Part shown: positions 1-64,000 of the stretch, one piece after another | Layout: each line of letters opens with the position of its first letter | Numbering within the stretch: the stretch's first letter is position 1 | DNA from: a virus | Lineage: Duplodnaviria > Caudoviricetes | IMG/VR virus record: IMGVR_UViG_3300027759_003166 | Strand: one strand, 5' to 3' | DNA length: 64,000 bases | Translations under genes and position numbers: made by a program | Notes under the pieces: generated by a model | Database searches by the model: none | The model's input: the letters and a program-made list of their open reading frames with translations, nothing else | Told to the model about the DNA's origin: nothing

Positions 1-723
1 ACCAGATACATCAATGTTTCTAAACACGAATTAGTCAAACACTGTATCAGCAGTTTGGTTAATAGCATCAATCAAGTAACTAATCATAATATTCGACTAG
101 TTGTCTTAGATGATCATAGCAGCCCCGAAGCTGTAGATGATATTAAAACCATAATTGGGCATTGTAAGTTTCCCACAGAATTTATACCTGTGTTAGATGG
201 AACAGGCAATGGACATACAATGAAATGTGTCTATGATCAGGTAGAACAGAATTGTACAGATCTATGGTATCACATTGAAGATGACTATCTACACGTACCA
301 GAGGCTATTCAAGATATGATCGATTCGGTGGATCAATTTGAATCCAACACAGGTAAATTAGTTGCTATTAATCCTCACGATGACATATGGAGGTATACAA
401 AACAAATTTATCATAGTATACTGTTACTTGGTCCATACAGACATTATAGGACAGTTCAACATACTACCTATACTTGTTTGGCCAGCCGTAACCTGTATAA
501 TCGTTACCGTAATATTTTCCAAGATTTGGTTAAACTTACTATTAACAAGGAAGGTTGGGTCGAGGACCGGTCAATAAATCAAATTTGGCAACAACCAGAT
601 GTTATGTTATTCAGTCCAATACCTGGTCTAGGATTTCATATTATGGATGAAAGCGGCAAGGATCCTTATTTTGATATTGACGCATTATGGAACAGTGTTC
701 CTAAACTATGGAGAAAAGAATGA
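1..723 (+). CDS. GT2-like glycosyltransferase, 5'-truncated by the window edge
   Basis: Frame 1 is open from base 1 (TRYINVSKHELVKHC...). It has LVVLDDHS and WYHIEDDYLH, which are GT-A-like acidic motifs. Confidence 0.55.
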   Translation, partial: TRYINVSKHELVKHCISSLVNSINQVTNHNIRLVVLDDHSSPEAVDDIKTIIGHCKFPTEFIPVLDGTGNGHTMKCVYDQVEQNCTDLWYHIEDDYLHVPEAIQDMIDSVDQFESNTGKLVAINPHDDIWRYTKQIYHSILLLGPYRHYRTVQHTTYTCLASRNLYNRYRNIFQDLVKLTINKEGWVEDRSINQIWQQPDVMLFSPIPGLGFHIMDESGKDPYFDIDALWNSVPKLWRKE

Positions 724-1562
724 AAGTATATGACTGTTTTACATTTTTCAATGAGTTAGATCTATTAGAAGTGCGTTTAAACGAACTTTATAATAGCGTA
801 GATTATTTTGTCATTGCTGAGGCTAATATGAGTCACAGTGGCAAACCCAAAGAATATGTATTAGAACAAAATTGGGAAAGATTTAAACCTTTCCACGATA
901 AGATACGTTATCTTAAGATTGATGACTTTCCTGTAACCAACAATAGTTGGGTACGTGAGAAGTTTCAACGTGATGCTCTTAAGCGTGGAATCACTGATAA
1001 ACAAGCAGATGATTTGATCATAATTAGTGATCTTGACGAAATTCCACGTGGAGATATTATAGAATTGATCAAAGAAGATGAGAACAAATATGAACGTTAT
1101 GTATTATGTGTTCCATTATTTAGATACAAGTTTAATTTCTTAAAATGGCATCACCCTGTGATCAATCAACAAATGATTGTAACTAGGGCTCACGTATTCA
1201 CTAACCCTGAAAAAGAACGTGATTTTACTCATGCCTGGCTACCACCCGCGCCCGATGTTGTTTATCTACATCATGCTGGTTGGCACTTTAGCTACTTAGG
1301 TGATGATAAGAATGCAGTACATAAATTACAAAACTTTGCTCATACAGAACAAAATATACCTGAAATTGTTGATGTGTTCAATATTGATCGAATGATAGAA
1401 GAAAAATGTGGACCAAATCCTGCTGACATTGAAAAGTTTGAATACGTTCAACTTGATGATTATTTTCCTAAATGTGTAGTTGATAATCAAGAAAAATACA
1501 AAGATTTAATTATTCCAAACGCTACTATACCAATCTTTAAATTCTATCCGGAGGACGTATAA
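720..1562 (+). CDS. GT17 family (MGAT3-like beta-1,4-GlcNAc transferase), paralog 1
   Basis: N-terminus VYDCFTFFNELDLLEVRL, then SDLDEIPR and GWHFSY. The start was moved to the ATGA overlap at 720. Confidence 0.8.
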   Translation: MKVYDCFTFFNELDLLEVRLNELYNSVDYFVIAEANMSHSGKPKEYVLEQNWERFKPFHDKIRYLKIDDFPVTNNSWVREKFQRDALKRGITDKQADDLIIISDLDEIPRGDIIELIKEDENKYERYVLCVPLFRYKFNFLKWHHPVINQQMIVTRAHVFTNPEKERDFTHAWLPPAPDVVYLHHAGWHFSYLGDDKNAVHKLQNFAHTEQNIPEIVDVFNIDRMIEEKCGPNPADIEKFEYVQLDDYFPKCVVDNQEKYKDLIIPNATIPIFKFYPEDV

Positions 1563-2446
1563 TGAAAGTTTATGATATGTTTTCATTCTATAATGAATTT
1601 GAAATTTTAGAAATAAGATTAAAAGAATTATGGGATACAGTAGATTATTTTGTATTAGTTGAGTCTAACACTACTTTTACAGGATTACCCAAGGAATACT
1701 TCTTTGAAAATAATAAAGAAAGATTTGCTCCATATTTAGAAAAAATTCGTCATATTAAACTTGATGACTCAATTGAGGAACAACGCAGAGTATTGCCTGG
1801 GCAAATAGATGATACCTGGGTACGTGAAAAATATCAACGTTACATAGCTTATAAAGAGCTATCAGATGTTTCTCCTGAGGATCTTTTGATAATCAGTGAT
1901 TGTGATGAAATACCACGTGCTGACATGATTGAAATGATCAAGGAGGATGAAAACGATTATGATCGTTATATCATATATATAGCTCAATTTAATTACAAAA
2001 TTAACTATATGAAAATACAACATCCTAGTAGCCATCCTGCAATTATAACTGTTAGAGGTCGTGTATTTACAAATCCTCAACAAGAAAGAGAATATTCATT
2101 CTATTGGAACCCAAAACCAAATAATACAATATCAGTACATCATGGCGGCTGGCACTTTACCTATTTTGGTAATGAAGATCATTGTTTGAACAAAATTAAA
2201 AGTTTTGCTCATACTGAACAAAATGTTGGAAAAATTGTTGATGAATATAATATTTCATGGATGATTCGAAACAAATACGGTCATGAAGGAATTAATAGTA
2301 AGCATAACGAAAGATTTGAGTATGTATTAGTTGATGACTATTTTCCTAAATGCATAACAGAAAATTTAGATAAGTGGGATCATATGATCATACCAGATGC
2401 GGTGTTCAGAGTTGATGACCTTTACAGAGAAAATGAAAAATATTAA
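1562..2446 (+). CDS. GT17 family glycosyltransferase, paralog 2
   Basis: VYDMFSFYNEFEILEIRL, SDCDEIPR, GGWHFTY and KIKSFAHTE, all matching paralog 1. Confidence 0.8.
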   Translation: MKVYDMFSFYNEFEILEIRLKELWDTVDYFVLVESNTTFTGLPKEYFFENNKERFAPYLEKIRHIKLDDSIEEQRRVLPGQIDDTWVREKYQRYIAYKELSDVSPEDLLIISDCDEIPRADMIEMIKEDENDYDRYIIYIAQFNYKINYMKIQHPSSHPAIITVRGRVFTNPQQEREYSFYWNPKPNNTISVHHGGWHFTYFGNEDHCLNKIKSFAHTEQNVGKIVDEYNISWMIRNKYGHEGINSKHNERFEYVLVDDYFPKCITENLDKWDHMIIPDAVFRVDDLYRENEKY

Positions 2447-2447
2447 T

Positions 2448-3188
2448 ATGACTAATTTAAGAACACCTCCAACTGCTAAACCCCATAATCCAACATCCGA
2501 TCAAGAAACATCAATTAAATTTGCTGGTGAATGGGATTCTGAACTAGCGGTTAAAATTCAAAATGCATGGTTTAGTTCAATTTCTATGGAATTCAAATTA
2601 CCAGAATGGGTTCGTTATATGGATGGTGCCAGTGGAAAAAAATATAGATATTTTATTAACAACATGATTCAATCCCTGGACGATGCTAGATATTTAGAAA
2701 TTGGGACCTGGGCAGGATCGACTGCATGTTCTGCTCTATATGGAAACAAGGTTAAAACAACCTGTGTTGATAATTGGGCAGAGTTCGGCGGCCCAAAAGA
2801 TTTATTCTTTTCAAATATAGACAAATTAAAATCTCCAGACATTGATTTTTCTTTTATAGAAAATGATTTTAATCTTATAGATTATACATCTATAGGAAAA
2901 TTTAACGTGTATATGTATGATGGAGCTCATTCTGAAGAAAATCAATACAACGGAGTTGCTAGGGTATTACCTGCATTAGATGACACCTTCTTACTGGTTG
3001 TTGATGATTGGAATTGGAATGCTGTTAGATCAGGAACACTTAATGCTATTAACGATAAAAATCTCAGCATAGTATGCAGTATAGAAATTCGAACAATGCA
3101 ACAAGAGGTATGGTGGGCTCCTGATATTTTAGGATCCGACAGCGACTGGCATAATGGATACTTTATAGCATTAATTAAAAAAGGATAA
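2448..3188 (+). CDS. Class I SAM-dependent methyltransferase (Methyltransf_24-like)
   Basis: YLEIGTWAGS motif I, YMYDGAH and VVDDWNW. The start was moved to the ATG after the upstream stop. Confidence 0.75.
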   Translation: MTNLRTPPTAKPHNPTSDQETSIKFAGEWDSELAVKIQNAWFSSISMEFKLPEWVRYMDGASGKKYRYFINNMIQSLDDARYLEIGTWAGSTACSALYGNKVKTTCVDNWAEFGGPKDLFFSNIDKLKSPDIDFSFIENDFNLIDYTSIGKFNVYMYDGAHSEENQYNGVARVLPALDDTFLLVVDDWNWNAVRSGTLNAINDKNLSIVCSIEIRTMQQEVWWAPDILGSDSDWHNGYFIALIKKG

Positions 3189-3190
3189 CA

Positions 3191-3970
3191 ATGACAACAT
3201 TTTCACATTCAGGAACTACAGGTGATACATTTTGTGCCTTAGTAATTCCAAAAATATTTGGCGAAGGAGAAGTATATCTCAAGTTGAATAACCTAGAACA
3301 TGTAATAAACACTAAATTAGGGTGGAGCAATAAAGGAAATCGGCATGAAGGTCGTATGACTGAAAATGATTATGAAGTAATGCGTGAATTAATTTTACAT
3401 CAAAAATACATTACTAAATTTGAAATTTGGAATGGTCAAGGAATTGATTATGAATTAGAAGATGCATACGATCATTTAGAGACAGGATTCTTTCCTAGAA
3501 ATTTTAGCAATCAATATGCATTAGCTGCCGGAATAGATCCTAAGAAGCATGAAAAAGAATTACAAATGCTTCCGTGGTTGGAGTGCCGAGAGCCCCGTAA
3601 ATTTCCTGGAAGACCTATTGTTATACATCGTAGTCCTAATTACCAAGAAGGTAATCCAGTAGATAGCCCACATTGGAGAAAAATTATAGATCGAGGTTTA
3701 GCAGATCAAGCGGTATTTGTAGGCGCTGATAGCGATCACGATTACTTTGAAAATCTTTACAAAATACGTGTACCTTATTATAGAACTCCAGACTGGATGG
3801 AATTAGCCCGTGTAATACAAGGTAGTGAACTTATGATTACTAGCATGGGAGGTCCAAGTGCTTTATGTTTATGTCTTGGAAAAACAATGATGCTAGAACC
3901 TCGCAAAAATGAACCACACGAAAGATTAGAAATCAACTATCCTCTCAGAGTTAATATACAATATTTTTAA
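3191..3970 (+). CDS. Putative GT-B / GT9-like glycosyltransferase
   Basis: N-terminal HSGTTGD, a FVG segment and ELARVIQGSELMIT, resembling heptosyltransferase-like GT9 proteins. Confidence 0.4.
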   Translation: MTTFSHSGTTGDTFCALVIPKIFGEGEVYLKLNNLEHVINTKLGWSNKGNRHEGRMTENDYEVMRELILHQKYITKFEIWNGQGIDYELEDAYDHLETGFFPRNFSNQYALAAGIDPKKHEKELQMLPWLECREPRKFPGRPIVIHRSPNYQEGNPVDSPHWRKIIDRGLADQAVFVGADSDHDYFENLYKIRVPYYRTPDWMELARVIQGSELMITSMGGPSALCLCLGKTMMLEPRKNEPHERLEINYPLRVNIQYF

Positions 3971-3980
3971 AAGGTAAATT

Positions 3981-4646
3981 ATGACAATAGAAATTAAATG
4001 GACAGGTGATTTAAATTCTCCAGATGGAGAAAAATTAATCGATGCCTTTAAACAAGCATATAGAATGAATCATAAATTATCTGATTTTGTATTGAATATG
4101 CGTGGAATGAGCGGTAAAAAATATAGAGTATTAATTAACACATTGATTGAAAACACGTCTGATGTTAGATATTTAGAAATAGGATCTTATAAAGGATCAA
4201 CCGCTTGTGCAGCAATCTATGGCAATGATGCAAAATTATCTTGTATTGATACATTCATATGGAGCTCTAGTCAAGAGCTAAAAGATAACATTGCTCTGGC
4301 TTCAACTAAAAATGTAGATTTTAAATTATTTGAGCAAGATTTTAGAACCATTGACTATTCTAACATTGGAAAATATAATGTATATATGTACGACGGCCCT
4401 CACGATGAGAGAGATCAGTTTGACGGAATTTTAATTGCACAACCAGCTTTGGAAGATAAATTTTTATTAATAGTTGATGATTGGAATGGGTCTCACGTGC
4501 AGAACGGTACAATAAATGCCATGAAATATCTAGGGTTAAATGTGTTAGCAAGCGTGGAGATTTTTTCACCCAACGAACCAATCACAGATGAAAAAAGTGA
4601 TTGGCATTTTGGATATTTCATAGGTTACGTTGAAAAATCTCAGTAA
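3981..4646 (+). CDS. Class I SAM-dependent methyltransferase, paralog of 2448-3188
   Basis: Shares SGKKYR, YLEIG, IGKYNVYMYDG, VDDWN and SDWHxGYFI with 2448-3188. Confidence 0.75.
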   Translation: MTIEIKWTGDLNSPDGEKLIDAFKQAYRMNHKLSDFVLNMRGMSGKKYRVLINTLIENTSDVRYLEIGSYKGSTACAAIYGNDAKLSCIDTFIWSSSQELKDNIALASTKNVDFKLFEQDFRTIDYSNIGKYNVYMYDGPHDERDQFDGILIAQPALEDKFLLIVDDWNGSHVQNGTINAMKYLGLNVLASVEIFSPNEPITDEKSDWHFGYFIGYVEKSQ

Positions 4647-4669
4647 CCAATTCATTAAACTTTTACAGA

Positions 4670-5389
4670 ATGAAAATAGCAATAATAATATGTGGACAGC
4701 CTAGGTTTACTGATGATTTTAAAAACACCTTAACTAATCTTAAAGGTTATACTCATGCCGATTGGTTTTGTTATTTCACAGGCAACAATCAAGGAATCCC
4801 ATCTAATAAACTTCCTTCAGAGTTTTGGAGAGAAATTACTGATACAAAATTAGCAGCAAATACTCTTCAATCTATGTTACCACCGACTAATTTTATTAGA
4901 TCATTTGAATTGTCTGATAGTGACTATATTGAACTACCAAAAGAACCTCTAGAAGTTCCTACGCCTGCTTATAAAATGTGGTATAATTTATTTCAAGTTA
5001 ATCAACTTCGACTTAACTATGAAAAACAAAATAACATTATATACGATATGGTTGTACGCATACGTCCTGATGCAGGGTTAGTAGATGAAGTAGATCTAAA
5101 TAATCTAATGGAACATATTAATCACTCGGTAATAACTCCTATAAACAAAATTGCAGGACACCTTAACCTTAGTCCCGACTCTCCTCAAATGTGTGATTGT
5201 CTTGCTATTGCTTCTCCAGAAAATATGAATATATATTGTGATATGATTCACGACGCTCATAACAATTTCTTTACTCAAACTAGGTATACTTGGCATACAG
5301 AAAGTGCTCATGCATTACATTTAAAAAATCATAATGTTACTATAACACCGTGTAATTTTAAAATATCAATACGCGGTGATGCTAATTAA
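4670..5389 (+). CDS. Conserved glycan-locus protein (MKIAxxxxGxPR...RxRPD family), paralog 1
   Basis: MKIAIIICGQPRF, YDMVVRIRPD and DCLAIA. This family is typical of phage and bacterial polysaccharide loci. Confidence 0.55.
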   Translation: MKIAIIICGQPRFTDDFKNTLTNLKGYTHADWFCYFTGNNQGIPSNKLPSEFWREITDTKLAANTLQSMLPPTNFIRSFELSDSDYIELPKEPLEVPTPAYKMWYNLFQVNQLRLNYEKQNNIIYDMVVRIRPDAGLVDEVDLNNLMEHINHSVITPINKIAGHLNLSPDSPQMCDCLAIASPENMNIYCDMIHDAHNNFFTQTRYTWHTESAHALHLKNHNVTITPCNFKISIRGDAN

Positions 5390-5432
5390 GCATCCAATAA
5401 ATATTCAGATTATTAAATAGAAAGACAATAAA

Positions 5433-6059
5433 ATGCCAAATACAATATACATTGATAGTACATACTGCCCTACAGATTTATGTCTTATTGGATCAGACTG
5501 TAATACCGATAAGGCTCCCTACTCTTTAAACAGTGTTTGTTCAAAAGCACGAAAGGGATATACCGCAGTTTACGAGCTATTATTTTCATCTATGCGAAAC
5601 AAAGAAATTAATTTTTGTGAGATAGGAATAGAGGCTGGCGCATCAGTTCAGATGTGGGAACAATATTTCTCTAAGGCTAATTTATTTGCATTTGAATATG
5701 ATGAGAATAAAATTGAATTATGTAAAAAATTAGCACCTAACACTAATTTTTTAAAAACTGATGTATCAAATGAACAAATCTTACATCAAACATTTAAAGA
5801 TACAGATAAAATGTTTGACATAATTATTGATGATTCAAATCACCATCAACCGGATCAACTTAAAATAATAAAAGTATCTGTTGATTATTTAAAGCCTGGT
5901 GGTATACTAATTATTGAAGATATTTACAGAGAGTATACAGAAGATATTTTTGATTCAGTTATTGGTGATGAGTGGGCATTTAAAGCATTTATTATTTGTG
6001 ATCATCAAAACAGAAGCGGGCATGACAATGATAAAATATGGGTAGGTATTAAAAAATGA
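5433..6059 (+). CDS. Class I SAM-dependent (sugar O-)methyltransferase
   Basis: FCEIGIEAGAS, FDIIIDDSNH and LKPGGILIIEDI. Confidence 0.75.
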   Translation: MPNTIYIDSTYCPTDLCLIGSDCNTDKAPYSLNSVCSKARKGYTAVYELLFSSMRNKEINFCEIGIEAGASVQMWEQYFSKANLFAFEYDENKIELCKKLAPNTNFLKTDVSNEQILHQTFKDTDKMFDIIIDDSNHHQPDQLKIIKVSVDYLKPGGILIIEDIYREYTEDIFDSVIGDEWAFKAFIICDHQNRSGHDNDKIWVGIKK

Positions 6060-6823
6060 AAGTAGCATTGGTAACTGGGGGACTTCCTAGATTCACAGTT
6101 GACTTTGTAAAGTTAATGAATCAATTAAAAGGATTTGACTCTGCTGATATTTACATGACATTATGGTCCACTGACTGGGCGATATCAGCAGAAGAGGCCA
6201 GGGCTAAAATAGAAAAAATATTACCACCTCAATATAATCTAGCTAAAATAACCATCGTTGATCAACCAGAATATGAACTACCACCTCATTCTACAAATTT
6301 GTCACCACCAGTTGATTCAAAATATATAACATGGTGGTATAAGCGTTTATATCTAGGATCTCTTGGACTTTCCTGGGCACATGATCTTATAGATAAAGAA
6401 TACGACGCTGTTGTTGTATTTAGATTAGATGTTTCTGCAGATAGGGAGATTGATCTAAGTACCTATGATTTTTCAAATAAACAATTAATATGTTCTAACA
6501 ATGGACATTCTGGATTTCCAGATTATAAAATCAATGATCAATTAGTGTTTGGTTCTCAGGAATCTATAAAACTTTTATGTGACATGGGAAAAAATGTTAA
6601 AGAATTAGTTCCTTTATCTGATCCACAGTGGTCAAAAACAGATATAATAGATGGATCTGTATGGACCTGGAGCAGAGAGTGTTTAATAGGGTATTACATG
6701 AAACAAGTTGATGTACCGTTGATATATGGTAATTTTAATGTAGTAATGAACTCTCAAGGTAGATCACGATTTACGGATAAACATTTTCATCATCCTGTTT
6801 CAATAGATCCTACAGAAATTTAA
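6056..6823 (+). CDS. Conserved glycan-locus protein, paralog 2
   Basis: MKVALVTGGLPRF, YDAVVVFRLD and NDQLVFG, the same pattern as 4670-5389. Confidence 0.55.
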   Translation: MKVALVTGGLPRFTVDFVKLMNQLKGFDSADIYMTLWSTDWAISAEEARAKIEKILPPQYNLAKITIVDQPEYELPPHSTNLSPPVDSKYITWWYKRLYLGSLGLSWAHDLIDKEYDAVVVFRLDVSADREIDLSTYDFSNKQLICSNNGHSGFPDYKINDQLVFGSQESIKLLCDMGKNVKELVPLSDPQWSKTDIIDGSVWTWSRECLIGYYMKQVDVPLIYGNFNVVMNSQGRSRFTDKHFHHPVSIDPTEI

Positions 6824-6828
6824 AAATT

Positions 6829-7551
6829 ATGAATATATTAATACCTATGGCAGGATTAGGGTCGAGATTTTTGACCAAAGGTTTTCATCAACCTAAACCA
6901 TTAATTGATGTAAACGGTACTCCTATGATTATAAGAGCAATAGAAAGTCTTGGTATCGATAATGCCAGATACTTATTTGTTATATCAAAAAATGAATATT
7001 CAGAAAGTGTTAAAAAAGAAATTTCAAAATATGTAAATTGTAATTTCATTGAAATTAATTATATTACAGAAGGACCTGCCTGTTCTGCATTATTGTTCAA
7101 AGATCAAATTAACAACGATGATGAATTAATTATTGCCAACTGTGATCAAATTATGGAATGGAGTGCAGATTTATTTTTATTAAATGTTCGGCAATACGAT
7201 GGTGCAGTAGTAACCTATCACGAAACAACTGATAAAAATAGTTATGCTAAGGTTAATAAACAAGGTCAGGTTATAGAGATACAAGAAAAAAATGTAATAA
7301 GTAATATATCATTAAACGGAATACATTATTGGAAAAATGGTAGCTACTTTGTTGATAGCGCTCAAGAAATGATCGATGATGATTATAGGGCTCCTAATGG
7401 AGAATTCTATGTTGGACCATCGTACAATTATATGATTAAAAACAGATTAACAGTAGGTATATATCATATACCTAATCAGATGCATCACCCAGTGGGTGTA
7501 CCAGACGATTTAGAAAAATTTATTAAATATGAAAATTCAAAAATTAGATAA
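6829..7551 (+). CDS. Sugar-phosphate nucleotidyltransferase (NTP_transferase family)
   Basis: LIPMAGLGSRF...PKPLI signature, then TEGPA, NCDQ and NGEFYV. Confidence 0.85.
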   Translation: MNILIPMAGLGSRFLTKGFHQPKPLIDVNGTPMIIRAIESLGIDNARYLFVISKNEYSESVKKEISKYVNCNFIEINYITEGPACSALLFKDQINNDDELIIANCDQIMEWSADLFLLNVRQYDGAVVTYHETTDKNSYAKVNKQGQVIEIQEKNVISNISLNGIHYWKNGSYFVDSAQEMIDDDYRAPNGEFYVGPSYNYMIKNRLTVGIYHIPNQMHHPVGVPDDLEKFIKYENSKIR

Positions 7552-7852
7552 CATGTGGAGAGGATGGTTTATTGGCAACTTTGAACCAACTGTATTAAAA
7601 ACTAAAGACTTTGAAGTAGGTATATTAACACACAAGAAAGATGAAGTATGGCCAGAACATTATCATGCCATTGCTACAGAATATAATGTATTAATAAGCG
7701 GGCACATGACAGTATGTGGAGAAGAACTACATTCTGGAGATATTTTTATTATAGAACCCAACGAAATAGCAAGACCTGTGTTCCATGAAGATTGTATAAT
7801 AGTATGTGTAAAAACACCAAGTGTACCAAAGGATAAGTATGAAGTTTTTTAG
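7529..7852 (+). CDS. Cupin (RmlC-like) protein
   Basis: RGWFIGNFEP, HYH...EYNVLISG and GDIFIIEP match the cupin motifs. Confidence 0.75.
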   Translation: MKIQKLDNMWRGWFIGNFEPTVLKTKDFEVGILTHKKDEVWPEHYHAIATEYNVLISGHMTVCGEELHSGDIFIIEPNEIARPVFHEDCIIVCVKTPSVPKDKYEVF

Positions 7853-9032
7853 AAACAGAGAAGAAATAGATATAAACAAATACTTCATAGCAACATATGT
7901 TATGAAATCGTCAACTTCACTTAAAGATGCTGCGTGGAATCTTGCTATAGGTCAAAGTGTAGGAAATCCTAGTGTTCGTAATGAATGGGAAACTGATGAC
8001 TTATTTGAAAATCACAGTTGTATCATTTTAGGTGATGAAAGCTATATGTCCACACAGATCTCGGGTATTGTAGAAATTGCATTTCCTGTAGCAAACATTG
8101 ATTGGGATACAGACGGAATTAGTCAACTTCTTTGCCACCTGATGGGAGGACAAGTTGATATTGATATTATTAAAAAATGTCGTTTGATAAAACTTGAATT
8201 GCCAAACAATGTTACTCAGCATTTTTTAGGTCCTAAATTTGGAATTACAGGTTTTAGACAATTCACAGGACAATACAATAAACCATTATTTGGTGGTATC
8301 ATTAAACCAAAGATTGGAGTTTCTCCAGAAGTATTGCTAGAAATGGTTAAGCAAATGGTCGATGGTGGAGTTGATTTTATTAAAGAAGATGAAATCATGA
8401 GCAATCCCGTATGTGCTCCATTGGAACATAGGGTAGACATGATTGCTAACTATCTAGCCAAACAAAGTCGTAAAGTTGTATTCTGTCACACCATTAATGC
8501 AGATCCACATATTATTATAGACCGTGTTAAGCGTGTACATGAGTTAGGTGGTAATGGAGTTCACGTTAATGTGTTTAGTGGAATTGGTGTGTATAATAGT
8601 ATTCGCAAATTAGATCTACCTTTATATCTACATTATCAAAGTAGCGGAGCGAAATTACTAACTGATGTAAATCACAGGTTTAGTATTAGTTGGCCAGTAA
8701 TGTGCCAGTTAGCAACACTAATGGGTGTTGATACTATACAAACTGGCATGGTTGGAGGATATAGTAATGATGATCCAGTGGAGATTAAAGAATGTTTAGA
8801 AATATTAAGAGCAGGTAATACTGTGCCTGCACTTAGTTGTGGAATGCATCCCGGATTAGTTAATAAGGTCACCGAACTTGCAGGGTTAGATTATTTGGCC
8901 AATGCAGGTGGAGCAGTTCATGGTCACCCTGGCGGTACAGTTGCAGGTGCGCGAGCCATGAGACAAGCAATAGATAAAACGCATAATACAGAATATGATC
9001 AAGCAATTAACAAATGGGGATTAATAATATGA
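7839..9032 (+). CDS. RuBisCO-like protein (form IV, RLP)
   Basis: IKPKIG (K175/K177), GGVDFIKEDE (K201/D203/E204), LSCG and AGGAVHGHP. The R295, H327 and K334 equivalents are replaced, so it is not a true carboxylase. Confidence 0.9.
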   Translation: MKFFRNREEIDINKYFIATYVMKSSTSLKDAAWNLAIGQSVGNPSVRNEWETDDLFENHSCIILGDESYMSTQISGIVEIAFPVANIDWDTDGISQLLCHLMGGQVDIDIIKKCRLIKLELPNNVTQHFLGPKFGITGFRQFTGQYNKPLFGGIIKPKIGVSPEVLLEMVKQMVDGGVDFIKEDEIMSNPVCAPLEHRVDMIANYLAKQSRKVVFCHTINADPHIIIDRVKRVHELGGNGVHVNVFSGIGVYNSIRKLDLPLYLHYQSSGAKLLTDVNHRFSISWPVMCQLATLMGVDTIQTGMVGGYSNDDPVEIKECLEILRAGNTVPALSCGMHPGLVNKVTELAGLDYLANAGGAVHGHPGGTVAGARAMRQAIDKTHNTEYDQAINKWGLII

Positions 9033-9874
9033 GAATTATTGATAATTTCTTATTTCATAATGAGTTTGATCTTTTAGAGATTCGATTAAGTACACATTAT
9101 GATTATGTGGATCAATTTACCATTGTAGAATGCAATCATACATTCACTGGTATACATAAAGGATTTAATCTAATTGAACAAAAAGAAAGATATGCTCCTT
9201 GGTGGGATAAGGTTAACTTAGTACAACCGGATAAGCCGCCTCACAATGATTCCTGGAATGCAGAACATTGGATGCGTAATCATTTCCAAACACAATGGGA
9301 CAACTTAACCAAAGATGATGTTGTTATTATTGCTGACTTAGATGAAATAATTCGACCAGAAGCATTACAATTTATTAGAGAAACGGATTATGATTTTTAT
9401 AAATTAGGAATGCCATTCTTTAATTTAAAATTTAATTATCTAAATTTAGTTCCTCATAATCCGTGGCCATCCGTTAAAGCATTTCGAGGATACTATGTTG
9501 AAGGAATGGATGGTATGAGAAATGTACATAGTGTTCCAGGAGGACGGCAAGTAGATCTACATCACTCAGGATGGCATTTTAGTTACCTCGGAGATGAAGA
9601 ATATTGCAGGAATAAATTACGCAGTTTTTCTCATAGTGAATGGAATCTTCCACATATTACTGATAATTTTAATGTTTCAAAAGCTATAGAAAATGGCCAA
9701 GATATTTTAGCAAGGCCTGGTTTTGTTTTTTGTCCAGTTAAACTTGATAATTATTTTCCAAAATATATTATTGATAATAAAGAAAAATTCAAAAATTACA
9801 TATTACAAGATGGTGAAAAATCTGTATTAGACCATATACCCGGAAACGTACCGCAAGTATTATCCGTATTTTAA
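9029..9874 (+). CDS. GT17 family glycosyltransferase, paralog 3
   Basis: IIDNFLFHNEFDLLEIRL, ADLDEI and SGWHFSYLG. ATGA overlap with the RLP stop. Confidence 0.8.
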   Translation: MRIIDNFLFHNEFDLLEIRLSTHYDYVDQFTIVECNHTFTGIHKGFNLIEQKERYAPWWDKVNLVQPDKPPHNDSWNAEHWMRNHFQTQWDNLTKDDVVIIADLDEIIRPEALQFIRETDYDFYKLGMPFFNLKFNYLNLVPHNPWPSVKAFRGYYVEGMDGMRNVHSVPGGRQVDLHHSGWHFSYLGDEEYCRNKLRSFSHSEWNLPHITDNFNVSKAIENGQDILARPGFVFCPVKLDNYFPKYIIDNKEKFKNYILQDGEKSVLDHIPGNVPQVLSVF

Positions 9875-9896
9875 AAATTTATAAAGGAAAATAATA

Positions 9897-10508
9897 ATGC
9901 AATGGGAACAAGATTTAATTAGAGATATTCGTACAGGTACTGATTATGATAACAAAGATGGCGATGGTGGAATACCACATCCCGATATGAGTCGGTGGCC
10001 TTGGAGAGAAGTTACCGAAGATAACAGAGTTGCCTTTACTGAAAGATTTTTAAAAGTTCGAGATAATTGCCAATCTGTACTTGAAATAGGAGTTTGTAAT
10101 AATCTTGATGAATCAATAACGTATAGATTTTTAGAAAATAAAAAACCAGAAACAATTTATTTTGGCATTGATATTCTAGACAAATCTTTCTTAAATGATA
10201 CTACAAAAAATATATATACAATTCAGGGCTCTAGTAGTCAAGTAGAAGAAAATATAGAAAAAATGAAATCACTAGGTGTTAAAGAATTTGGTTTTATTTT
10301 TATTGATGGGTGGCATAGTATTAATCAATGTTTAATTGATTGGGAATATACTAAATTATTAGCACCTAACGGTATTGTAGGATTTCATGATACTTCTGTA
10401 CATCCAGGGCCTTACCATTTTATAAAGGCATTAAACAAAGATATATGGGAAGTAGAAGAAAATGTATGTACCAGCGACTGGGGTATAGGATTTGCTCGCA
10501 AAAAATAA
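9897..10508 (+). CDS. Class I SAM-dependent methyltransferase
   Basis: VLEIGV, FIFIDGWHS and LAPNGIVGFHD. Confidence 0.7.
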   Translation: MQWEQDLIRDIRTGTDYDNKDGDGGIPHPDMSRWPWREVTEDNRVAFTERFLKVRDNCQSVLEIGVCNNLDESITYRFLENKKPETIYFGIDILDKSFLNDTTKNIYTIQGSSSQVEENIEKMKSLGVKEFGFIFIDGWHSINQCLIDWEYTKLLAPNGIVGFHDTSVHPGPYHFIKALNKDIWEVEENVCTSDWGIGFARKK

Positions 10509-10521
10509 TATTAGATAATCT

Positions 10522-11400
10522 ATGAATATTTTATTATTAGGAGATTCACATACCGATATACTTGTTGGAACCATCCCTAACAGATTTGAAATGGGACAAT
10601 GCCACTCATCGGTATTTACATTGCATAGATTTATGAATCAAGATGATTTAGATCTTTGGTCTAATCTTGAACCATGGTTGCAGAAAAATTCTAACAATAA
10701 ATCTTCATTAATTATCACAGGTGGAGAAATTGATGTAAGAGCACATTTCTGGAGACATATTCCTAGATTATATACTGAACCTAAAGACATAATAAATTAT
10801 ATCTCAAATAAAGCATTAAAATTTTATCAGGCGTTATGTTTGATACAAGAAAAATATCAATTAGAAAAAATTGTTATTTGGGGTGCACCTGTTGCTGGTG
10901 AACGTGCTGACTATAATTATCACGTTCCTTTTGTTGGATCTTCACAAACTAGAAATATATTAATACATTTATGGAATAAATCTTTATTAGAATGTATTAA
11001 TAATGATTCTAAGATTTCTTTTGCAACTGCATATTATAATTTTATTGATACTATTAATTATAACACAACCCCAAACCCTTCGCCAGATGGCGTACATTGG
11101 GATTATGGGCATGGATCATTTGGTCCAATGTGTTGTAATCAATTAATATTCCCTGCATTAAATGGTGGGTCAATGTTAGATGATAATTTTAATATTATGA
11201 AAGATGATCAATTTGGAATTACAGAATCATTTTCAAATGGTATTCAAAAATATGACACCTGGGCACGTACTGACCAACTTACTAGCAATATAGATGAAAG
11301 GACAGTTTTAATTAATAATACTTCGTATTCATGGATAAAAGCTGACCAGCGATCATTATTGCCAGAACAATATAAAGAACTCACAATACAAAAAATATGA
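10522..11400 (+). CDS. SGNH/GDSL-like hydrolase or acyltransferase
   Basis: N-terminal LLLGDSH nucleophile motif, GEID and a C-terminal PDGVH (DxxH). Confidence 0.6.
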   Translation: MNILLLGDSHTDILVGTIPNRFEMGQCHSSVFTLHRFMNQDDLDLWSNLEPWLQKNSNNKSSLIITGGEIDVRAHFWRHIPRLYTEPKDIINYISNKALKFYQALCLIQEKYQLEKIVIWGAPVAGERADYNYHVPFVGSSQTRNILIHLWNKSLLECINNDSKISFATAYYNFIDTINYNTTPNPSPDGVHWDYGHGSFGPMCCNQLIFPALNGGSMLDDNFNIMKDDQFGITESFSNGIQKYDTWARTDQLTSNIDERTVLINNTSYSWIKADQRSLLPEQYKELTIQKI

Positions 11401-12767
11401 ACAAACTTATTATATTTGACCTCGATGGAGTATTGATCGAAAGTAGAGAATTACATTATCAAAGTCTAAATGATGCTTTAAAAAGTATAGACCCTAAATA
11501 TGTCATCTCTCGTGATGAACATTTATCAATTTATGATGGATTAAACACCACACGTAAATTACAGTTATTATCTGAATCAAAACAATTACCCATAGAATAC
11601 CATGATATGGTTTGGCAACGTAAACAATTAGCCACATTTGAATTGATAAAAGAATTTCCTATAGATAAAAAATTAGTAGATATATTTTCAAAACTTAAAT
11701 CTACAGGATATTCAATTGCTGTTGCAAGTAACAGTATTAGGGAAACCGTTAAACTTAGTTTATTAAAAATTGGTGTAATGGAATATGTTGATTACTACGT
11801 TAGTAATCAAGATGTAGTACATCCTAAACCATATCCAGAAATGTATTGGCAATGTATGATAGCAATGAAAGCATTGCCTAAAGATACACTAATTATTGAA
11901 GATAGTCATATTGGTAGACAAGCAGCAATAGATAGCGGTGCTATATTATTGGCTGTAGAAAACTCCTACGATGTAACATGGGAAAAAATTAATTCAAGAT
12001 TACAACATATGAATTCTCAGATGACATCAACTACTATACCTTGGAAGGATAGTAGATTAAATGTATTAGTACCAATGGCCGGTGCAGGAAGTAGATTTGC
12101 TCAACAAGGTTATACATTTCCAAAACCGTTAATTGAAGTTAATGGTAAACCTATGATACAAGTAGTTGTAGAAAATTTAAATATAGAAGCGCATTATATT
12201 TTTATTGTTCAACAAGATCATTATGAAAAATATAATCTTAAATATCTTCTCAATCTTATAGCACCCGGGTGCGATATTGTACAAGTTAATGGTATTACAG
12301 AAGGTGCAGCATGTAGCACATTATTAGCCAAAGATTATATTAATAATGATTCTCCTTTAGTAATGGCCAATAGTGATCAATACGTTGAATGGAACAGCAA
12401 TGAATGTATGTATTCTTTTAGTGCCGACGAGATTGACGGAGGCATAGTTACATTTGAAGCCACACATCCTAAATGGAGTTACGCATTAGTAGGTGATGAC
12501 GGGTTTGTTAAAGAAGTTGCAGAAAAGAAAGTAATTAGTAACGAGGCAACTGTGGGAATTTATTATTGGAAGAAAGGCAGTGACTACGTTAAGTATGCTG
12601 AAGAAATGATTGATAAAAATATCAGAGTCAATAATGAATTTTATGTATGCCCTGTCTTTAATCAAGCCATTGAAGACAATAAGAGAATTAAAATTAAACG
12701 TGTTAATCGTATGTGGGGTATTGGTACTCCCGAAGATCTTGATAATTTTTTAAAGAATCATAAATGA
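11397..12767 (+). CDS. HAD phosphatase fused to a nucleotidyltransferase
   Basis: IIFDLDGVL (HAD motif I), KPYP and IEDS, followed by VPMAGAGSRF...PKPLI, NSDQ and NNEFYV. Confidence 0.85.
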   Translation: MNKLIIFDLDGVLIESRELHYQSLNDALKSIDPKYVISRDEHLSIYDGLNTTRKLQLLSESKQLPIEYHDMVWQRKQLATFELIKEFPIDKKLVDIFSKLKSTGYSIAVASNSIRETVKLSLLKIGVMEYVDYYVSNQDVVHPKPYPEMYWQCMIAMKALPKDTLIIEDSHIGRQAAIDSGAILLAVENSYDVTWEKINSRLQHMNSQMTSTTIPWKDSRLNVLVPMAGAGSRFAQQGYTFPKPLIEVNGKPMIQVVVENLNIEAHYIFIVQQDHYEKYNLKYLLNLIAPGCDIVQVNGITEGAACSTLLAKDYINNDSPLVMANSDQYVEWNSNECMYSFSADEIDGGIVTFEATHPKWSYALVGDDGFVKEVAEKKVISNEATVGIYYWKKGSDYVKYAEEMIDKNIRVNNEFYVCPVFNQAIEDNKRIKIKRVNRMWGIGTPEDLDNFLKNHK

Positions 12768-13519
12768 AAACAGCTTTATTATTATCTGGGCATGCCAGAT
12801 TTTGTGCCGAGTTTGATATGCAAATAGATAACTTAAAGAATAGTCATATAGATTGGTTTGTAGTATTGTGGACCAGACGGTATGGTGATGGATCGGAGAG
12901 AAATGAATTAATGCCTCCTAGTTGGCAAGCAACGACTGCCGAAGAAGCTAGAACTATAATAGAATCTAAACTTCCACCGGGCCATAGACTTGCACACATA
13001 GAATTAGTAGACCCTACGGAATTTCCACCTTTAACCAAACAATATAAACGAATAGACTGTACTGTAGAAAACTTATTTCAACAATATTGGATGTTAAAAA
13101 AGTGTGATCAAGCAAGACTACAATCAGGAAATAATTATGATTTAGTTATTCGATCCAGACCTGATATAGGTATAGATGCTTCCTTGGATCTTGTTCGTGT
13201 GCATAATTTTTTAGAACAAAATCCAAATTATATAATAACTCCTAGTAATCATAGAAATTGTGGATTTAACGATATGTTTGCAATAGGATTACCTAATACA
13301 ATAAAAACTTATTGTGAAGCAGTTGATCATATTGATCATTTTAATCTTAATCTTAATGTACAATTACATTCTGAATTGATGATTTCTACTATATTAGGAT
13401 CGCAAGGTTTGCAGTGGCCAATGACTAATTTTAAAGTTTCGTTAAGAAAAATGGGTACAGGCAGCGATGTTGCTGAGGATAATGATCCGTTTATTCCTTA
13501 TTTTGGAAAGTGGGCTTAA
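12764..13519 (+). CDS. Conserved glycan-locus protein, paralog 3
   Basis: MKTALLLSGHARF, YDLVIRSRPD and NDMFAIG. Confidence 0.55.
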   Translation: MKTALLLSGHARFCAEFDMQIDNLKNSHIDWFVVLWTRRYGDGSERNELMPPSWQATTAEEARTIIESKLPPGHRLAHIELVDPTEFPPLTKQYKRIDCTVENLFQQYWMLKKCDQARLQSGNNYDLVIRSRPDIGIDASLDLVRVHNFLEQNPNYIITPSNHRNCGFNDMFAIGLPNTIKTYCEAVDHIDHFNLNLNVQLHSELMISTILGSQGLQWPMTNFKVSLRKMGTGSDVAEDNDPFIPYFGKWA

Positions 13520-13520
13520 T

Positions 13521-13958
13521 ATGAAAATAATTGCACATAGAGGGCTAGTAAATGGTCCTGACAGTAACCTAGAAAATCTTCCCGGGCAAATACTCTTAAG
13601 TTTGCAAGCAGGATATGATTGTGAAATCGATGTTAGATATATTGATGGTAAATGGATGTTAGGACATGATAATCCAGATTACGAAATACCATTTGAGTTT
13701 TTAGAACAACCGGGTCTTTGGATACACGCCAAGAACCTCAAAGCTCTATATGAGCTAGGTAAAACAAATTTAGTTTACTTCTGGCATCAAGAAGATGATT
13801 TTACATTAACCAGCAACGGTTATATTTGGACCTATCCTGGAAGAATTTTAACAGATAAGAGTATTATGGTTTTGCCTGAATGGGAAGATAAAACATTAAG
13901 CAATGTAAAAGATTGCTATGGTGTTTGTACAGACTTTGTTAATCTATTGCGCCATTAA
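13521..13958 (+). CDS. Glycerophosphodiester phosphodiesterase-like protein
   Basis: IIAHRG, EIDV, LGHD, WIHAKN and GVCTD match the PLC-like/GDPD motifs. Confidence 0.75.
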   Translation: MKIIAHRGLVNGPDSNLENLPGQILLSLQAGYDCEIDVRYIDGKWMLGHDNPDYEIPFEFLEQPGLWIHAKNLKALYELGKTNLVYFWHQEDDFTLTSNGYIWTYPGRILTDKSIMVLPEWEDKTLSNVKDCYGVCTDFVNLLRH

Positions 13959-14591
13959 TTTATTGGCAAATTTTAGTAATAGTTTATGATGTGTGCCATC
14001 ATGCCAATGTGGTACCATCCTTCGATAACTGTCATACCAAAACTTTTCACTTTCTGGATGACATCCAATTAACCCAAGATTGTTTTGTATTATAGCCATG
14101 GGTTCGCCATTTGAGTAAGTAGCAATTGTTTCATACTTTTTGTTATTACCTACAAACGTACATCCATCATTGAAGAACATTTTCTCATCCCGGTTATTCC
14201 AGGTTACCGGCATTGCTTTGGTATGTGGACGTCTTGTACAAGCTGTGGGTCTTTTGTAGTATTGTACAGCATCAGCACCTTCTAACAAATTGAAGTAATG
14301 GCTACCTGCCCAATATGCACCCATACATATTCCAAGATATTTTCCACCGCGATTAACAAATTCTTGTATAGGATCGCCATTGATTCTAAGTAAGTAGTCG
14401 TAGCTATCAGAATTACCAAACCCGCCTGGAAATGCCAGCATATCCACATCGTCGAAGAAGCTGTATTCTAACTCGTGTTTGGTAAAGATTTTAAAATTGT
14501 AGTGAGATTTAAGTGAATTGATTATACCGTTGCCTGATTGTATGCTACACATCGGCTGATGCAGGAACAAAGCTATAGTGGGTTTTACCAT
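13944..14591 (-). CDS. BPL_N-like class I glutamine amidotransferase-fold protein
   Basis: FPGGFG, GGKYLGICMGAY nucleophile elbow and GCHPE. Confidence 0.7.
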   Translation of the reverse strand: MVKPTIALFLHQPMCSIQSGNGIINSLKSHYNFKIFTKHELEYSFFDDVDMLAFPGGFGNSDSYDYLLRINGDPIQEFVNRGGKYLGICMGAYWAGSHYFNLLEGADAVQYYKRPTACTRRPHTKAMPVTWNNRDEKMFFNDGCTFVGNNKKYETIATYSNGEPMAIIQNNLGLIGCHPESEKFWYDSYRRMVPHWHDGTHHKLLLKFANKLMAQ

Positions 14592-14728
14592 ACAATTCAC
14601 CTTTATATACTACTATTTAGCAATAGAAAAGAGCCTTGCGGCTCTTTATACTGGTTACGAGGGTCCAGCGACACTCTATTTTGTGCCCGATTTAAAAAGA
14701 CTTCCAAAGAAACTTCGGAAGCCAGATA

Positions 14729-15373
14729 TTACTTCCCCAATAGGCCATCAACCTTTGCTTCAGCAACATTCAAACGTGCTTCGATAGCGTCCAATGCTGG
14801 ATCAGCTGGAGCAGAAACTGCTTCAACTATGTCAGCGTGAACTTCAGGAGCAACTTCTTCACCTGTAGCTGTGGCAATAACCTGAGCAACTGCTGCTGCT
14901 ACTTCATCTGCTACTTCTGGTGCTGGAGTTGGCATTTCGGCAACTGCGTCTAGAATAGCGGCTGTGATTGCAACTGAATCAACAACAACTTCTGGCTCTG
15001 CTGTAACAACTGCCATAACTGCTGCGGAAACAATATCAGCAACTTCTGAGTGCTCAACTAACTCTGATTCTACCTGTGCTGTAATTACATCAGCAACAAT
15101 GTCAGCTGCTTCTGCGTGGTCAGCACTTGGGGAAAGTGCAACTACATCTTCAACTTCTACAGGTGCGTCACCGGCTGGTGCTGCAACGATAGCATCGATG
15201 TGCTCTTGAGTGTGAACAGCGATCAAATGATCAACTTGAACTTCAACAATGGATAATCTTGCGTCTAATTCTTCAATGCTTGTGGCATTGTCTGTATTAA
15301 CTTCGGTACCAGTTAGTGTTGCTAACTTGGCTTCTACGGCTACTAATCTCGCGGCTAAGTCTTCGAATCTCAT
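14729..15373 (-). CDS. Acidic Ala/Val/Glu/Asp-rich protein with terminal heptad repeats
   Basis: SD AAAGGAG upstream. Three L..RL..VE..V/L..L heptad segments flank a low-complexity core. Confidence 0.7.
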   Translation of the reverse strand: MRFEDLAARLVAVEAKLATLTGTEVNTDNATSIEELDARLSIVEVQVDHLIAVHTQEHIDAIVAAPAGDAPVEVEDVVALSPSADHAEAADIVADVITAQVESELVEHSEVADIVSAAVMAVVTAEPEVVVDSVAITAAILDAVAEMPTPAPEVADEVAAAVAQVIATATGEEVAPEVHADIVEAVSAPADPALDAIEARLNVAEAKVDGLLGK

Positions 15374-15453
15374 GGGTTGCTCCTTTTTATGAGTGTATGT
15401 ACCATTCTGGCACGTAATTATTTAAGCATAATAATATTACGCTATTATTACAA

Positions 15454-16164
15454 TTAATCCCAATACTTGCTATTGTCTAAGCTATCCCAATATTGTTTAT
15501 TGTTGCGATTGATAAAATTCTTTACTAGATATTTGGTCATTCCCATATACCCCATCTTTTTGAATCTACGACTATCTTGTCCAAAGTGATGTTTAACTAT
15601 TCTAAACTTTCTTGGACTATACTTTCTAGATAAAAAGTAGTCTTCTGAAGTCGAGAACTGTTCAGGAAACCCGCCATATTCTTCAAACTTATCTCTACGT
15701 GTTAGCATAAATGCTCCAACTGCAAAAGGAGAGATGAATTTTAATATATGATTGATGCCATTAAAAATCATAAACCCAAGCATTGCTCTTTTGTCATTGT
15801 CATAACACTTGATGTTTAGTCCTATTAAATCTAAGTTCTTGGATTCAATCTCATTAACTGCATCACGAATAACTGTGTCATTAAAGAAACGAACATCGGC
15901 GTCAATGAATAAGATGTATGGAGTAGTGGCTAGTTTTGCACCATTGTTCTTAGCAATTGATACAGGCCCGCCATCAATAACTTCGACATTTAAGTTACCC
16001 TTCATCAATTGAATAACTTCACGGGTATTATCTGTAGAACAATCTGCAATAATGATTCTAGTGCTACCTATCATTTGATTGCGTAAATGCAGCAATAGAT
16101 ATGGAATATAGTTTTCCTCATTTTTGCAAGGAATTACAATAGTAATTTTATCACTGAATATCAT
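15454..16164 (-). CDS. GT2 glycosyltransferase
   Basis: IVIPCKNEE, ADCSTDNT, AKNNGA and FIDAD. Confidence 0.85.
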   Translation of the reverse strand: MIFSDKITIVIPCKNEENYIPYLLLHLRNQMIGSTRIIIADCSTDNTREVIQLMKGNLNVEVIDGGPVSIAKNNGAKLATTPYILFIDADVRFFNDTVIRDAVNEIESKNLDLIGLNIKCYDNDKRAMLGFMIFNGINHILKFISPFAVGAFMLTRRDKFEEYGGFPEQFSTSEDYFLSRKYSPRKFRIVKHHFGQDSRRFKKMGYMGMTKYLVKNFINRNNKQYWDSLDNSKYWD

Positions 16165-16912
16165 TGTTTTTCTCCTTAGCCCACGTAACTATTTCCCAAC
16201 GTCCGTCATGATGTTCCACCAGTGCTGTACAACTTTCTACCCAGTCACCATCGTTCATATATTTAATACCATCGATGTCTTTGATCTCAGCATGGTGGAT
16301 GTGTCCACAGATTACGCCATCAAACCCACGCTTCTTACAATATGCAGCAAGATTCTTTTCAAAGTGGAATATAAAGTCCACTGCTTTCTTTACTCTTGTT
16401 TTGAGATATTGACTAAGACTAAAGTACCCAAAACCAAAGCGATGGCGTATCCAATTGTATTTGCTATTAAGCGATAAAATAACATCATATGCTTTGTCTC
16501 CTAAAAAACTTATCCAGGGTGCTAGTCTGGTTATACCGTCAAACATATCTCCGTGTACTACAAGATAGTGTTTACCGTCGGCACCTATATGTTCTATTTG
16601 ATTATGTATCTCAACGAGTCCAAAACTGAACCCATATGGAATCATAGGTCTTAAAAATTCGTCGTGATTGCCTGCAATATAAACAACACGAGTACCGCGT
16701 TTAGCATGACCGAGAACACGACGGACCACATTAGTGTGGCTCTGTTTCCACCGCCATTTGTTTTGTTGAATTCTCCAGGCATCAATTATATCTCCTACAA
16801 GGTATAGTGTGTCACAAGAGTTATGTTTAAGAAAATTGTTAAGCTGCTCTGCTTTACAATCTCTTGTACCGAGATGAACGTCGCTAACGAAGATGGATCG
16901 GTATGTCTTCAT
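16151..16912 (-). CDS. LpxH-like UDP-2,3-diacylglucosamine diphosphatase / metallophosphoesterase
   Basis: SDVHLG, GDIID, GNHD, HGD and CGHIH. Confidence 0.8.
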   Translation of the reverse strand: MKTYRSIFVSDVHLGTRDCKAEQLNNFLKHNSCDTLYLVGDIIDAWRIQQNKWRWKQSHTNVVRRVLGHAKRGTRVVYIAGNHDEFLRPMIPYGFSFGLVEIHNQIEHIGADGKHYLVVHGDMFDGITRLAPWISFLGDKAYDVILSLNSKYNWIRHRFGFGYFSLSQYLKTRVKKAVDFIFHFEKNLAAYCKKRGFDGVICGHIHHAEIKDIDGIKYMNDGDWVESCTALVEHHDGRWEIVTWAKEKNNDIQ

Positions 16913-16956
16913 ACCAATATTTACTAGTGTAATTAATTTTTAATATTACAATAGTA

Positions 16957-17271
16957 TTACAAATTTAGTTTTTTCTTATCAAGATTCAATACTTTAGATT
17001 CGTCACCTACACCTAATACACAACCAACACCTGGAGTAAATTGTATGAGTGTCCAAGTACCTGATTCTTTATTAATCAATAACATAAACTTAGTCTTTTC
17101 TTCGGAGCCACCCCATACAGGTACTTCTTTATAGTCGCCGTTCATTAACTCGTTGACTATTTTTTTAGTATCGTCGCAGACCAAAGTTTTTTCTATTTTA
17201 AATGATGTAGACTGTGCTGTTGCCACTGTTGTTAATAATGTGGCAACCAGTATGGTTATCAATTTTTTCAT
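16957..17271 (-). CDS. Hypothetical secreted protein
   Basis: Signal-peptide-like N-terminus MKKLITILVATLLTTVATA. Confidence 0.6.
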   Translation of the reverse strand: MKKLITILVATLLTTVATAQSTSFKIEKTLVCDDTKKIVNELMNGDYKEVPVWGGSEEKTKFMLLINKESGTWTLIQFTPGVGCVLGVGDESKVLNLDKKKLNL

Positions 17272-18944
17272 TATACGCCTTCTGGTGGAATTTCTTGACC
17301 CATTGGTATTTTAGCACCAATTTGTTTTGTTTGATTTTGTATGCCAGCAGGAACCGGTGCTTTAGTTTTAGTAGGTGCTACTGGTTGGGTAGGTGATACT
17401 TCTGGTTGAGCAGGTGTGGGAGGTTGTTGTTCTACTTTTTCAATATAATTTGCAATGTCAGAAATATCTTTTAGTAAGCCGCCCATTGCGGTCATATTTC
17501 TAACTGTGCCGTCTTTAAATTGAGATTTTAATTCTACTAACTTATTACCAGCATCTTTTCTACCTGCTGGAACAAATCTTTTACCAATAGTTCCTACAGG
17601 ATATCCATAAATTGAAATAATATGTGCCTTACCATCCATATTTTCAACAACAACTAATTGTAATTGTCTCATTGCTTTTTCAAATTCTGGACCAAAACTT
17701 AATTCTCTAAATGCTTTCTTGTCATCAGGATCAAGAATAACCATTTCAACACCCTCTTCTTTTCTTGTAAGGTGTTGTAATAATCCCTGATATATATCTT
17801 CAACCAACCCCGGTTGATCAGATCTTGCTTTTGCTTTTAGAGTTTTGGCTGCATCTTGGTAAGCAGCAAACATTCCGCTATTAAAATTGTGTTGTTTTTC
17901 CTCGTCTGATCCACGAGCTCCTTTTGCAATTTCATAAAAGTATTTTTTAATTGTCGGAGATAGTGCAACATTAAATGAACCAAAGAACTCAGTAACATGT
18001 TCAAAATTAGCACCAACCACTTGTCCAAACTGTGCCACATCGCCTGCCTTAATACTTAATAGGCGTTTAGCAAGAGGTTGCCCATCAACTAAAATTTTTA
18101 AATCAACTTTAGTTGTACTTTGATTTGCTTTTTCTCCACCGTCACTGATAACATCTACCCTGTTGTTTCTTGGATCATCCTGGGCTACTTTTATTGCATC
18201 CGCAACACGTTTAGAAGTATTAGCATATTCTACAGCAATTCTTGCTCTTCTTTCTATTAAGTCTATAGATTCCTGGGGCACTTTATAATCTTGTAGAGTT
18301 TTACGACCTTCGCCTAACCAAGCATAAAAGATTTTTTTATCTAAAAAAGGAATAGACACTTTAAATTCAAGTGTATCTTTGCCTGCCGCAACACTAATAA
18401 CTCCACCATTTTGAGCTAGTTGTTTGCCCATATCTGCTAAGTTTTTTTCAGTAATGTTACCACCATTACTAACAAATTTAGCCGCTACAGCACATCCTAT
18501 TAAGGCTTCTGATACATTGCCCATATTGGGTTTTATTTCGCCTTTAATTTTTTCATCTTTATAGATGTTGTTTAATCTTACATTATCAACTACTTCTCCC
18601 GTTGGTTCGTTGGTGTCGTCATCTACAACATTAACTGAAAATAAAACATTGGACCAATTATCAGTTTTTAATGCACGTTTAATACTTGCTTTTAATGTGT
18701 TTGGGTCAGCAATTGTTCCTAAAAAGTTTGTTCCCGGGTTAGGAGCAATTCCTTTCTGTTTATTTGCAGGTCTAAACCCAGTATTAAAAGCATATACTTG
18801 TCCGGGTGACATACCGTCTCCTATATTGTCAAGGAACGGATTTAAATATTTTTCTATGGTTCTCGGAGCCGTCCAGTCTTTGCCTTGCATAAGACCTTCA
18901 AGTACGGATGACTTTGATTCGGTGATAAACTCTCTTGCTCTCAT
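17271..18944 (-). CDS. Large hypothetical late protein, possible PD-(D/E)xK-like fold
   Basis: 557 aa. TATAAATA lies just upstream. It has GNVSE...KVDLKI...SIK and a Pro/Gln-rich tail. Confidence 0.55.
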   Translation of the reverse strand: MRAREFITESKSSVLEGLMQGKDWTAPRTIEKYLNPFLDNIGDGMSPGQVYAFNTGFRPANKQKGIAPNPGTNFLGTIADPNTLKASIKRALKTDNWSNVLFSVNVVDDDTNEPTGEVVDNVRLNNIYKDEKIKGEIKPNMGNVSEALIGCAVAAKFVSNGGNITEKNLADMGKQLAQNGGVISVAAGKDTLEFKVSIPFLDKKIFYAWLGEGRKTLQDYKVPQESIDLIERRARIAVEYANTSKRVADAIKVAQDDPRNNRVDVISDGGEKANQSTTKVDLKILVDGQPLAKRLLSIKAGDVAQFGQVVGANFEHVTEFFGSFNVALSPTIKKYFYEIAKGARGSDEEKQHNFNSGMFAAYQDAAKTLKAKARSDQPGLVEDIYQGLLQHLTRKEEGVEMVILDPDDKKAFRELSFGPEFEKAMRQLQLVVVENMDGKAHIISIYGYPVGTIGKRFVPAGRKDAGNKLVELKSQFKDGTVRNMTAMGGLLKDISDIANYIEKVEQQPPTPAQPEVSPTQPVAPTKTKAPVPAGIQNQTKQIGAKIPMGQEIPPEGV

Positions 18945-18954
18945 AATAGTATAT

Positions 18955-19626
18955 TTATACTACTTCTGGAAACAATACTTCACGTACAAATCTCTTGATA
19001 ACAGGTTCTGCCACACCCATGCTAACCATACTGCGTATAACATGTGGATTCTGCTTTTGATAGTGACAATAACGATTCTGCGCCATATGATAATCCGCTG
19101 CATCTTGCTGCGTATTTCCTACGTTTTTTACATAATAATCTAAACTATCCAGGGCTAATTGACATAAATCGTCGAGTTCTTTGCCTTCTTGTACATTACC
19201 CGCAGCAACCATGTTATCGCTAAAGATGTTACGTGCCCATTCTGGAAGTTCTCTAGACTTTTGCCATCCGTATTTTTTAGTCTCAATACCAAACCAACGC
19301 ATCATGTCATGGTTAGAATCACCTGCCGAACTGAAATCACAGAAAGCACCTGTGATCTTATTAGGGCCACATACAGCATCAAATCCCCAAATTGGACTTG
19401 GATCGTTAAAATGTGGGAATATGGTACAATGTAATATATAGATTTTGTGAGTTTCTCTATTATCTACAATTTCTATATGTGCTCTACGATAACGCGGACT
19501 TGACCAAAGTTGATTATGCCAGTTATAGTCTGTGCCCACGGTGCTATCTATAGGTTCACCTGTAGTATTGAATCGATCTTCAATCTGTTTGGCTAATTGC
19601 TCAATTTTGTTCCAAACTACTGTCAT
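18955..19626 (-). CDS. pcyX: Ferredoxin-dependent bilin reductase (PcyX/PcyA-like)
   Basis: RRAHIE, ILHCTIFP, WGFDAV and QNRYCHYQKQN, matching the PcyA family pattern. It lies directly behind a heme oxygenase. Confidence 0.8.
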   Translation of the reverse strand: MTVVWNKIEQLAKQIEDRFNTTGEPIDSTVGTDYNWHNQLWSSPRYRRAHIEIVDNRETHKIYILHCTIFPHFNDPSPIWGFDAVCGPNKITGAFCDFSSAGDSNHDMMRWFGIETKKYGWQKSRELPEWARNIFSDNMVAAGNVQEGKELDDLCQLALDSLDYYVKNVGNTQQDAADYHMAQNRYCHYQKQNPHVIRSMVSMGVAEPVIKRFVREVLFPEVV

Positions 19627-20146
19627 ATGATTCCATTATTTTAATTGCCCATTCAAAGGCTATATTGGCTTCAACAGCCATATCGTCTGACAACATGGTA
19701 CGTACAGTTTTAATTAACTCGGCACGATCTTCAAACTCTAAATGTGTATGTGGTGCTTCAACAATCTTCTTGATCATTTGTCCACCATGCAAGTCACCCA
19801 TATGCCATGTATAAAGATGTGCCATAACACGAGTAGGATCACCTAATGTTCGTATATAACTAACATACTCTTTGGTCACTTCTTTATAGGTATTGAAACT
19901 GCCTACAGGTTTATCCATGGATTCGTAGTCATCCATGATTAATCCTGCACGTTCAAAGCCCGGCGGCAATGCATTTAACAATCCTGCTTTACGAGCAGCA
20001 TGTTCAATTTCTTTATACCAAAGTTGTTTTTGATATGTAAAGTCTACCCATACATCATAGGGTAGAGTTTTGGCAAATACCGCTTTCATAAAAAGGGTAT
20101 CTTCCGCTTTTTGATGTTTATCAGCGGTTAAATCTTTTAGGCTCAT
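19601..20146 (-). CDS. hemO: Heme oxygenase
   Basis: LKDLTADKHQKAE (proximal His) and AHLYTWHMGDLHGGQMI (distal helix). Confidence 0.85.
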   Translation of the reverse strand: MSLKDLTADKHQKAEDTLFMKAVFAKTLPYDVWVDFTYQKQLWYKEIEHAARKAGLLNALPPGFERAGLIMDDYESMDKPVGSFNTYKEVTKEYVSYIRTLGDPTRVMAHLYTWHMGDLHGGQMIKKIVEAPHTHLEFEDRAELIKTVRTMLSDDMAVEANIAFEWAIKIMESYDSSLEQN

Positions 20147-20155
20147 AGTAGTTCC

Positions 20156-20461
20156 TTATTCGGGTTCTACTTTAATTATCAAAGGATACCCCTGTGCTCT
20201 GGCTAAATTGGTTCCGTCAACAGCTTTTTGTTCTGCTACTTCAAAACTATAAATTCCTGCCACAGCACTACCTTTATTATGTATTGCCAGAGTTAATGCA
20301 ATAGCAGACTTTTCATTATGCTTGAATATTGACACAAGCATGGCAATTACAAATTCCACAGAAGTTTGATCATCATTACACACAATGACTTTATACTTGC
20401 TGGGTTCTTTAAGTTTGGCAGTAGTCTTAGACTTTTTGTCTACAATGATATCAGTGGTCAT
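20156..20461 (-). CDS. clpS: ATP-dependent Clp protease adaptor ClpS
   Basis: YKVIVCNDDQTSVEFVI, IHNKGSA...FEVAEQK and YPL. Confidence 0.9.
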   Translation of the reverse strand: MTTDIIVDKKSKTTAKLKEPSKYKVIVCNDDQTSVEFVIAMLVSIFKHNEKSAIALTLAIHNKGSAVAGIYSFEVAEQKAVDGTNLARAQGYPLIIKVEPE

Positions 20462-20477
20462 AATCTTATTTTATAGA

Positions 20478-20493
20478 GGGGGCCGAAGCCCCC
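20478..20493 (-). terminator. GC hairpin with UUCG loop between hsp20 and clpS (terminator or stabilising stem)
   Basis: GGGGGC-TTCG-GCCCCC on the minus strand, with only a weak U tract. Confidence 0.5.
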
Positions 20494-20498
20494 AAACT

Positions 20499-20933
20499 TT
20501 ATTCGCCCTTGAGTTTAAGGACACGTGGTTTCAAAGCATCAGGAACGATACGCTTTAATTTAATGGTAAGCACACCATTCTTGATAGTTCCATCTCCAAC
20601 TTCCATATGTTCAGCTAATGTCCAGCTACGTGTAAAGTCTCGGAATGCAAGTCCACGATGTAAAAATTCAGCAGTTACATCATTGCTTTTATCTCGAATG
20701 CCTTTGACAATGAGTTGATTTTGATCAATCTCAACTGTAACTTCGTCCTTAGCAAACCCTGTAACAGCAATTTCAATCTCGTAAGAGGTGTCGTCGTGTT
20801 TAATAATGTTGTAAGGGGGATAGTTGTCTTTAAGTTGATTTGCAAAACGATGTTCAAAATCTTCAAACATTGTATCAAATCCCAGAAGTGCTCTGTTGAG
20901 AGCGTTGGTGTCGAAACGAGTTAATTGTGTCAT
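20499..20933 (-). CDS. Small heat shock protein Hsp20 (IbpA-like)
   Basis: YPPYNI, IEIAVTGF, FLHRGLAFRDF and NGVLTI. Confidence 0.93.
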   Translation of the reverse strand: MTQLTRFDTNALNRALLGFDTMFEDFEHRFANQLKDNYPPYNIIKHDDTSYEIEIAVTGFAKDEVTVEIDQNQLIVKGIRDKSNDVTAEFLHRGLAFRDFTRSWTLAEHMEVGDGTIKNGVLTIKLKRIVPDALKPRVLKLKGE

Positions 20934-21017
20934 AATTTTTCTCCTTTAAAAGTAAGACAATTTTGGGCACTATGCCCTAAAGTGGGACCCTTAATAGGTG
21001 TCCCACAATATTATTTA
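20934..21017 (-). promoter_or_regulatory. TAAATA promoter plus a three-hairpin ROSE-like thermometer leader of hsp20
   Basis: GTGGGAC/GTCCCAC stem, GGGCA-TAG-TGCCC stem, then TCTTACTT pairing with the SD AAGGAGA. Confidence 0.55.
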
Positions 21018-22919
21018 TTATACAGTCTCTTGAACGTCGGCTGCAACCACGCCATCTTCCGCATCTTTTTTAGCCTGTTCTTCAGCTTTTTTAGCTGCTT
21101 CTTCGGCTTCGTGCTTCTTGGCTGTAATTGGACCCATTGCTTGATAAAGTTTTGGAACGCTGTCTTGAATGATTTTAGGATCATCACCTTTGATAGCATC
21201 ACGAATTGCCTGTGCTGCATCGTCGGCATTGGCCTTTTCTTCTTCAGTAACTTGATCACCAAACTTATCAATATCTGCTTGGAATTCATTTAGGGTAGAT
21301 TCTGCGCTATTACGTGCTTCAATAAGCTCACGTAGTTTCTTATCTGATTCGGCATTAGCTTCGGCGTCTTGAACCATACGTTCAATTTCGTCTTTGCTAA
21401 GTCCGCTATCGGATTTGATAGTGATCTTATTTTCTTGGCCGGTGCCTTGATCCTTGGCACTAATATTCATAATACCATTGGCGTCAATATCCAAAGTAAC
21501 TTCAATTTGCGGAGTACCTTTACGTGCTGGAGGAATTCCACTTAATTTAAATTCACCAAGCAATTTATTGTATTGAACAAAATCACGCTCTCCCTGGAAT
21601 ACTTTAATATCCACAGCAGGTTGATTGTCTTCGGCTGTACTAAACACTTGACTATGTTTGGTAGGAATGGTTGTATTCTTTTGAATCAACTTAGCCATTA
21701 CACCGCCCTGTGTTTCAATACCAAGACTTAGTGGAGTAACGTCCAGCAATAGAACGTCTGTACGTCCACCACCTAATACGTCACCCTGGATAGCAGCACC
21801 AGCGGCAACTGCTTCGTCTGGGTTAACATCCTTACGTGGTGCCTTGCCGAATAGTTTCTCAACTGTTTCGATAACCTTAGGCATACGTGTCATACCACCG
21901 ACTAAGATAACTTCGTCGATGTCGCTGGCAGTAACACCTGCATCTGCCATAGCAGTTTTGCAAGGCTCAATACTACGTTGGATCAACTCGTCAACAAGCT
22001 GTTCCAACTTCGCACGAGTGATCTTAACATTCATATGTTTAGGACCACTTGCGTCTGCTGTGATGTAAGGCAAGTTAACATCTGTTTGTGCTGAACTTGA
22101 CAATTCAATCTTAGCTTTCTCAGCAGCTTCTTTCAAACGCTGGAGTGCCAACATATCCTTCTTAAGATCAACGCCGTTGTCTTTCTTGAATTCATCGACC
22201 AAGAAATCCATAATACGTTGGTCAAAGTCTTCACCACCTAAGAATGTATCACCGTTAGTAGATAGAACTTCAATTTGTTTGTCGCCATCAACGTTGGCAA
22301 TTTCAATAATAGATACGTCAAATGTACCACCACCTAGGTCATAGACAGCAATCTTACGATCACGCTTGTCTGCTTTATCCATACCATAGGCAAGAGCAGC
22401 GGCAGTTGGTTCGTTGATAATACGTAGAACTTCAAGTCCTGCGATTTTACCAGCATCTTTAGTTGCTTGACGTTGCTGGTCATTGAAGTAAGCAGGTACG
22501 GTAATAACTGCCTGTGTAACTTCATGTCCAAGATAGTCTTCAGCTGTGAGTTTCATCTTACGAAGAACTTCGGCTGAAATTTGTGGAGGGGCAAGTTCTT
22601 GATCATTTGCACTAACCCAAGCATCACCATTGCTGGCTTCGATGATTTTGTAGGGCATTAGATCAATGTCCTTCTGCACAGCTTGTTCTTTAAACTTACG
22701 TCCAATTAGACGCTTGGCTGCATAGATTGTATTTTTTGGATTAGTAACTGCCTGGCGTTTTGCACTGGCACCTACAAGGATTTCATCGTTAGCATAGGCA
22801 ATAATACTAGGAGTAGTTCTTGCACCTTCGCTGTTTTCGATTACTTTGGGGATACCGTTTTCAATAACGGCTACACATGAATTGGTTGTACCGAGATCGA
22901 TACCGATTACTTTACTCAT
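21018..22919 (-). CDS. dnaK: Chaperone DnaK (Hsp70)
   Basis: [25 protein letters not shown] and GGMTRMP. Confidence 0.97.
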
Positions 22920-23002
22920 TATTTCTCCTTTGATTAAGTAAGATTTTTTTGGGCACTATGCCCGATAAGATATCCAATATAGGTATATCGTGCATTTATT
23001 TA
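22920..23002 (-). promoter_or_regulatory. TAAATA promoter plus a ROSE-like thermometer leader of dnaK
   Basis: Same GGGCATAGTGCCC hairpin and TCTTACTT/AAGGAGA anti-SD stem as upstream of hsp20. Confidence 0.55.
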
Positions 23003-23013
23003 TTATAGATAGA

Positions 23014-23292
23014 TCATGTATCTGTGTCAACATGATCGGCAGCTTTTGCTACATTTTTCATTATTTCTATATATTTTTTACTACTCTGCTCCGAATCAAA
23101 ATTGGATATCCTTTGTTCACCTAATGTTTTTAACATTGGATGAATTAACTTTTCTGTGATCCTACGACTCATATTTTCTAAAACCGTGTCTATGTCTTCG
23201 CCCTGGGCAATTTTTTGCATAGCACGACCTGTTTCAAACATTTGAACACGACCGGCCCATGACTCCATAGACTCACCGGGTTTAATTTTCAT
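23014..23292 (-). CDS. Stand-alone glutamyl-tRNA reductase dimerisation-domain-like protein
   Basis: ETGRAMQKIAQGEDIDTVLENMSRRITEKLIHP resembles the HemA C-terminal E..RA...L..G.D...VL..L...LTNKLLH.P. Confidence 0.6.
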   Translation of the reverse strand: MKIKPGESMESWAGRVQMFETGRAMQKIAQGEDIDTVLENMSRRITEKLIHPMLKTLGEQRISNFDSEQSSKKYIEIMKNVAKAADHVDTDT

Positions 23293-24098
23293 TACAAATC
23301 AAATACCAATGTACTAGTAATCTTAGGGGTAGGCATAGGTTCCACATCCATACTTAGTAGATCACCTACCACACGGCTGCGATTCTTGACATTGGTTTGC
23401 CCGAGAACAACTACTCCAAATAATTCTTTATTCTTTTCCACTAGCATAAGCACACAGCGTCCTGCCGGATTGGTAAATCCAGTTTTGCTGATTAGAATAT
23501 TATCGTAGACGAATATATCCGGATTGGTATTTCGTATATTAATATGAATTACTTTTTTACCTCGAGGAATATTCAATACAGCATTACGTTCGTTGGCTAT
23601 TTTTCTAATCACTGGTTCGTCTTTGATTTTATACAAGAACTCAATAAGTTCACGGGCTGTACTCTTATTACCTTCTTTAAGACCTGTGCTATCTACAATT
23701 GTAGTATTTTCTAATGTAATATCTTTGACATAGTTATTGACATCTGACAAGAATTTATCAAAGCCGCCCGGATGATGATAGGCTAATGTTTCTGCTGCTC
23801 TGTTATCACTGCTGATTATCATTGATCGCATTAGATCCATACGAGTCATGTATACACCTCTGGGTACATGACCTTTGCTCCGACCGTCAACAAATATCTT
23901 CTCGTTAAGATCCGCACCACTACGTATCACAGTTATAGCTGTGAATAATTTTGTAATGCTGGCAATGCTGCGTACTTCCATATGGTTGTATCTCACAGCA
24001 TACATGGCTGCGTTATAATCATAAAGGGCATAGGATCCAGTTTCTCCGTATGCCGACAAGGACATTAACATTGAAAGTATAATAAAGAGTTTTTTCAT
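23292..24098 (-). CDS. Peptidase S11 D-Ala-D-Ala endo/carboxypeptidase (PBP7-like)
   Basis: Signal peptide, SITK (SxxK), SDN (SxN) and KTG. Confidence 0.9.
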   Translation of the reverse strand: MKKLFIILSMLMSLSAYGETGSYALYDYNAAMYAVRYNHMEVRSIASITKLFTAITVIRSGADLNEKIFVDGRSKGHVPRGVYMTRMDLMRSMIISSDNRAAETLAYHHPGGFDKFLSDVNNYVKDITLENTTIVDSTGLKEGNKSTARELIEFLYKIKDEPVIRKIANERNAVLNIPRGKKVIHINIRNTNPDIFVYDNILISKTGFTNPAGRCVLMLVEKNKELFGVVVLGQTNVKNRSRVVGDLLSMDVEPMPTPKITSTLVFDL

Positions 24099-24310
24099 AT
24101 TGAGTATTTAAGTGCAAAAAAAGTAGCGAATTTTTCAGTATTGAATGCAAAGATAGCATGTCGAGGCCTAGGTGAGTCTGTTATAGTAAATTCAGTAGAG
24201 CTCACATAAGTAAACTCAAAGTCTATACCTTGTATCATACCTTGCTGTCTAAGTTCTCTAACTATTTCCATAGTTCTTTGGGCATCTATGTATAAGGTAA
24301 CGGTCTTCAA
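24095..24310 (-). CDS. Small phage protein, F-x-L-[RK]-[WY]-S family
   Basis: C-terminus ATFFALKYSI; translationally coupled array member. Confidence 0.6.
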   Translation of the reverse strand: MKTVTLYIDAQRTMEIVRELRQQGMIQGIDFEFTYVSSTEFTITDSPRPRHAIFAFNTEKFATFFALKYSI

Positions 24311-24603
24311 GAGTACCTCAATATAAACATAGTCGCATCTTTTTCATCTTTGAAATAGAATTTTTTATCCTTCTCAAACCAACGTGCGCCACTCTTGCCG
24401 AAGTGTTCTCTACACCAAGCCAGAGCAGGAGTGACTATATCATCGTATTTGTTCTTATCAGTAACAGGCAGTGATACCCAATGATATTCGCCAAGCCAAC
24501 TTTTGGCCGTGCCTTTCTTCATTGGTGTAAGTTCAGGCTCCAATGTGACACCATTAAATGGGCTTGTATTAAAAACAGGAATTGTTGTTGCCATTATGAC
24601 CAC
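24307..24603 (-). CDS. Small phage protein, F-x-L-[RK]-[WY]-S family
   Basis: C-terminus KDATMFILRYS. Confidence 0.65.
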   Translation of the reverse strand: MVIMATTIPVFNTSPFNGVTLEPELTPMKKGTAKSWLGEYHWVSLPVTDKNKYDDIVTPALAWCREHFGKSGARWFEKDKKFYFKDEKDATMFILRYS

Positions 24604-24821
24604 CTTAATATAAACATAGTGTAATCTTTATCTTCGTTCCAAATACACCATTCAAAATCATCATCAACTAAAATATTAAATTTACCTAACAATTCTCTTG
24701 ATACCGCCCTAGTTCTTTTTTCTTGCGGCAATTCCATCATATCAGACACTAATGGGTCCAATTGCCTTAGTAGCCTTGAAAAATTATTTAGTTCATGATA
24801 TGGAGTTTTAATCATGACCAC
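24594..24821 (-). CDS. Small phage protein, F-x-L-[RK]-[WY]-S family
   Basis: C-terminus KDYTMFILRWS. Confidence 0.65.
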   Translation of the reverse strand: MVMIKTPYHELNNFSRLLRQLDPLVSDMMELPQEKRTRAVSRELLGKFNILVDDDFEWCIWNEDKDYTMFILRWS

Positions 24822-25129
24822 CTCAATATAAACATAGTACGATCACGTTCTTCACAGAACCAATACTTACGATCACTGCCAACCCAACGAGCATTTTCTT
24901 TGAGCCAATCAGATTCTCCCATAGTATCCGCCATCCACTCACCCATCTCATACCACTCTCCGGAATCGTAGTTGTATGGTCGAACCCAATAGGGCCATTT
25001 AGGTTGATTATCAGCATAGCCAGTTTCAAGGCGTTTCATGTTGATTTCGTTTATCCATTCGTCGGCCATGTCGGATATCCATCTATCTTTGGCCATAGCA
25101 CGTTTCTTAAGCATTAAATATTTTCCCAA
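24812..25129 (-). CDS. Small phage protein, F-x-L-[RK]-[WY]-S family
   Basis: C-terminus RDRTMFILRWS. Confidence 0.65.
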   Translation of the reverse strand: MGKYLMLKKRAMAKDRWISDMADEWINEINMKRLETGYADNQPKWPYWVRPYNYDSGEWYEMGEWMADTMGESDWLKENARWVGSDRKYWFCEERDRTMFILRWS

Positions 25130-25361
25130 CGTGTTCTACAGTGAGATCATCGTTGGGCACAATAGGAGCGTTCCACATCAAGGCCATTAGCAATGCGTCT
25201 TTATTGCTTTTGAAAACAAAATCCATATAGTTGACATTGGCATGACTTTGGAATCTATCACCAGGCAAGCCAAAATGTTCAATAGCCCATGCACATACGT
25301 CGTTCCATTGTTCCGAGTTTCCAAAATCTCGACTCCATGATATGCGTACTGTACTTGACAT
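25107..25361 (-). CDS. Small phage protein, divergent member of the same family
   Basis: WAIEHFG...FKSNKDALLMALMW. Confidence 0.6.
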   Translation of the reverse strand: MSSTVRISWSRDFGNSEQWNDVCAWAIEHFGLPGDRFQSHANVNYMDFVFKSNKDALLMALMWNAPIVPNDDLTVEHVGKIFNA

Positions 25362-25537
25362 TATTCAACTCCGAAATGTTGTTTAATCAAATCCGAAGCA
25401 AGGAATGGTTCTGCGGTATCGGCAATCTCGGCACATTTGAGAACAATCAACTCAGCAAACTTTTGGTAATTGAAGTTAAGTCCAAATTCATTGTGTTCCC
25501 AACATTGGGGTTCAATTTCTTTGATTCGATTGTTCAT
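25361..25537 (-). CDS. Small hypothetical protein (58 aa, not in the ORF track)
   Basis: GGAGA SD, then MNNRIKEIEPQCWE...KFAELIVLKCAEIAD...KQHFGVE. Its stop overlaps the next ATG. Confidence 0.65.
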   Translation of the reverse strand: MNNRIKEIEPQCWEHNEFGLNFNYQKFAELIVLKCAEIADTAEPFLASDLIKQHFGVE

Positions 25538-25631
25538 TCTATATATCTCCTAGAATCTTCATTAGAGCGATAACACATATATAATACTCCTACAATATAT
25601 CCAATTAAAAATCCAAAGAATAAATCCCAGG

Positions 25632-25979
25632 TCATTTTGTTTTCCTACGTTTAAGCATTTTTTGATATTGCTCTTCAGTTAATGAATGGCTAGTATCACA
25701 ATCACCATTTGGATCTAAGGTACGACCGCAATGACAAGACCCATTCATATCTATTAATCGTGTCATACCTTTCATTGGTACTGATACAATATATCTAATT
25801 TGTTCTTCTACTCTAAGAGGTAGATCAGAATGTACAAGTACATTATCTTCAACTTGTCTTATAACCATTCCAACTATGGGCACTTTGTTTAATCGAGCAA
25901 ATACTCTATCTCCATAGTTGTATTTGGGTTTAGGCAAGTGTGCATCTCTTTGTAGAAATTGATCAGTTTGTGTTACCAT
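25632..25979 (-). CDS. Hypothetical protein with a C-terminal CDGSH-like Cys3His motif
   Basis: CHCGRTLDPNGDCDTSH. Confidence 0.5.
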   Translation of the reverse strand: MVTQTDQFLQRDAHLPKPKYNYGDRVFARLNKVPIVGMVIRQVEDNVLVHSDLPLRVEEQIRYIVSVPMKGMTRLIDMNGSCHCGRTLDPNGDCDTSHSLTEEQYQKMLKRRKTK

Positions 25980-25986
25980 ATCATTC

Positions 25987-26382
25987 TTAATACAAAACAG
26001 GTTCTACTGTATGCTCACCTTTTAGGGCCATCCATACTTCTTCTTTTTCAGTGAATACAAGCCCGCGGTTTTCTAAAATAGGTCGACGCATAGCCGATGT
26101 TATATCACACCATGCATCTACGTTAGCATAACTGCCATATGCTACCGTTGGACAGCATTCGTTGATCCAACCAGCCAAATTCTTAAATGCCTCAATACTA
26201 TTAGAAGGATGGCTACTACGCATAGCACCTAAAAAGTCATTGGCTAATACAGCAGTAAAAAAACTGCCAGATGGATATCCATAGACCAAATAGTTAGCAA
26301 TGGTATCGGCAAATTCTCTAGGAACATCCCACCGTTCGAATGTTTCGTACAAACGATTTCGACTATAAACAGTTATATTCAT
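25987..26382 (-). CDS. Hypothetical phage protein
   Basis: Start moved to MNITVYSRNRL, just after the upstream stop. Confidence 0.6.
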   Translation of the reverse strand: MNITVYSRNRLYETFERWDVPREFADTIANYLVYGYPSGSFFTAVLANDFLGAMRSSHPSNSIEAFKNLAGWINECCPTVAYGSYANVDAWCDITSAMRRPILENRGLVFTEKEEVWMALKGEHTVEPVLY

Positions 26383-26383
26383 A

Positions 26384-27199
26384 CTACACCTCAAAGTAAA
26401 AGTCAGGTTTAAAACCACTGGTATCTTCGTGTCCAATGTAGCCACGTGGATTACTAACCACTCGTGTATTACCAATCATATAGTCAACTGGATCGTGCAT
26501 ATGGCCATGAACAAAGTATTTGATGTTAGGAAAATCTAAAATCATTTCACTTAGGTCGCTGGTGTATCCCCCATTCATAGTTTGATCGTTCTTATATTTG
26601 TCATTGATACTTGCATAACTAGGACCGTGATGAGTAATGACAACAAAGGGTTTGTCACGATTCATTTCCAATACGGTTTTAAAGTATTGTTTAGTCTTAA
26701 AATGTACCCCAGCAGTATGCTCAGGTGTTAGTTTATGATACACATCTTTAGCAGGATAATGATTAGTTATAAGTTTGTAATCATTCATGAACTGCTTGAG
26801 AGTAAATGCTGTAATGCTATCACCTTTGTTAAGGTCGGTCCATAGCGTAGCACCCATAAACATAACACCCTTGTAATTAACAACTTCGTTTTCTAACAAG
26901 GTAACATTCTTAGGTAGGATGCTTTTTAGCTCATCATAGGTTTTATCAAACCGATTGTGATAATGCTCATGATTACCAAGCACCATAAACACTTGGTCAT
27001 ACTTGGCACACTCCCATTTGAAGAACTCGGAACACCGGAATTCTTCAATAGGAGTATCTTGTACTAGTTTAGTGCTGTGGTGATGCTTGCGGATGCTACG
27101 TGCCTCGGCAATATCTCCGGCCAAGATGAGTACCTCACCACCGGGAAGTTCTTGGTAGCCGAATTCTAAATGTAGATCTGATACTAAACTGACTCTCAT
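26384..27199 (-). CDS. Calcineurin-like metallophosphoesterase
   Basis: SDLHLE, AGDI, GNHEHY, THH and HGHMH. Confidence 0.88.
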   Translation of the reverse strand: MRVSLVSDLHLEFGYQELPGGEVLILAGDIAEARSIRKHHHSTKLVQDTPIEEFRCSEFFKWECAKYDQVFMVLGNHEHYHNRFDKTYDELKSILPKNVTLLENEVVNYKGVMFMGATLWTDLNKGDSITAFTLKQFMNDYKLITNHYPAKDVYHKLTPEHTAGVHFKTKQYFKTVLEMNRDKPFVVITHHGPSYASINDKYKNDQTMNGGYTSDLSEMILDFPNIKYFVHGHMHDPVDYMIGNTRVVSNPRGYIGHEDTSGFKPDFYFEV

Positions 27200-27546
27200 G
27201 TTATCTTGACCTGATTTTTTACTCGATCACTATATAATTTATGCCCACGTTCTCTAATCAGATCAGCAGTCTCTTGTGGGTGTTCCTCCCACTGTTCTCT
27301 CCAAAACGCTTCATCCATTCCTTCAGTACAATCAATGGCATAGATTTCATAATGACGTTGCGGATTAAATCTAGCCCGCAATAACAAATTTTTAACAATG
27401 CTATTAAGAGGGTTTGGAATACGCGGTTGATCCCTTAACAATCGCATGGTATTTTCTTGATCGTGAAACTCATATTGACTAATGGGTACAATAGAGTCAA
27501 TGCCCAAATGATCCCAAGTAAAGATGAATGCGTTCTTTGTTGCCAT
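27196..27546 (-). CDS. Hypothetical protein, probably leaderless
   Basis: ATG lies 6 nt downstream of a perfect TATAAT. Confidence 0.6.
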   Translation of the reverse strand: MATKNAFIFTWDHLGIDSIVPISQYEFHDQENTMRLLRDQPRIPNPLNSIVKNLLLRARFNPQRHYEIYAIDCTEGMDEAFWREQWEEHPQETADLIRERGHKLYSDRVKNQVKIT

Positions 27547-27552
27547 ACTGAT

Positions 27553-27581
27553 ATTATACACTAAACTGGTAAATTTGTCAA
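27553..27581 (-). promoter_or_regulatory. Consensus sigma70 promoter
   Basis: TTGACA-N17-TATAAT. Confidence 0.85.
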
Positions 27582-27619
27582 GTGGTTTTCAAACCGTTAA
27601 ATAGTTAAAAGGATTGATA

Positions 27620-28039
27620 ATGGAAAAGATTAAGAAAGCACTTTGGTTTACAGCGGGTATTTTATTTTTAGGGTTAGCCTATATTGGTATGGTTGTGCCC
27701 GGAATTCCATGGTCTACCCCATCCTTACTTGCTACCTACTGCTTTGCTCGCAGCAGTAAAAAGTTTCATGATTATATGTTAAATCATAAGTTATTTGGTC
27801 CATTCATCAAAGATTGGCAAGCAGGCAGTGTATTTCCATCTAGAGCCAAATGGTTCATGTTTATAAGCATGGATGTTAGTTTGGTTATTTTTTGGTTCGC
27901 TACACAGAATTGGAAAGCCACAATAGGCATGGGTATATTCTTTGCACTAGTTATACTATGGGCAAGTAGATTGCCAGGTAGTAGGGAAGAAAGTGATAGA
28001 AGAAAAGCCGCAGGTGAGAAGTTAGGATGGTTTGGTTAA
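27620..28039 (+). CDS. YbaN / DUF454 inner membrane protein
   Basis: LGLAYIGMVVPGIPWSTP...CFARSS...LLNHKLFGPFIKDW family pattern. TAAATA at 27598-27603 and an AAGGA SD upstream. Confidence 0.8.
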   Translation: MEKIKKALWFTAGILFLGLAYIGMVVPGIPWSTPSLLATYCFARSSKKFHDYMLNHKLFGPFIKDWQAGSVFPSRAKWFMFISMDVSLVIFWFATQNWKATIGMGIFFALVILWASRLPGSREESDRRKAAGEKLGWFG

Positions 28040-28788
28040 AGCCGTTGTTCATAATGTACTTCTGCCCATTTAAAATTGTTCCAGGGAGAGTTTATTGCCA
28101 TTGAAGTTTTTTCACGTATATCGTGAAAGAACAATTTAGCATCAGTTTGTACGCTATCAACTAAACAATGGAAACTACTAGGTACGCAATGTATTTCTTC
28201 AGCACATTGAATTAATTTAGTAAACTGCATCATATCATCAGTAATGCCTTCCTTAATTTCAATAATTTTTATATCTTCTCTTAATCCTTGATGCTTTCTA
28301 AATTCATTAATGTTTATAGGAATACCTTCTGGGTTATCTCCTGTATACCTATGCACTAAAATATAAGGCTGGCCGTTGCTAAGAGATTGATATAGTTCTT
28401 CTGATCCTGCTATGTATTTAGGTAATCTAAAATTTGAATATCTTAATTCAAAGGATAATTCATAGTTTGAATAATGTTGTATATCCCACATAGGGATAAT
28501 CTGATAACTTCTTATATTACTTTGTACAAGAGGTATTGCTAGTAATCTAGAAAGTCCATGCGCTTTGGCATATTGAGCATGATGCTCTTCTATAGGTTCT
28601 AGTGCAACTACTTTTATGTTAGGATGATCTTGATACAATGTTTTTGTAGTTTTGTAGAAACTTGGTCGTGCAGGGAGATGTAATTCCTGGCATCTATCAG
28701 CATAATGATTTATCATACCGCTTTGTACAAAGCTATCACCTAATCCAACTGATCCTAGAAAAAATAATCTATCAAATATCTTTATCAT
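28036..28788 (-). CDS. Hypothetical protein, possibly GT-B-like
   Basis: GLGDSF N-terminus and AEEIHCVPSSF, similar in layout to viral glycosyltransferase-like proteins. Confidence 0.4.
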   Translation of the reverse strand: MIKIFDRLFFLGSVGLGDSFVQSGMINHYADRCQELHLPARPSFYKTTKTLYQDHPNIKVVALEPIEEHHAQYAKAHGLSRLLAIPLVQSNIRSYQIIPMWDIQHYSNYELSFELRYSNFRLPKYIAGSEELYQSLSNGQPYILVHRYTGDNPEGIPININEFRKHQGLREDIKIIEIKEGITDDMMQFTKLIQCAEEIHCVPSSFHCLVDSVQTDAKLFFHDIREKTSMAINSPWNNFKWAEVHYEQRL

Positions 28789-29318
28789 TAACGTTCTCTG
28801 ATATTTAATTTACGATACATATTTTGTACACCCACTGCCTGACGGATAGCATCTTCCAACGCATCGTGTTTCCCACCTGTGGGCATATCTGGATCAAAAC
28901 CAAGATCAAACAATGTTCGTGTATCACGCAATTGCCAAAAGTTCCAGGGCAACGGTTTGTTTAAAGAACGATAAATGTGTTCAAGTATAACCAAATCGAA
29001 GGTAGCACCATGGCTCCAGAAGGCGCTACAGCCCCACGCAAACTTATGAAACTGATTAATAGCATCTACTAAAGGAACACGATTGTCTGAACTAAATGCT
29101 TCTTCCATAATAGCAGGATCTTGTTTTGACCACCACTCAATGGTCAGGGGATCTACTTCTCTATTTAGAGCATCTTGGTCATCGATGTTGATACGGAAAT
29201 AGATCTTATCTGAATAACCTGTTCCATATGGATTGAAGTGTACTGCTCCTAATGTAAGGACAACAGCGTTTGGAGAAACTGCCATTGTTTCTAAGTCGAC
29301 CATAAGGTGCTTTGCCAT
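28788..29318 (-). CDS. DEDD 3'-5' exonuclease (Rv2179c / exonuclease VIII-like)
   Basis: MVDLET, WSHGATFD, RDTRT and HDALEDA. Confidence 0.85.
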   Translation of the reverse strand: MAKHLMVDLETMAVSPNAVVLTLGAVHFNPYGTGYSDKIYFRINIDDQDALNREVDPLTIEWWSKQDPAIMEEAFSSDNRVPLVDAINQFHKFAWGCSAFWSHGATFDLVILEHIYRSLNKPLPWNFWQLRDTRTLFDLGFDPDMPTGGKHDALEDAIRQAVGVQNMYRKLNIRER

Positions 29319-29355
29319 AATTGCTTTCTATTAAATTACTATTTTACATTAAAAA

Positions 29356-29922
29356 TTAATCTTTGTCAATAACAAGATGCTTAAAATAATCAAAGTGTTT
29401 TTCCAGTGTCCATGCTTTAGGATCAACTGTAGTTCCATCATGTGTTTCAAAATTAGCCTTAAACACATTTGAATAACGTAAAAAAGGCAACCACATATCT
29501 GGTGTATGACTAGACCATCCTGCTTCTTTTAACTCATGATGTTTACTACGGCTCAAACGTACAGTAGGTGCATTGAGTGCCTGATCTGTAGTAATTACTC
29601 CTGCCAACAATAAATCTCTAATACGAGAGGCAGGAATAAGATGTTCAAAGTCGGTGTCGTCGTCAGCACCAATTTCGTGATAGTGAGCCATCATTCCATC
29701 ACGCTGTTTAATACAGTATTCATGATATCGTCGTAGATAGTAGTCAATATCATTACGAACTTCTCGCAGCCATTGTTGATCATTTTTAATTGTCTGATAT
29801 TCTATTACCAAACGATTTAAATGATCGGAGCAATGACGAGCTACTGTTTTATAAGTAGCGGCAGTGCGTTTAGTCTTACCATACACAGGCGGTGTAAAGT
29901 TTTCAAGTGCTTCTTTAAGCAT
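29356..29922 (-). CDS. Hypothetical protein with an HNH-like FEHLIP motif
   Basis: DFEHLIPAS...PTVRLSRSKH. Confidence 0.45.
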   Translation of the reverse strand: MLKEALENFTPPVYGKTKRTAATYKTVARHCSDHLNRLVIEYQTIKNDQQWLREVRNDIDYYLRRYHEYCIKQRDGMMAHYHEIGADDDTDFEHLIPASRIRDLLLAGVITTDQALNAPTVRLSRSKHHELKEAGWSSHTPDMWLPFLRYSNVFKANFETHDGTTVDPKAWTLEKHFDYFKHLVIDKD

Positions 29923-30982
29923 TTACTTCATCCACAGCTTTTTCAGGAATCAATCCTTCAGCAATATTGCCTTCGATAATACCCATTGTAGAACCAGCGC
30001 CGTGGAATGGTAAGTTCAATGTGCCGCCTGAAAATACATAGATTTCACGCAAGAAGTTACTCATTGCTTCTGGAGCACTCCAACTTGCACCTGGGCGAAC
30101 ATGTGCCCATTGCACTTTGGACTTAGAGTGAATCAATGCTGAACTCTTATAAGTTCCTTTAATAGTAGTTAAAACTTCCTTCATCCATCCTATGGGCAAC
30201 GGTGATGTTTCTGCTTTTGCTAATTTGTACAATTCCAATAGTCCAATATAAACACCTTGATCAATTTCTTCCTGCAAAGGAAATACTGATTTAATAGAAT
30301 TTAAAATTTCTAATAGAACTTTCCCTTTTTCATCAACTTCGATGCCCTTCTGTGCATACTTGAAGTGACTAAAGAAGTAGTCATTACTACCCCGCAGATT
30401 ATCGCTAGCACGGCTACCTTTGTCTTGAAGATCAATTTTAGCGGCATCAAATTGGTCTTGCATGGTTTTAGCACTAACAACCTTTTTATCTCGGCTACCA
30501 TTTTTATAACGCACCAACGCATTACGATGCAGGTCGCCGGGTGTTAATCGTTTAACACCAGTATCGTTAAGCAATTCAAATGCATAGCTGGCAAAATTAG
30601 GATCGTCGGTTTCTACTACAGCACACGGTACTTCTGTGAAACCTAGCAATCCTGCTGCAATTGTACGATGTTGTGCATCATACAAATAAGTATGTGGACG
30701 GTTAATAATACGACATGCAGATCCGGTAGAACAGATACGCGGATCCCATTTCCTCATAATATTAATAATGTGTTTATGTATCACATCACGTTGAACTTCA
30801 TAGTCAATCCAAAGATCTTCAATTTTGATCATTGCACTAACAGGAAATTTATGTGATAATGCCTGAGCACGAGCTCGCCATGCATTGAGGTCTTTTTGAG
30901 TCACACCATAGTGTGCTTTGAGTTGTTTTTCAACTTCAGAAATTACATCCGTAAGTTTACGTGTGAGTCGTTTAGCTGCCAT
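29915..30982 (-). CDS. ParB/Srx-like (DGQHR-type) domain protein
   Basis: IDYEVQRD and YDAQHR motifs, then VPCAVV. Confidence 0.55.
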   Translation of the reverse strand: MAAKRLTRKLTDVISEVEKQLKAHYGVTQKDLNAWRARAQALSHKFPVSAMIKIEDLWIDYEVQRDVIHKHIINIMRKWDPRICSTGSACRIINRPHTYLYDAQHRTIAAGLLGFTEVPCAVVETDDPNFASYAFELLNDTGVKRLTPGDLHRNALVRYKNGSRDKKVVSAKTMQDQFDAAKIDLQDKGSRASDNLRGSNDYFFSHFKYAQKGIEVDEKGKVLLEILNSIKSVFPLQEEIDQGVYIGLLELYKLAKAETSPLPIGWMKEVLTTIKGTYKSSALIHSKSKVQWAHVRPGASWSAPEAMSNFLREIYVFSGGTLNLPFHGAGSTMGIIEGNIAEGLIPEKAVDEVNA

Positions 30983-31056
30983 TTTAAGTTTCCTTTTTAC
31001 CGGACACAATGCCGGATTGGTTAAAAATATAACTCAACTATTTAAGTTATGTATAT

Positions 31057-31085
31057 ATTATAGCAAGGTTTTACCTCTATGTCAA
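31057..31085 (-). promoter_or_regulatory. Consensus sigma70 promoter with GGTAAAACC in the spacer
   Basis: TTGACA-tagaGGTAAAACCttgc-TATAAT. Confidence 0.85.
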
Positions 31086-31088
31086 CCT

Positions 31089-31322
31089 TTAATACATCTT
31101 TTTGGGTAATTGCTGGTCACGTAGCTTTTTACGCCAGCGGGCTTTGGCTGCACCTTTGGCTCTTTTTCGGACAGTTGTAGGTTTTTCGTAGAATTCTTTG
31201 GCTCGATAGTCGTCCAAAAGTCCAGAATCTTCCACCTTTTGTTTTAGTTTTCTTAATGCTACGGCTATGGGTAGATCGCCAACAATAACTTTATTTCCGA
31301 ATACTCTATTTGGTTTGCTCAT
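31089..31322 (-). CDS. rpsU: 30S ribosomal protein S21
   Basis: [15 protein letters not shown]...[15 protein letters not shown]. Confidence 0.9.
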
Positions 31323-32538
31323 TTTTATTCTTATCAAAAATCATAATGGCCGACTCGCCATTCACAGTATTCTTACTTATCCGAATTAATGATAAACCGC
31401 GTTCTACAAGTTCAACAGCGTCAAATTGATAGGGCAATAATATCTTTTCAATGATATTTTTCAATCCACGAGCATTAGTTTTAAGTTCTTTAGCCTTGGC
31501 AGCAATTTCCTTTAGTGCATCTTTCTCAAATTCTAATTTAATACTGTCTAATTTAAACATATATTGATATTGTTTAACTGGACTGTTCTTTGTTTCTAAT
31601 AAAATTTCTACAAGTTGTTCTTCTGTAAGTTCATCTACATTAATAATAAGTCCAAAGCGTCCAACAAATTCAGGTATCAACCCATATTTAATTAAGTCTT
31701 TAGTATTCAAATCTTTATAAACAGCATTGCTATCTTCCTTGGTGTCTACATTAGCATGAAATCCCACTGATCTGGCATCTGTACGTTGTTTAATAATTTT
31801 ATCAATGCCCACAAATGCACCGCCACAAATAAACAATATACCGCGTGTATCAATCTCCTGCATTTCACCACCAGGATGTTTACGTTTACTAGTAGCAGGT
31901 ATACGCATAATGCTACCTTCAATCATTTTTAACAATGCTTGCTGTACACCTTCGCCGCTAACATCTCTGGTAATACTAGTGCTTTCACCTTTCTTGGCAA
32001 TTTTATCAATTTCATCAATGTAAACAATACCACGAGAGGCTTTTTCAAGATCTCCATCTGCTTCACTGATTAAACGTGTAAGAATACTTTCTACATCATC
32101 ACCAACATATCCCGCTTCAGTGATACCAGTAGCATCACAAATAGCAAAGGGAAGATCTAAGTAATCGGCGATCTTACGTGCCATCATAGTTTTGCCACAT
32201 CCTGTAGGACCTAGCATAAGCACATTAGTCTTTTCAATCTCTATATCGGGACTAGGATTGTTAATACGTTTGAAGTGTTGACTAACTGCTACACTAAGAG
32301 CAATCTTAGCATCTTCTTGTCCTATTACATAGTCGTCAAGATAATCTTTAATCTTAACAGGATTTAATAGTTTGGCCTGTTCGGTTGGCGCTTTGATTTT
32401 TTCATCAACTAAAATGTCATTGCAGAGATTAACACAGTCATTGCATATGGCTGCGTGTTCACCTACAATTAATTTTTCAACATCTTCTTTACTTTTTCCG
32501 CAAAAGTCACAGGAGTGATGATCTTTAAGTTTTGTCAT
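31306..32538 (-). CDS. clpX: ATP-dependent Clp protease ATPase ClpX
   Basis: Zn finger CDFC...[35 protein letters not shown] loop and VGF loop. Confidence 0.95.
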
Positions 32539-32920
32539 TAAATGCTTTCTCTAAGAATGTTTCTATGTTAGTAATTCTATTTTGATTAATGTAATGGCAT
32601 ATTGCCGATACATTTTCATCTGTGGTTTTGTAGTAAGTATTTTTCTTACCTAATATATAACCATTCAAAACAGAGCTAACGTTATTTAACTCATCCAAGT
32701 TAATATACTTATATTCGGCAACAGCCATGGCATGAAAAAACCATGTTAGTTCAGTCTCCCCGGAATAGAAATATATGTTAATATTTTCTTTAATATCAGC
32801 AGTGGCTAACCAACGACTAACAGCCTCTTGGTCTTCCTCACTTAGATGTATGAATAGAATACTATAGGATTCATTTTCAAAAACATCCGGGGGCGTGATA
32901 AGCGTAATCTTACCTTCCAT
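32525..32920 (-). CDS. Hypothetical protein
   Basis: 131 aa ORF coupled to both neighbours. Confidence 0.6.
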   Translation of the reverse strand: MEGKITLITPPDVFENESYSILFIHLSEEDQEAVSRWLATADIKENINIYFYSGETELTWFFHAMAVAEYKYINLDELNNVSSVLNGYILGKKNTYYKTTDENVSAICHYINQNRITNIETFLEKAFNDKT

Positions 32921-34167
32921 TATACTCGTGCTCTGACTTCATCAGCAATATCAACTGGAACGTGATGCATACTAACTTCTTTATTTTTTACACGATTTAC
33001 CCATTGATTTATAATCAATTCACGTTTACGTTCTTCGCTAACTTCGGCATATTCGGTTTGTGTAATTGTATTAGACCAAACACTACTTTCTTTCTGTTCT
33101 TCATTTTGAACATATCCGTCTGTTACTGTTTCAGTTAATGATACATCGTTAGGCTCAATTACCTGTGTTATACCACATTCTGTATTAGGACAATGTAATC
33201 CAATGTTAGGAGCATCTACTAATTCAGTACCACACTTGCTACAATTAATAGGTTCAAATTCTGTACCTTCAGTAACCTTTACAGCTGGCATAGGAACATA
33301 AGGCACTGGTTCTTCTTTAACTTCTGTCTTGGGCATTCTAAGCCCAACAATGGTGCCATTGCTATCTTTAAGTACACCCGGTTTGCCTTCGCGTTCTCTG
33401 AAATCTTGAAAACTCATTTGGCTGGCCAACAATAGAATAACTGCTAACGGATCAAATACAACAATCAATGTAATGATAACCCAGGTAACTGCTTTCTCTA
33501 AAATAGTTTCATCAGTGCTGCCATAAAAGAAAGCGGCTATATATTTTATCGGTCCAACCTCTGCCTCCACTTTTCTAACCTCGGCGGCAATAGGCGCACG
33601 TTCATTGTTAAGTTCCGCGATAGACTTCTGCGACTGTAGTATTTCATTTTGAAGGCGAGTACGTTCTTTCTGCTGGGACTTTCGCATAGCCACAGCTTTT
33701 TCGGCACCCGTTTCTGTTGTTGAGCGGCCCAATACTTGGTCCACTCCCTCATCCATTTGTTTAAGTGCCTTGCGGTTTGCTTCAATATTCTCTTTTTCGG
33801 TTTTAATTTTTTCATCATATATTGCAATTTTACTTGTAACATCCCCACTGACTAGATTTTGATCACTATGTGCTTTACTAAGGAATCCAAAGATACCCAT
33901 ACTAGTGATAATCATTAATACTACAATAGCTGTAAAGAGATATGTTTTGATCAGTAGTGGAGCAGTCTTCCAATTTTGTTTAAGCCATACTGTGGCCACC
34001 AACTTACTAACCTCTAAGGTAGTTCCCATAATAATAATAGGAACAACGGCGGCGGCGAAAATAGCTGTAAGTCCTACCACGCTATAGTAGACTGCCACTG
34101 CTGAAATACTTAGACCACTTAGTAGTGCGAGATATGCTATAAATTTTTCGTTAAGTGTTGGTTTCAT
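32920..34167 (-). CDS. Membrane-anchored coiled-coil protein
   Basis: Three N-terminal TM segments, a long coiled coil, VFDPLAV TM and a CSKC...CPNTEC motif. Confidence 0.7.
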   Translation of the reverse strand: MKPTLNEKFIAYLALLSGLSISAVAVYYSVVGLTAIFAAAVVPIIIMGTTLEVSKLVATVWLKQNWKTAPLLIKTYLFTAIVVLMIITSMGIFGFLSKAHSDQNLVSGDVTSKIAIYDEKIKTEKENIEANRKALKQMDEGVDQVLGRSTTETGAEKAVAMRKSQQKERTRLQNEILQSQKSIAELNNERAPIAAEVRKVEAEVGPIKYIAAFFYGSTDETILEKAVTWVIITLIVVFDPLAVILLLASQMSFQDFREREGKPGVLKDSNGTIVGLRMPKTEVKEEPVPYVPMPAVKVTEGTEFEPINCSKCGTELVDAPNIGLHCPNTECGITQVIEPNDVSLTETVTDGYVQNEEQKESSVWSNTITQTEYAEVSEERKRELIINQWVNRVKNKEVSMHHVPVDIADEVRARV

Positions 34168-34175
34168 AAGAATAT

Positions 34176-34568
34176 TTACCGTCGCATCCTTGAAATGTCA
34201 ATGGCCTCTTCGTCACTAAACACCGGAACAGCATTGCTCTTATGCATAGTAGCAATACCTTTAACCTTGGTACCAGTATATACCTTAGCTGGTGCCAATG
34301 TAGCAACACCTAGTCCACTATTAAGACTAGGGATATGTTTGGTGTTAGTACGACCCACTGGTGTCTCAAGTTTATATACGAGAGGTTCAGCCGCCATGGC
34401 ACGCCGACGTTTGCGTTCCTCTTGTTCTACACCTTGACGTTTGAGAAGGTCTTTCCATCCAGCATCTAACTCACGTGCTCGTTGAGCTTCAGCAGCATTA
34501 CGGAATTTAAACTTGCCCTTCTTCTTTCCAGTCGTGGTCAAGGCAGGGCCACATAGGTGCATAGACAT
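34176..34568 (-). CDS. Conserved basic phage protein
   Basis: C-terminus YTGTKVKGIATMHKSNAVPVF, a motif recurrent in T4-like phages. Confidence 0.65.
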   Translation of the reverse strand: MSMHLCGPALTTTGKKKGKFKFRNAAEAQRARELDAGWKDLLKRQGVEQEERKRRRAMAAEPLVYKLETPVGRTNTKHIPSLNSGLGVATLAPAKVYTGTKVKGIATMHKSNAVPVFSDEEAIDISRMRR

Positions 34569-34882
34569 TATGCTACTTCTTTAGTAGTTAACGTTTGTAA
34601 TGATCGTTGTTCAACAGCACGCCAGTTTTCTTTAGTAAGACCAGTGAATCGAAGAATAGTACCATTGGTTGCAATCTTGAAACTACCAGCGACAACCCAG
34701 ATCTGAAAACCAGTAGAATCAACTCCTGCAAGTTTTCGAACCACGCCGTTGACTTCACCAGACGCTGTATCACGTCCACGATTCCAATGATAGGTACTTT
34801 TATTACCTTTCCATCTTTGAGAATCACCAGAAGATTCTGTACAAAATTGGGCCAGTGATTGCATAGTAAGTTCTGAGGACAT
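34568..34882 (-). CDS. Hypothetical protein
   Basis: AGGAG SD and its own sigma70 promoter. Confidence 0.65.
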   Translation of the reverse strand: MSSELTMQSLAQFCTESSGDSQRWKGNKSTYHWNRGRDTASGEVNGVVRKLAGVDSTGFQIWVVAGSFKIATNGTILRFTGLTKENWRAVEQRSLQTLTTKEVA

Positions 34883-34908
34883 AATAACTCCTTTGTTGAT
34901 ATGTTATT

Positions 34909-34937
34909 ATTATACGGTAATTCCACTCAAAGAGCAA
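34909..34937 (-). promoter_or_regulatory. Sigma70-type promoter
   Basis: TTGCTC-N17-TATAAT. Confidence 0.6.
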
Positions 34938-34951
34938 GTGTAGATTTTACC

Positions 34952-34976
34952 AAAAGAAAAGGCCCCGAAGGGCCTT
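34952..34976 (-). terminator. Rho-independent terminator after the porin gene
   Basis: AAGGCCC-TTCG-GGGCCTT followed by TTCTTTT. Confidence 0.85.
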
Positions 34977-34997
34977 GGTTACAATTCTAATTTTGGA

Positions 34998-35885
34998 TTA
35001 GAAATTGTATTCTAGACCAGCACCATAACGTGTGGTATCTGTAGCGGAGCTCTCTTTAACATAGCGAGCAAGTACTTTGGTGTTTTTGCCCAAAGCATAA
35101 TTTGCACCTAAGTTATAAGACTTAAGAGGACCATTCTCACCATAGCTTGCCATAGCAACTAAAGTTGGAGTTACTGTTTGGTTTAGACCAACACTCTTAC
35201 CTTGGTTTGCTACATTGGCTACTTTGCTATCGGAATATAATCCAAATACAGTTGTACCAGTTTTGGCAAGACTAAACTTAGCACCATAAACATCAGTTGT
35301 GCTAGTTACGCCGTTGTCAAAACGAGCCCAGGTAGCAGCAACAGGTCCAGTGGAATAAACCAAACTAGCAGTGTATGGATTTGGAGTACCAGCTATTTCA
35401 CTGTTAGATAGTTCATACTTACCAACCAGTCCCTGAACAAGTGTAGCAGATACAAATACTGTATTGCTCAAACGTGCTCCTTGATAGGAGTGAATAGCTG
35501 CGGCGCTGGAACCATACAAATCTCCACCCATGGCATCAAAGCCGTCAATGGATTTAGTTAGAGCGGTTTTGTCACGGCCAAGCCCAATTGATCCTGTCTT
35601 GTTTGATAGGCCAACAAGTGCTGCGCGATCTCCAAGTGTGCTAGCTGCTGGAGCATCTACACCTACATTGGTTTCAACTGTAACGAATGCAGTTAAACCA
35701 TTGCCAATGTTGTCAGAGGCTTTGATACCAATCCGGCTTTTGTCATTGACCATAGATGTTACAGATGCTGCTGTGCCAACAGTAGATGATTCTTCATAGA
35801 CACGAGCCATTCCATAAACGGAGACATCGGCCTGGGCGAATCCCATTAGGCCGATTGATAATGCAAATATTGCAAGTTTTTTCAT
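34998..35885 (-). CDS. Gram-negative trimeric porin (betaproteobacterial Omp32/OmpC-like)
   Basis: Signal peptide, VSVYG, SRIG...GNGLTA and terminal GLEYNF (C-terminal Phe Bam signal). Confidence 0.88.
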   Translation of the reverse strand: MKKLAIFALSIGLMGFAQADVSVYGMARVYEESSTVGTAASVTSMVNDKSRIGIKASDNIGNGLTAFVTVETNVGVDAPAASTLGDRAALVGLSNKTGSIGLGRDKTALTKSIDGFDAMGGDLYGSSAAAIHSYQGARLSNTVFVSATLVQGLVGKYELSNSEIAGTPNPYTASLVYSTGPVAATWARFDNGVTSTTDVYGAKFSLAKTGTTVFGLYSDSKVANVANQGKSVGLNQTVTPTLVAMASYGENGPLKSYNLGANYALGKNTKVLARYVKESSATDTTRYGAGLEYNF

Positions 35886-35928
35886 ATTAAATTTCCTTTA
35901 GTTTTGTATAGTCTAGAAGACATACTAT

Positions 35929-35957
35929 ATTATGTATCTCTTTGAGACAAAGGTCAA
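35929..35957 (-). promoter_or_regulatory. Sigma70-type promoter of the porin gene with an imperfect palindrome in the spacer
   Basis: TTGACC-N17-CATAAT; the spacer holds TGTCTC-AAA-GAGATA. Confidence 0.55.
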
Positions 35958-35974
35958 GAAAAAAGGCTATCAAA

Positions 35975-36241
35975 TTAGCCTTTTTCCTCAGTTTGTACCT
36001 CACGATACCGATGTATGGCCTTTAAACGAGCCAATGCCAAACGTACAGTAATGTAGTCTGATAACTCATCTTCACCAATGTGATGACATTTATCATCACA
36101 TGGTATTAGACTTGGACGACGATATGCAACATGAAAATCAATGTCATCATATCCATCATCGTCGCCGTCGTCTATTTCAGATGGATTACTTCTTTGCAGG
36201 CTCAGTAGTTTTTGCTGCGTCCTTGGTAGCAGGCGCTTCAC
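35975..36241 (-). CDS. Possible acidic hypothetical protein (start uncertain)
   Basis: Fills the gap between genes, but the start overlaps the upstream ORF. Confidence 0.35.
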   Translation of the reverse strand: MKRLLPRTQQKLLSLQRSNPSEIDDGDDDGYDDIDFHVAYRRPSLIPCDDKCHHIGEDELSDYITVRLALARLKAIHRYREVQTEEKG

Positions 36242-36428
36242 TTTTGACAGGCGTAGCTTCTGCTTTCTTTTCTACTTTCTTCTCATCCTTCTTTGCAGGT
36301 GCTGCTGGAGTAGCAGGAGCAGTTGCGGCCACAGCTGGTGTAGCAGGTGCTGCTGGAGTCTTAGCAGGCTCAGTAGCAAAAGCAGATACGGCAACAAGGC
36401 CAGCAATTAGAGTTAAGATTGATTTCAT
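36186..36428 (-). CDS. Secreted Pro/Ala/Lys-rich small protein
   Basis: Signal peptide followed by PAAPATPA and KKDEKK low-complexity sequence; GGAAA SD. Confidence 0.7.
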   Translation of the reverse strand: MKSILTLIAGLVAVSAFATEPAKTPAAPATPAVAATAPATPAAPAKKDEKKVEKKAEATPVKSEAPATKDAAKTTEPAKK

Positions 36429-36519
36429 GATAAGTTTCCTTTTGGTTAATGTACAGAAATTATTTGCTGTACATATATATAACGCGGTAGCTCAAAGGAA
36501 AGTTTACAAGATTATAAAA

Positions 36520-36654
36520 TTATATTTTCAATTCTTCGTAATCGTCTTTACTTACACCACAGTCTGGACAGCAGAAGTTATCATCTAAATCTTCCCATTT
36601 ACCTTCAGTTTCTTCATCGTGGACATGGCCACATACTAAACAAACGTGTTCCAT
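36520..36654 (-). CDS. Rubredoxin (44 aa, not in the ORF track)
   Basis: MEHVCLVCGHVHDEETEGKWEDLDDNFCCPDCGVSKDDYEELKI, with CxxC...CPxC. Its ATG overlaps the rubrerythrin stop. Confidence 0.85.
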   Translation of the reverse strand: MEHVCLVCGHVHDEETEGKWEDLDDNFCCPDCGVSKDDYEELKI

Positions 36655-37103
36655 TATAGTTTCTCCAATACTTCTTGATATGCTGCTGCGTGACGTTGCT
36701 CGACTTTTTGTAATGCTGCAAAACGCTTTTCTGCTCTGGAAAGAATTACAGCAAATTCTTTAGCGTGTTGTTTGCTTTCGTCAATTTGCTCAGATATTGT
36801 TTCTAATATAGTTAATGTTCCTTCGATTATAGCATCCTTTTTAAACTCTGGATACATTACTGTATACTCATAAGTTTCTCCTTCGATGGCTTTTTCCAAA
36901 CATTCTCTAGTACTTGGTTTACCAATAAGTAATTCCAAATGACTCCAGGCGTGTAGCAATTCTTGATCTGCTGTATGTTCAAAGTGTTTAGCAACATCCT
37001 CAAACCCTTCTTCGCGGGCAATTTTGGCAAAATAACGATATTTGATATGTGCCTGGCTTTCTCCTGACAAAGCACTTTCAAGATTTTTTAATGTAACTGA
37101 CAT
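36654..37103 (-). CDS. Short-chain rubrerythrin
   Basis: NLESALSGES, ELLH, EGETYE...MYP and ESKQH di-iron ligands. Confidence 0.88.
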   Translation of the reverse strand: MSVTLKNLESALSGESQAHIKYRYFAKIAREEGFEDVAKHFEHTADQELLHAWSHLELLIGKPSTRECLEKAIEGETYEYTVMYPEFKKDAIIEGTLTILETISEQIDESKQHAKEFAVILSRAEKRFAALQKVEQRHAAAYQEVLEKL

Positions 37104-37126
37104 TGTGTGTCTCCTTGTAAAATTAT

Positions 37127-37155
37127 ATTGTACTTTTATTTAATACAGAAATCAA
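37127..37155 (-). promoter_or_regulatory. Sigma70-type promoter of rubrerythrin
   Basis: TTGATT-N17-TACAAT, then an AAGGAG SD. Confidence 0.6.
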
Positions 37156-37163
37156 CTATAAAA

Positions 37164-37201
37164 CAATATTTTTCAATTGTAATTTCCTATTATGATTATA
37201 G
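37164..37201. promoter_or_regulatory. Possible OxyR/LysR-type operator
   Basis: CAAT-N8-ATTG-N7-CTAT-N7-ATAG, upstream of the -35. Confidence 0.3.
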
Positions 37202-37204
37202 GAT

Positions 37205-37226
37205 AAAGAAACCCGCCGAAGCGGGT
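37205..37226 (-). terminator. Rho-independent terminator after tmRNA
   Basis: ACCCGC-TTCG-GCGGGT-TTCTTT; identical to 42325-42346. Confidence 0.85.
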
Positions 37227-37229
37227 CCT

Positions 37230-37478
37230 TGGTTGTTTTGGTAATAAGGTATTTCCTACCTCACCTTAGCCTCAAGCGGCTATGGAATATAAACTATCGT
37301 TTGCCTTTAGTTTGATTTGCTTGATTTACGGTCATCGCCTACCGAGTTGCCGTCGCTGACTATTTGCCCAATCGATTACCAGAGCACCCCCACCTAAATA
37401 TAAATTATACACTTAGGTGGAGGTGGCCGGATTCGAACCGGCGTCTTGAACACATCATCTTTGAAGGGATTACAACTA
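37230..37478 (-). ncRNA. ssrA: Circularly permuted (two-piece) tmRNA
   Basis: Minus-strand order: acceptor piece ending GCCGG-TTCGAAT-CCGGC-CACCTCC-A-CC (to 37416), a 24-nt spacer, then a coding piece starting GGGGGTG (37391). G3-U70 pair present. Tag ORF 37304-37272 reads ANDSLYSIAA*. Confidence 0.88.
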
Positions 37479-37487
37479 TTCTTTTAT

Positions 37488-37802
37488 TTAACGCTGAAAG
37501 CAATTACGCTCACGATAAATTTGTCCATCTGGAGTCTGGATCTCTTTCCAATCAGTACAAACAGTTGTGGGTTGTTGAACAATCACAGGACGTTGAACAA
37601 CTACCGGTTGTTGTTGCACTACGGTTTGAGGTTGATTAGCATTGGCAATAACGGCTCCTGCAATTCCACCGAGTATCAACGGACCTACCCAATCATTGTT
37701 GCGTTCAACAATGACAGTACGTTCTGGATAACGATGATGCCATTGGGCGTTTGCTGCCGTGGCTGCTACCAACATAGTAATTACCAATACAAGTTTTTTC
37801 AT
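37488..37802 (-). CDS. Secreted hypothetical protein with a glycine-zipper-like segment
   Basis: Signal peptide, GPLILGGIAGAVIA, a QP-rich linker and two Cys. Confidence 0.7.
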   Translation of the reverse strand: MKKLVLVITMLVAATAANAQWHHRYPERTVIVERNNDWVGPLILGGIAGAVIANANQPQTVVQQQPVVVQRPVIVQQPTTVCTDWKEIQTPDGQIYRERNCFQR

Positions 37803-37857
37803 TTCTATCTCCTGTTAGTTAAATAACGCCTTAGAACACTGTTGTGTTGACATAATT

Positions 37858-38499
37858 TTACTTGTTTGCTAGAGGATTGTCAATAGCTTTCTGTATCTTT
37901 TGGTCAAGTTCCTTCTTCAATGTTTCCACATCTTTGGTAACTTCTTTCTTTAATGCCTGTGTTTCACTACTAATTTCTCTACGTGCTTGAGCCATTTCAG
38001 TTCGGACAGCATTAGCTTCTGCACGGGCTTTGTCCAAATCTTCTCTAACACCTTTACGCATTTCACGCATTTCCCCTTCGGAATCACGTTGGGCTGCTTT
38101 AACAAAACGTTCAACTTGCTCGGTTACACTTTCGTTTCTGCGTAGATCACTCTTTAAGTCATTTTTAATATCACGTGTATATCCATTTGCTTCTGTAACT
38201 GAATCTTCTGCTTTCTTAATCTTTTGATCAAGTATGGATATACGTTTATCAAACTCAGTTAGGTCTGGTGCTGAATATTCAGATATCTTTTTCTTCATAC
38301 CCACATAGTCTTTATAGACTTCAAAGGCTCCGTAAAGCCCCCCCAGTATAGATGATACAATAGTAAATGCCACCATTAGTTTTGCTGGTGTAAATTCATA
38401 ACCACCAATACTAATAACAGTATCTTTACTAGCATACTTTTTTGCTGCTGCTTCAAGTTCGTCAACTTTGGCATCTACACTTTTAATTTCTTCTGTCAT
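37858..38499 (-). CDS. Single-TM coiled-coil protein
   Basis: TM segment followed by long heptad repeats. Confidence 0.7.
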   Translation of the reverse strand: MTEEIKSVDAKVDELEAAAKKYASKDTVISIGGYEFTPAKLMVAFTIVSSILGGLYGAFEVYKDYVGMKKKISEYSAPDLTEFDKRISILDQKIKKAEDSVTEANGYTRDIKNDLKSDLRRNESVTEQVERFVKAAQRDSEGEMREMRKGVREDLDKARAEANAVRTEMAQARREISSETQALKKEVTKDVETLKKELDQKIQKAIDNPLANK

Positions 38500-38510
38500 T
38501 TTTATTCTCC

Positions 38511-40982
38511 TTATTTGTATTGCATATCAATCATTTGTTTATGCAAACTATCACTACTCATTTGTCTTAATGCTCTTGCATTATCAACCACTGTTTGTCC
38601 CTTATAAACTTCCTTGGGTTCATAAAAGGCTGCATCCCTTAATGCAACACTATATACTTCAAACCCTTTTGGTTGTAGGGCCATTGATGCAATATCAACG
38701 CTGCCTGCTAGATCATTCGGTTGTACATTTCTATTAACTGTGCTGGTTTGTTGTTGTATATTTTCTTGCATCATTTCAAAACGTTGTTGCATTAAATCTG
38801 ATAGTGGACTACCTGCACGAGCATTTCCAAAACTGGCTATTTGTATTGCAGGTACTTCTACTTCATTTACTTTTGTTTCATTACGTAGTTGATATGTAGA
38901 AGCAGATTGTGCAGTTGGTTGTGTATTGGCAGAACTTGCTACATTGAATAAGTTAAGTCCAATTGGGTTATTTTTTCCAATAACTAATCCAGTACCACTA
39001 TTAGTTTGGGTAACACTTTCTGGTATTGGCGGTGCAGGCGGTTTTAACATACTTGAACTGCCTGCAGATGTATCTTGTTGTTGAACATTGATATTAGATG
39101 ACATCATTGATAATGTAATTACTCCAGAGGCTGCTTGTTGTACTTGTTGAGTTTCCTGTACTTGTTGTGTGGCACGATAAGAATTATTTGATTGTCCTTG
39201 TTGACCAGACGACTGATTAACCTGTTGCGTTTGTTGCATTGTTGTCTGTGATGTTCCTATAGATGCTTGAGTTGATTGGCTAGAAAACTGTGCTGCGGCC
39301 GCTGCACTATTAGCACTCATATCATTTAATGATGCAATGGCTGCGGCTGCCGTAGCCTGTGATTGCTGTGTAGATCCTTCTACTATTCTAGCAGCATTTT
39401 GTACCGCCATCTGTTGTGTGGCCTTATCTCTCTCCTGCGCAGCCCTTGCTACATTTAATGCAGCACCTGGCGTCATTCTAGGACCATCTGCTCTACTTGG
39501 ACCTGCTTGTTGTGACCCAGAACTTGTAGGTGGTGCAGACTGTGCTGTCTGTGGAGGACCGCCTGCAGGTTGTGGAGTTGTAGGTGCTGGTCCTGCTTGT
39601 TGTGGACTAGGCTGTGCTGGATTATCTTGTGCTACCACTGGATTCTGATTTGGATCTTGTCCAGTACTTGCCGACTGTTGTTGCGGTGATTGCTGGGCGG
39701 GTTGCTGTTGTGCTTGTTGTTGTGCAGGATCAGGACTTGCTAATGCTGGGGCGCTGGCACTTGCTACAGTTGAACCTAAGATCATATTTTTAGCATAGGC
39801 AACGGCATAACCAGGGCAAGTGGTACTTGACAAAGGATTAGTCACACACGGGTCTGGTTTATAAAGAGCATTAACATACATATTTTGAATTGCCGCATTA
39901 CCCGATGTACTAGCACCTAGTGTAAAATTACCTAATGATAATGAATTTGTTGTACTGGCAAGTAAGAACTGATATGAAACATTTTCAGCAGTATTAGGAG
40001 TACTTCTACTTTGTGTGGCAGTATAAATTACATCATTGCTACTGTTGGTTAATCGTACTCTCATAGTAGCATTCGGATTGTTAGTTAAGTAGGCGCCGCA
40101 GGTAAAAGCATTATCCCAACTTACACATTCGTTGGTCCTTGTACCATTGCCTAAACTATAATTATAACCATAGTTGAAACCGTATACTTCAACACCTGCT
40201 CCAGAACTTTTAAGTGCTGTATTGATAGCAAATGAATTGTAAACTATATCACCGTTGGACATTAAATTTGAATTTACTAAATTACCACTAGTGACTACGC
40301 TACTAAATCCTGAGCAATTAGGACTGTATGCAGGATTAAGACTACAAGGATCAACTCGATATTTCAAACTAAAACTAACGTTGGTAATTTCTGGACCATA
40401 ATTACCAGCCCAAAAGTTATTGTCCTTACCAACAAAGCCAACTCGTGCATTGCTATAGTTTGTAGCCGCTATAGGATTGGCAAATGTTTCACTAAAGTTG
40501 AAATCAGTCCAGTTGTATTTGGCGTTAGTATGACTTAGGTAATCATATGCGGCAACCTGGGTACCGGCGGTATTATAAAACTTAACATAAGCATCTAAAT
40601 AATCTTGCCTACCGTCATCCCAGCCGTTGCCGTTTTTAGCACGAAATCCAAAATTAAAACCACTTAGTTGTACTCCACTACCACCTGCGGCCAATGCTCG
40701 ATTTATATTAACAACTTGATTTAAGTCTATTTGACCATAACTGAAATTGATACTGCCGTCGGGTCTAACACTGGGATTAGGGCCGCAATTGCCAGGTTGG
40801 CCAGCCTGGAAACATATTTGACTAACGTACACACCATTGTTCCAAATGCTGGTTGTATCTGTAGGTGTAGTACCGGTATTGATTAAATTACCGGTAGTAG
40901 GATCAACAGTTTGGGCTTTAGAATGACTTATAAACGATAGCGCCAAGCAAAGCACCAAGGCCCATTTTAGTATACGTGTCAT
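38511..40982 (-). CDS. Large secreted protein with beta-rich domains and a Gln/Ala/Ser-rich stalk
   Basis: Signal peptide, two DPC..NP..S..C.G[FY] motifs and a Q-rich low-complexity region. Confidence 0.7.
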   Translation of the reverse strand: MTRILKWALVLCLALSFISHSKAQTVDPTTGNLINTGTTPTDTTSIWNNGVYVSQICFQAGQPGNCGPNPSVRPDGSINFSYGQIDLNQVVNINRALAAGGSGVQLSGFNFGFRAKNGNGWDDGRQDYLDAYVKFYNTAGTQVAAYDYLSHTNAKYNWTDFNFSETFANPIAATNYSNARVGFVGKDNNFWAGNYGPEITNVSFSLKYRVDPCSLNPAYSPNCSGFSSVVTSGNLVNSNLMSNGDIVYNSFAINTALKSSGAGVEVYGFNYGYNYSLGNGTRTNECVSWDNAFTCGAYLTNNPNATMRVRLTNSSNDVIYTATQSRSTPNTAENVSYQFLLASTTNSLSLGNFTLGASTSGNAAIQNMYVNALYKPDPCVTNPLSSTTCPGYAVAYAKNMILGSTVASASAPALASPDPAQQQAQQQPAQQSPQQQSASTGQDPNQNPVVAQDNPAQPSPQQAGPAPTTPQPAGGPPQTAQSAPPTSSGSQQAGPSRADGPRMTPGAALNVARAAQERDKATQQMAVQNAARIVEGSTQQSQATAAAAIASLNDMSANSAAAAAQFSSQSTQASIGTSQTTMQQTQQVNQSSGQQGQSNNSYRATQQVQETQQVQQAASGVITLSMMSSNINVQQQDTSAGSSSMLKPPAPPIPESVTQTNSGTGLVIGKNNPIGLNLFNVASSANTQPTAQSASTYQLRNETKVNEVEVPAIQIASFGNARAGSPLSDLMQQRFEMMQENIQQQTSTVNRNVQPNDLAGSVDIASMALQPKGFEVYSVALRDAAFYEPKEVYKGQTVVDNARALRQMSSDSLHKQMIDMQYK

Positions 40983-42255
40983 CTATTTTTTCCTCTTCCA
41001 CTGCTGGAACTTTTTCTTTGTTTTCTTCCCAGGCTAGTTTGGCTTGTTCGCCAATCTTACCTTCGTATGGGCAAGGTGTTCCTGCTGCCATCATAGCATC
41101 AAATATACGACGGTCTTGACACATAGTAGCCACCGCTGCTACCTTCATACCCATATCATATAATGTTTTGGCCAACTTTAATCTTTCGCAATTCATATCA
41201 CGTATGGTACCGCCACCACTTACGCCGAAGATCTGTGTCTGTACACTACCACTGGATCCTGTGGTACATAGATCACCATTGCCGCCACTCATCATTGATG
41301 GTGCAACTGCTGTAGGTGGAGGTTGAATAACACGCTGTGTAATATCACTGGTATTAACATTGTTATTAGTCATTGTACCACTGTTGATATTTTGATTAAC
41401 ATTGTTGTTAGAATTGGTGCTAGCACTGGTAGATGAGTTAACATTATTATTATTGTTGGTCATACTACCACTTTGAACGTTGTTGTTAGTCATTGTACCA
41501 CTGTTGATATTGGTATTAACATTATTACTAGTTGATGAATTTTGATTAATATTATTATTGTTATTAGTCATCGTACCACTATTAATGTTAGTGTTGGTAC
41601 TAACATTGGTGTTGACATTGTTATTGTTATTGGTCATTGTACCAGAATTAATATTGTTGTTGGTATTAACGCTGGTGCTAGAGTTAACATTATTATTGTT
41701 ATTAGTTGCGGTACTTGTACTAGCATTATTATTGTTGTAGGTCATTGTACCAGTATTAACATTATTATTTGTATTAACACTGGTGCTAGCGTTGACATTA
41801 TTATTGTTGTAGGTCATTGTACCTGTGTTAACATTGTTGTTGGTATTAACGCTGGTACTGGTACTAACATTGTTATTATTATTGGTCATCGTACCGGTAT
41901 TAACGTTATTGTTATTAAACGTTTGAGTTCCGCTATTAACGTTGTTATTATTGTTGGTATACGTAACTGACCCTGACATAACATTATTGTTGTTATTGTT
42001 ATTGGTCATTGTACCCGTATTAACATTATTATTGTTATTGGTATTAACACTAGTGCTACCAACTGTGGTTTGGTTAATATTGGTTATGGTACCACTATTA
42101 ACGTTATTGGTATTAATAGTACTTGTGCTGGTAGATGTACTATTGGTATCTACTAAACTTTTAGAATCGTAACCACCTTGGTTAATTACAGTTTGTGCCC
42201 AAACTGTAGATATAAAGAACATGGCCGCTAACCATAAAAGAATTTTATTAAACAT
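40918..42255 (-). CDS. Secreted Asn/Thr-repeat protein with a Cys-containing C-terminal domain
   Basis: Signal peptide, about 12 N[VI]N[ST]GT[MI]T-type repeats separated by Asn runs, then DLC...NCERLK...MCQD...TPCP and a C-terminal hydrophobic segment. Confidence 0.75.
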   Translation of the reverse strand: MFNKILLWLAAMFFISTVWAQTVINQGGYDSKSLVDTNSTSTSTSTINTNNVNSGTITNINQTTVGSTSVNTNNNNNVNTGTMTNNNNNNNVMSGSVTYTNNNNNVNSGTQTFNNNNVNTGTMTNNNNNVSTSTSVNTNNNVNTGTMTYNNNNVNASTSVNTNNNVNTGTMTYNNNNASTSTATNNNNNVNSSTSVNTNNNINSGTMTNNNNNVNTNVSTNTNINSGTMTNNNNNINQNSSTSNNVNTNINSGTMTNNNVQSGSMTNNNNNVNSSTSASTNSNNNVNQNINSGTMTNNNVNTSDITQRVIQPPPTAVAPSMMSGGNGDLCTTGSSGSVQTQIFGVSGGGTIRDMNCERLKLAKTLYDMGMKVAAVATMCQDRRIFDAMMAAGTPCPYEGKIGEQAKLAWEENKEKVPAVEEEKIDDTYTKMGLGALLGAIVYKSF

Positions 42256-42256
42256 T

Positions 42257-42285
42257 GTATATAACCCCCGTTATATACGTATTTA
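42257..42285 (-). promoter_or_regulatory. TAAATA late promoter overlapping an RBS-containing hairpin
   Basis: GTATATAAC-GGGG-GTTATATAC perfect 9-bp stem ending 1 nt before the ATG; TAAATA at 42280-42285. Confidence 0.5.
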
Positions 42286-42324
42286 CTGATTAACTTTGAA
42301 AACTTATCTGTGTATATTACTCAT

Positions 42325-42346
42325 AAAGAAACCCGCCGAAGCGGGT
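42325..42346 (-). terminator. Rho-independent terminator
   Basis: ACCCGC-TTCG-GCGGGT-TTCTTT. Confidence 0.85.
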
Positions 42347-42367
42347 TGTTATCTGTAAGTTTGAATG

Positions 42368-42517
42368 TTATTCACTAATTCGAGAATAGTTCAAAACCAT
42401 TCCCGGTCCATATTGTGCTTCTGCAATCAATTTAGCCTGCCAGTCGTTATCAGCGTTAACTACAACGTTGGCGGTTTGATATTGATTAAGACGAACCCAA
42501 ACAGTATAACGGTACAT
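42368..42517 (-). CDS. 49-aa monocistronic early protein (not in the ORF track)
   Basis: AAAGGAG SD; MYRYTVWVRLNQYQTANVVVNADNDWQAKLIAEAQYGPGMVLNYSRISE. Confidence 0.75.
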   Translation of the reverse strand: MYRYTVWVRLNQYQTANVVVNADNDWQAKLIAEAQYGPGMVLNYSRISE

Positions 42518-42546
42518 AGCAGACTCCTTTGTGTTGTTAAGTAATA

Positions 42547-42575
42547 ATTATAACATGGTTTTACCAGTTTGTCAA
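42547..42575 (-). promoter_or_regulatory. Consensus sigma70 promoter with GGTAAAACC in the spacer
   Basis: TTGACA-aactGGTAAAACCatgt-TATAAT. Confidence 0.85.
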
Positions 42576-42683
42576 CTGAAATTTACCCAAAAAGTGGAGA
42601 AATCTGCAAGAATTGGCTTCTCCTGCCTCCCGGACTCGCACCTTCCTAAATGCTACGCATTATGCCCTTGCAGACAATAATAC

Positions 42684-43595
42684 TTATGCATTACCTAAAT
42701 CGTATAATCCAGTAACACCCGGACCTTTGGCATTCTTATCATTCATGAATGTAAGTACCTGTCCACGATTACCGGCCTTGTTAAAACTAATATGATGCCA
42801 AGGTTTACCAGTTCCTGTGGTTTTATACTCTAATATAAATTGGTCATATTTGGCATTATCTTTAACCCATAATGCTCGTGTATAGTAATCAGCTTTACTT
42901 GCCTTAGCATATTGTATATCACAGGCCATTCCTTTAGGATGTTGGCTAGTAGGACTACCAACTCCTGCTCGTCTAAAAGAACAGGTCATAAATGCATCAG
43001 GGTATTGATTCTTAATTGGATCAAAACAATTAATAATTAATAATCGAAGATTATCACACACTTCTTGTACTGTATATCCATTTTCAATTGCCACAGTAGC
43101 AACATCGTAGGGGAAAACAACACCGGATTGTTTAGTAACTGTTTTTACATAATAAGTAGTGCCGGTTAACGGACCAACACATAATACGGTATCATCAACT
43201 ACACCACCAACTGATACCGAGCCGGCCGTTTCACCTTGTGTTACCCCTGCAGGCGGTGGGCTTGTATTTGACTGAGCAGGGTTGGTTGCCGCCGCTGTTC
43301 CTTTATCTATGTCTGCCTGTGTAATTGTACCAGCAGCAATTAATGCCTTTTGTTGAGCATCAACAGCAGCAGGGCTATCTGCATCACCTTCTAATGCTTC
43401 AACAATGGCTTGTTCTTGTGAAAAATTAGGAGAATTAATTTCTACACTTATAGAGGCTGCTTCACCAGTGCCAGAAGGATTATCCCATAATGCCATTGGA
43501 ATAAAATTAGCAAATACATTTGAGCTATGATAAACATCAGTTACTTCTTTTAATGTACTATCTCCTTGGTTACCCGATCCTGGTTTATATGGCAT
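42684..43595 (-). CDS. Peptidase M15 domain protein (endolysin or virion muralytic enzyme)
   Basis: CSFRR...SQHPKGMACDI...WHHISF zinc ligands in the C-terminal domain. Confidence 0.75.
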   Translation of the reverse strand: MPYKPGSGNQGDSTLKEVTDVYHSSNVFANFIPMALWDNPSGTGEAASISVEINSPNFSQEQAIVEALEGDADSPAAVDAQQKALIAAGTITQADIDKGTAAATNPAQSNTSPPPAGVTQGETAGSVSVGGVVDDTVLCVGPLTGTTYYVKTVTKQSGVVFPYDVATVAIENGYTVQEVCDNLRLLIINCFDPIKNQYPDAFMTCSFRRAGVGSPTSQHPKGMACDIQYAKASKADYYTRALWVKDNAKYDQFILEYKTTGTGKPWHHISFNKAGNRGQVLTFMNDKNAKGPGVTGLYDLGNA

Positions 43596-43617
43596 AAATT
43601 ATCTCCTAGGCAAATAT

Positions 43618-43905
43618 TTACCGTAGGGCAATATCAGTGGTACTATCTCTATATTGGTCAGCGGCCTCGTGCTTGCTGGTCATCATAGCAAATATATGTG
43701 ATTTGTTTAAAGTTATTTCTTTGCCATTGCCAAGAAACATCCAAGGCATTAGTCCAACACCTTGTCCGTTTAATGTAACGCACATTGGTTTAACAAGTTT
43801 AACCACATCAGCAGTTTCGCTTTCGAAACGTGCAATCAATTCCTCACCATTGATTAGTTTTAAACTAACAACATCAGCGGTGGTAAATCCTCTTTCTATT
43901 AACAT
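43618..43905 (-). CDS. Hypothetical phage protein (Sm-like fold possible)
   Basis: VVSLKLINGEELIARF; start moved to the ATG with an AAGGA SD. Confidence 0.55.
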   Translation of the reverse strand: MLIERGFTTADVVSLKLINGEELIARFESETADVVKLVKPMCVTLNGQGVGLMPWMFLGNGKEITLNKSHIFAMMTSKHEAADQYRDSTTDIALR

Positions 43906-43906
43906 T

Positions 43907-44356
43907 TTATTCCTTTTCTTCTTTGGGTAATTCGCATAATTTCTCAAGCATCTTATAATGCTCGTAGGCTTTCTTCAACGCTTCAAAGTGTTCTAATTTT
44001 TCTGGGTCTGGTACTAGTATGGCCAGCCGCTTGGAAATTGTTTCCATAAACTCTCCAAGATCCTGCCCGTTGATTTTAACCTTGCCTTCAAACTCTGCAT
44101 CACCTTTAACATTCAGTGATGATTGTTGGTTATTGGTAGTAATATTTGCCCAGTTTGAGCCACTGGTACCATTGGTGGTGAAAATTGTACCACCAGTTGA
44201 ATATGTTCCACTGCCACCTCCACCGCCAGTACCAACATTGTAATATGGACCTATCATACCAGAAGTTAGATAGGGTATACTTGAGCTACTTAATGTAATG
44301 GTGTCAATGGTATCAGAACACAACGGAGGTAGTTCACTATCATAATCAAAACTCAT
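43907..44356 (-). CDS. Hypothetical protein
   Basis: Gly/Thr/Ser-rich middle and C-terminal LKKAYEHYKMLEKL helix. Confidence 0.6.
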   Translation of the reverse strand: MSFDYDSELPPLCSDTIDTITLSSSSIPYLTSGMIGPYYNVGTGGGGGSGTYSTGGTIFTTNGTSGSNWANITTNNQQSSLNVKGDAEFEGKVKINGQDLGEFMETISKRLAILVPDPEKLEHFEALKKAYEHYKMLEKLCELPKEEKE

Positions 44357-44574
44357 TTTAAATATTCCTTAAGTTCATTAATACCGCCTACATGGGCACC
44401 TTCAATAAAGATTTGTGGAACGCTGCGAGCATTAGGTATTTCTTCTAACAATTCTTCTCGTGTATATCCATCACCAATTTTACGTTCTTCAATTTGATAA
44501 CCTTTAGATTTTAGTAATGCGTGGGCCTGATCACAGTTAGGACAGTGATAACGAGACCAAATAATAGCTTTCAT
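44353..44574 (-). CDS. Glutaredoxin
   Basis: CPNC active site and RSVPQIFI...GG; downstream of nrdB. Confidence 0.9.
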   Translation of the reverse strand: MKAIIWSRYHCPNCDQAHALLKSKGYQIEERKIGDGYTREELLEEIPNARSVPQIFIEGAHVGGINELKEYLK

Positions 44575-44579
44575 TTTTA

Positions 44580-44744
44580 TTATCCTCTTCTATTAATTGT
44601 TGAGGCTATCTGATTAACCTCTTGCCTTCTACGGCCATTCTCTCTTTCTAATAAACTAATACGTTGAGCTAAATCTTGATTCTGTTTGATCAATTGTTCA
44701 ACGAATTGTTCAAGTTTTTTAATTTTATCGGCGTCGGTAGACAT
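44580..44744 (-). CDS. 54-aa coiled-coil protein (not in the ORF track)
   Basis: MSTDADKIKKLEQFVEQLIKQNQDLAQRISLLERE...; its ATG overlaps the nrdB stop. Confidence 0.6.
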   Translation of the reverse strand: MSTDADKIKKLEQFVEQLIKQNQDLAQRISLLERENGRRRQEVNQIASTINRRG

Positions 44745-45844
44745 TATAGATCCGGTAAATCATCATATGTAACACTATCACTCATCACTCCGATAACATA
44801 GTTTGTACTTTCAGTTTCCTGTAATGCACTTTGCTTCTTGCCAATGTTAACATGTTTATTAAACCATGGAATAGGACTGCTACGTGGATGTTCTTCAGCA
44901 TACTTAATGCCGATATCTTTTAAACGTGTAAATGCTGTATGATCAACAAAGTCTTTTAGAATAGTAGCATTAAGTCCAATTACAGGACCTTTCTTAAACA
45001 AGTAATCTGCCCAAGCCTTTTCTTCTGCAATTACTTCAAGATACATAGCATATACTTCATCTTTACATTCTTCTTCAAGGGCAACAAAGTCTTCGTCATC
45101 TTTAGTAACATTGTTAATTAACCAAGCGGTCCATTCTGTATGTAGGAGTTCGTCTTGGAGGATGAGACTGATGATGTTTCCGTTGCCGATGTAGATTTTG
45201 TTTTCGACCATTGCCAACGATGTAGCGAATGAGACCATAAAGCGGAGCGCCTCAAGTGCATAGCTTGCATGTAATGCCAACCAAATTGCTCGCTTGTGAG
45301 TGTGGAGATCAATTTCCTCGCCCAATTCTTTACGGCAGTTAAGTAAGTGTAGATTTTCATAATGGCGTCCTATGTTAGCAGCCATTTCAACAATTTCTTT
45401 AGTATCGTGGATCTTGTTGAATTCATCCTTGGGCACACTATAGATGTTTCTAATAATGTGACTATATGATTTACTGTGTATGCTGGTTTCGAAAAAACTC
45501 CATGTCAACGCAAGTGCTTCGAGTTCTGGTAGACTGCACACTGGTCCAAAGATCTGAAATGGTGCTCTACCTTGAATACTATCTAATGCTGTTTGTCTTA
45601 GTAGATTGCTGGTGAAGATGTGTTTAACTGCATCGCTGGCTTCCTTGTGATCCATCTTATCTTTGGTAAGACTAATCTCTTCTGGAACCCAAAAGAACCC
45701 ACGGGCTAGTTCTTCGTACTTTTGTAATTTTTGATATTTCACTTCTTCGAAACGTTGTACAGTAACCGGTCCTGCTGGATCCAAAAACATCTTACGTTTG
45801 AGATAGTTTGTTTGTTTTAATAAGTTGTATTGTTCTTTTGACAT
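44744..45844 (-). CDS. nrdB: Ribonucleotide reductase class Ia beta subunit
   Basis: FWVPEEI, ETSIHSKSY, EALRF..SF and DELLH. Confidence 0.95.
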   Translation of the reverse strand: MSKEQYNLLKQTNYLKRKMFLDPAGPVTVQRFEEVKYQKLQKYEELARGFFWVPEEISLTKDKMDHKEASDAVKHIFTSNLLRQTALDSIQGRAPFQIFGPVCSLPELEALALTWSFFETSIHSKSYSHIIRNIYSVPKDEFNKIHDTKEIVEMAANIGRHYENLHLLNCRKELGEEIDLHTHKRAIWLALHASYALEALRFMVSFATSLAMVENKIYIGNGNIISLILQDELLHTEWTAWLINNVTKDDEDFVALEEECKDEVYAMYLEVIAEEKAWADYLFKKGPVIGLNATILKDFVDHTAFTRLKDIGIKYAEEHPRSSPIPWFNKHVNIGKKQSALQETESTNYVIGVMSDSVTYDDLPDL

Positions 45845-45852
45845 AGTATTAC

Positions 45853-48177
45853 TTAAAGTTTGCAGGCCTCACAGTCCTCATCGTCACTATATATAGTAAC
45901 AGGTTCTAATGCTACTAATCTATCACTTTGGGTCATTAATACATTTTTACTACCTACCTTATCCAGAAGGCTATAGTATATGGTCTTCAGGCCCCACTTG
46001 TAGGCTAACATTAAATTTTTAGCAATCAATGTACCAGGCACTTTTCCATCTTTAAAATGTCTCGGTGAATAGAAAGTATTAGTACTTAGACTTTGGTCAA
46101 TGTATGCTGCTAATACTGCTGACGTCTTTAAGTAGTCAACACAATCAGTTTGTTCCCACATTAATTGATAACGATTCTTTAGACGTTTGTATTCTGGAAC
46201 AACTTGTGTAAACGAGCCTGCTTTGCTTTCTTTAACACTGATTAGTTCCATAGGCATTTCAATACCATTCGTAGAGTTTAGTACAACACTACTCGATTCA
46301 ACGGGAGCAACTGCCATAAGTGTAGCATTACGTATTCCGTACTTCTTCATACGAGTACGCAATGGTTCCCAATCTATGTTTGGTGTAAAGTCTGTTAATT
46401 CGTTAACACCTTTGGCTCTACGTTCCCAGGGAAATATTCCCTTACCATAGTAAGTGTATTGACTACGTCCACATGGGCCGCGCTCTTGGGCCAGTTCTAC
46501 ACTTGCTTCAGTAAGGTAATATGCTTGATGTTCCATCCAACGTTTAACTTCTGCCAATGCTTCAGGTGTTCCATATTTAAAACTCTTACGAGCATGCCAG
46601 TAGGCTAAGTTTGTAATGCCAACGCCGAGGGGCTCAAAATCTGTATTGGCTAATTTACTCTGTATACTTAGGAAGTCTTGATAGTTTAATAAGTTACTTA
46701 GACTGCGAACTAATACACGGCAAGCCTTTCGCATCTCTTGCGGGTTCCTGAACGCACCCCAGTTGATTGACCCAAGAGTGCAAAGAGCAATGCGTCCCTC
46801 TGGATCTTCAATTCTTTGGAATGGCTTTGTGGGTAAAAGTATTTCCTGGCATAGATTTGATTGATATATTGGGTCAAGTTGTGTGTCAAACGGGCCCTGG
46901 TTAATAACGTTGTCGATGTTGACAAGATAGATGCGCCCAGTATCAGTGCGTTCTTTAAGGATACCATTTTTGAAGATTTCATCAGCAGATACGACCTTCT
47001 TTTTAATTGTCGGATGCTTTTCATAGTTTAGGTATAGTTGTTCAAATTCTTCACTGTTGCGATAGTAAGCTTCGTAGAGGTCTGGAACTTCTGCAGGATC
47101 AAACAATGTCATAGTTTGTCCATTTTTATATCTACGCCAAAACATAGCATTAACAACCACACTATAATCCATTTGACGTACACGGTTTTCTTCTGTGCCT
47201 TGATTGTTCTTTAATACAATAAGGTCTTCAAATTGATAATGCCAAACGGGAAATGTTACTGTACAACTAGCATTACGAATGCCACCTTGACTGCAACTAC
47301 GTAGATCAGCAAACCATTTCTTAAGGAATGGGATCATTCCTGTATGTTTAATTTCGCCATTGCGAATAGGGGCACCGAGAGGGCGTATACGTCCAATCTC
47401 TAATCCAATGCCAGCACGTTTACTGGCATACTTGGCCATCATTTCTCCTGATGCAAATATACTATCAAGGGTATCATCACTGCTGATAAGAACACAGCTT
47501 GAAAATTGTTTGGTAGTTGTGCCAAGGCCGGCAAGAACAGGAGTAGCGAGAGTAAAATGGCCGGCACAAGCACATTCATAATATTCTTTAACATATTTTA
47601 ATCTAACTTCATTTGTTTCATTGTGAAACGCAGTAGCAGCGGCCACTGCATAACGCACCTGTGGAGTTTCAAATATTTGTCCAGTAGCACGATTTTGCAC
47701 CAAATACTTTTCGCATAGTTGTGCAATCGCAGCATAGGTATAACTTTCATCTTTATCGTGATCAATGAATAGATTGATAATATTCCATTCATCTTCAGTA
47801 TACCAATCTAGTAGTTCCGTGGTATACATACCTGCCTCAACATTTTTCTTTACAATATCGTAGAGTGGAGGAGGATCGTATTGTCCATATACTTCTTTAC
47901 GTAGCATACTAACACGCTGTCTACCTGCAACGTATTGATAGTTAACATTGTTTATTTCTGGGTTTTCTGTTTCATCAACTAAATCTACCATGGCCTTTAA
48001 CAGTAGTTCATCTATAGTCTTAGTTGTCATTCCATCGTGCAGTTCTATCTGAGCTTTAATTTCGATCATACTTGGACTAACGCCGTCAATACCCCTACAA
48101 GAATATGCCACTTGTCTTTGTATCTTTTCAATGTCCATGGATACACGATTACCATTACGCTTTACTACTGTTATCAT
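45853..48177 (-). CDS. nrdA: Ribonucleotide reductase class Ia alpha subunit
   Basis: ATP cone (VVKRNG), FSSCVL, SNLCQEI, LCTLGS and C-terminal CEACKL. Confidence 0.96.
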   Translation of the reverse strand: MITVVKRNGNRVSMDIEKIQRQVAYSCRGIDGVSPSMIEIKAQIELHDGMTTKTIDELLLKAMVDLVDETENPEINNVNYQYVAGRQRVSMLRKEVYGQYDPPPLYDIVKKNVEAGMYTTELLDWYTEDEWNIINLFIDHDKDESYTYAAIAQLCEKYLVQNRATGQIFETPQVRYAVAAATAFHNETNEVRLKYVKEYYECACAGHFTLATPVLAGLGTTTKQFSSCVLISSDDTLDSIFASGEMMAKYASKRAGIGLEIGRIRPLGAPIRNGEIKHTGMIPFLKKWFADLRSCSQGGIRNASCTVTFPVWHYQFEDLIVLKNNQGTEENRVRQMDYSVVVNAMFWRRYKNGQTMTLFDPAEVPDLYEAYYRNSEEFEQLYLNYEKHPTIKKKVVSADEIFKNGILKERTDTGRIYLVNIDNVINQGPFDTQLDPIYQSNLCQEILLPTKPFQRIEDPEGRIALCTLGSINWGAFRNPQEMRKACRVLVRSLSNLLNYQDFLSIQSKLANTDFEPLGVGITNLAYWHARKSFKYGTPEALAEVKRWMEHQAYYLTEASVELAQERGPCGRSQYTYYGKGIFPWERRAKGVNELTDFTPNIDWEPLRTRMKKYGIRNATLMAVAPVESSSVVLNSTNGIEMPMELISVKESKAGSFTQVVPEYKRLKNRYQLMWEQTDCVDYLKTSAVLAAYIDQSLSTNTFYSPRHFKDGKVPGTLIAKNLMLAYKWGLKTIYYSLLDKVGSKNVLMTQSDRLVALEPVTIYSDDEDCEACKL

Positions 48178-48206
48178 TCTTTTACCTTTTTATGTTTATT
48201 TTCAAA

Positions 48207-48752
48207 TTAAGGTTTATTCCACCACCAAGCAATTTCACAAATAGCATCGGGACACAATTCTTTAACAGCTTTTTCAACACCAGGATATGGGAAGTCGTCG
48301 CCGGCCAATATGCCACCGGATCTTACTTTTGGTAACCAGGCTATGATATCAGCTTTTACATTTTCATAATCGTGTGATGCATCAATACATACAAAATCCA
48401 AACTATTATCTTCATAGAGTTCCGCTGCTTCTATACTAAGCATTCTTACAGGATTAAAACATCCTGCAACGGGTTTCAAATTATTTAAAAATTCATTATA
48501 AACAGAATCATCATGTACAATAGGAGTAGAATCATCAGCACTACCGCCCCAGGTATCTACACAATCAAATTTAATACTTTTTCCACTGTTAATAATTTCT
48601 ACACACATAGATGCCGCACTAGCACCTTTCCAAGATCCAATTTCTACAAAATGAGAACCATTATCTGCAACTTCTACTGCTTGCTGATACAACCATGGTA
48701 GTTGATTTGGCCAACCTTGTATAGTATGATAGAAATGATTAATTTTTTGCAT
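48207..48752 (-). CDS. Class I SAM-dependent methyltransferase (Methyltransf_24-like)
   Basis: VEIGSWKGAS, IDASHDY and GGILAGDD. Confidence 0.8.
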   Translation of the reverse strand: MQKINHFYHTIQGWPNQLPWLYQQAVEVADNGSHFVEIGSWKGASAASMCVEIINSGKSIKFDCVDTWGGSADDSTPIVHDDSVYNEFLNNLKPVAGCFNPVRMLSIEAAELYEDNSLDFVCIDASHDYENVKADIIAWLPKVRSGGILAGDDFPYPGVEKAVKELCPDAICEIAWWWNKP

Positions 48753-48800
48753 ATTGTTTATTCCTTTATTAATATAATGCTATTATGTCTTAGGTGATAT

Positions 48801-49235
48801 TTACCTGGGACTTGTAACCTCAATTAAATTTTCAAGTTTAAACTTACTTTCTAATTCATCAACCGAAACAGGACCGTTGTCATTGTAATTAAGCACCCAT
48901 GCATCATCGATGCACAGTACATTATACTCTTTTGTACGGCTAGAGTCAACTAACGTTTTGAGTTCTATCTTAATATTTTTATATTTTTTTGTCAATTTCA
49001 AAGTCCAACCCATCATTAACGTTTTGGTAAAATCGTCATACCTATTAGTTTCTATAATTTCCCAAGGTGTAGGCCAGCTTTTTTGATGATAGGGATCAAT
49101 ATTCCTATTATGTGGAATGAACGGAGCGGATTGCCAGAAGTTCCAAACTGCTTGTAAAGGGTCAGTACTCTGATCTAATTCTTTCCGATGTTCAATCCAC
49201 TCTGTTAGTCTTGCATCAACAGGTTGGTTAAACAT
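48801..49235 (-). CDS. Hypothetical protein
   Basis: SWPTPWEII motif; 144 aa ORF coupled to the upstream gene. Confidence 0.6.
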   Translation of the reverse strand: MFNQPVDARLTEWIEHRKELDQSTDPLQAVWNFWQSAPFIPHNRNIDPYHQKSWPTPWEIIETNRYDDFTKTLMMGWTLKLTKKYKNIKIELKTLVDSSRTKEYNVLCIDDAWVLNYNDNGPVSVDELESKFKLENLIEVTSPR

Positions 49236-49237
49236 AA

Positions 49238-50974
49238 TTAGACCATTAGGTTAGTTTGGTATTCTAGAGTTAGTGGATCACCGGAGTAATCGTTTAATGT
49301 AACAATATCAATTTCAAAATAGGCACGGGCTGGGTTAACAGTCATTGACCATGATATATTTGCATCACCGGTGTTATAACTATATGCATCTCCAATAGTA
49401 TCTGTATTAGTAGGGTTATCACCCGGTTGTACATATACATCAAGTTTTCCTATTCTATCAATAGTATATGCTCCGGGAGCACCTTGTGTTAACGTGTATT
49501 CTATTGATAAATGTTGACCGAGACTGGTTATAGGTAATCTTATTATTGGTGTAGAAACACTAGCACCGGAATTAACTACCGCAGTATTAACACCCGGATT
49601 ATTAATTGTTGTTCTTCCTTCGACTAGTGGATTGTAACGAATATTACCACCAAAGTTTTGATTTTGATATTCTTGTCTATCAAACCAATCATTAATGGTT
49701 AAATTACCATCAGACAGATATGTAATAACAGCGGTGCCAGTAGTACTATCTCTATTGTACGTACTATTTCCAACATGATAGAAACGATTGTTCATACTAA
49801 TATGATCAGTATTTAATTGCATACGATCAGTACTTAATGCAGATCCACTAGCACCAACATATATTGCCTGTGCCTCAATTTTCATAAATCTATTATTTAA
49901 AATTCTAGCTCCGCGTGGTCCTATAGTTGCTGTCGCATCCACTGGTTCATTGAATGTAATACCTCTTACGGAATTATAAAATTGAGAATTTTGTATAATA
50001 GGATTTACAATATCATAATTTGATCTAATACAATGAAATAATCCATCAAATTCACAATTATCAATTAACAAATTATTAGAAGATACTGTTAAATTTTCTG
50101 AACTGGTATATCCTCTAATTTCAATTCCTGAATGTCCTGCATCGGCTGTATCACCAATGACATGATTACCAGCAAATCTAACATCTTTAAAAACAGCATT
50201 TTCAGAACAATCTAAAGTTACTAGACTTTGGCAATTTTGTACACCACTTAACAATGGATCATATCTTATAGTAAGTCCTTCTATACGAATATAATTTGGC
50301 TGGCCTCGCCCTGATGTTATAGTTCCTAGATCAAATGTTACTCTTGATGTAAACTCATCATTGATGTCAGCATCTATAGTTTGTATAGCATGACTACTGT
50401 CTAAAGCAATTAAATTGATAATTGTTTTACCAATGCCATCTCCAACAATAGTTGTATATGCTGGTAAAAGTAAAGGTTGATCTATATTGTAAACACCTGT
50501 AGGAAAATATAAAACTCTAGCACTATATTTTCCATAAATTGCACCATCCTTTAAAGGATCAAGAAACAATTTGTCAATGGCATTTTGTATTGTTAATACT
50601 TCATTAGCATTGCCTCCCTCACCTACAACACCAAAATCTTTGATATTAACAAAATCATCGAGCTTTTTATTGATATCCCTTATAACCGCAAGACCTGTAT
50701 CAATATTAGCAGTGATGGGTGGATCTGTATCTGCACGATAGGTGTAGTCAGCAACTGCTGGAGAATTGAATATATTTTCTGTGGGTAGAAGATCGTTCTC
50801 TGTTAGAATTCTAACATTGGCATCTCTTGCACCACCGTCATCTCTGCGTAGACCAATGTATAGATGTTCAGTGTCAGCTGCCCAACCAAATTCTCCACCT
50901 GCAAGTGTAGGTATACCTGTTTGATTTTCTTGTCCTCTTCGGACTTGTATTCTCGAGATCTCAATTATCGCCAT
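49238..50974 (-). CDS. Tail fibre / spike-like protein with a pectin-lyase-type beta-helix
   Basis: RIQVRRG...LAGGEFGWAAD N-terminal tail-attachment motif, VNIKDFGVVG.G, LYFPTGVY and parallel beta-helix repeats. Confidence 0.75.
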   Translation of the reverse strand: MAIIEISRIQVRRGQENQTGIPTLAGGEFGWAADTEHLYIGLRRDDGGARDANVRILTENDLLPTENIFNSPAVADYTYRADTDPPITANIDTGLAVIRDINKKLDDFVNIKDFGVVGEGGNANEVLTIQNAIDKLFLDPLKDGAIYGKYSARVLYFPTGVYNIDQPLLLPAYTTIVGDGIGKTIINLIALDSSHAIQTIDADINDEFTSRVTFDLGTITSGRGQPNYIRIEGLTIRYDPLLSGVQNCQSLVTLDCSENAVFKDVRFAGNHVIGDTADAGHSGIEIRGYTSSENLTVSSNNLLIDNCEFDGLFHCIRSNYDIVNPIIQNSQFYNSVRGITFNEPVDATATIGPRGARILNNRFMKIEAQAIYVGASGSALSTDRMQLNTDHISMNNRFYHVGNSTYNRDSTTGTAVITYLSDGNLTINDWFDRQEYQNQNFGGNIRYNPLVEGRTTINNPGVNTAVVNSGASVSTPIIRLPITSLGQHLSIEYTLTQGAPGAYTIDRIGKLDVYVQPGDNPTNTDTIGDAYSYNTGDANISWSMTVNPARAYFEIDIVTLNDYSGDPLTLEYQTNLMV

Positions 50975-50991
50975 CTTAGACTCCTGATACT

Positions 50992-51675
50992 CTATTTATC
51001 GAACCAAACTCGTTTACCATTTACTAGTTTCCACGATCGTCCTTTACAGCCGTTATCAATAATAACTTTACCTCTTTTATTTTCATAAGGTGGCAATGGT
51101 GGCATATCTGCTCTTCTTATACGCCAACCTTTTGATTGTTTTTGAAATAATGGATGTCCTGGTGTATTTGATTCAGAAACAAAAGATGACCCTATACCAT
51201 GTTCTTTACACCATTTTGATATATTATGAATCAATGTTTCATTGGTATCTCCTATCCTACTAACATACCAATCTTTTGCTCTATTTTCGCCTTGTTTTGT
51301 GTGTAATGCTGTTTTTTTTTCTGTTGTTAACAAATTGTACCAATTTCTAACACCTTGCATTTTGTAATTACTTCTATCTATATTATCATAAGAAATAAAT
51401 TTACTACGATCCCCTCCTGTTCCTCCGTGGACAAGATTATAACAAGCAGGGTCTAATAGAGCACCAGACAAATTTATCCACTTAATTTCTTTTATATTCA
51501 ACTCTTCTTCATTTATACAAGTTTCTAGTATAGTTTTATCAAAATTTTCAATTCCATATTTTTTATAGGCTTGTTTAAGGAGTTTTCCAGAACCCATATA
51601 ATTAGGATCAGATCCATTATGTTTTCCTATATACCACTTGCCATTAATTTTATTGGTAATTTTATAGATGTACAT
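50992..51675 (-). mobile_element. Free-standing GIY-YIG homing endonuclease (Seg-like)
   Basis: MYIYKITNKINGKWYIGKH...YMGSGK...YN. Confidence 0.85.
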
Positions 51676-51710
51676 ACATCTATTTATAAGTAATTTAGAT
51701 AATGGGCATT

Positions 51711-52436
51711 TTACTTAGTTAGGGCGTAGTATTCTTCTACTTTGTTAAGCCACATATCTTGATACTTATTAAAGTCTTCAGGTTTTAGATCAAACTGCTG
51801 ATATATTTCTCCGCCGGGTTTCATTCCATCGTCGCCTCTACTGACCATAAAAATATGTCCTTCACGCATATCTGTACCATATACTTCATTATGTGCTAAT
51901 GTATAAGCCATTAATTGTAGATAATAGTCTTCGACCCATTCTGCTTTTTTAGGTTTGTTAGTTTGTTTGTAGTCAGCAATACACGGATTACCCTTGTATA
52001 CACATACAAGATCTGTGGTTCCACTATATAACCCGGGAAAATAAAGACTTTGTTCCATGGCCCATACTTCATCGACATCTTTCAAACCATTTTCAATAAT
52101 AACATTTGCCATAGCATTGGCTTTGATATGAACTGGATTATTACCAGGCTGACGTTGTTCTCCAATTAAGAACCTTTCTAAATTGGAGTGAAGCCCGGTC
52201 CCTACCCCGGCAGCCTCTGTGGTAATCTGTTGTGCTTTATCATGTCCGATACGATCACGCCATTGATTTAAATGGGTCATATCTTTAGTAGCGCCAAGAA
52301 TAGTAGTTACGCTAGGTAACTTCTCTCCGTCCGGAGTTCGATAAACTCGTTTACGGGTTACTGGATCATTAATTTGAACACAGTTTTTATATTGGAAACG
52401 TTCAACGAACGCAGGAGGAGTATAGGTTGTTGTCAT
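51711..52436 (-). CDS. PD-(D/E)xK exonuclease (Cas4/RecB-like phage family)
   Basis: PSVTTIL, GTGLH, E...YSGTTD...ADYKQ and QLMAY. Confidence 0.8.
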   Translation of the reverse strand: MTTTYTPPAFVERFQYKNCVQINDPVTRKRVYRTPDGEKLPSVTTILGATKDMTHLNQWRDRIGHDKAQQITTEAAGVGTGLHSNLERFLIGEQRQPGNNPVHIKANAMANVIIENGLKDVDEVWAMEQSLYFPGLYSGTTDLVCVYKGNPCIADYKQTNKPKKAEWVEDYYLQLMAYTLAHNEVYGTDMREGHIFMVSRGDDGMKPGGEIYQQFDLKPEDFNKYQDMWLNKVEEYYALTK

Positions 52437-52444
52437 ATAGTGTA

Positions 52445-52473
52445 ATTATAACACCACACGATTTATATGTCAA
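52445..52473 (-). promoter_or_regulatory. Consensus sigma70 promoter
   Basis: TTGACA-N17-TATAAT, 8 nt from the ATG, with no SD. Confidence 0.85.
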
Positions 52474-52832
52474 AGATCTGGTTTTAATTTTTTGGCATTT
52501 CTGGATGCCATTGCATCAAGTGTTGAACTGCCACCGGAAGTAGGTTGTACTTTATCTTGATTAGGATTCTGTGCAGCAGTTTTAACAATAACAGAGCCGT
52601 CATTCAATACGCTGTCAATAACTGTACCAGCTGCATCAACTGCTTCGGCCCATTTACGTATTCCATCTGGTGTACTAATACCTAAATCGTATTGATCCAA
52701 CATATTAATCATTGCAGAAAAAGGCACAGTCAAAGACTGTCCTCTTCCTGCAGAGCCTGGCTGATTGGCTTTACTTTGTAGAATCCTCAGAACGTTTCTT
52801 GCGGATCCAAGATCTACTTCAAATAATTTCAT
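52470..52832 (-). CDS. Hypothetical protein
   Basis: 120 aa ORF coupled to the upstream gene. Confidence 0.6.
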   Translation of the reverse strand: MKLFEVDLGSARNVLRILQSKANQPGSAGRGQSLTVPFSAMINMLDQYDLGISTPDGIRKWAEAVDAAGTVIDSVLNDGSVIVKTAAQNPNQDKVQPTSGGSSTLDAMASRNAKKLKPDL

Positions 52833-54227
52833 TTACTTTGCCAATGAAGCCATAATGTTATGTGATTCGGCTAGTTTGCGAGCAAACTTGTTTTCACGCA
52901 TTTCACGACCAGTTGTGCCTGCACCTGCTGCTGCATCTGCTCCACCAAATTCATCACCTACTGGTTCTGGATTCATGTCGTCAGGTGCGCTCATATCCAT
53001 TCCTGGCTCCATGGGCATTTCTGGTTCCATGCCCATTGATGCATCAGGAGTAGCTTCACCTGCTAATACTGCCACAGCATTGCTGATAGCTTCACGTTGT
53101 TGAGTCAGTGTTTCTAGTGAAGCACTTAGTGCTGGACCAACTGTTGCTTTAAATGCTTCTGCCTGTTGCGCTCCAAAGTCTGCTTTAATAGCGTCAGCTA
53201 ATTCAATCATTGTTTTAGTTTGATATTGACCAACACGTTGCATCCAACTTGTAAAGTCATTGACCATATCGCCTGCACTGGTAATAGCCTTGGCTTTAGC
53301 TTCTTCATCTTCGGCCAATAAGAAACTTAAACTTTCATTAACAAAACGTACATTGTGTTTGAAGTTACTTTCTTCTAATTGACCAGCCTTCTTCATCTTT
53401 TGGAATTGTGCGCCAGCAATCTTTTGACCTTTCTCACCACCACCTACTTTCTTGGCCAACGCTTTGAAACCTGTGGTCTTGTTGTTGTGTTTGCCCATAT
53501 CACGTTCGTACATACCACTGCACTCTTTGCAATTGCAGTCCTTAGGATGAGCAGACCCTTCTTTAACTTTCTTTTCTTTTGGCTTGTCTTCAGTACCATT
53601 GTCAAATGTGTTTGACTTACGTGTATAAGCAGTACCAGTGGTGGTTGTTTTCTTATCAAACTTACCAGTACCTTTAGCCTTCTCACGCTCGGCGTGTGCT
53701 GCCTTAGCAGTGTCAACAGTAGGAAAGCCTTCTTTGACTTTCTTATCCTTGATGGCTTTCTTCATTGGCTCTTTCTTATCGCCATCTTTATCCATGTCTA
53801 AGAAGTCAGGCTTTGCGCCCTTCTTGGCTTCTTTAACTTCCTTGTCAGCTACAGCTTTTTTCATTGGCTCTTTTTTGTTGCCGTCTTTGTCCATGTCTAG
53901 GAAGTCTGGCTTGGCTTTTTTCTTACCTTCGCTTAGTTCCATCATTTTGTCACGTAGTTGTTTAATATTTTCGCCTAGCATTTCTTTAATCCTTGTATTA
54001 AGCAAGTCCAACATGGCCTTGTCTTTTTGGTATGTTTCGTTGGTTAGCAAGTCATTGATACCTGCTGAGCCTTCCTGTTGGAAAACACGGGTACGTAATT
54101 TATTACGCATGTCTTCTAGCTGTTCTCTTGAATAGTTTTCCAACTTAACTCGTACACCGAACATTTTGTTCATGTTTTCGTTTAGTTTGGCACTTGTTAG
54201 CGGAGAGTTAAAATCACTTGTTTTCAT
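52833..54227 (-). CDS. Probable virion scaffold/core-like protein with duplicated DxDxDG motifs
   Basis: KPDFLDMDKDG[ND]KKEPMKKA twice, Lys-rich and acidic Pro/Met-rich regions. Confidence 0.55.
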   Translation of the reverse strand: MKTSDFNSPLTSAKLNENMNKMFGVRVKLENYSREQLEDMRNKLRTRVFQQEGSAGINDLLTNETYQKDKAMLDLLNTRIKEMLGENIKQLRDKMMELSEGKKKAKPDFLDMDKDGNKKEPMKKAVADKEVKEAKKGAKPDFLDMDKDGDKKEPMKKAIKDKKVKEGFPTVDTAKAAHAEREKAKGTGKFDKKTTTTGTAYTRKSNTFDNGTEDKPKEKKVKEGSAHPKDCNCKECSGMYERDMGKHNNKTTGFKALAKKVGGGEKGQKIAGAQFQKMKKAGQLEESNFKHNVRFVNESLSFLLAEDEEAKAKAITSAGDMVNDFTSWMQRVGQYQTKTMIELADAIKADFGAQQAEAFKATVGPALSASLETLTQQREAISNAVAVLAGEATPDASMGMEPEMPMEPGMDMSAPDDMNPEPVGDEFGGADAAAGAGTTGREMRENKFARKLAESHNIMASLAK

Positions 54228-54257
54228 AGTTAATCCCGGAAAGATTGATAATATTAT

Positions 54258-54731
54258 TTAGTTAAATTGCATAAGTTTATTAAAACTTCTCATTACGGTT
54301 TTAAGGTGTTGTTCCTTCTTATATCTATCTATTTTAGCCTTTGTATACATAACATCAGCACGATCTATCATTTTAGTTTTTATATTCTTGTCAGCTAACT
54401 TAGTATGTAGTTCTTCATTAAACAATGAATATCCATAGCCTGTATCAGCATCAACAATTTCATCATCGATGTATTTGCCTAATGCTAGTCTATTAGCCAC
54501 TACTGCTGCTGTTTGTGGGAGGTTAATTTTGTCCAGGATTACTTCTTTTTCGAAGTCTAAAATGCAATAAAACCCATCTTTTTTCCGTTTAATTGCATAG
54601 TTTCCTACGTTAATGGTGCCATCTTTACTTCTAATAGGCACGACTACACCTTGTTGTAGTAATTTTGATTTAGCGTCTTTGCTGAGTTTTTCTATTGTTG
54701 AATAGACATCATTGGGTAGTTGTTGTTTCAT
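54258..54731 (-). CDS. Hypothetical protein
   Basis: 157 aa ORF in the late cluster. Confidence 0.6.
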   Translation of the reverse strand: MKQQLPNDVYSTIEKLSKDAKSKLLQQGVVVPIRSKDGTINVGNYAIKRKKDGFYCILDFEKEVILDKINLPQTAAVVANRLALGKYIDDEIVDADTGYGYSLFNEELHTKLADKNIKTKMIDRADVMYTKAKIDRYKKEQHLKTVMRSFNKLMQFN

Positions 54732-54924
54732 CTAGTTTCTTTACCATTGTTCGGTTATCTTTACTTATCGAGTAAATTCCCTTGCGGACAAGGTTTTGAG
54801 CCAACCATAGGTCGTGCTCATCCAAACTGGTAATAGATACATTATCATTATGTCTATTGACAAAAGATTGTTCTTCATTGGTAAGAACAATATGCATCCC
54901 TGATAATAACTGACCTATTTTCAT
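54709..54924 (-). CDS. Hypothetical protein
   Basis: 71 aa; AQNLVRKGIY. Confidence 0.55.
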   Translation of the reverse strand: MKIGQLLSGMHIVLTNEEQSFVNRHNDNVSITSLDEHDLWLAQNLVRKGIYSISKDNRTMVKKLDETTTTQ

Positions 54925-55223
54925 ACTTTTGGTGGTTGTTGCATTTGCTGCTGCATTTGCTGTTGTTTTTGTTTTAGGCCTACAATCTGTGCCGCAATTT
55001 TATCAAGGTCAGTCATAGTGGTTTGCATACCTTGCTGTAGTGCGGGATTAGGTGCTGGTGCTACAGGTGGTTGTTGCCCTGGTGCTGGTGCTGTACCTAC
55101 AGGTAGAGTTTGTGCAGGTAACGTGGGTGGTGTTGTTCCCGGTGTATCAGACGGTAAGTTTGGTGGAGGGTTAGCAATAGGCTGTGTGCTTGATACTGCT
55201 TCGACTAATTCTTGTATTTTCAT
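54921..55223 (-). CDS. Pro/Gln-rich protein
   Basis: MKIQELVE start followed by low-complexity sequence. Confidence 0.6.
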   Translation of the reverse strand: MKIQELVEAVSSTQPIANPPPNLPSDTPGTTPPTLPAQTLPVGTAPAPGQQPPVAPAPNPALQQGMQTTMTDLDKIAAQIVGLKQKQQQMQQQMQQPPKV

Positions 55224-55224
55224 T

Positions 55225-55545
55225 TTATTTTAAGATACTTAATAATGCATCACCATGTGCTGTAATCCAACCTAATGCTGCTATTGCGCCTGCACTAAGA
55301 TAAACCCATTTTGTTTTAAATTGCTCTAACTCTTTAATCTTATAGGCTAATTCACCATGTTGATCAACATTGGCGTCGTGCATTACTTTAAGTTGATCCA
55401 TAATACTATCACGTGTCTTATCAAGGCACTCATGCATATCTTTGACATCTACTTTAAGGTCGTCGATTTTTTCTTCAATGTTATCTACTTTTGTTTCTAA
55501 TACGCTAACACGTTCTGGAACGGTAGCTAATGCTGATGTTGCCAT
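55225..55545 (-). CDS. Coiled-coil protein with a C-terminal TM (holin-like or haemolysin XhlA-like)
   Basis: Heptad repeats followed by WVYLSAGAIAALGWI; GGAGA SD. Confidence 0.5.
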   Translation of the reverse strand: MATSALATVPERVSVLETKVDNIEEKIDDLKVDVKDMHECLDKTRDSIMDQLKVMHDANVDQHGELAYKIKELEQFKTKWVYLSAGAIAALGWITAHGDALLSILK

Positions 55546-55591
55546 CTCAAGTCTCTCCTTTAGGGTGTACGAATTTCCAACTTTATGTTGC

Positions 55592-56017
55592 CTAAGTTGT
55601 GCCTTTGATTGCCTTGATGATGGTATTCTTGGAAGTGCTATCTATTAGTTCGAAAATAGCCTTCTCGATATTTATCGTTTCAGTTAACTTTTCTATCACG
55701 GGCACACCATGTACATCTTCAAGTAAACATCCTATATCGTTATCGCCTTTGGCATATGCTCCTGATCTGTCAGGGCTAAATCTAAATGTCCATACAGCAT
55801 GTTTACCTTTGTACTTAGAACCAAATCCGTGATCCTTAACATCTATTACTTGCATCTCAGGTGAAAAATCATAGGAGATAATTGATCTAAGTTCTGCACA
55901 TTGTTTTAATGTTGTGAAGTTTCTATGTTGATCTATTTCAAGTTGTGTACCCTGGTTAGGTCTTGACACTTTAGTGTTTGTAATATCTACTAATGTTTTT
56001 ATTTCAATGAGTTGCAT
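55592..56017 (-). CDS. Hypothetical phage protein
   Basis: TLVDIT...QHRNFTTL; TAAATA upstream. Confidence 0.6.
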   Translation of the reverse strand: MQLIEIKTLVDITNTKVSRPNQGTQLEIDQHRNFTTLKQCAELRSIISYDFSPEMQVIDVKDHGFGSKYKGKHAVWTFRFSPDRSGAYAKGDNDIGCLLEDVHGVPVIEKLTETINIEKAIFELIDSTSKNTIIKAIKGTT

Positions 56018-56046
56018 AATATACCTATATAATATATTTATGTCGT

Positions 56047-56073
56047 AAAAAAAGGAAGTTAAAAAACTTCCTT
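56047..56073 (-). terminator. Rho-independent terminator
   Basis: AAGGAAGTT-N4-AACTTCCTT followed by a T run. Confidence 0.75.
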
Positions 56074-56089
56074 CTTTAATAATTTAATA

Positions 56090-56506
56090 TTAGAGAGCCA
56101 CACCACGTACATCAGCCGCTACTGTAGTATTAGCATTATCATATCCCTGTAACGCACCTGTACTTGTAGCAACAGCAACAATTGCTTGTTGACATGCTAA
56201 TGGAAATAGTTCAGTATCATCATCGCCATCATAATCTTGTTCAACAAATGCTCCACCTAACGCTGCCACAGCAATGGTCAATGTTGTACTACCACCTGAA
56301 TATCTAGGAGTACCTATAATTTCAATGCTGGCTAGTTCAGCGATAGCATCTAATGCTTGTACTACTGGGCTTTGCACACCTGCTAATCTACCTAACTTTG
56401 CTGTTAGATTTGCACTTGGAAATGTGATTGTTATAAACTGTAATGTAACACCGTTTTTGTATACTGGTGCAATTAACGTTTCATTTGTTTTTGTAATTCC
56501 TGTCAT
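56090..56506 (-). CDS. Small Ala/Gly-rich late (probably virion) protein, paralog 3
   Basis: Start moved to MTGITKTNE (GGAG SD; TAAATA at 56529-56534). APVYKNGVTLQF matches paralog 2. Confidence 0.65.
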   Translation of the reverse strand: MTGITKTNETLIAPVYKNGVTLQFITITFPSANLTAKLGRLAGVQSPVVQALDAIAELASIEIIGTPRYSGGSTTLTIAVAALGGAFVEQDYDGDDDTELFPLACQQAIVAVATSTGALQGYDNANTTVAADVRGVAL

Positions 56507-56546
56507 TGTAACTATCTCCGATTGTTTATATTTAGCAAGTTTACTC

Positions 56547-56576
56547 AAAGAAAAAGGGAGTTATAAAACTCCCTTT
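56547..56576 (-). terminator. Rho-independent terminator
   Basis: AAAGGGAGTT-N4-AACTCCCTTT followed by TTCTTT. Confidence 0.8.
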
Positions 56577-56596
56577 AATATCGCTAACTTTTTAAA

Positions 56597-57040
56597 TTAT
56601 AGTACCATTGCTGCTACTGTACAGCTAGCAAGATTTACACCTTGTTTTGTACCGCCGTCGTTTAATAGACGTTCTAGATAAGCAGCGAAAGCTTCGCTAT
56701 TTGTACCATCCCACCTAGCTGTACCAAAGTCACCACCAGCTGCTGCTACTGCGAAACGTACATCACGTCCAACACCACCACCAGAACTTTCTCTAGTGCT
56801 CAAATCTGAAATTGTACCTACCATTTCAATAGAACATGCCTGTTGAATAATATGGAATGCTGTCGAAACTGGACTCTTAGCCTGCTCTGCTGTATATGTA
56901 CCAGCAAGAAAACCAGCATTATCTGTAGTTAATTTAGCAGCTACTGTGCTTGGGAATGATAATACAAACCACTGTAGTGATACACCATTTTTGTAAAAAG
57001 GTGCTGCTGTTTGTGCATTTTTGTTAATTAATTGTGCCAT
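56597..57040 (-). CDS. Small Ala/Gly-rich late protein, paralog 2
   Basis: APFYKNGVSLQWF...SPV...SIEMVGT. Confidence 0.65.
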   Translation of the reverse strand: MAQLINKNAQTAAPFYKNGVSLQWFVLSFPSTVAAKLTTDNAGFLAGTYTAEQAKSPVSTAFHIIQQACSIEMVGTISDLSTRESSGGGVGRDVRFAVAAAGGDFGTARWDGTNSEAFAAYLERLLNDGGTKQGVNLASCTVAAMVL

Positions 57041-57110
57041 TTTAAAATCTCCTAATCTTGTTTTTTAAGTTTCCCTATGAAACTTAGTATGTTTTTATTT
57101 ATCACTTTTG
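57036..57110. repeat. 75-bp direct repeat, copy 1 (promoter, hairpin and SD leader)
   Basis: Near-identical to 57551-57625; contains TAAATA, AAGTTTC-ATAGG-GAAACTT and TAGGAGA on the minus strand. Confidence 0.9.
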
Positions 57111-57113
57111 GCC

Positions 57114-57142
57114 AAAAAGAAAGGGGATATAAATCCCCTTTC
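57114..57142 (-). terminator. Rho-independent terminator
   Basis: GAAAGGGGAT-N4-ATCCCCTTTC followed by TTTTT. Confidence 0.8.
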
Positions 57143-57159
57143 AATGTATCTACTTAATA

Positions 57160-57555
57160 TTAAGCAGAGAATGTACCTGCGTTGGTAAGTGTTGTATAAG
57201 CATTTACAGTCAATTTATCAACTGTAGTAATACCTGCTAGAACAACCGCATCTTTCAATGCACCATATGCACCAGTAGTAATTGCACCGCCACCAGCATT
57301 GAAGCTAGGACCGTCAACGATACAAGTGAAGTAGTGAGCGTCTGTACGAGCACCAAGCCATACAATGCTACCTAATGATTCTACAGCTTCAACAGCTTTG
57401 GAATAACCACCCTTGGTGATTGCGCCAGTTGTGCCGTTAACTGTATCTGCTGTGAAAGCAGCAGAATCAGAATCAGTAATTTTAATTACTAGTGGGGAAT
57501 AACCATAAAATGCACCTGTTGATACGGTGCCGTGAACTCTATTAATTGTCGCCAT
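57160..57555 (-). CDS. Small Ala/Gly-rich late protein, probable divergent paralog 1
   Basis: MATINRVHG; similar size and composition to its neighbours, and the same leader as 56597-57040. Confidence 0.65.
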   Translation of the reverse strand: MATINRVHGTVSTGAFYGYSPLVIKITDSDSAAFTADTVNGTTGAITKGGYSKAVEAVESLGSIVWLGARTDAHYFTCIVDGPSFNAGGGAITTGAYGALKDAVVLAGITTVDKLTVNAYTTLTNAGTFSA

Positions 57556-57625
57556 TTTTAAATCTCCTAATCTTATTTTTTAAGTTTCCCTATGAAACTT
57601 AGTATGTTTTTATTTATCAGTTTTG
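57551..57625. repeat. 75-bp direct repeat, copy 2
   Basis: See 57036-57110. Confidence 0.9.
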
Positions 57626-57649
57626 AACAAAACTTATATAAACGGATGC

Positions 57650-57949
57650 TTAATCGTCGTTTTTGACGTCGCCATCTATGATTTTTAGGTGTTTTGCGAT
57701 TTCTTTGTTATCTCGTAGTCTACGTATACTGCGTGTAAATTTACTAGGATCGCTGCCTTTGATGCTGTTAATTAGTCTACGTTCTAACTCATAGGCATCT
57801 TCAGTGGAGAAATTTTCTCTAATTAGCGTTAATAGATTAATAGCGCTATCAATTACATGAGTAGCCCTGGCTTCTATAACGGCCTCACTGTTTTTCTTTT
57901 CCGTTATGGAATTGAGTTCTTCTAATAGGCTACGTGTTGTTCGTTTCAA
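57650..57949 (-). CDS. Hypothetical protein
   Basis: RSLLEELNSI...VIEARATHVIDSAINLL...ELERRLINSIK. Confidence 0.65.
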   Translation of the reverse strand: MKRTTRSLLEELNSITEKKNSEAVIEARATHVIDSAINLLTLIRENFSTEDAYELERRLINSIKGSDPSKFTRSIRRLRDNKEIAKHLKIIDGDVKNDD

Positions 57950-58022
57950 GATGTCATCCTTGTTATATGATATTTAGTAGATTATAACATAGATGTTTGG
58001 AAAAATAAAGTCTTGAAAAATG

Positions 58023-58051
58023 TTGCGTTGCCGCAAAAGTCCACGTATAAT
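58023..58051 (+). promoter_or_regulatory. Sigma70-type promoter
   Basis: TTGCGT-N17-TATAAT. Confidence 0.55.
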
Positions 58052-58112
58052 CTACTAAATATTCAGTAGAAACCACTAGTCTCTACAATATTTTAACAAA
58101 CAGGAGAAAAAT

Positions 58113-58286
58113 ATGTTAAACCAACTAGCTGAATACTTCCAAAAGATAATTCAGAGATTCGAAAAGCCACAAACTTATGGATCAGCATTAGAACAATACA
58201 TTGTTAGTCATTCACCACAAACGTCATGTGATGTGGATCGTCTTACTCGTCAATTTGATATACAACAATCAGGAAGGGGATGGTAA
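58113..58286 (+). CDS. 57-aa protein, DUF3563-like (not in the ORF track)
   Basis: CAGGAG SD; ...GSALEQYIVSHSPQTSCDVDRLTRQFD.... Confidence 0.65.
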   Translation: MLNQLAEYFQKIIQRFEKPQTYGSALEQYIVSHSPQTSCDVDRLTRQFDIQQSGRGW

Positions 58287-58288
58287 TC

Positions 58289-58423
58289 ATGAAAATAATA
58301 AAAGCAATATACAACTTTTTTGGCGCAATGGGACTTGCTCACGCTGCTTCAAATTTAGCACGTAGTGGTGACCACAAGGGTGCAAAGAATCTTATGATGC
58401 AAGATTTCAAAGGATGGATATGA
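58289..58423 (+). CDS. 44-aa hypothetical protein (not in the ORF track)
   Basis: MKIIKAIYNFFGAMGLAHAASNLARSGDHKGAKNLMMQDFKGWI; coupled to both neighbours. Confidence 0.55.
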   Translation: MKIIKAIYNFFGAMGLAHAASNLARSGDHKGAKNLMMQDFKGWI

Positions 58424-58593
58424 TTATAGAAGAAATGTTTGCACTACAATTCTTGCTTATAATGTCACTCATGGTAGTACACTTTGTTAAAGAGTTATTA
58501 ACATTCTGGTGGCCAGTGTCTAACGAAGAGTGGGAAAGGTTAAATTACCCCGAGCGTTTTAAAACTAAAACACTCATAACAGTTGCAAGATAA
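58420..58593 (+). CDS. 57-aa single-TM protein (not in the ORF track)
   Basis: ATGA overlap; hydrophobic FALQFLLIMSLMVVHFV. Confidence 0.5.
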   Translation: MIIEEMFALQFLLIMSLMVVHFVKELLTFWWPVSNEEWERLNYPERFKTKTLITVAR

Positions 58594-58645
58594 ATAACAA
58601 TGCAGTATACTTTACTGCTACACATTAACACACAGGAAAATAAAA

Positions 58646-58927
58646 ATGTTTAATAAACTATTCGCACCGTATCTAACACTTGAAGCACACATTGATGCTT
58701 TCCAACAAACCAAGCGAGGCCTAACAGATAAGATCATTACTGATCCTACTCTTAATAAGGCTGCACACGATTATATTGATGCTCAGACTGAATTTGCTAA
58801 AATGTTAGCACACAACTTCACTGACATCGCCAAGTATTCCGTGGATTCCATTACTAATAAATGGTTTCCTAAGAATGAAGAAGTAACCGAGGCTAAGGTT
58901 ACACGTAGCAAACGTGCTACTGCCTAA
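58646..58927 (+). CDS. Helical protein, phasin-like
   Basis: CAGGA SD; amphipathic IDAFQ...YIDAQTEFAKML. Confidence 0.45.
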   Translation: MFNKLFAPYLTLEAHIDAFQQTKRGLTDKIITDPTLNKAAHDYIDAQTEFAKMLAHNFTDIAKYSVDSITNKWFPKNEEVTEAKVTRSKRATA

Positions 58928-58954
58928 GACATACACACACACAAGGAGAAAATT

Positions 58955-59236
58955 ATGTCAAACACATTTAATAACTCAAAATTACCCGAGTTTAAAGTTA
59001 ATCAATCTAAAAACGGTTATGAAATCCGTACAGACATTCTTGGAATGGCTAAAAGCCTAGTACAAGACGATTTCCATGCTAAATTCCAAGGCTGGGAAAT
59101 GACTGCTACTCGTGATGAGAAGACTGGTCAAATCGTTAGTACAGTAGCAATGCCAACTTTTCCAGGACTAGATAAAGTTCTAGAGACAGCAGAAAAAATG
59201 TATTCATTTGTGAATGCAGGCTCTACTAAAAAATAA
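58955..59236 (+). CDS. Conserved hypothetical phage protein
   Basis: AAGGAG SD; KNGYEIRTDIL...VLETAEKMYSFV. Confidence 0.7.
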   Translation: MSNTFNNSKLPEFKVNQSKNGYEIRTDILGMAKSLVQDDFHAKFQGWEMTATRDEKTGQIVSTVAMPTFPGLDKVLETAEKMYSFVNAGSTKK

Positions 59237-59266
59237 TACTAAAAAATATATAGGACGTAGTCCAGG

Positions 59267-59294
59267 AGCCCCGGCATTAGATCGGGGCTTTTTT
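59267..59294 (+). terminator. Rho-independent terminator
   Basis: AGCCCCG-N9-CGGGGCT followed by TTTTT. Confidence 0.8.
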
Positions 59295-59302
59295 ACAACT
59301 GA

Positions 59303-59707
59303 TTAGATTGGGTGGCTACGTAAGAACTCGGGATATTGCTTGTTAAAGTGTCTCATTATAACACCGGCAATTTCGTGTGCTTGATTTTCTTCAGGACTAC
59401 CAGTAGCACCGCTTTGATCATTAAGCTCATTTCTAATATCTTGTCTATAATGTACAAGTTCGTGAGCAACGGTCCTAAGTATATCCACAGGATGGCGATT
59501 GAGTATAGCCACGTGTAAAATTTTATCTTCATTGTCATACATACCAAAACTTGGTTGACTACCCGATTGTACTTCTGGTTCAAAGTCCATCTTAGGTAGT
59601 CTATCAATCTCCAAGATTTCCATAGCCAGGGGAAGAAACTTCTTGAACATGTCAACAAATGTCGCTTTAGATTCTCGGCCTTCAACTAATAACTCTGTGA
59701 TCTTCAT
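59303..59707 (-). CDS. HExxH zincin-like protein
   Basis: LRTVAHELVHYRQ...ENQAH; MKITELLVE start. Confidence 0.65.
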   Translation of the reverse strand: MKITELLVEGRESKATFVDMFKKFLPLAMEILEIDRLPKMDFEPEVQSGSQPSFGMYDNEDKILHVAILNRHPVDILRTVAHELVHYRQDIRNELNDQSGATGSPEENQAHEIAGVIMRHFNKQYPEFLRSHPI

Positions 59708-59713
59708 AATATG

Positions 59714-59820
59714 TATTTAGTGCCGGTGACTTTATCCGGCTCCTACTACGCGAGGAAGTTCAATTGCGCGGACGCCTTTAGCCGTGGCTTCCAACGGAAC
59801 CTAAGGTAGGTGTTCTATAC
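59714..59820 (-). ncRNA. Structured intergenic RNA candidate with a SAM-V-like pseudoknot core
   Basis: GC-rich. Stems GAAC/GTTC, CCGT/ACGG, CGCG/CGCG and GCCGG/CCGGC; loop CAATTGAACT-TCC can pair with GGA-TAAA. Confidence 0.35.
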
Positions 59821-59884
59821 TGGACTATATGGATTACAGGGTCTATCTGTACCATCGTCCTCCGGGTATACCGGATAATCATTA

Positions 59885-60700
59885 TCAGTCGGCTGATTTG
59901 CATTTGGCTCGTTTTGCATTAGTTAGTGCTCCAAAATCTACAGGCCATTCTTGGCCGGGTGCTATTTCTTTAGCGTTAGGTGGAAAAGCATACTTAACGC
60001 CGGATTCTTGCATAATATTAGCAATCGGTTGACGGAACTTAGTTAAGTCGTTGCCTAAGTTAACATATGGTTTTGTATGGGGGAATCTCCAACCCAAAAC
60101 TTCACCTGTTGCATTGTTGATTACAATCTTATAGTAGCCGTGTGGCACAATAACACCGTTGCCGATAGCAGTATCACCTTGTCCGTATATAGCACCAACG
60201 TAGATTGTAAATGGTTGATTGAGTTGTACTGCCCAACCACGTACACTTGTTTCTAATAGTTTCCAAATTCCTCTGTTTAATGATCCATGTTGTGGATACA
60301 TATTAGTCATTAAGAAACTTTCGTACTCGACTTGTTGTGTCCAGCTTAGATCACCATCTGGTGCGCCGTGGCCTTTGTCATAGCCTGTGCCAGCATAGTC
60401 ATCTGGTCTAGCACCTGTACCGCCTAGGCTTTGGTCAGCAACAAACGCATTGGTACGTGGAAAGCAACCTAGTGCGTTTTGTGGTAGCAATGTGTATGCT
60501 ACGTATACAGGAATCTTTACAGGAGCATCATATGCTACCAAATATGCTTCACGGCAAATAGGTTGTGCTGCTCGTTGTGTTTGTGCAAAGCCGTATGGGC
60601 TATGTACCTGACATGCCTGTGGTGGTAGTGGAGCCCGTTGTTCCCAGGCCTGAGCCAACCCTGCTAGGAATAGCAGAGCAATGGTTAGTAGTTTTTTCAT
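59885..60700 (-). CDS. Secreted DNA/RNA non-specific endonuclease (NucA/EndoG family)
   Basis: Signal peptide, YDKGH, TNMYPQ...LNRGIWKLLE and VPHGYYKIV. Confidence 0.9.
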   Translation of the reverse strand: MKKLLTIALLFLAGLAQAWEQRAPLPPQACQVHSPYGFAQTQRAAQPICREAYLVAYDAPVKIPVYVAYTLLPQNALGCFPRTNAFVADQSLGGTGARPDDYAGTGYDKGHGAPDGDLSWTQQVEYESFLMTNMYPQHGSLNRGIWKLLETSVRGWAVQLNQPFTIYVGAIYGQGDTAIGNGVIVPHGYYKIVINNATGEVLGWRFPHTKPYVNLGNDLTKFRQPIANIMQESGVKYAFPPNAKEIAPGQEWPVDFGALTNAKRAKCKSAD

Positions 60701-60731
60701 GATAGTCCTTAATTAACTACCAATATTTATG

Positions 60732-63700
60732 TTATCTACGCACGAAATGATAGTCGCCATCTGGACCGTTATTGCTAAACAATCCTAAGCAATCGTAGCC
60801 CAGTGAATCCATATACTCAATTACAATATCTTTTAATGGAGCACCTTTGTTATACTCTACTATCTGCAATTCTAATATAATATGTTTAGCTGTTTTAATA
60901 GTTTCTTGGGCACCTTTAAGAACATCCATTTCTGCGCCCTGTACATCCATTTTAATTAGATCTGGTGGTGGATATTGATTAAGGCTTACTACTGCATCTA
61001 GTGCAATAGTTTTAAGTTTTCTAACATACTTGTCGCTGTACAAAGTTGCTGCTGCTGGTTGAATTTCAGGATTTTCTCTGTAATAGCTATTGCCGCCCGG
61101 TGCTTCATTATTTTGATAGAAGTCTACTTCTTTACCACTTTGATCACTTAATACTCCTATAAAGTATTTTATACCAGCTTCTTGATATAAGAATTCGTGT
61201 ACATCTGCTGCTTCAAATGCTATAACTTCCGCTTCAGGCCAAATGTTCTTAACTCTATCTGTCCAATGTAACACACATGCACCAATGTCATATATAACCT
61301 TTGGATTTTCTCCTTGTTCTTTTAATTTAGTCAAGTACTCTATATGTGCAGGTGGAAATGGATATGGATCTCGCAATTCTCTTAGAAATTGTTTAATGTC
61401 AACTATATTTGAATGTGTGTCAATTGCTGGTATATTTGTATCTACACTAAATGTAAAACTTCCTATATGTCTACATAATATAGTAGGATCTGCCCAAATT
61501 TTAAATCCACGATCTCGTGCCTTAATACTGAAATCTACATCTTCGGATACTGTATCGTTGATACTTATAGCACTATGATATTTAAATTGGGGATATCCTA
61601 TAGTTCTCAATACTTCTGCTTTGACTAAAGTACATCCAAATCCGCAACCTGCTACTTCTACTAAAGATCTGCCTTTTAATTTTCCATAAGGCATATTAGT
61701 TACACCACCAGTTGATGTATGTTCGTATATTTCTAAAATATGTTGACCCGGCTTACGTTGTATATATAATCCACTTACCACATCTTTGTCGTGTGCTAAT
61801 AATTTAGCCAACGTATCTGGTGCAAATGCAATATCACTATCTACAGAAAATAGATAATCAAATCCATTTACTACCCAACTTGCTATTAAATTACGTACTT
61901 GATCTATATTATATCCATAGAAAAATTGAAACATAGTTTCATATCCATCAGGCACAATAAGATCATAGATACTTTTAAATGTATCTGGTTCAATATTCTT
62001 AGCTGTTGGAATTGCTATAAGTATTTTTTTTTTAGGTTGAATCATTTTTTGTACTATCTCTCTTGCATTTTTATTTTGTTCTTCTGCATTAACTTTGTAA
62101 TCATTTAACGGACTTGTATCATTATAATTATAAACTACATCAGTTAAACATTTTACTCGATTGGGATCTGCTTCCTCTATCAATGCATAAAATACACTTC
62201 CATCACCGCCGGCCTTATACCAATTACCATTACTATCTTTAAATGAACTATCATCAATATTGTTTAACAATGACTTTTTAAATGTTCTTAAATGCGTATA
62301 AGGTAAGATCCAGTTGAAATGATGATCTCTATAGGATTTACTTTGTTTAATTGCTTCAGGATATGGTTGACTAATTAATGGAATGTTATCAATCATGCTC
62401 CAACAACTACCATAGGTAAATTCCGTAGTACCATCATAGATAGAATTATAATATGAGAATATAGTATTATCATTAATAAGACTATCATCACCATCTATTA
62501 ACATAACAATGGCGTTATCATCCTTGACTATTGATCTTATGTTTTGTATTTGATTTCTAACTGCGCCTAAATTCTCCGTATTTGAAATAAGTGTGAACTT
62601 ATTTCTAATATCTGCTGGCATCGGTCTTAGTGTTTCTATTATAACTTCTACGGTGTTATCTGTACTAGCATCATCAATTAAAATGTGCTCATAGTTATCA
62701 TAGTCCTGTGTAGCCACACTAGTTATACAACGTGAAATGTAATCAGCACAATTATAGAAAGGACTGACAACAACTATCTTCTGTTCATTACCTGCTCGAT
62801 AGTTTTCCAATTCAATGGTATTAGTAAACCTACGATTCCATATCTTATGTACTCTATGATTAATCTTTGATACTCGACGATAGCTGTCTTTAGATAGATA
62901 TTTGCCCAGACGTTGGGCCATAAACTGTTTCCACTGTAGGGCAACACTATCCCATCCTGCGATGTCCTTGACAATATTACAGTAGTATTGTTTTTGTTGA
63001 TGTAGATATCTATTGTGGTATGCTTGTACAGTCATTGCCACAAACTTATTAATTTGTTCAGTGGTATTAATATCAGGGAACAAGCCATTAGGCTCTATAG
63101 AATAATCAATATGATAACAGGCACCTTCTAGAGCAATTTCTTCCAATGCTCCAAATCTACAAGTAAGTATAGGAGTATTGTAGAGTAAACTTTCTAATGA
63201 TGATATACCAAACGTTTCAGGAAATGCCGAAGGGTAGATCATAAAATTTGCCAATGTAAGTATATCAGCAATTTCTCGTTGAGGAATAACACCTGTATAT
63301 TCTATACCAAGTTCCGTATTACGTGGATCAGCCGCCATCCTGCGCCAATCTTTTTCTTGTTGATCTGGTTCAGAACTTTCACTAAATCTATAATAACCAC
63401 CTATAACTTTTAATCTAGCACTAGGTATCATTGCTTTTATCTTGGGCCAAATATGATTCACTAGTGGGATCATACCTTTGGTTACACTGGCATTATATAC
63501 AAATAAGTTAGGATCCTTAGCTTTGATATCAATTTCTTTTCTGTAATTTCTAGCACCATTGCGTGTGATAAACATCTTACGTTTTAGTACTTCAAAATTA
63601 CGTCTACGTCCATGATGGCAGTTAGCCACATAAGTTAGGTGAAAGTCACTGAGTGTGAATATATCTGTAATACGATTAGCTACAGCAAGTTCTTCAATGA

Positions 63701-64000
63701 TATTATCGCCGAGACAGAATGTATCATGCATCCACAATATACGCATAGTAGCTTTAGCGAGTATCCTATCATAAAGATTCATATCATGGAATGGGTATGC
63801 TCTACTATCACCAAGTCTTTCGTAGTCTTTAGGATCAGTAAATGGGATTACAGTTCTTGAGCTTATAACAATATCAAAAACATGGTCTTTGGCTAATTCA
63901 GTAAGTGTACGATATTCAACACCTTGATAATTTCCAGGATGAGCATGATCTGTATTACAGTTATTGAATACAGTTACATCAAAACCAATTTGGGCCAATT
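60732..64000 (-). CDS. Multidomain GT4 + GT2 + GT2 + FkbM methyltransferase, 5'-truncated by the window edge
   Basis: YPSAFPETFGISSLES (GT4); VVSPFYNC...DDASTD and IDGDD (GT2); FSVDSDI...GCGFG (GT2); YDIGAC...LIKMDVQGAE (FkbM). Confidence 0.85.
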   Translation of the reverse strand, partial: LAQIGFDVTVFNNCNTDHAHPGNYQGVEYRTLTELAKDHVFDIVISSRTVIPFTDPKDYERLGDSRAYPFHDMNLYDRILAKATMRILWMHDTFCLGDNIIEELAVANRITDIFTLSDFHLTYVANCHHGRRRNFEVLKRKMFITRNGARNYRKEIDIKAKDPNLFVYNASVTKGMIPLVNHIWPKIKAMIPSARLKVIGGYYRFSESSEPDQQEKDWRRMAADPRNTELGIEYTGVIPQREIADILTLANFMIYPSAFPETFGISSLESLLYNTPILTCRFGALEEIALEGACYHIDYSIEPNGLFPDINTTEQINKFVAMTVQAYHNRYLHQQKQYYCNIVKDIAGWDSVALQWKQFMAQRLGKYLSKDSYRRVSKINHRVHKIWNRRFTNTIELENYRAGNEQKIVVVSPFYNCADYISRCITSVATQDYDNYEHILIDDASTDNTVEVIIETLRPMPADIRNKFTLISNTENLGAVRNQIQNIRSIVKDDNAIVMLIDGDDSLINDNTIFSYYNSIYDGTTEFTYGSCWSMIDNIPLISQPYPEAIKQSKSYRDHHFNWILPYTHLRTFKKSLLNNIDDSSFKDSNGNWYKAGGDGSVFYALIEEADPNRVKCLTDVVYNYNDTSPLNDYKVNAEEQNKNAREIVQKMIQPKKKILIAIPTAKNIEPDTFKSIYDLIVPDGYETMFQFFYGYNIDQVRNLIASWVVNGFDYLFSVDSDIAFAPDTLAKLLAHDKDVVSGLYIQRKPGQHILEIYEHTSTGGVTNMPYGKLKGRSLVEVAGCGFGCTLVKAEVLRTIGYPQFKYHSAISINDTVSEDVDFSIKARDRGFKIWADPTILCRHIGSFTFSVDTNIPAIDTHSNIVDIKQFLRELRDPYPFPPAHIEYLTKLKEQGENPKVIYDIGACVLHWTDRVKNIWPEAEVIAFEAADVHEFLYQEAGIKYFIGVLSDQSGKEVDFYQNNEAPGGNSYYRENPEIQPAAATLYSDKYVRKLKTIALDAVVSLNQYPPPDLIKMDVQGAEMDVLKGAQETIKTAKHIILELQIVEYNKGAPLKDIVIEYMDSLGYDCLGLFSNNGPDGDYHFVRR

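What the first reader, a model, noticed from the sequence alone, without database searches (positions are those of the whole stretch)
6829..9032. Phage RuBisCO-like protein coupled to a nucleotidyltransferase and a cupin: candidate new sugar pathway
Seen: the NTP transferase, cupin and RLP overlap in series, and the RLP stop overlaps a GT17 start. The RLP keeps K175, K177, K201, D203, E204, H294, S379 and GG403-404, but R295 is Y, H327 is Q and K334 is Y. Known: form IV RLPs act as enolases or isomerases in methionine salvage, or as (trans/de)carboxylases in apionate, threonate and hamamelose catabolism. Inference: this context is biosynthetic, so the RLP may make or rearrange an unusual (branched or short) sugar phosphate. 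The transferase would then activate it and the glycosyltransferases would install it. That would be a new RLP role and an unusual viral gene.
Basis: partly seen in the sequence, partly recalled or inferred. Interest (0 to 1): 0.82.

Follow-up and report, generated by a model that had tools for sequence, protein, structure and literature searches.

The report
Phage RuBisCO-like enzyme in sugar-activation cassette
A large freshwater phage carries a RuBisCO relative that cannot fix CO2 and is almost always found next to a sugar-activating enzyme in surface-sugar gene clusters of phages, SAR11, Legionella and tiny bacteria and archaea, which points to an untested sugar-building job for this enzyme family.

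Summary
The three genes are real and overlap in series: a nucleotidyltransferase (6829-7551), a 107-aa metal cupin (7529-7852) and a 397-aa RuBisCO-like protein (RLP, best start 7839, end 9032). The RLP's stop overlaps a GT17 start.

- In a 172-row tree the RLP falls in one clade of 80 rows (SH-aLRT 100). That clade is separate from MtnW/YkrW enolases, 3nwr-like RLPs and form III RuBisCO.
- A nucleotidyltransferase lies within 3 kb of the RLP in 14 of 15 viral and 27 of 28 cellular lineages. Natural RLP-nucleotidyltransferase and phosphodiesterase-RLP fusions also exist.

Other frequent partners are a miniature GDPD-like phosphodiesterase (window 13545-13958) and the cupin, which looks like mini phosphomannose isomerases.

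Most residue claims hold. The exception is "H294 kept, R295 to Y", which is probably off by two positions: a family-invariant Gln sits at H294 and Ser at R295.

Phage RLPs of this "form IV-like" clade were published in 2018-19 without a function. I found no paper describing the link to sugar activation. This scan has already noted the same cassette on at least eight other genomes. The chemistry remains inferred.

The parts
6829..7551 (+). Sugar- or polyol-phosphate nucleotidyltransferase, 240 aa, with the N-terminal MAGLGSRF NTP-binding motif.
   Evidence: Pfam NTP_transferase 7.8e-08 and NTP_transf_3 6.5e-07. phrog_3980 1.7e-61. Nearest solved chain is 4evw, an uncharacterised NDP-sugar pyrophosphorylase, 2.8e-15. 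The family lies within 3 kb of the RLP in 14/15 viral and 27/28 cellular lineages. It is fused to the RLP in P0126.
7529..7852 (+). Minimal single-domain metal cupin, 107 aa. Candidate sugar-phosphate aldose-ketose isomerase or tautomerase.
   Evidence: Motif HxH(x)4E(x)6G with H44 and E51 invariant and H46 nearly invariant; the usual fourth His is not conserved. Model pLDDT 96.8. Best solved matches are the Thermococcus mini phosphomannose isomerases 7zvm/7zvy (E 1.7e-5, TM 0.68-0.70, 23% identity), then KdgF. phrog_24762 5.1e-32. Present in 27 of 58 RLP lineages.
7839..9032 (+). RuBisCO-like protein, 397 aa, of the 'form IV-like' clade. An alternative GTG start lies at 7821.
   Evidence: Pfam RuBisCO_large 126.9 bits. 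No NCBIfam equivalog cut-off is reached. Best solved relatives are 4nas and 2oek, about 30% identity. It sits in a clade of 80 rows with SH-aLRT 100. Residue census.
9014..9874 (+). GT17-family glycosyltransferase whose start overlaps the RLP stop.
   Evidence: Glyco_transf_17 5.4e-27. Overlap read directly. GT17 genes also flank the cassette in L001 and in SAR11 locus L115.
9897..10508 (+). Methyltransf_24-like methyltransferase, 203 aa. A frequent cassette member in phages.
   Evidence: Weak Pfam hit, 2.5e-4. The family follows the RLP in 11 lineages, almost all viral.
10522..11400 (+). Unassigned 292-aa protein. Not a conserved cassette member.
   Evidence: No Pfam, NCBIfam or PHROG hit. 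Atlas best score 0.83, which is only a lead. Homologues only in L013, L015 and L041.
11397..12767 (+). Fusion of a beta-phosphoglucomutase-like HAD domain with a second nucleotidyltransferase, 456 aa.
   Evidence: HAD_2 4.2e-25 plus NTP_transferase 1e-09. Beta-phosphoglucomutase family models 3e-22 and 4.4e-19. About 66% nucleotide identity to Synechococcus myophage genes. The same architecture occurs in a complete Pelagibacter chromosome about 6 kb from its RLP.
12764..13519 (+). DUF7796 protein with a GT-A-like fold. One of three paralogues in the island; the others are at 4670-5389 and 6056-6823.
   Evidence: phrog_13607. Atlas structure matches to DUF7796 and glycosyltransferase-containing clusters, TM 0.68-0.77. 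The family is present in 18 RLP lineages.
13545..13958 (+). Miniature GDPD-like phosphodiesterase, about 137 aa. The ORF opens at 13467; homologues start at 13545.
   Evidence: The GDPD signature HR..EN..ExD..HD is invariant or nearly so in 25 members. Model pLDDT 92.7. VIA-align against all PDB cluster representatives is topped by GDPDs: 1o1z Z 8.4 with 131 of 137 residues aligned, and 20 of the top 22 rows are GDPD/PLD enzymes. DPANN loci carry a full-length PF03009 GDPD instead, 63 bits. Fused to the RLP in P0156. Present in 30 lineages, plus 10 with the full-length form, of 58.
1..6823 (+). Upstream part of the same co-directional glycan island: a GT2, two GT17, four methyltransferases, two DUF7796 paralogues and one unassigned ORF (3191-3970).
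   Evidence: G+C 0.30-0.34 with positive GC skew up to about 14 kb; the strand and composition change after that.

Best explanation
Window 6829-9032 is the core of a conserved biosynthetic cassette inside a surface-glycan gene island of an uncultured freshwater T4-like phage.

Shown:
- The RLP belongs to a distinct clade of the RuBisCO superfamily.
- Its members nearly always sit beside, and are sometimes fused to, a sugar/polyol-phosphate nucleotidyltransferase.
- They are often joined by a miniature GDPD-like phosphodiesterase and a small metal cupin.
- The family keeps the Mg2+/carbamate site (K201, D203, E204), K175 and K177, and the proximal phosphate site (S379, G381, G403/404).
- It has lost K334 (always Tyr) and E60, and probably H294 (an invariant Gln).

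Inferred:
- The enzyme cannot carboxylate.
- It still enolises a 2-keto sugar that carries a phosphate, or a nucleoside diphosphate, on the neighbouring carbon. It then re-protonates or rearranges it, acting as an isomerase, epimerase or tautomerase.
- The cupin interconverts the aldose and ketose (or enol and keto) forms.
- The nucleotidyltransferase turns the phosphorylated product into an NDP-linked donor.
- The neighbouring GT17, GT2 or DUF7796 transferases (LicD in Legionella) install it on a glycan.
- The GDPD-like enzyme performs a phosphodiester step that is not yet defined.

In this phage's subclade three residues have changed together: the basic residue at the R295 position, the His at the H327 position and a nearby Asp have become Ser, Gln and Ala. 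This suggests that the far end of its substrate differs from that of most of the family.
For: Monophyly and separation:
- Clade of 80 rows, SH-aLRT 100, holding every cassette RLP from phages, SAR11, Legionella, Nonomuraea, Azospirillum, CPR and DPANN.
- The MtnW group (P0215, 563 bits to 2oek) and the 3nwr-like group (P0248) lie in the other half of the tree.
- No NCBIfam equivalog cut-off is met.

Linkage:
- Nucleotidyltransferase within 6 kb in 53 of 58 lineages.
- Within 3 kb in 14/15 viral and 27/28 cellular lineages that have both flanks.
- On the same strand and within two genes in 12 of the viral and 23 of the cellular lineages.
- Fusions: P0126 (RLP-nucleotidyltransferase, 667 aa, 53% identical to the window RLP) and P0156 (mini-GDPD-RLP).

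Glycan setting in cells:
- GT9, a CMP-sugar synthetase-like gene, SIS isomerase, PfkB kinase and a HAD-nucleotidyltransferase in a complete Pelagibacter chromosome.
- GT17, GT61 and an epimerase in another SAR11 genome.
- LicD next to RLP-nucleotidyltransferase in Legionella nautarum.
- GT2 in Nonomuraea.
- GT2, GT25 and FkbM methyltransferases elsewhere.

Active site:
- Census.
- Ser268, Ala271 and Gln301 co-occur in 9 of 9 members of the window's subclade and nowhere else.

Partners:
- The cupin resembles mini phosphomannose isomerases.
- The GDPD motif and fold are present.

Precedent:
- A nucleotidyltransferase can load an open-chain ketose phosphate, which is then tailored while nucleotide-linked: CDP-6-D-fructose to CDP-6-D-glucitol in C. 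jejuni HS:5 (PMC10918830).

Selection and occurrence:
- More than 120 relatives at 78-86% identity, 118 of them 396-397 aa.
- 35 positions are invariant or nearly so across 79 members.
- The stretch recurs in lake metagenomes of independent studies.
Against: - No substrate, product or activity is known for any member of the clade.
- The cupin (27 of 58 lineages) and the GDPD (40 of 58) are not universal, so the minimal unit is only RLP plus nucleotidyltransferase.
- Two lineages (L038, L055) show no nucleotidyltransferase nearby.
- The H294/R295 register is ambiguous by two residues between two profile alignments.
- Cultured cyanomyophages carry the cupin, mini-GDPD and HAD-nucleotidyltransferase without any RLP. 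The RLP is therefore an optional extra in that module.
- The nucleotide used and the glycan acceptor are unknown.
- Whether the phage modifies the host surface or its own virion is unknown.
Confidence: 0.6

Rival explanations
1. Same cassette, opposite order. The nucleotidyltransferase acts first on a common ketose phosphate. The RLP then tailors the nucleotide-linked open-chain keto-sugar, holding the diphosphate in one of the old RuBisCO phosphate sites.
For: CDP-6-D-fructose is made first and modified afterwards in C. jejuni HS:5. RLP-nucleotidyltransferase fusions exist. Most of the family keeps a basic residue at the R295 position (K 61, R 9 of 79) and His at the H327 position (65 of 79), which together would suit a second anionic group. 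SAR11 type-2 loci have a nucleotidyltransferase on each side of the RLP.
Against: No RuBisCO-fold enzyme is known to act on a nucleotide-linked substrate. The window's own subclade has lost both distal-site residues. Gene order (nucleotidyltransferase, cupin, RLP) says nothing about reaction order.
Confidence: 0.25
2. A methionine-salvage-like trio. The RLP would be a DK-MTP-1-P enolase (MtnW), the HAD domain the phosphatase (MtnX) and the cupin an acireductone dioxygenase (MtnD), recycling methylthioadenosine for the many SAM-dependent methyltransferases in the island.
For: The best solved relatives by sequence are YkrW/MtnW-type proteins 4nas and 2oek. RLP, HAD and cupin folds co-occur, and the island holds several methyltransferases.
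Against: MtnW models score 164 and 137 bits against cut-offs of 409 and 514. The MtnW group lies across a 100-support branch. The clade keeps K177, which MtnW lacks, and has Gln where MtnW has its catalytic Lys. The HAD domain matches beta-phosphoglucomutase models and is fused to a nucleotidyltransferase. No acireductone dioxygenase appears in the cupin's top 50 structural matches. No IF-2B (MtnA-type) gene turned up beside the cassette in the loci surveyed; the one PfkB kinase, in Pelagibacter, sits with heptose/LPS genes.
Confidence: 0.03
3. A catabolic or salvage RLP, like the apionate-pathway decarboxylase or transcarboxylase, that breaks down a host sugar acid. Its place in the glycan island would be incidental.
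For: The OiaX model gives 153.8 bits. D-2-hydroxyacid dehydrogenase genes lie near the cassette in Pelagibacter and Nonomuraea.
Against: The OiaX cut-off is 700 bits. No transporter, no kinase apart from the Pelagibacter PfkB and no regulator typical of catabolic operons recurs near the RLP. The recurring neighbours are nucleotidyltransferases and glycosyltransferases across 58 lineages, with fusions.
Confidence: 0.05
4. The cluster decorates phage DNA or another nucleotide rather than a surface glycan. The RLP would supply the modifying sugar.
For: Large T4-like phages glycosylate DNA.
Against: The same cassette sits in LPS/O-chain-type clusters of free-living bacteria and archaea, next to GT9, a CMP-sugar synthetase-like gene and LicD. 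No DNA-modification gene lies inside 1-13958.
Confidence: 0.05
5. A working CO2-fixing RuBisCO that boosts host carbon fixation.
For: K175, K177, K201, D203 and E204 are all kept, as in true RuBisCO.
Against: K334 is Tyr in 79/79. E60, T65 and W66 are replaced, and H294/R295 are not kept. The form III model scores 178 bits against a cut-off of 497. No phosphoribulokinase, small subunit or AMP-pathway gene was found in the annotated flanks of the loci surveyed.
Confidence: 0.01

Closest known systems
'Form IV-like' RuBisCO-related proteins of phages and Beckwithbacteria (Jaffe, Castelle, Dupont and Banfield, Mol Biol Evol 2019; PMC6389311 / bioRxiv 10.1101/386292)
   Same: RLPs on large Myoviridae-type phage contigs from IMG/VR that group with Beckwithbacteria and stand apart from other RLPs, with only partly conserved catalytic residues. 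Here a Beckwithbacteria protein (L063) and 46 IMG/VR contigs fall in the same 100-support clade.
   Different: That paper left the function open. Its text contains neither 'glycosyl' nor 'nucleotidyl', and it reports no gene context for this clade. The conserved partners, the fusions and the spread to SAR11, Legionella, Actinomycetota and DPANN are not in it. I could not compare with their sequences directly.
MtnW/YkrW 2,3-diketo-5-methylthiopentyl-1-phosphate enolase (PDB 2oek, 2zvi; 4nas-type RLP)
   Same: Nearest solved sequences, about 30% identity. Same fold, the same Mg2+/carbamate triad and K175, and no carboxylation. Its chemistry, enolisation of a keto compound that carries a 1-phosphate, is what I infer here.
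   Different: A separate clade. MtnW lacks K177 and uses a Lys at the N123 position; the cassette clade keeps K177 and has Gln/His there. No methionine-salvage genes were found nearby.
Form III RuBisCO of the archaeal and CPR AMP pathway, including IF-2B isomerase fusions
   Same: Similar sequence distance (2cwx 3.7e-35). A KPK motif identical to true RuBisCO. Pathway partners are encoded next to the enzyme or fused to it (P0161 and P0175 are isomerase-RuBisCO fusions).
   Different: Form III keeps K334, H294, R295, H327 and E60 and fixes CO2. The cassette RLP has Tyr at K334 and different partners.
Apionate-pathway RLPs (3-oxo-isoapionate-4-phosphate decarboxylase OiaX, NCBIfam NF042437)
   Same: RLPs that act on a phosphorylated keto sugar acid, which shows how far the fold's chemistry can stretch.
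   Different: Catabolic. The model scores 154 bits against a cut-off of 700, and these enzymes have no nucleotidyltransferase partner.
CDP-6-D-fructose / CDP-6-D-glucitol pathway of Campylobacter jejuni HS:5 (PMC10918830)
   Same: It works like the inferred cassette: a nucleotidyltransferase loads an open-chain ketose phosphate, a tailoring enzyme changes the keto-sugar, and the product enters a capsule.
   Different: The tailoring enzyme there is an NADPH reductase, not an RLP. No homology between the enzymes was tested.
GDP-mannose route (cupin-type phosphomannose isomerase, phosphomutase, guanylyltransferase)
   Same: The cupin resembles Thermococcus mini phosphomannose isomerases. The HAD domain is phosphomutase-like and is fused to a nucleotidyltransferase.
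   Different: No RLP or GDPD takes part in that route. Sequence identity to the isomerases is only 23%.

Membership tests
RuBisCO large-subunit superfamily (Pfam PF00016) | Match to the catalytic-domain model above its gathering score | tested here: met
   126.9 bits against a cut-off of 30.1, residues 141-388 of the 403-aa ORF.
RuBisCO large-subunit superfamily (Pfam PF00016) | Mg2+/carbamate triad K201-D203-E204, plus K175 | tested here: met
   K182, D184, E185 and K156 are invariant in 79/79 clade members.
Bona fide RuBisCO (forms I-III) | Loop-6 Lys334, together with E60, H294, R295 and H327 | tested here: not met
   K334 is Tyr in 79/79. E60 is Gly. H294/R295 are Gln/Ser in the RuBisCO-profile register. 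H327 is Gln in the window.
Bona fide RuBisCO (forms I-III) | NCBIfam equivalog score (type III TIGR03326; form II NF010002) | tested here: not met
   178.1 bits against 497.45, and 100.4 against 489.
MtnW/YkrW DK-MTP-1-P enolase | NCBIfam equivalog score (NF007095, TIGR03332) | tested here: not met
   164.4 bits against 409, and 137.5 against 513.6.
MtnW/YkrW DK-MTP-1-P enolase | Groups with characterised enolases in a tree | tested here: not met
   The MtnW group (P0215 and kin, 563 bits to 2oek) lies in the other half of the tree, across branches with SH-aLRT 100.
MtnW/YkrW DK-MTP-1-P enolase | Catalytic Lys at the N123 position (Lys98 of the Geobacillus enzyme, recalled from the literature) and loss of K177 | tested here: not met
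   Gln (62) or His (13) at that position, and K177 kept in 79/79.
DeepYkrW MTRu-1-P isomerase RLPs (R. rubrum / R. palustris RLP2 type) | Closest sequence kinship to characterised members | tested here: inconclusive
   2qyg scores 77 bits against 134 for 4nas. No member of that group was among the 150 nearest representatives, so none is in the tree.
OiaX 3-oxo-isoapionate-4-phosphate decarboxylase | NCBIfam equivalog score NF042437 | tested here: not met
   153.8 bits against 700.
'Form IV-like' phage/Beckwithbacteria RLP clade (Jaffe et al.) | Phage-borne RLPs that group with Beckwithbacteria and apart from the other RLP clades | tested here: met
   Beckwithbacteria L063 and IMG/VR loci share the 100-support clade with the window.
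GDPD (PF03009), for the partner at 13545-13958 | HR..EN..ExD..HD catalytic signature on a PLC-like barrel | tested here: met
   The motif is invariant or nearly so in 25 members. GDPD chains fill the top of the VIA-align list, Z 8.4-7.0, with about 131 of 137 residues aligned.
GDPD (PF03009), for the partner at 13545-13958 | Match to the Pfam model above its cut-off, and a full barrel of about 230-250 aa | tested here: not met
   No Pfam hit even at E 5. The protein is only about 137 aa. Full-length PF03009 proteins replace it in DPANN loci.
Cupin-type phosphomannose isomerase, for the partner at 7529-7852 | Metal-binding cupin fold close to characterised mini isomerases | tested here: inconclusive
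   Top Foldseek matches are 7zvm/7zvy (E 1.7e-5, TM about 0.7, 23% identity). KdgF, dioxygenases and ectoine synthase follow closely. The fold does not fix the function.

The most novel reading that the evidence does not exclude
This clade could be the first RuBisCO-fold enzyme that works in biosynthesis on a nucleotide-linked, open-chain keto-sugar. It would use the ancestral bisphosphate-binding sites to hold an NDP-ketose and would turn a common ketose into a rare epimer or rearranged sugar donor. If so, one of the most abundant bacterial groups in the ocean (SAR11), Legionella, CPR/DPANN cells and hundreds of large phages would build a still unidentified surface-glycan residue with a RuBisCO relative.
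Probability: 0.25. Interest if true: 0.85.

Novelty: new variant of a known kind. Interest (0 to 1): 0.62.

Why it matters
All characterised RuBisCO-like proteins work in salvage or catabolism: methionine salvage and sugar-acid breakdown. A clade tied to a nucleotidyltransferase in surface-glycan clusters would give the superfamily its first biosynthetic role. It would also answer the question left open in 2019 of what phage RLPs do.

The cassette is small, at three or four soluble enzymes. It occurs in cultured bacteria (Legionella nautarum, Nonomuraea rosea, Azospirillum oleiclasticum), so it can be tested directly. Its product would be an undescribed component of the surface glycans of SAR11 and of large aquatic phages or their infected hosts. 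Those surfaces are where phage recognition is decided.

Tried and rejected
- tblastn of the RLP against 50,697 deposited phage genomes found nothing. The nearest held virus record, G001, a 51-kb fragment, also has no RLP. Neither result shows absence from relatives.
- Foldseek of the mini-GDPD model against the PDB gave no match at E 0.001 or better, only weak Cas1 and HisF rows. The exhaustive VIA-align search was needed.
- Complex prediction on an RLP dimer plus the mini-GDPD gave no verdict: score 0.00 against a mark of 0.32, and the controls were not run. This says nothing about binding.
- Literature searches for RLP with nucleotidyltransferase, with Pelagibacter hypervariable regions, and with LPS/O-antigen found no paper linking them.
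- RNA evidence is too weak to claim expression. A lake metatranscriptome library (X18) holds three short contigs identical to 8607-8758, 10081-10272 and 10539-10723. A viral RNA-seq library (X14) holds diverged pieces. Both are contigs from RNA libraries that may contain DNA.
- The Atlas search of the 292-aa ORF 10522-11400 gave only sub-threshold rows.
- I could not place DeepYkrW or IV-Photo RLPs in the tree, because none was among the 150 nearest representatives and no named reference sequences could be fetched.
- MAFFT on the mixed 172-row set and HMMER pairwise alignments disagreed on the beta-5 register. I settled on the profile-profile result against RuBisCO, but a structure is needed.
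- I considered and rejected a methionine-salvage trio, a catabolic RLP, DNA modification and true carboxylation (see the rival explanations).


Full report
WHAT IS THERE.
Window 1-13958 is a co-directional, A+T-rich island (G+C 0.30-0.34) of tightly packed or overlapping genes. In order, with Pfam, NCBIfam and PHROG calls:
- a GT2
- two GT17 glycosyltransferases
- methyltransferases and DUF7796 paralogues
- the nucleotidyltransferase (6829-7551)
- the cupin (7529-7852)
- the RLP (7839-9032)
- a third GT17 (9014-9874)
- a Methyltransf_24-like protein (9897-10508)
- an unassigned ORF (10522-11400)
- a HAD-nucleotidyltransferase fusion (11397-12767)
- another DUF7796 protein (12764-13519)
- a small protein at 13467/13545-13958

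The nucleotidyltransferase and cupin share 23 nt. The RLP's homologue-supported ATG at 7839, with AAGGA six bases upstream, lies inside the cupin's last codons. The RLP stop at 9030-9032 overlaps the GT17 frame, either as ATG 9014 or as an ATGA overlap at 9029.

The rest of the window looks like a large phage. It holds ribonucleotide reductase, exonucleases, a homing endonuclease, an endolysin-like gene and a weak virion-protein hit, plus DnaK, ClpX-like and porin genes. The nearest held record is an IMG/VR virus. The stretch recurs in freshwater and lake metagenomes of independent studies. Earlier notes of this scan call the genome a freshwater T4-like giant phage. I did not test the T4 kinship myself.

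It is a clear RuBisCO large-subunit homologue (126.9 bits). It reaches no NCBIfam equivalog cut-off:

| Model | Score (bits) | Cut-off (bits) |
|---|---|---|
| Form III | 178 | 497 |
| MtnW (two models) | 164 and 137 | 409 and 514 |
| OiaX | 154 | 700 |
| Form II | 100 | 489 |

The nearest solved chains are 4nas and 2oek at about 30% identity, followed closely by form III enzymes.

I built a residue census over 79 members of its clade.
- K175, K177, K201, D203, E204, S379, G381 and G403 are kept in all 79, and G404 in 75.
- K334 is Tyr in all 79.
- G380 is Cys in 77.
- H327 is Gln in the window but His in 65 of 79.

Three lines of evidence agree: profile-profile alignment against a RuBisCO group, the gap-free match of the deepest clade member P0137 to other RLPs, and a conserved Thr ten residues on. 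They put window His265 at position 292, the invariant Gln267 at H294 and Ser268 at R295. In either register His265 varies across the family (H 48, F 28, M 2, Y 1), so it cannot be the family's catalytic residue.

In the RuBisCO register the R295 position is Lys or Arg in 70 of 79 members. It is Ser only in the window's phage subclade, where Ser268, Ala271 and Gln301 always occur together (9 of 9). In RuBisCO, R295 and H327 both hold the distal phosphate. The joint change is therefore what one would expect if this subclade's substrate has a different far end.

The tree had 172 rows: one RLP per lineage from 46 IMG/VR loci and 50 cellular loci, the 150 nearest representatives of a 1.8-billion-protein library, and a true RuBisCO from Azospirillum.

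All cassette RLPs form one clade of 80 rows (SH-aLRT 100, quick IQ-TREE search). The other half of the tree holds:
- the MtnW/YkrW enolases (P0215, 563 bits to 2oek; P0187, about 300 bits)
- the 3nwr-like RLPs
- form III-like proteins, including isomerase fusions

So the RLP does not group with MtnW. DeepYkrW isomerases are further away still by sequence score (2qyg 77 bits) and were not near enough to enter the tree. That part of the test is therefore less direct.

The window sits in an all-viral subclade of 12 rows (support 99). In a polytomy with it are two groups of SAR11-related proteins: one with a Crocinitomicaceae and an archaeal MAG protein, the other with a viral locus (L036).

GENE CONTEXT: THE SECOND REFUTATION TEST.
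I called ORFs within 6 kb of the RLP in all loci and clustered them. I counted lineages rather than loci, giving 58 lineages at under 85% RLP identity.

| Neighbour family | Lineages (of 58) |
|---|---|
| Nucleotidyltransferase | 53 |
| 13545-13958 family (mini-GDPD) | 30 |
| Full-length relative of that family | 10 more |
| Cupin | 27 |
| DUF7796 | 18 |
| SDR epimerase | 15 |
| Methyltransf_24-like protein | 11 |

I then restricted the count to loci with at least 3 kb on both sides. A nucleotidyltransferase lies within 3 kb in 14 of 15 viral and 27 of 28 cellular lineages. One apparent miss, L091, was an ORF-calling artefact (compare). The carriers include:
- a complete Pelagibacter chromosome
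- other SAR11 cells
- Beckwithbacteria and Saccharibacteria
- Woese-, Nano- and Micrarchaeota
- Verrucomicrobia and Bacteroidota
- cultured Legionella nautarum, L. drozanskii, L. maceachernii, Nonomuraea rosea and Azospirillum oleiclasticum

Two natural fusions tighten the link. P0126 is RLP-nucleotidyltransferase (667 aa, PF00016 plus PF00483). P0156 is the small partner fused in front of an RLP.

Annotated cellular neighbourhoods are glycan clusters:
- Pelagibacter: PfkB kinase, SIS isomerase, HAD-nucleotidyltransferase, GT9, a 2-hydroxyacid dehydrogenase and a CMP-sugar synthetase-like gene.
- Another SAR11 genome: GT17, GT61 and an epimerase.
- Legionella nautarum: a LicD phospho-alcohol transferase directly beside RLP-nucleotidyltransferase.
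- Nonomuraea: GT2 and a dehydrogenase on an integrase-rich island.

THE PARTNERS.
The small protein at 13545-13958 carries the HR..EN..ExD..HD signature of glycerophosphodiester phosphodiesterases (the motif is from my own knowledge of the family). All positions are invariant or nearly so in 25 members.
- Its model (pLDDT 92.7) finds nothing by Foldseek.
- The exhaustive structural search is headed by GDPDs: 1o1z at Z 8.4 with 131 of 137 residues aligned, and 20 of the top 22 rows are GDPD/PLD enzymes.
- DPANN loci carry a full-length PF03009 protein in its place.
- It is therefore a cut-down GDPD-like enzyme. Pfam itself does not recognise it.

The cupin keeps the HxH(x)4E(x)6G motif and models at pLDDT 96.8. 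It is closest to the roughly 105-aa phosphomannose isomerases of Thermococcus (TM about 0.7, 23% identity), then KdgF. This suggests an aldose-ketose or enol-keto interconversion but does not prove one.

The HAD domain of the fusion matches beta-phosphoglucomutase-type models.

Cultured cyanomyophages (S-CAM9, Bellamy, SynMITS9220M01, S-SM2) have the cupin, the mini-GDPD and HAD/nucleotidyltransferase genes in similar clusters, with kinases, an aldolase and a phosphoheptose isomerase, but no RLP. The RLP is thus an add-on to a wider phage sugar-activation module.

HOW IT MOST LIKELY WORKS.
Shown:
- clade identity
- a conserved metal/carbamate and proximal phosphate site
- loss of the residues needed for carboxylation
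- near-obligate pairing with a nucleotidyltransferase
- a glycan-cluster setting

Inferred:
- The RLP enolises a 2-keto sugar bearing a phosphate (or NDP) on the adjacent carbon. It re-protonates or rearranges it, as MtnW and the MTRu-1-P isomerases do with their substrates.
- The cupin equilibrates aldose/ketose or enol/keto forms.
- The nucleotidyltransferase makes the NDP-linked donor.
- GT17, GT2, DUF7796 or LicD-type enzymes install the product.

The reaction order is open. The C. jejuni CDP-6-D-fructose route shows that a ketose phosphate can be nucleotidylated first and tailored afterwards. The Lys/Arg and His at the distal-site positions in most of the family would fit a second anionic group.

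The role of the GDPD-like enzyme is the least clear. Together with LicD in Legionella, it hints that the unit may end up phosphodiester-linked.

I put 0.6 on the general reading and 0.25 on the nucleotide-first variant. Only a few per cent go to methionine salvage, catabolism, DNA modification or true carboxylation, for the reasons given under the rival explanations.

NOVELTY.
The existence of phage RLPs of this clade is published (Jaffe et al., PMC6389311). The GOS study had already seen unplaced RuBisCO groups (PMC1821046). Neither paper gives a gene context or a function for them. My searches found no paper linking an RLP to a nucleotidyltransferase or to glycan synthesis.

This scan has reported the same cassette at least eight times on other genomes. 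I re-derived its main claims independently here.
- the corrected H294/R295 register
- the family-wide residue census
- the coupled Ser/Ala/Gln change in this phage's subclade
- the LicD neighbour in Legionella

Noticed in passing
window 21018-22919 (-), 31306-32538 (-): The phage encodes a full-length DnaK, about 68% identical to bacterial DnaK on tblastn, and a ClpX-like AAA+ protein with the ClpX zinc finger. A relative's locus (L001) carries a Cpn10 gene near its cassette.
   Followed up: partly
window 34998-35885 (-): A Gram-negative porin gene (Porin_4 2.3e-19, Porin_1 2.4e-07) inside the phage genome. This is an unusual auxiliary gene and a hint that the host is Gram-negative.
   Followed up: no
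window 60732-63998 (-), runs off the window: A protein of more than 1,088 aa combines GT1, GT2 and FkbM methyltransferase domains. It marks a second glycan-related locus at the far end of the window.
   Followed up: no
window 49238-50974 (-): A 578-aa protein with a pectate-lyase-like beta-helix (Pect-lyase_RHGA_epim 4.1e-11). It is probably a tail-spike or depolymerase that acts on a host polysaccharide.
   Followed up: no
P0191 (representative library): A 583-aa protein fuses an N-terminal TIR domain (TIR_2 3.3e-13) to a complete RuBisCO-like protein. It lies outside the cassette clade, next to form III-like rows, in an architecture reminiscent of defence proteins.
   Followed up: no
L050, L051, L052 (Synechococcus phages SynMITS9220M01, S-CAM9, Bellamy): Cultured cyanomyophages carry homologues of the cupin, the mini-GDPD and HAD/nucleotidyltransferase genes in clusters with a kinase, an aldolase and a phosphoheptose isomerase, but no RLP. 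These are RLP-less versions of the module and could serve as experimental comparators.
   Followed up: partly
L113 (Nonomuraea rosea, BAABDQ010000069): The mini-GDPD, RLP, cupin, nucleotidyltransferase and GT2 cassette sits among several integrase and transposase genes. This suggests that it moves as a mobile island in Actinomycetota.
   Followed up: no
window 13944-14600 (-): A 218-aa class-I glutamine amidotransferase / BPL_N-like protein lies convergent with, and abuts, the end of the glycan island. Whether it belongs to the pathway is unknown.
   Followed up: no
window 4670-5389, 6056-6823, 12764-13519 (+): Three diverged paralogues of one DUF7796 / phrog_13607 family, with a GT-A-like fold by Atlas structure match, lie in one island. 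The same family recurs beside the RLP in SAR11 and DPANN loci.
   Followed up: partly

Follow-up and report, generated by a model that had tools for sequence, protein, structure and literature searches.

The phage lineage represented by the 64-kb stretch of DNA analyzed here (the window) appears likely to carry a nearly self-sufficient set for protein quality control and ribosome rescue, with SmpB and GrpE alone supplied by the host. The original prediction had listed clpS, hsp20, dnaK, an rpsU gene overlapping clpX, and a tmRNA gene, and profile searches recovered all six elements at the expected places on the minus strand. Every single component is already known from phages.

Sequence comparisons indicate that the window derives from a freshwater T4-like jumbo phage with a genome of approximately 320-370 kb. 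This lake phage probably infects a member of the Burkholderiales. A bacterial origin of the contig, which the original prediction had named as a refuting outcome, is very improbable, as is its being a bacterial island. Cellular-type genes, including dnaK, clpX, a porin, rubrerythrin, a RuBisCO-like gene, and glycosyltransferases, would fit such an origin; however, the nearest database record of the window is viral, and its ClpX has relatives on at least 229 IMG/VR contigs; the counts of loci below are based on the 80 best of these (63-97% identity). One of these relatives, G002 (322.5 kb, terminal repeats), is rated 100% complete and harbors a T4 Gp23-type capsid gene (271.6 bits), bearing out the phage origin. 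In addition, the contigs bearing the best 120 ClpX homologs are all ≤367 kb, a long separate stem sets the phage DnaKs apart, and a scan of the window ORFs revealed no bacterial housekeeping operons. The window also encodes phage-type genes, such as a SegE-type GIY-YIG endonuclease and ribonucleotide reductase, and contains a strand-biased TAAATA motif located 5' of gene starts.

The clpX gene (31306..32538, minus strand) encodes an AAA+ unfoldase with an N-terminal zinc-binding domain (ClpX equivalogs, 525.8 vs 359 and 495.8 vs 370.75), and the solved structures closest to it are ClpX chains (E 4e-123). Its product harbors a C4 zinc finger, Walker A/B, GYVG, and RKH motifs, and VGF at the IGF position. 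Among the 80 phage ClpX proteins, there is little or no variation in the first two zinc-finger cysteines, Walker A/B, GYVG, and the pore-2 motif, RKH is present in 75, and [V/I]GF in 79; all four zinc-finger cysteines are invariant across 49 aligned phage ClpX. The downstream rpsU gene (31089..31322, minus strand) encodes ribosomal protein bS21 (Pfam S21, 52 bits; TIGR00030 S21 equivalog, 48.3 bits vs cut-off 28.95), which aligns with bS21 from solved ribosomes and for which gene callers agree on 77 aa. The rpsU ATG lies inside the 3' end of clpX, 17 nt before the clpX stop, confirming the predicted overlap, which has counterparts in 72 of 73 loci. Upstream, the start of clpX is overlapped by orf131 (32525..32920, minus strand), which is present in 80/80 loci and overlaps clpX in all 76 loci measured. 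This gene has no match in Pfam or PHROG, and its modeled structure (pLDDT 92.5) suggests a nucleoside-deoxyribosyltransferase/TIR-like alpha/beta fold, resembling 4mcj and PF15891-type phage clusters. The operon opens with orf415 (32920..34167, minus strand; 74/80 loci), which has a TAAATA motif 5 nt 5' of its ATG and probably encodes a membrane protein, with DUF4407 and tetraspanin matches that are all sub-threshold. The overlapped orf415-orf131-clpX-rpsU arrangement is found in about 90% of the 80 loci.

For the adaptor and chaperones, clpS (20156..20461, minus strand; Pfam ClpS, 86.8 bits) encodes an N-degron adaptor for ClpA, which, in an alignment to E. coli ClpS, keeps the N-degron pocket (N-D-D-x-T and His) and has Val at the gatekeeper position (Met40 in E. 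coli ClpS). Of 50 related records, 31 encode ClpS, the complete G002 among them. It sits downstream of hsp20 (20499..20933, minus strand; Pfam HSP20, 56.6 bits), encoding an IbpA-like small heat-shock protein that scores 109 bits with the IbpA model, under that model's cut-off. NCBIfam equivalog cut-offs are likewise not reached by phage ClpS, phage Hsp20, and the relatives' ClpA. The hsp20-clpS pair is conserved (adjacent in G002-G005), and a terminator-like scan placed a putative GC-rich hairpin with six G-C pairs (20478..20493) between the two genes. A predicted hsp20 promoter and leader (20934..21045, minus strand) consists of an extended -10 (TGTATAAT) fused to a TAAATA motif (TATAATAAATA), followed by an 84-nt leader. 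The dnaK gene (21018..22919, minus strand) encodes a full-length Hsp70 (HSP70, 848 bits; NCBIfam DnaK equivalogs, 969.5 bits vs cut-off 648 and 898.6 vs 822.55). Its predicted promoter (22997..23030, minus strand) is a 12/12 sigma-70 match (TTGACA-17-TATAAT), with the -10 box fused to TAAATA (22997-23002). Carried by 13 of 50 related records and missing from the complete G002, dnaK is an accessory gene within the phage clade. In the tree, the phage DnaKs form a single clade (SH-aLRT 100) nested among Burkholderiales, indicating one acquisition from this order.

The tmRNA gene (37204..37527, minus strand) is of the two-piece, circularly permuted form (Rfam beta_tmRNA RF01850, 149.9 bits vs 84; tmRNA_permuted RF04321, 126 bits vs cut-off 47). 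The RNA proper spans approximately 37204-37477, with the acceptor piece up to 37416, then a spacer, and then the coding piece; its acceptor stem (GGGGGUG/CACCUCC) contains G3·U, with an A discriminator and an encoded CC. The tag frame (37272..37304, minus strand), read from the sequence, comprises a GCA resume codon, the tag ANDSLYSIAA, with the IAA ending that had been predicted, and a UGA stop. ARAGORN does not call the window tmRNA; it calls the permuted homologs of relatives, with tags identical to those derived from the sequence. An intrinsic terminator hairpin (37209..37228, minus strand), which corresponds to the final helix of the Rfam model, ends the gene. At the other end, a T4-late-promoter-like TAAATA (37485..37490, minus strand) ends 7 nt short of the tmRNA 5' terminus and overlaps the stop of an upstream small ORF (37488-37802, minus strand; 104 aa) with a hydrophobic, signal-peptide-like N-terminus. 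In relatives, predicted sigma-70 promoters occupy this position upstream of the tmRNA, often fused to TAAATA, and the predicted sigma-70-like promoter of the small ORF (37855-37883, minus strand) may also read into the tmRNA. In 19 phage homologs, 12/12 pairs of the tRNA-like domain are kept, with compensatory changes, the acceptor and T stems are 100% paired, and G3·U is present in 19/19. Together, the conservation of ClpX motifs and tmRNA stems points to purifying selection. The phage tags all end in AA or close to AA and match Burkholderiales tag types.

It is rather unlikely, in our assessment, that the Clp proteins and chaperones function solely in virion morphogenesis, with the tmRNA and S21 being independent translation accessories in the same accessory-gene region. 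Reviews have given phage ClpA, ClpX, and DnaJ assembly or translocation roles (PMC7824862, PMC6102473), which is consistent with such independence, as are the accessory status of dnaK, the absence or non-detection of tmRNA in about one-fifth of ClpX-bearing records, and the swapping of tmRNA independently of clpX, with near-identical phages carrying sharply different tmRNAs. However, in 51 of 80 loci a tmRNA is present in the 10-kb flank upstream of clpX, as it is in the complete genome; taken with the nearly universal translational overlap of clpX and rpsU, this indicates that the clustering is not due to chance. In G002, clpS, hsp20, clpX, and tmRNA all lie within 12 kb. Moreover, the tag-reading RKH loop of ClpX and the AA end of the tag are both conserved. 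Counting against a link between tag and ClpX, the end of the tag and the RKH loop did not covary among the phages compared.

The original prediction held that the phage supplies substrate-selecting parts and borrows the catalytic cores of its host. No clpP, clpA, smpB, dnaJ, or grpE had been noticed in the window, and this was borne out: clade ClpP, ClpA, and DnaJ used as tblastn queries had no match in the 64 kb, and Pfam scans revealed no SmpB, GrpE, DnaJ, or ClpP among approximately 70 window ORFs. However, the large relatives examined, G002 and the large fragments G003, G004, and G005 (67-82% ClpX identity to the window), each encode a canonical ClpP (210-260 bits) with an intact Ser-His-Asp triad, an unfoldase of the ClpA-like double-AAA+ type whose docking loop is VGF, and a class-B DnaJ with HPD. 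The latter two belong to a dnaJ-def-clpA operon (def, peptide deformylase), which, like clpP, is located far from clpX. Thus, the absence of clpP, clpA, and dnaJ from the window is most likely an effect of its 64-kb frame, and, judging from these relatives, the phage would carry its own copies elsewhere in its genome and probably run nearly complete protein quality control. SmpB, GrpE, and SspB were found in none of five large records, including the complete one, and both SmpB and GrpE must therefore come from the host; to this extent the idea of borrowing stands. A phage that encodes specificity factors only (ClpX, ClpS, the tmRNA tag, and DnaK) and relies on the host for ClpP, ClpA, and DnaJ, thereby redirecting host proteolysis, is improbable. 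The [V/I]GF loop would be equally suited to host ClpP, and ClpP was not found in the closest ClpX records (G007 and G008; 97% and 93% identity), which are 50-kb fragments that likewise lack clpA and dnaJ, nor in the 113-kb G011 (81% ClpX identity). However, the ClpP-less related records are ≤44% complete, and the more distant dnaK-bearing relatives G039 and G044 also have ClpP, so the window phage is bracketed on both sides.

In the proposed working of the nearly self-sufficient set, the tmRNA would be charged by host AlaRS via G3·U70 and brought by host SmpB and EF-Tu to ribosomes that stall on broken mRNAs in the course of infection, where the nascent chain would receive ANDSLYSIAA. The C-terminal AA-COOH of the tag would be read by the RKH and pore loops of ClpX, whose VGF loops would pass the chain into ClpP, either phage-own or host, whereas N-degron substrates would be handled by ClpS with ClpA-ClpP. 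DnaK, DnaJ, and Hsp20, with host GrpE, could fold and hold the very large virion proteins, and S21, translationally coupled to ClpX, may enter host ribosomes. If so, translation capacity and proteostasis would be sustained and amino acids recycled from early through late infection. A less probable scenario is that the set mainly destroys host proteins: phage nucleases would cut host mRNAs, yielding non-stop ribosomes on which host nascent chains are tagged by the phage tmRNA. These chains, as well as host defense or regulatory proteins, would then be degraded by phage ClpXP and ClpAPS, releasing amino acids for the phage. The window and clade do encode nucleases, among them an Rv2179c-like 3'-5' exoribonuclease (28788-29318) as well as a non-specific endonuclease; ClpXP and ClpAPS are phage-encoded in full, and the phage tags match host-type tags. 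These observations are consistent with this scenario, which has also been put forward for phage Melnitz (PMC9004378). However, the tmRNA would tag phage and host nascent chains alike, the target proteins are not known, and DnaK, DnaJ, Hsp20, and peptide deformylase point to maintenance rather than destruction. The sequence by itself does not separate these two uses.

Regarding expression, lake metatranscriptome contigs are 100% identical to the hsp20/dnaK junction (20833-21728), dnaK, the clpX/rpsU junction, and the tmRNA 5' part extending into the small ORF (37418-37677); these are assembled contigs from one run, in which strand, ends, and level are not readable and DNA carry-over is possible. 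Composite sigma-70 and TAAATA promoters are predicted from motifs before dnaK and hsp20, and before the tmRNA in relatives, so that early and late timing is suggested by motif matches only.

Comparable gene sets are known from other phages. The Agrobacterium jumbo phage Atu_ph07 (Rak2-like) also encodes its own ClpX, ClpA, ClpP, ClpS, DnaJ, and Hsp20 (PMC6102473; PMC7824862), with ClpA adjoining DnaJ, but it represents another phage lineage, infects an alphaproteobacterium, and also has ClpB (PMC6102473); unlike for the window clade, the Clp section of its description names no DnaK, clpX-rpsU operon, or tmRNA link (PMC6102473). OM43 phage Melnitz and pelagimyophages are likewise T4-like aquatic myophages with a complete circularly permuted ssrA and no smpB, for which translation maintenance or tag-and-degrade roles have been proposed (PMC9004378). 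The Melnitz tmRNA is alpha-type with a 5' glutamine riboswitch, and ClpX/ClpP are not reported alongside (PMC9004378), whereas the window has a beta-type tmRNA (RF01850) with a Burkholderiales-like tag, encoded upstream of clpX. S21 is known from large freshwater phages, where a census of genes near phage bS21 counted Hsp20 (n=127) and two Clp protease groups (n=50 and 47), and late bS21 expression was shown for Bacteroidetes phages (PMC9723584; PMC7162821). Those phages carry S21 in the structural module and infect Bacteroidetes, whereas the window S21 overlaps clpX in a four-gene operon. Moraphages are also large freshwater phages with host-derived DnaK (in a subset only), DnaJ, Hsp20, and core ClpA, but they represent another lineage with DnaK from Flavobacteriales, and a link to ClpX, ClpP, tmRNA, or S21 is not reported (PMC12619734). 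Like bacterial ssrA-SmpB/SspB/ClpXP, the phage system has a G3·U70 tRNA-like domain, an AND...AA tag, and a ClpX with a zinc-binding domain and RKH and IGF-type loops; unlike bacterial trans-translation with ClpXP, the phage clade lacks SmpB and SspB. Its tmRNA gene is permuted, whereas that of five Burkholderiales genomes examined is one-piece, and the permuted form occurs in only 3 of 151 sampled Burkholderiales genomes.

The assignment of the contig to a phage proved right. The nearest database record to the window is viral, and the related IMG/VR records include a complete 322.5-kb genome (G002), which is bounded by direct terminal repeats, has a completeness rating of 100% and encodes a T4 Gp23 major capsid protein (271.6 bits). 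Relatives of the window's ClpX are encoded on at least 229 IMG/VR contigs, of which the best 80 (63-97% identity) were analyzed, and a search of 5.8 billion proteins placed the 120 top-ranking ClpX homologues without exception in this phage group, on contigs of no more than 367 kb. Genes for ribonucleotide reductase and for a SegE-type GIY-YIG endonuclease lie in the window along with many small unknown ORFs, and the window sequence, or parts of it, occurs in lake and freshwater metagenomes of 13 studies. A megablast search of the region against cultured phages returned only a spurious dnaK-like match.

Searches with Pfam, NCBIfam and Rfam models confirmed clpS, hsp20, dnaK, rpsU, clpX and a tmRNA gene, all on the minus strand. 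The clpS (20156-20461, -), hsp20 (20499-20933, -) and dnaK (21018-22919, -) products match Pfam ClpS (86.8 bits against 23), HSP20 (56.6 bits) and HSP70 (848 bits), respectively, and rpsU and clpX (both -) are likewise matched by Pfam. ClpX is full length and exceeds two equivalog cut-offs (NF003745, 525.8 bits against 359; TIGR00382, 495.8 against 370.75), with an N-terminal C4 zinc-binding domain (zf-C4_ClpX, 54.5 bits in Pfam) whose Cys10, Cys13, Cys32 and Cys35 are invariant among 49 sequences. Alignment to solved ClpX located Walker A (GPTGCGKT), Walker B, the pore-1 GYVG, pore-2 and the RKH loop, the last of these intact as claimed, and the Walker, pore and RKH motifs are conserved across 80 phage ClpX sequences. 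In the same alignment, VGF occupies the position of IGF, the ClpP-docking tripeptide; this putative docking tripeptide reads [V/I]GF in 79 of 80 phage ClpX sequences, its G and F being invariant. DnaK is also full length and above two equivalog cut-offs (969.5 bits against 648; 898.6 against 822.55), as is S21 above one (TIGR00030, 48.3 bits against 28.95), and the latter aligns to the bS21 chains of solved ribosomes, consistent with a predicted ribosomal protein. ClpS conserves the N-degron pocket residues of E. coli ClpS (NDDxT and His), with Val at the gatekeeper Met40 position, and falls below its equivalog cut-off (best NCBIfam score, 83.1 bits against 149). Hsp20 is also under its NCBIfam equivalog cut-offs, and both are divergent members of their families. 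Directly downstream of clpS lie genes for a heme oxygenase (19601-20146, -) and a ferredoxin-dependent bilin reductase (18955-19626, -), over which an RNA contig covers 19500-19958.

Homology and Pfam searches of the 64-kb window recovered no clpP, clpA, dnaJ, smpB or grpE, bearing out their reported absence, which had led to the proposal that the phage brings substrate selectors (ClpS, ClpX and the tmRNA tag) and borrows the catalytic cores of its host. However, the complete relative G002 and the large fragments G003, G004 and G005 each encode a canonical ClpP (PF00574, about 210-264 bits), with the motifs GQACSMG, IHQP and DRD of the Ser-His-Asp triad. A role of this protein as a prohead protease was considered and rejected, because it scores far better with ClpP models (NF001368, 291 bits against 249) than with the head-maturation protease model (101 bits against 120). 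Each of these four records also carries a dnaJ-def-clpA operon, encoding a class B DnaJ with HPD and a ClpA-like protein of 755-763 aa (~870 bits) with two Walker sets and a VGF loop. Two relatives that bear dnaK, G039 and G044, encode ClpP as well. The ClpP-carrying relatives have 67-82% ClpX identity to the window, and every related record that lacks ClpP is at most 44% complete; a syntenic 114-kb ENA contig has a ClpX 92% identical to that of the window. Family profile searches for SmpB, GrpE and SspB found none in five large related records, including the complete G002, and Pfam scans found no SmpB in the window. Borrowing is thus supported for SmpB and GrpE but not for ClpP, ClpA and DnaJ. 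Since these three are encoded elsewhere in the genomes of relatives, the picture of a phage that supplies selectors and borrows cores most probably arises from the limited extent of the window, and to judge from the relatives, the window's own genome quite probably carries clpP and clpA. The factors predicted to be taken from the host are SmpB and GrpE, together with the general factors AlaRS and EF-Tu. When a phage adaptor or unfoldase is seen without ClpP in one window, the inference of host-ClpP hijacking therefore needs whole-genome context.

The clpX gene lies in a tightly overlapped operon, orf415-orf131-clpX-rpsU, in which orf415 (32920-34167, -) and orf131 (32525-32920, -) are conserved ORFs predicted to share a transcript with clpX. 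The reported overlap of rpsU with clpX was borne out: the ATG of S21, a 77-aa product obtained identically from independent gene callers, precedes the clpX stop codon by 17 nt. Among the best 80 ClpX-bearing contigs, orf131 is present at all 80 loci, and orf415 and S21 at 74 each; the clpX-rpsU overlap is kept in 72/73 loci and the orf131-clpX overlap in 76/76. The structure model of orf131 (pLDDT 92.5) predicts a nucleoside-deoxyribosyltransferase/TIR-like alpha/beta domain, which is common in phages, and a search of a protein atlas gave no usable match. An SspB-like ClpX adaptor was considered for orf131 and rejected, as the modelled fold is unlike SspB. The orf415 product is a probable membrane protein. 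Between this operon and the tmRNA gene lie genes for a Gram-negative porin (Porin_4; 34998-35885, -) and a rubrerythrin (36654-37103, -), which come and go among relatives, and the porin region is covered by RNA contigs identical to the window.

The tmRNA gene is of the circularly permuted, two-piece type, matching Rfam beta_tmRNA (RF01850, 149.9 bits against 84) and also passing tmRNA_permuted (RF04321, 126 bits against 47). It has an acceptor stem GGGGGUG/CACCUCC with the G3·U pair (G3·U70), a discriminator A with CC encoded after it, and a T arm. The Rfam alignment and the sequence bear out a tag ending in IAA: the tag frame (37272-37304, -) runs from the Ala resume codon GCA to UGA and encodes ANDSLYSIAA, and a hairpin scan placed a terminator hairpin at 37209-37228 (-). 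In all 19 phage homologues compared, the seven acceptor pairs and the five T-arm pairs are intact; 7 of these 12 pairs show compensatory changes on both sides, and neither G3·U nor the discriminator A ever varies (19/19), by which the phage tmRNA is predicted to be functional. With no SmpB in the window or the five large relatives, host SmpB must be assumed for its action. ARAGORN missed the tmRNA of the window and that of the closest relative (locus L001/L123), whereas Rfam models find both, and ARAGORN-based surveys of phage tmRNA consequently undercount this family; the tags derived for other relatives are those given by ARAGORN. The window also encodes an Rv2179c-like 3'-5' exoribonuclease (28788-29318, -) and a DNA/RNA non-specific endonuclease (59885-60700, -), enzymes of a kind that could give rise to the non-stop mRNAs that tmRNA acts on.

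In 51 of 80 loci, the 10-kb flank upstream of clpX contains a tmRNA, and about 39 of 50 whole related records have one. The tags include ANDSLYSIAA, ANDELYSMAA, ANDERFALAA, ANDESYALAA, ANDAYFGE(E/D)RLAA and ANASNDEVWALAA; every phage tag begins with AN, and ANDDTFLLAANA is the only one that does not end with AA. Permuted tmRNAs were found in 3/151 sampled Burkholderiales genomes (tags ANDEHFAIAA, ANDERFALAA or ANDENFALAA) and one-piece tmRNAs in 5 Burkholderiales genomes (ANDERFALAA, ANDESYALAA or ANDTSYAVAA), so that the IAA ending has a bacterial precedent in ANDEHFAIAA. A class-level sample of 151 genomes, too broad to inform, contained no beta-type permuted tmRNA. No covariation was visible between the tag C-terminus (LAA, MAA, IAA, VAA) and the RKH and pore loops of ClpX, these loops being nearly invariant. 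The phage tmRNAs are 53-67% identical to one another and equally far from bacterial tmRNAs. In the closest relative, ClpX is 97% identical to that of the window, whereas the tmRNA is only 53% identical to window 37204-37527 and has a different tag (ANASNDEVWALAA), indicating that the tmRNA locus has been exchanged independently of its neighbours and behaves as an exchangeable unit.

Sequence signals suggest how these genes may be expressed. The T4-late-promoter-like motif TAAATA is rarer than chance in the window overall (63 found against 120 expected), occurs 47 times on the coding strand against 16 on the other, and lies mostly 11-85 nt upstream of gene starts, a pattern from which it is inferred to be a T4-type late promoter. 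A perfect sigma-70 promoter precedes dnaK, with its -10 box fused to TAAATA (TATAATAAATA), and the hsp20 promoter shows the same fusion with an extended -10. The tmRNA genes of relatives often have TTGACA-17-TATAAT fused to or beside TAAATA; in the window, 7 nt separate the end of TAAATA from the tmRNA 5' end, and a sigma-70-like promoter lies upstream of the small ORF preceding the tmRNA. The combination of sigma-70 promoters and TAAATA suggests that these genes may be expressed in both early and late infection. Assembled contigs of one lake metatranscriptome run, which attest presence only and cannot show RNA ends, reproduce the window sequence exactly at the hsp20/dnaK junction, dnaK, the clpX/rpsU junction and the porin gene; another, identical to 37418-37677, extends from the small ORF into the acceptor piece of the tmRNA and ends at the discriminator base. 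The run has no cover at 23.3-30.9 kb and 32.2-34.7 kb, gaps that are not interpretable. At several genes, TAAATA stands 5-7 nt before the ATG (first T at 16923, 18957, 24110, 34178, 51686 and 59719, -), and the motif is equally spaced from the 5' end of the tmRNA. Should TAAATA be a late promoter, the mRNAs of those genes would be leaderless or nearly so, which might help to explain the presence of a phage S21. Farther along, a near-identical 30-nt stretch with TAAATA lies 61 nt upstream of each of two ORFs of 131-147 aa (56597-57040 and 57160-57555, -), and the segment 56597-57616 (-) looks like a local duplication of promoter and gene.

The hsp20-clpS pair is conserved among relatives, and dnaK is accessory, being present in 13 of 50 related records and not in the complete G002. 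In a midpoint-rooted tree whose bacterial rows are best matches only, the phage DnaKs group together in a single clade (SH-aLRT 100), which branches on a long stem from within a Burkholderiales group and shares 68-74% identity with those bacteria. This placement points to a single, old acquisition of dnaK and to a Burkholderiales host range. As for the partners of DnaK, DnaJ is present in relatives and GrpE is absent from them. Just upstream of dnaK, a gene for a D-Ala-D-Ala carboxypeptidase (23014-24098, -; Peptidase_S11, 107.5 bits) is preceded by a string of unknown ORFs of 58-105 aa.

Every component of the window's set has a phage precedent. Atu_ph07 encodes ClpX, ClpA, ClpB, ClpP, ClpS, DnaJ and Hsp20 (PMC6102473; reviewed in PMC7824862), huge phages carry tmRNA, SmpB and S21 (PMC7162821), two-piece tmRNA occurs in Melnitz and many aquatic phages (PMC9004378), phage S21 has been found with Hsp20 and Clp neighbours (PMC9723584), and moraphages have DnaK, DnaJ, Hsp20 and ClpA (PMC12619734). 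Jumbo phages are known to carry accessory sets for proteostasis and translation, and the window represents a rather complete case. With ClpXP, ClpAPS, DnaK, DnaJ, Hsp20, peptide deformylase, tmRNA and S21, this widespread uncultured lake jumbo-phage lineage has among the most complete virus-encoded protein quality-control sets so far, leaving a short, testable list of what the host still supplies, namely SmpB and GrpE. In the literature searched, we found no description of a conserved linkage between a beta-type permuted tmRNA and phage clpX and clpP, of the clpX-rpsU overlapped four-gene operon, or of tmRNA swapping between near-identical phages; the conserved clpX-rpsU overlap and the swapping offer practical starting points for experimental work on how phages control translation and proteolysis. 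We consider it unlikely that the phage owns a tag-and-destroy circuit in which a swappable tmRNA cassette fits the SmpB and tag type of the current host and marks nascent chains, which phage ClpX-ClpP removes independently of host Clp, while ClpX, made in a fixed ratio with phage S21, orf415 (probably membrane) and orf131 (NDT/TIR-like), forms a ribosome-linked quality-control module. If this were true, near-identical phages that exchange the tmRNA cassette would thereby change a determinant of their host range.

Away from these genes, a low-GC (32%) cluster at 708-13958 (+) encodes three GT17 glycosyltransferases, several methyltransferases and one nucleotidyltransferase. The same cluster encodes, at 7821-9032 (+), a 403-aa protein that matches the RuBisCO large-chain catalytic domain (126.9 bits) and probably represents a RuBisCO-like protein, an unusual find for a phage.

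Follow-up and report, generated by a model that had tools for sequence, protein, structure and literature searches.

How does a phage that encodes its own chaperones control their synthesis? The question is raised by the window analysed here (the whole stretch of viral DNA under study, 64 kb), which comes from a giant lake-water phage in which one type of three-hairpin RNA leader precedes both the phage's own dnaK and its own hsp20. The two genes and their leaders are arranged as follows:

20499..20933, minus strand: hsp20, encoding a small heat-shock protein (sHsp) of 144 aa (Pfam HSP20, E 3e-15)
20934-21022, minus strand: hsp20 leader, made up of a box, hairpins H1 and H2, an A-rich linker and hairpin H3
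21018..22919, minus strand: dnaK, encoding an Hsp70 of 633 aa (Pfam HSP70, E 3e-255)
22920-23030, minus strand: dnaK leader, made up of a promoter-like box, H1, H2, an A-rich linker and H3

The neighbouring genes on the minus strand encode ClpS, a heme oxygenase and a bilin reductase downstream of the hsp20/dnaK pair, and an S11 peptidase upstream of it.

When aligned block by block on the gene strand, both leaders contain a common 12-mer, TATAATAAATAA, followed by H1, H2, the A-rich linker, the anti-SD sequence UCUUACUU, the SD sequence AAGGAGA and the AUG, which bears out the statement of the initial annotation that the two 5' leaders (20934-21017 and 22920-23002 in that annotation) have the same layout. 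In both of them, 3 or 5 nt separate UCUUACUU from AAGGAGA and a further 4-6 nt lead to the AUG. The TAAATA with which the annotation began each leader is indeed present in both, but it forms part of a promoter-like ATAAATA/TATAAT box and probably lies outside the RNA. The hairpins occupy these positions:

22969..22989, minus strand: H1 of the dnaK leader, reading GAUAU, bulged A (22984), CC, 6-nt loop, GG, AUAUC, from the MFE fold
22951..22963, minus strand: H2 of the dnaK leader, GGGCA-UAG-UGCCC, followed by an A-run, from the MFE fold
22917..22943, minus strand: H3 and start of dnaK, with the anti-SD UCUUACUU at 22943-22936, a bulged A at 22939, the loop AAUCA, the SD AAGGAGA at 22930-22924 and the AUG at 22919-22917, from the MFE fold
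20982..21006, minus strand: H1 of the hsp20 leader, reading GUGGGAC, bulged A (20999), CC, 6-nt loop, GG, GUCCCAC, a 7-bp stem, folded and aligned to the covariance model R1 described below
20965..20977, minus strand: H2 of the hsp20 leader, GGGCAUAGUGCCC, GGGCA-UAG-UGCCC, the same 13 nt as in the dnaK leader
20931..20957, minus strand: H3 and start of hsp20, with the anti-SD UCUUACUU at 20957-20950, a bulged A at 20953, the loop UUA, the SD AAGGAGA at 20946-20940 and the AUG at 20933-20931

The stem of H1 differs in sequence between the two copies in the window, and its inner part (bulged A, CC, 6-nt loop, GG) is the same in both. The GGGCA-TAG-TGCCC hairpin was correctly described as identical in the two leaders, since this 13-nt H2 sequence occurs at just two sites in the 64-kb window, one in each leader; the composite pattern of anti-SD, SD and start codon is likewise found in the window at these two leaders only. 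As for H3, the proposed register of anti-SD/SD pairing coincides with the MFE fold of the dnaK leader, and also with that of both isolated H3 hairpins at 25 C and below. Additionally, UGUC (20959-20956) in the hsp20 leader is able to pair with the GACA of codons 1-2.

Whether the resemblance between the two leaders reflects a wider family was addressed in IMG/VR, where 243 relatives of the window's DnaK were found and 80 of their loci were taken for study. The dnaK genes of nearly all of these 80 viral loci are preceded by the same kind of leader; 107 distinct leaders were parsed from the relatives, and 108 distinct leaders enter the alignment and folding counts. A covariance model, R1, built from 53 two-hairpin leaders of related phages with the window sequences excluded, matched only the two leaders in the 64-kb window, over the full model length (38.0 and 37.9 bits, E ~5e-7; next best E 2.1). 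Applied to the 80 related viral contigs (733 kb), R1 found 146 sites, all of them on the gene strand and immediately before dnaK, hsp20 or groES, and a pattern scan of the same loci yielded 149 sites, again all on the gene strand and directly before dnaK, an Hsp20 of 140-149 aa or a GroES of 95 aa; Pfam confirms the gene families downstream of the leader sites in the relatives. An unbiased scan of IMG/VR for the H3 motif in its A-bulged form, as found in the window, returned 36 sites before dnaK, hsp20 or groES, 32 of which also have an A-bulged H1. The same scan returned 30 sites before other ORFs, which are read as chance matches because the H1 of the leader is absent there (no H1-like hairpin in 26 of the 30, and an A bulge in none). 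The two leaders in the window are thus copies of a single conserved, structured element specific to the chaperone genes of phages. A DNA search of cultured phages found no close relative, the sole similarity being that of dnaK at 65-70%; R1 gave weaker matches in two cultured phages, Pelagibacter phage HTVC115P (19.1 bits) and Synechococcus phage ACG-2014f (15.6 bits), in each case before hsp20.

Does the element act as RNA? A MAFFT alignment of the 108 leaders proved unusable in the hairpins, and a model-based alignment was used instead. In this alignment, eight of the nine pairs of H1 change on both sides and 94% of the cells are paired, with a covariation score of 0.402 as against 0.128 for shuffled sequence and no more than 0.10 for slid partners. 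Beneath the H1 bulge, 67 leaders have a U.G pair and 30 a C-G pair, and this wobble, together with the one-sided bulge, argues for an RNA structure on the gene strand and not for a DNA palindrome. Of 107 related leaders, 46 have an H2, in which GC and AU pairs replace one another in a compensatory manner; two separate clades share an identical H2 (GGGCAUAGUGCCC). These observations bear directly on the idea that the leaders are elements of the DNA or of transcription, such as a CIRCE-like operator palindrome, an attenuator or a terminator. The position of the hairpins immediately 3' of promoter-like boxes and the GC-rich nature of H2 would suit such an element, which is nonetheless highly improbable: the stems vary freely in sequence yet stay complementary, the commonest pair under the bulge (U.G) and the asymmetric bulge would be mismatches in a DNA palindrome, and many of the hsp20 copies lie between cistrons without a promoter. 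A role for H2 as a terminator was rejected, as it is followed by an A-run and not by a U-run, and no terminator was called on the gene strand.

H3 behaves differently from the other hairpins in the search for covariation across related phages that the annotation had proposed, so that this check succeeded for H1 (strongly) and for H2 (compensations) but detected no covariation in H3, both strands of which are invariant. The annotation had also made its reading depend on conservation of the anti-SD pairing in homologous leaders, and the anti-SD and the SD indeed remain invariant in the 108 distinct leaders, while the loop between them varies from 2 to 6 nt. The sole variation in H3 consists of a change from U.G to C-G (CUCGCUU, CUCACUU), of G or A at the bulge and of the first U, and it fits the ROSE pattern U(U/C)GCU. 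Covariation cannot prove a pairing whose two strands do not vary; SD pairing in H3 is instead suggested by a conserved non-coding 7-mer complementary to the SD, by the freely varying loop and by the precedent of ROSE elements. In single-sequence MFE folds, the anti-SD pairs with the SD in 71 of the 108 leaders.

What kind of RNA element is this, then? Classical ROSE elements have several hairpins, with a U(U/C)GCU sequence and a bulged G masking the SD, and are found on sHsp genes (summarised in PMC3669281 and PMC11182007). The two-hairpin, ROSE-like leaders of Pseudomonas ibpA are proven thermometers in which hairpin II alone suffices (Krajewski, Nagel and Narberhaus 2013, PMC3669281): this hairpin melts with temperature, full repression also requires hairpin I, which remains folded, deletion of the bulged G locks the switch, and G-C clamps are important in the SD hairpin (PMC3669281). 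Like a ROSE element, each phage leader adjoins a heat-shock gene and carries the SD in the 3'-most of its hairpins, here the third, at 4-6 nt before the AUG. H1, compared with the 107 parsed leaders, has the features of a ROSE hairpin I, namely a stable stem, a bulged purine above U.G or C-G and a CC..GG top, and the consensus hairpin I of ROSE_3 carries the GAU-G-CC...GG-GUC bulge motif, as does the phage H1. Most relatives carry the canonical ROSE motif UCUUGCUU, CUCGCUU also occurs, and 60 of 107 related leaders have UUGCU or UCGCU. Both leaders of the window have UUACU with a bulged A in place of the U(U/C)GCU with a bulged G that defines ROSE. The A opposite the SD, which the annotation had taken for a variant of the bulged G, is therefore a real one in this lineage, given the UCUUGCUU and CUCGCUU of the relatives.

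Searches with models support this kinship in both directions, at scores below threshold. Leaders of the relatives match the Rfam ROSE_3 model at 38.6, 32.9 and 32.4 bits (E 7e-6 to 8e-3; gathering score 43 bits), and conversely R1 gives 26.9 bits with a true ROSE_3, one that lies before an IbpA-like gene in a Pseudomonadales genome and reaches 77 bits with its own model. The sole match to the classical ROSE models is that of one relative to ROSE_2, at 22.4 bits against a gathering score of 65, and a search for ROSE_3 in named control genomes gave no match. The leaders of the window itself, when searched with the Rfam ROSE models as the annotation had advised, match none of them at E up to 10, a 116-nt search included, because of their extra, inserted hairpin and of the A in both bulges. 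Their weak matches to other Rfam families, preQ1-II (19 bits) and freshwater-2 (21 bits), stem from the AAAGGAGAAA..AUG tail and from a generic hairpin and were taken as chance. The description of the leaders as ROSE-like thus stands as kinship to the short ROSE_3 type, but it does not extend to recognition of the window copies by any Rfam ROSE model; on sequence grounds, they are best classed as a ROSE_3 variant, with A for G in both bulges and an extra GC hairpin, and not as strict members of ROSE_3.

The comparison with the Pseudomonas ibpA ROSE_3 (RF02523) can be made part by part. Both are 5' leaders of a small heat-shock gene; both have a stable hairpin I with the U.G, bulged purine and CC..GG motif; and in both, the last hairpin would join AGGAG to an anti-SD of the U(U/C)GCU type in an imperfect helix that has one bulged purine, the AUG lying outside the core helix. 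In contrast, the window has A and not G in both bulges, a third, GC-rich hairpin between the other two, and no G-C clamps round the SD helix, H3 being ~4-5 kcal/mol weaker; moreover, its element is carried by a phage and stands on dnaK as well as on hsp20, and in relatives also on groES. The classical ROSE elements of rhizobia and of E. coli ibpA (RF00435; ROSE_2, RF01832) share the arrangement of several hairpins with the SD masked in the 3' one, on sHsp genes, and use U(U/C)GCU with a bulged G as their motif, but they are longer, with three to four hairpins, the last of which also holds the AUG.

From this kinship we consider it fairly probable that each leader is an element of the short ROSE (ROSE_3-like) type that controls, in cis, the translation of the phage's own dnaK or hsp20 mRNA, with H3 melting on warming. 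H3 would pair UCUUACUU with the SD AAGGAGA through seven weak pairs that include one U.G, a single purine being bulged out, and in its folded state would limit 30S binding; warming would melt H3 and free translation. H1 and the extra GC hairpin of this lineage, H2, would serve as stable 5' scaffolds that prevent mispairing of H3, and they probably also protect the 5' end of the mRNA.

The predicted energies of H3 set the range over which such a switch could work. By nearest-neighbour calculation, the isolated H3 of dnaK has -5.2, -3.8, -2.4 and -0.8 kcal/mol at 5, 15, 25 and 37 C, and that of hsp20 has -3.1 kcal/mol at 15 C and -0.4 at 37 C, as compared with -6.5 kcal/mol at 25 C and -4.0 at 42 C for a true bacterial ROSE_3 hairpin. 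The stability of the phage H3 at 5-15 C is thus similar to that of the bacterial hairpin at 37-45 C and, if H3 is a thermometer, its switching range should be cold, at about lake temperatures. Relative to shuffled sequence, the isolated H3 regions have no excess stability (z -0.04 and +0.11). The melting profiles called for by the annotation gave a divided answer. For leaders ending at the AUG, the predicted probability that AGGAG is unpaired increases on warming, being 0.02-0.04 at 5 C and 0.27-0.30 at 45 C, similarly to a true ROSE_3, but when 15 nt of coding sequence are included, the anti-SD is predicted to pair with early codons and the SD to be 0.74-0.86 open whatever the temperature. 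Pairing of the anti-SD with dnaK codons 2-4 (UUACUU/GAGUAA) was rejected as a conserved feature, as other clades start with AUGUCU or have a mismatching codon. Nearest-neighbour models ignore non-canonical pairs, and ROSE thermometers are reported to contain such pairs (PMC11182007).

In these models, the weakness of H3 fits either a switch tuned to a cold lake or a weak constitutive damper. According to the latter explanation, the 5' hairpins stabilise the mRNA and H3 merely damps translation or sets its rate, with no physiologically relevant response to temperature; both the marginal energies of H3 and the SD that is predicted to be mostly open in the presence of coding sequence agree with this, as does the mRNA-stabilising role suggested for hairpin I by Krajewski et al. 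(PMC3669281). We nevertheless regard a constitutive leader as unlikely, for it would have no need to keep an imperfect anti-SD invariant and its bulge conserved, the element stands on heat-shock chaperone genes only and not on clpX, clpS or other nearby genes, and its nearest relatives are proven thermometers.

The identity of the bulged bases raises a further possibility. H1 and H3 share an inner motif, in which a pyrimidine, a bulged purine and C-Y are paired to R-G-G, and the bulged base agrees between the two hairpins in 105 of 107 leaders (AA in 47, GG in 58, AG in 2 and GA in 0). Where one contig carries both a dnaK and an hsp20 leader, the two have the same type of bulge in 42 of 43 cases; on the DnaK tree, at least two origins are required for the A type. 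These regularities, along with the identity of the H2 sequence in two separate clades, would be in line with recognition of the leader by a factor acting in trans, be it an RNA-binding protein of phage or host, S1 with the 30S, or a small RNA; this factor would read the bulged-purine motif (Y, bulged R, C-Y / R-G-G) of H1 and H3, and possibly H2, so that the switch would depend on it and not be purely thermal. We think this rather doubtful. After phylogenetic control of the H1-H3 agreement, two independent contrasts are left, a number with which a sign test cannot reach significance, and the agreement is accordingly not significant; no candidate factor was found, and the Pseudomonas ROSE_3 functions in E. 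coli and, in vitro, with the 30S alone (PMC3669281). The matching bulges are thus suggestive, and they leave room for a trans-acting reader. A more elaborate proposal, which we offer as speculation and hold to be a little less probable still, is that the leaders are a two-site switch and not a plain thermometer: one partner from the phage or the host would act in trans and read the matching H1 and H3 bulges, all A or all G per genome across the dnaK, hsp20 and groES leaders, and giant freshwater phages would in this way possess a private chaperone regulon, independent of sigma-32, whose type co-evolves with the partner.

Control of translation by the leaders would operate on transcripts whose putative promoters can be placed as follows:

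23002..23030, minus strand: candidate dnaK promoter, TTGACA-17-TATAAT, with 12/12 sigma-70 matches, the only perfect site in 3.3 kb
21011..21022, minus strand: TATAATAAATAA box of the hsp20 leader, with TATAAT at 21022-21017, overlapping the dnaK stop codon at 21020-21018

In the dnaK leader, the common 12-mer TATAATAAATAA is the -10 part of the perfect TTGACA-17-TATAAT, and this -10 overlaps AATAAATA (23004-22997), a match to the T4-type late-promoter motif. No -35 box was found for the hsp20 box, which may be a promoter, or hsp20 may be cotranscribed with dnaK. The T4-type late promoter, TATAAATA, depends on gp55 and needs no -35 box, its NATAAATA box preceding the transcript start by a few nt. 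A T4-type late-promoter motif is present in both leaders of the window, dnaK having the perfect sigma-70-type site as well. Among the relatives, AUAAAUA precedes the H1 bulge by 9-15 nt in 55 of 58 dnaK leaders and in 12 of 46 hsp20 leaders, and a sigma-70 -35 box is found in just 7 of the 58 dnaK leaders. This distribution would fit a T4-type late promoter for dnaK, with hsp20 often cotranscribed. An exactly matching contig of 896 nt from one lake metatranscriptome library covers 20833-21728, a span that takes in the 3' part of dnaK, the hsp20 leader and the beginning of hsp20; it does not prove a single transcript. The contigs of four RNA libraries, a kind of data that cannot show transcript starts, give no cover over 22954-24200.

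Where did the leaders come from? The closest cellular DnaK proteins are those of Burkholderiales and other beta- and gamma-proteobacteria (64-74% identity), and the betaproteobacterial-type tmRNA in the window points to the same kind of host as this DnaK kinship. R1 detected no leader at the 80 closest bacterial dnaK loci, so the dnaK leader was not acquired with the gene from those bacteria. A search of 4 whole bacterial genomes and 151 Burkholderiales genomes with R1 also gave no match, a result that, with no positive control, is uninformative on hosts. On the simplest reading, a ROSE-type sHsp leader would have spread within phages to dnaK and groES.

The annotation's suggestion that such control had no earlier description for phage chaperone genes holds as far as full-text literature searches reach, which found no ROSE-like element described on phage or phage chaperone genes. 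The phage thermometers known in a 2024 paper are those of lambda cIII, SPbeta blyA and a gut Caudoviricetes sigma-70 leader (PMC11182007). These are likewise phage 5' leaders in which structure controls translation with temperature, but they are fourU-type or alternative structures, none being ROSE-like and none standing on a chaperone gene (PMC11182007).

Taken as ROSE-like elements, the leaders indicate that the phage probably tunes its chaperone synthesis at the level of translation. If they are temperature-responsive, large aquatic phages would bring with them their own post-transcriptional heat-shock control of Hsp70, sHsp and GroES, independent of the host sigma-32 and tuned to cold water. 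ROSE-type control would then extend from the small heat-shock genes of bacteria to a chaperone regulon of phages, and the A bulge, the added hairpin and the very weak SD helix would be natural variants with which to dissect how the bulge sets the melting point.

Both ROSE-like leaders of the window carry a bulged purine in their 5' hairpin (H1) and another in the 3' hairpin predicted to pair the anti-SD with the SD (H3), at the following positions:

H1 20999 and H3 20953 (-), hsp20 leader
H1 22984 and H3 22939 (-), dnaK leader

Across the 107 leaders of the window and the related viral loci L002-L081, the H1 and H3 bulge bases are the same in 105 (AA 47, GG 58, AG 2, GA 0), an agreement that is not significant because only two independent contrasts remain. 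The dnaK and hsp20 leaders of a same contig were concordant in bulge type in 42 of 43 cases, and the A type has at least two origins on the DnaK tree. One 6-kb viral contig, L046, bears a single hsp20 leader and gene twice in inverted orientation (1951-2009 (+) and 4001-4059 (-)), most likely an assembly fold-back artefact.

In several relatives, the hsp20 leader contains a GUCAU box immediately 5' of the anti-SD that is complementary to the start-codon sequence AUGAC:

L015, 5866-5956, hsp20 leader with GUCAU box
L016, 5906-5973, hsp20 leader with GUCAU box
L056, 5879-5969, hsp20 leader with GUCAU box

This complementarity predicts a lengthened H3 in which the AUG is masked too, similar to classical long ROSE elements. 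The window hsp20 has a 4-bp counterpart of this pairing, UGUC with GACA.

Near dnaK and hsp20 lie two phage-encoded Clp genes:

31306-32538 (-), ClpX (zinc finger and AAA domain)
20156-20461 (-), ClpS

A search of the window with R1, the covariance model built from 53 two-hairpin leaders of related phages, found no ROSE-like leader on either gene. In the gap that separates the end of hsp20 from the start of clpS, GGGGGCUUCGGCCCCC (20478-20493) forms a perfect GC hairpin that lacks a U-run on the gene strand and possibly acts in processing or stability.

Further genes and ORFs of this phage, whose chaperone and tmRNA genes look proteobacterial, are the following:

7821-9032 (+), RuBisCO-large-chain-like ORF (Pfam E 1e-36)
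18955-20146 (-), heme oxygenase and ferredoxin-dependent bilin reductase pair
23014-23292 (-), 92-aa ORF matching the glutamyl-tRNA reductase dimerisation domain (Pfam E 3e-7)
37204-37527 (-), betaproteobacterial-type tmRNA gene (Rfam RF01850, 149.9 bits)

The 92-aa ORF lies directly upstream of the dnaK promoter, and its domain match is an odd one for a phage also bearing heme and bilin genes. The tmRNA gene is also matched by the permuted-tmRNA model, and ARAGORN made no tmRNA call at this locus. Together with the DnaK relatives, the tmRNA type hints at a betaproteobacterial host.
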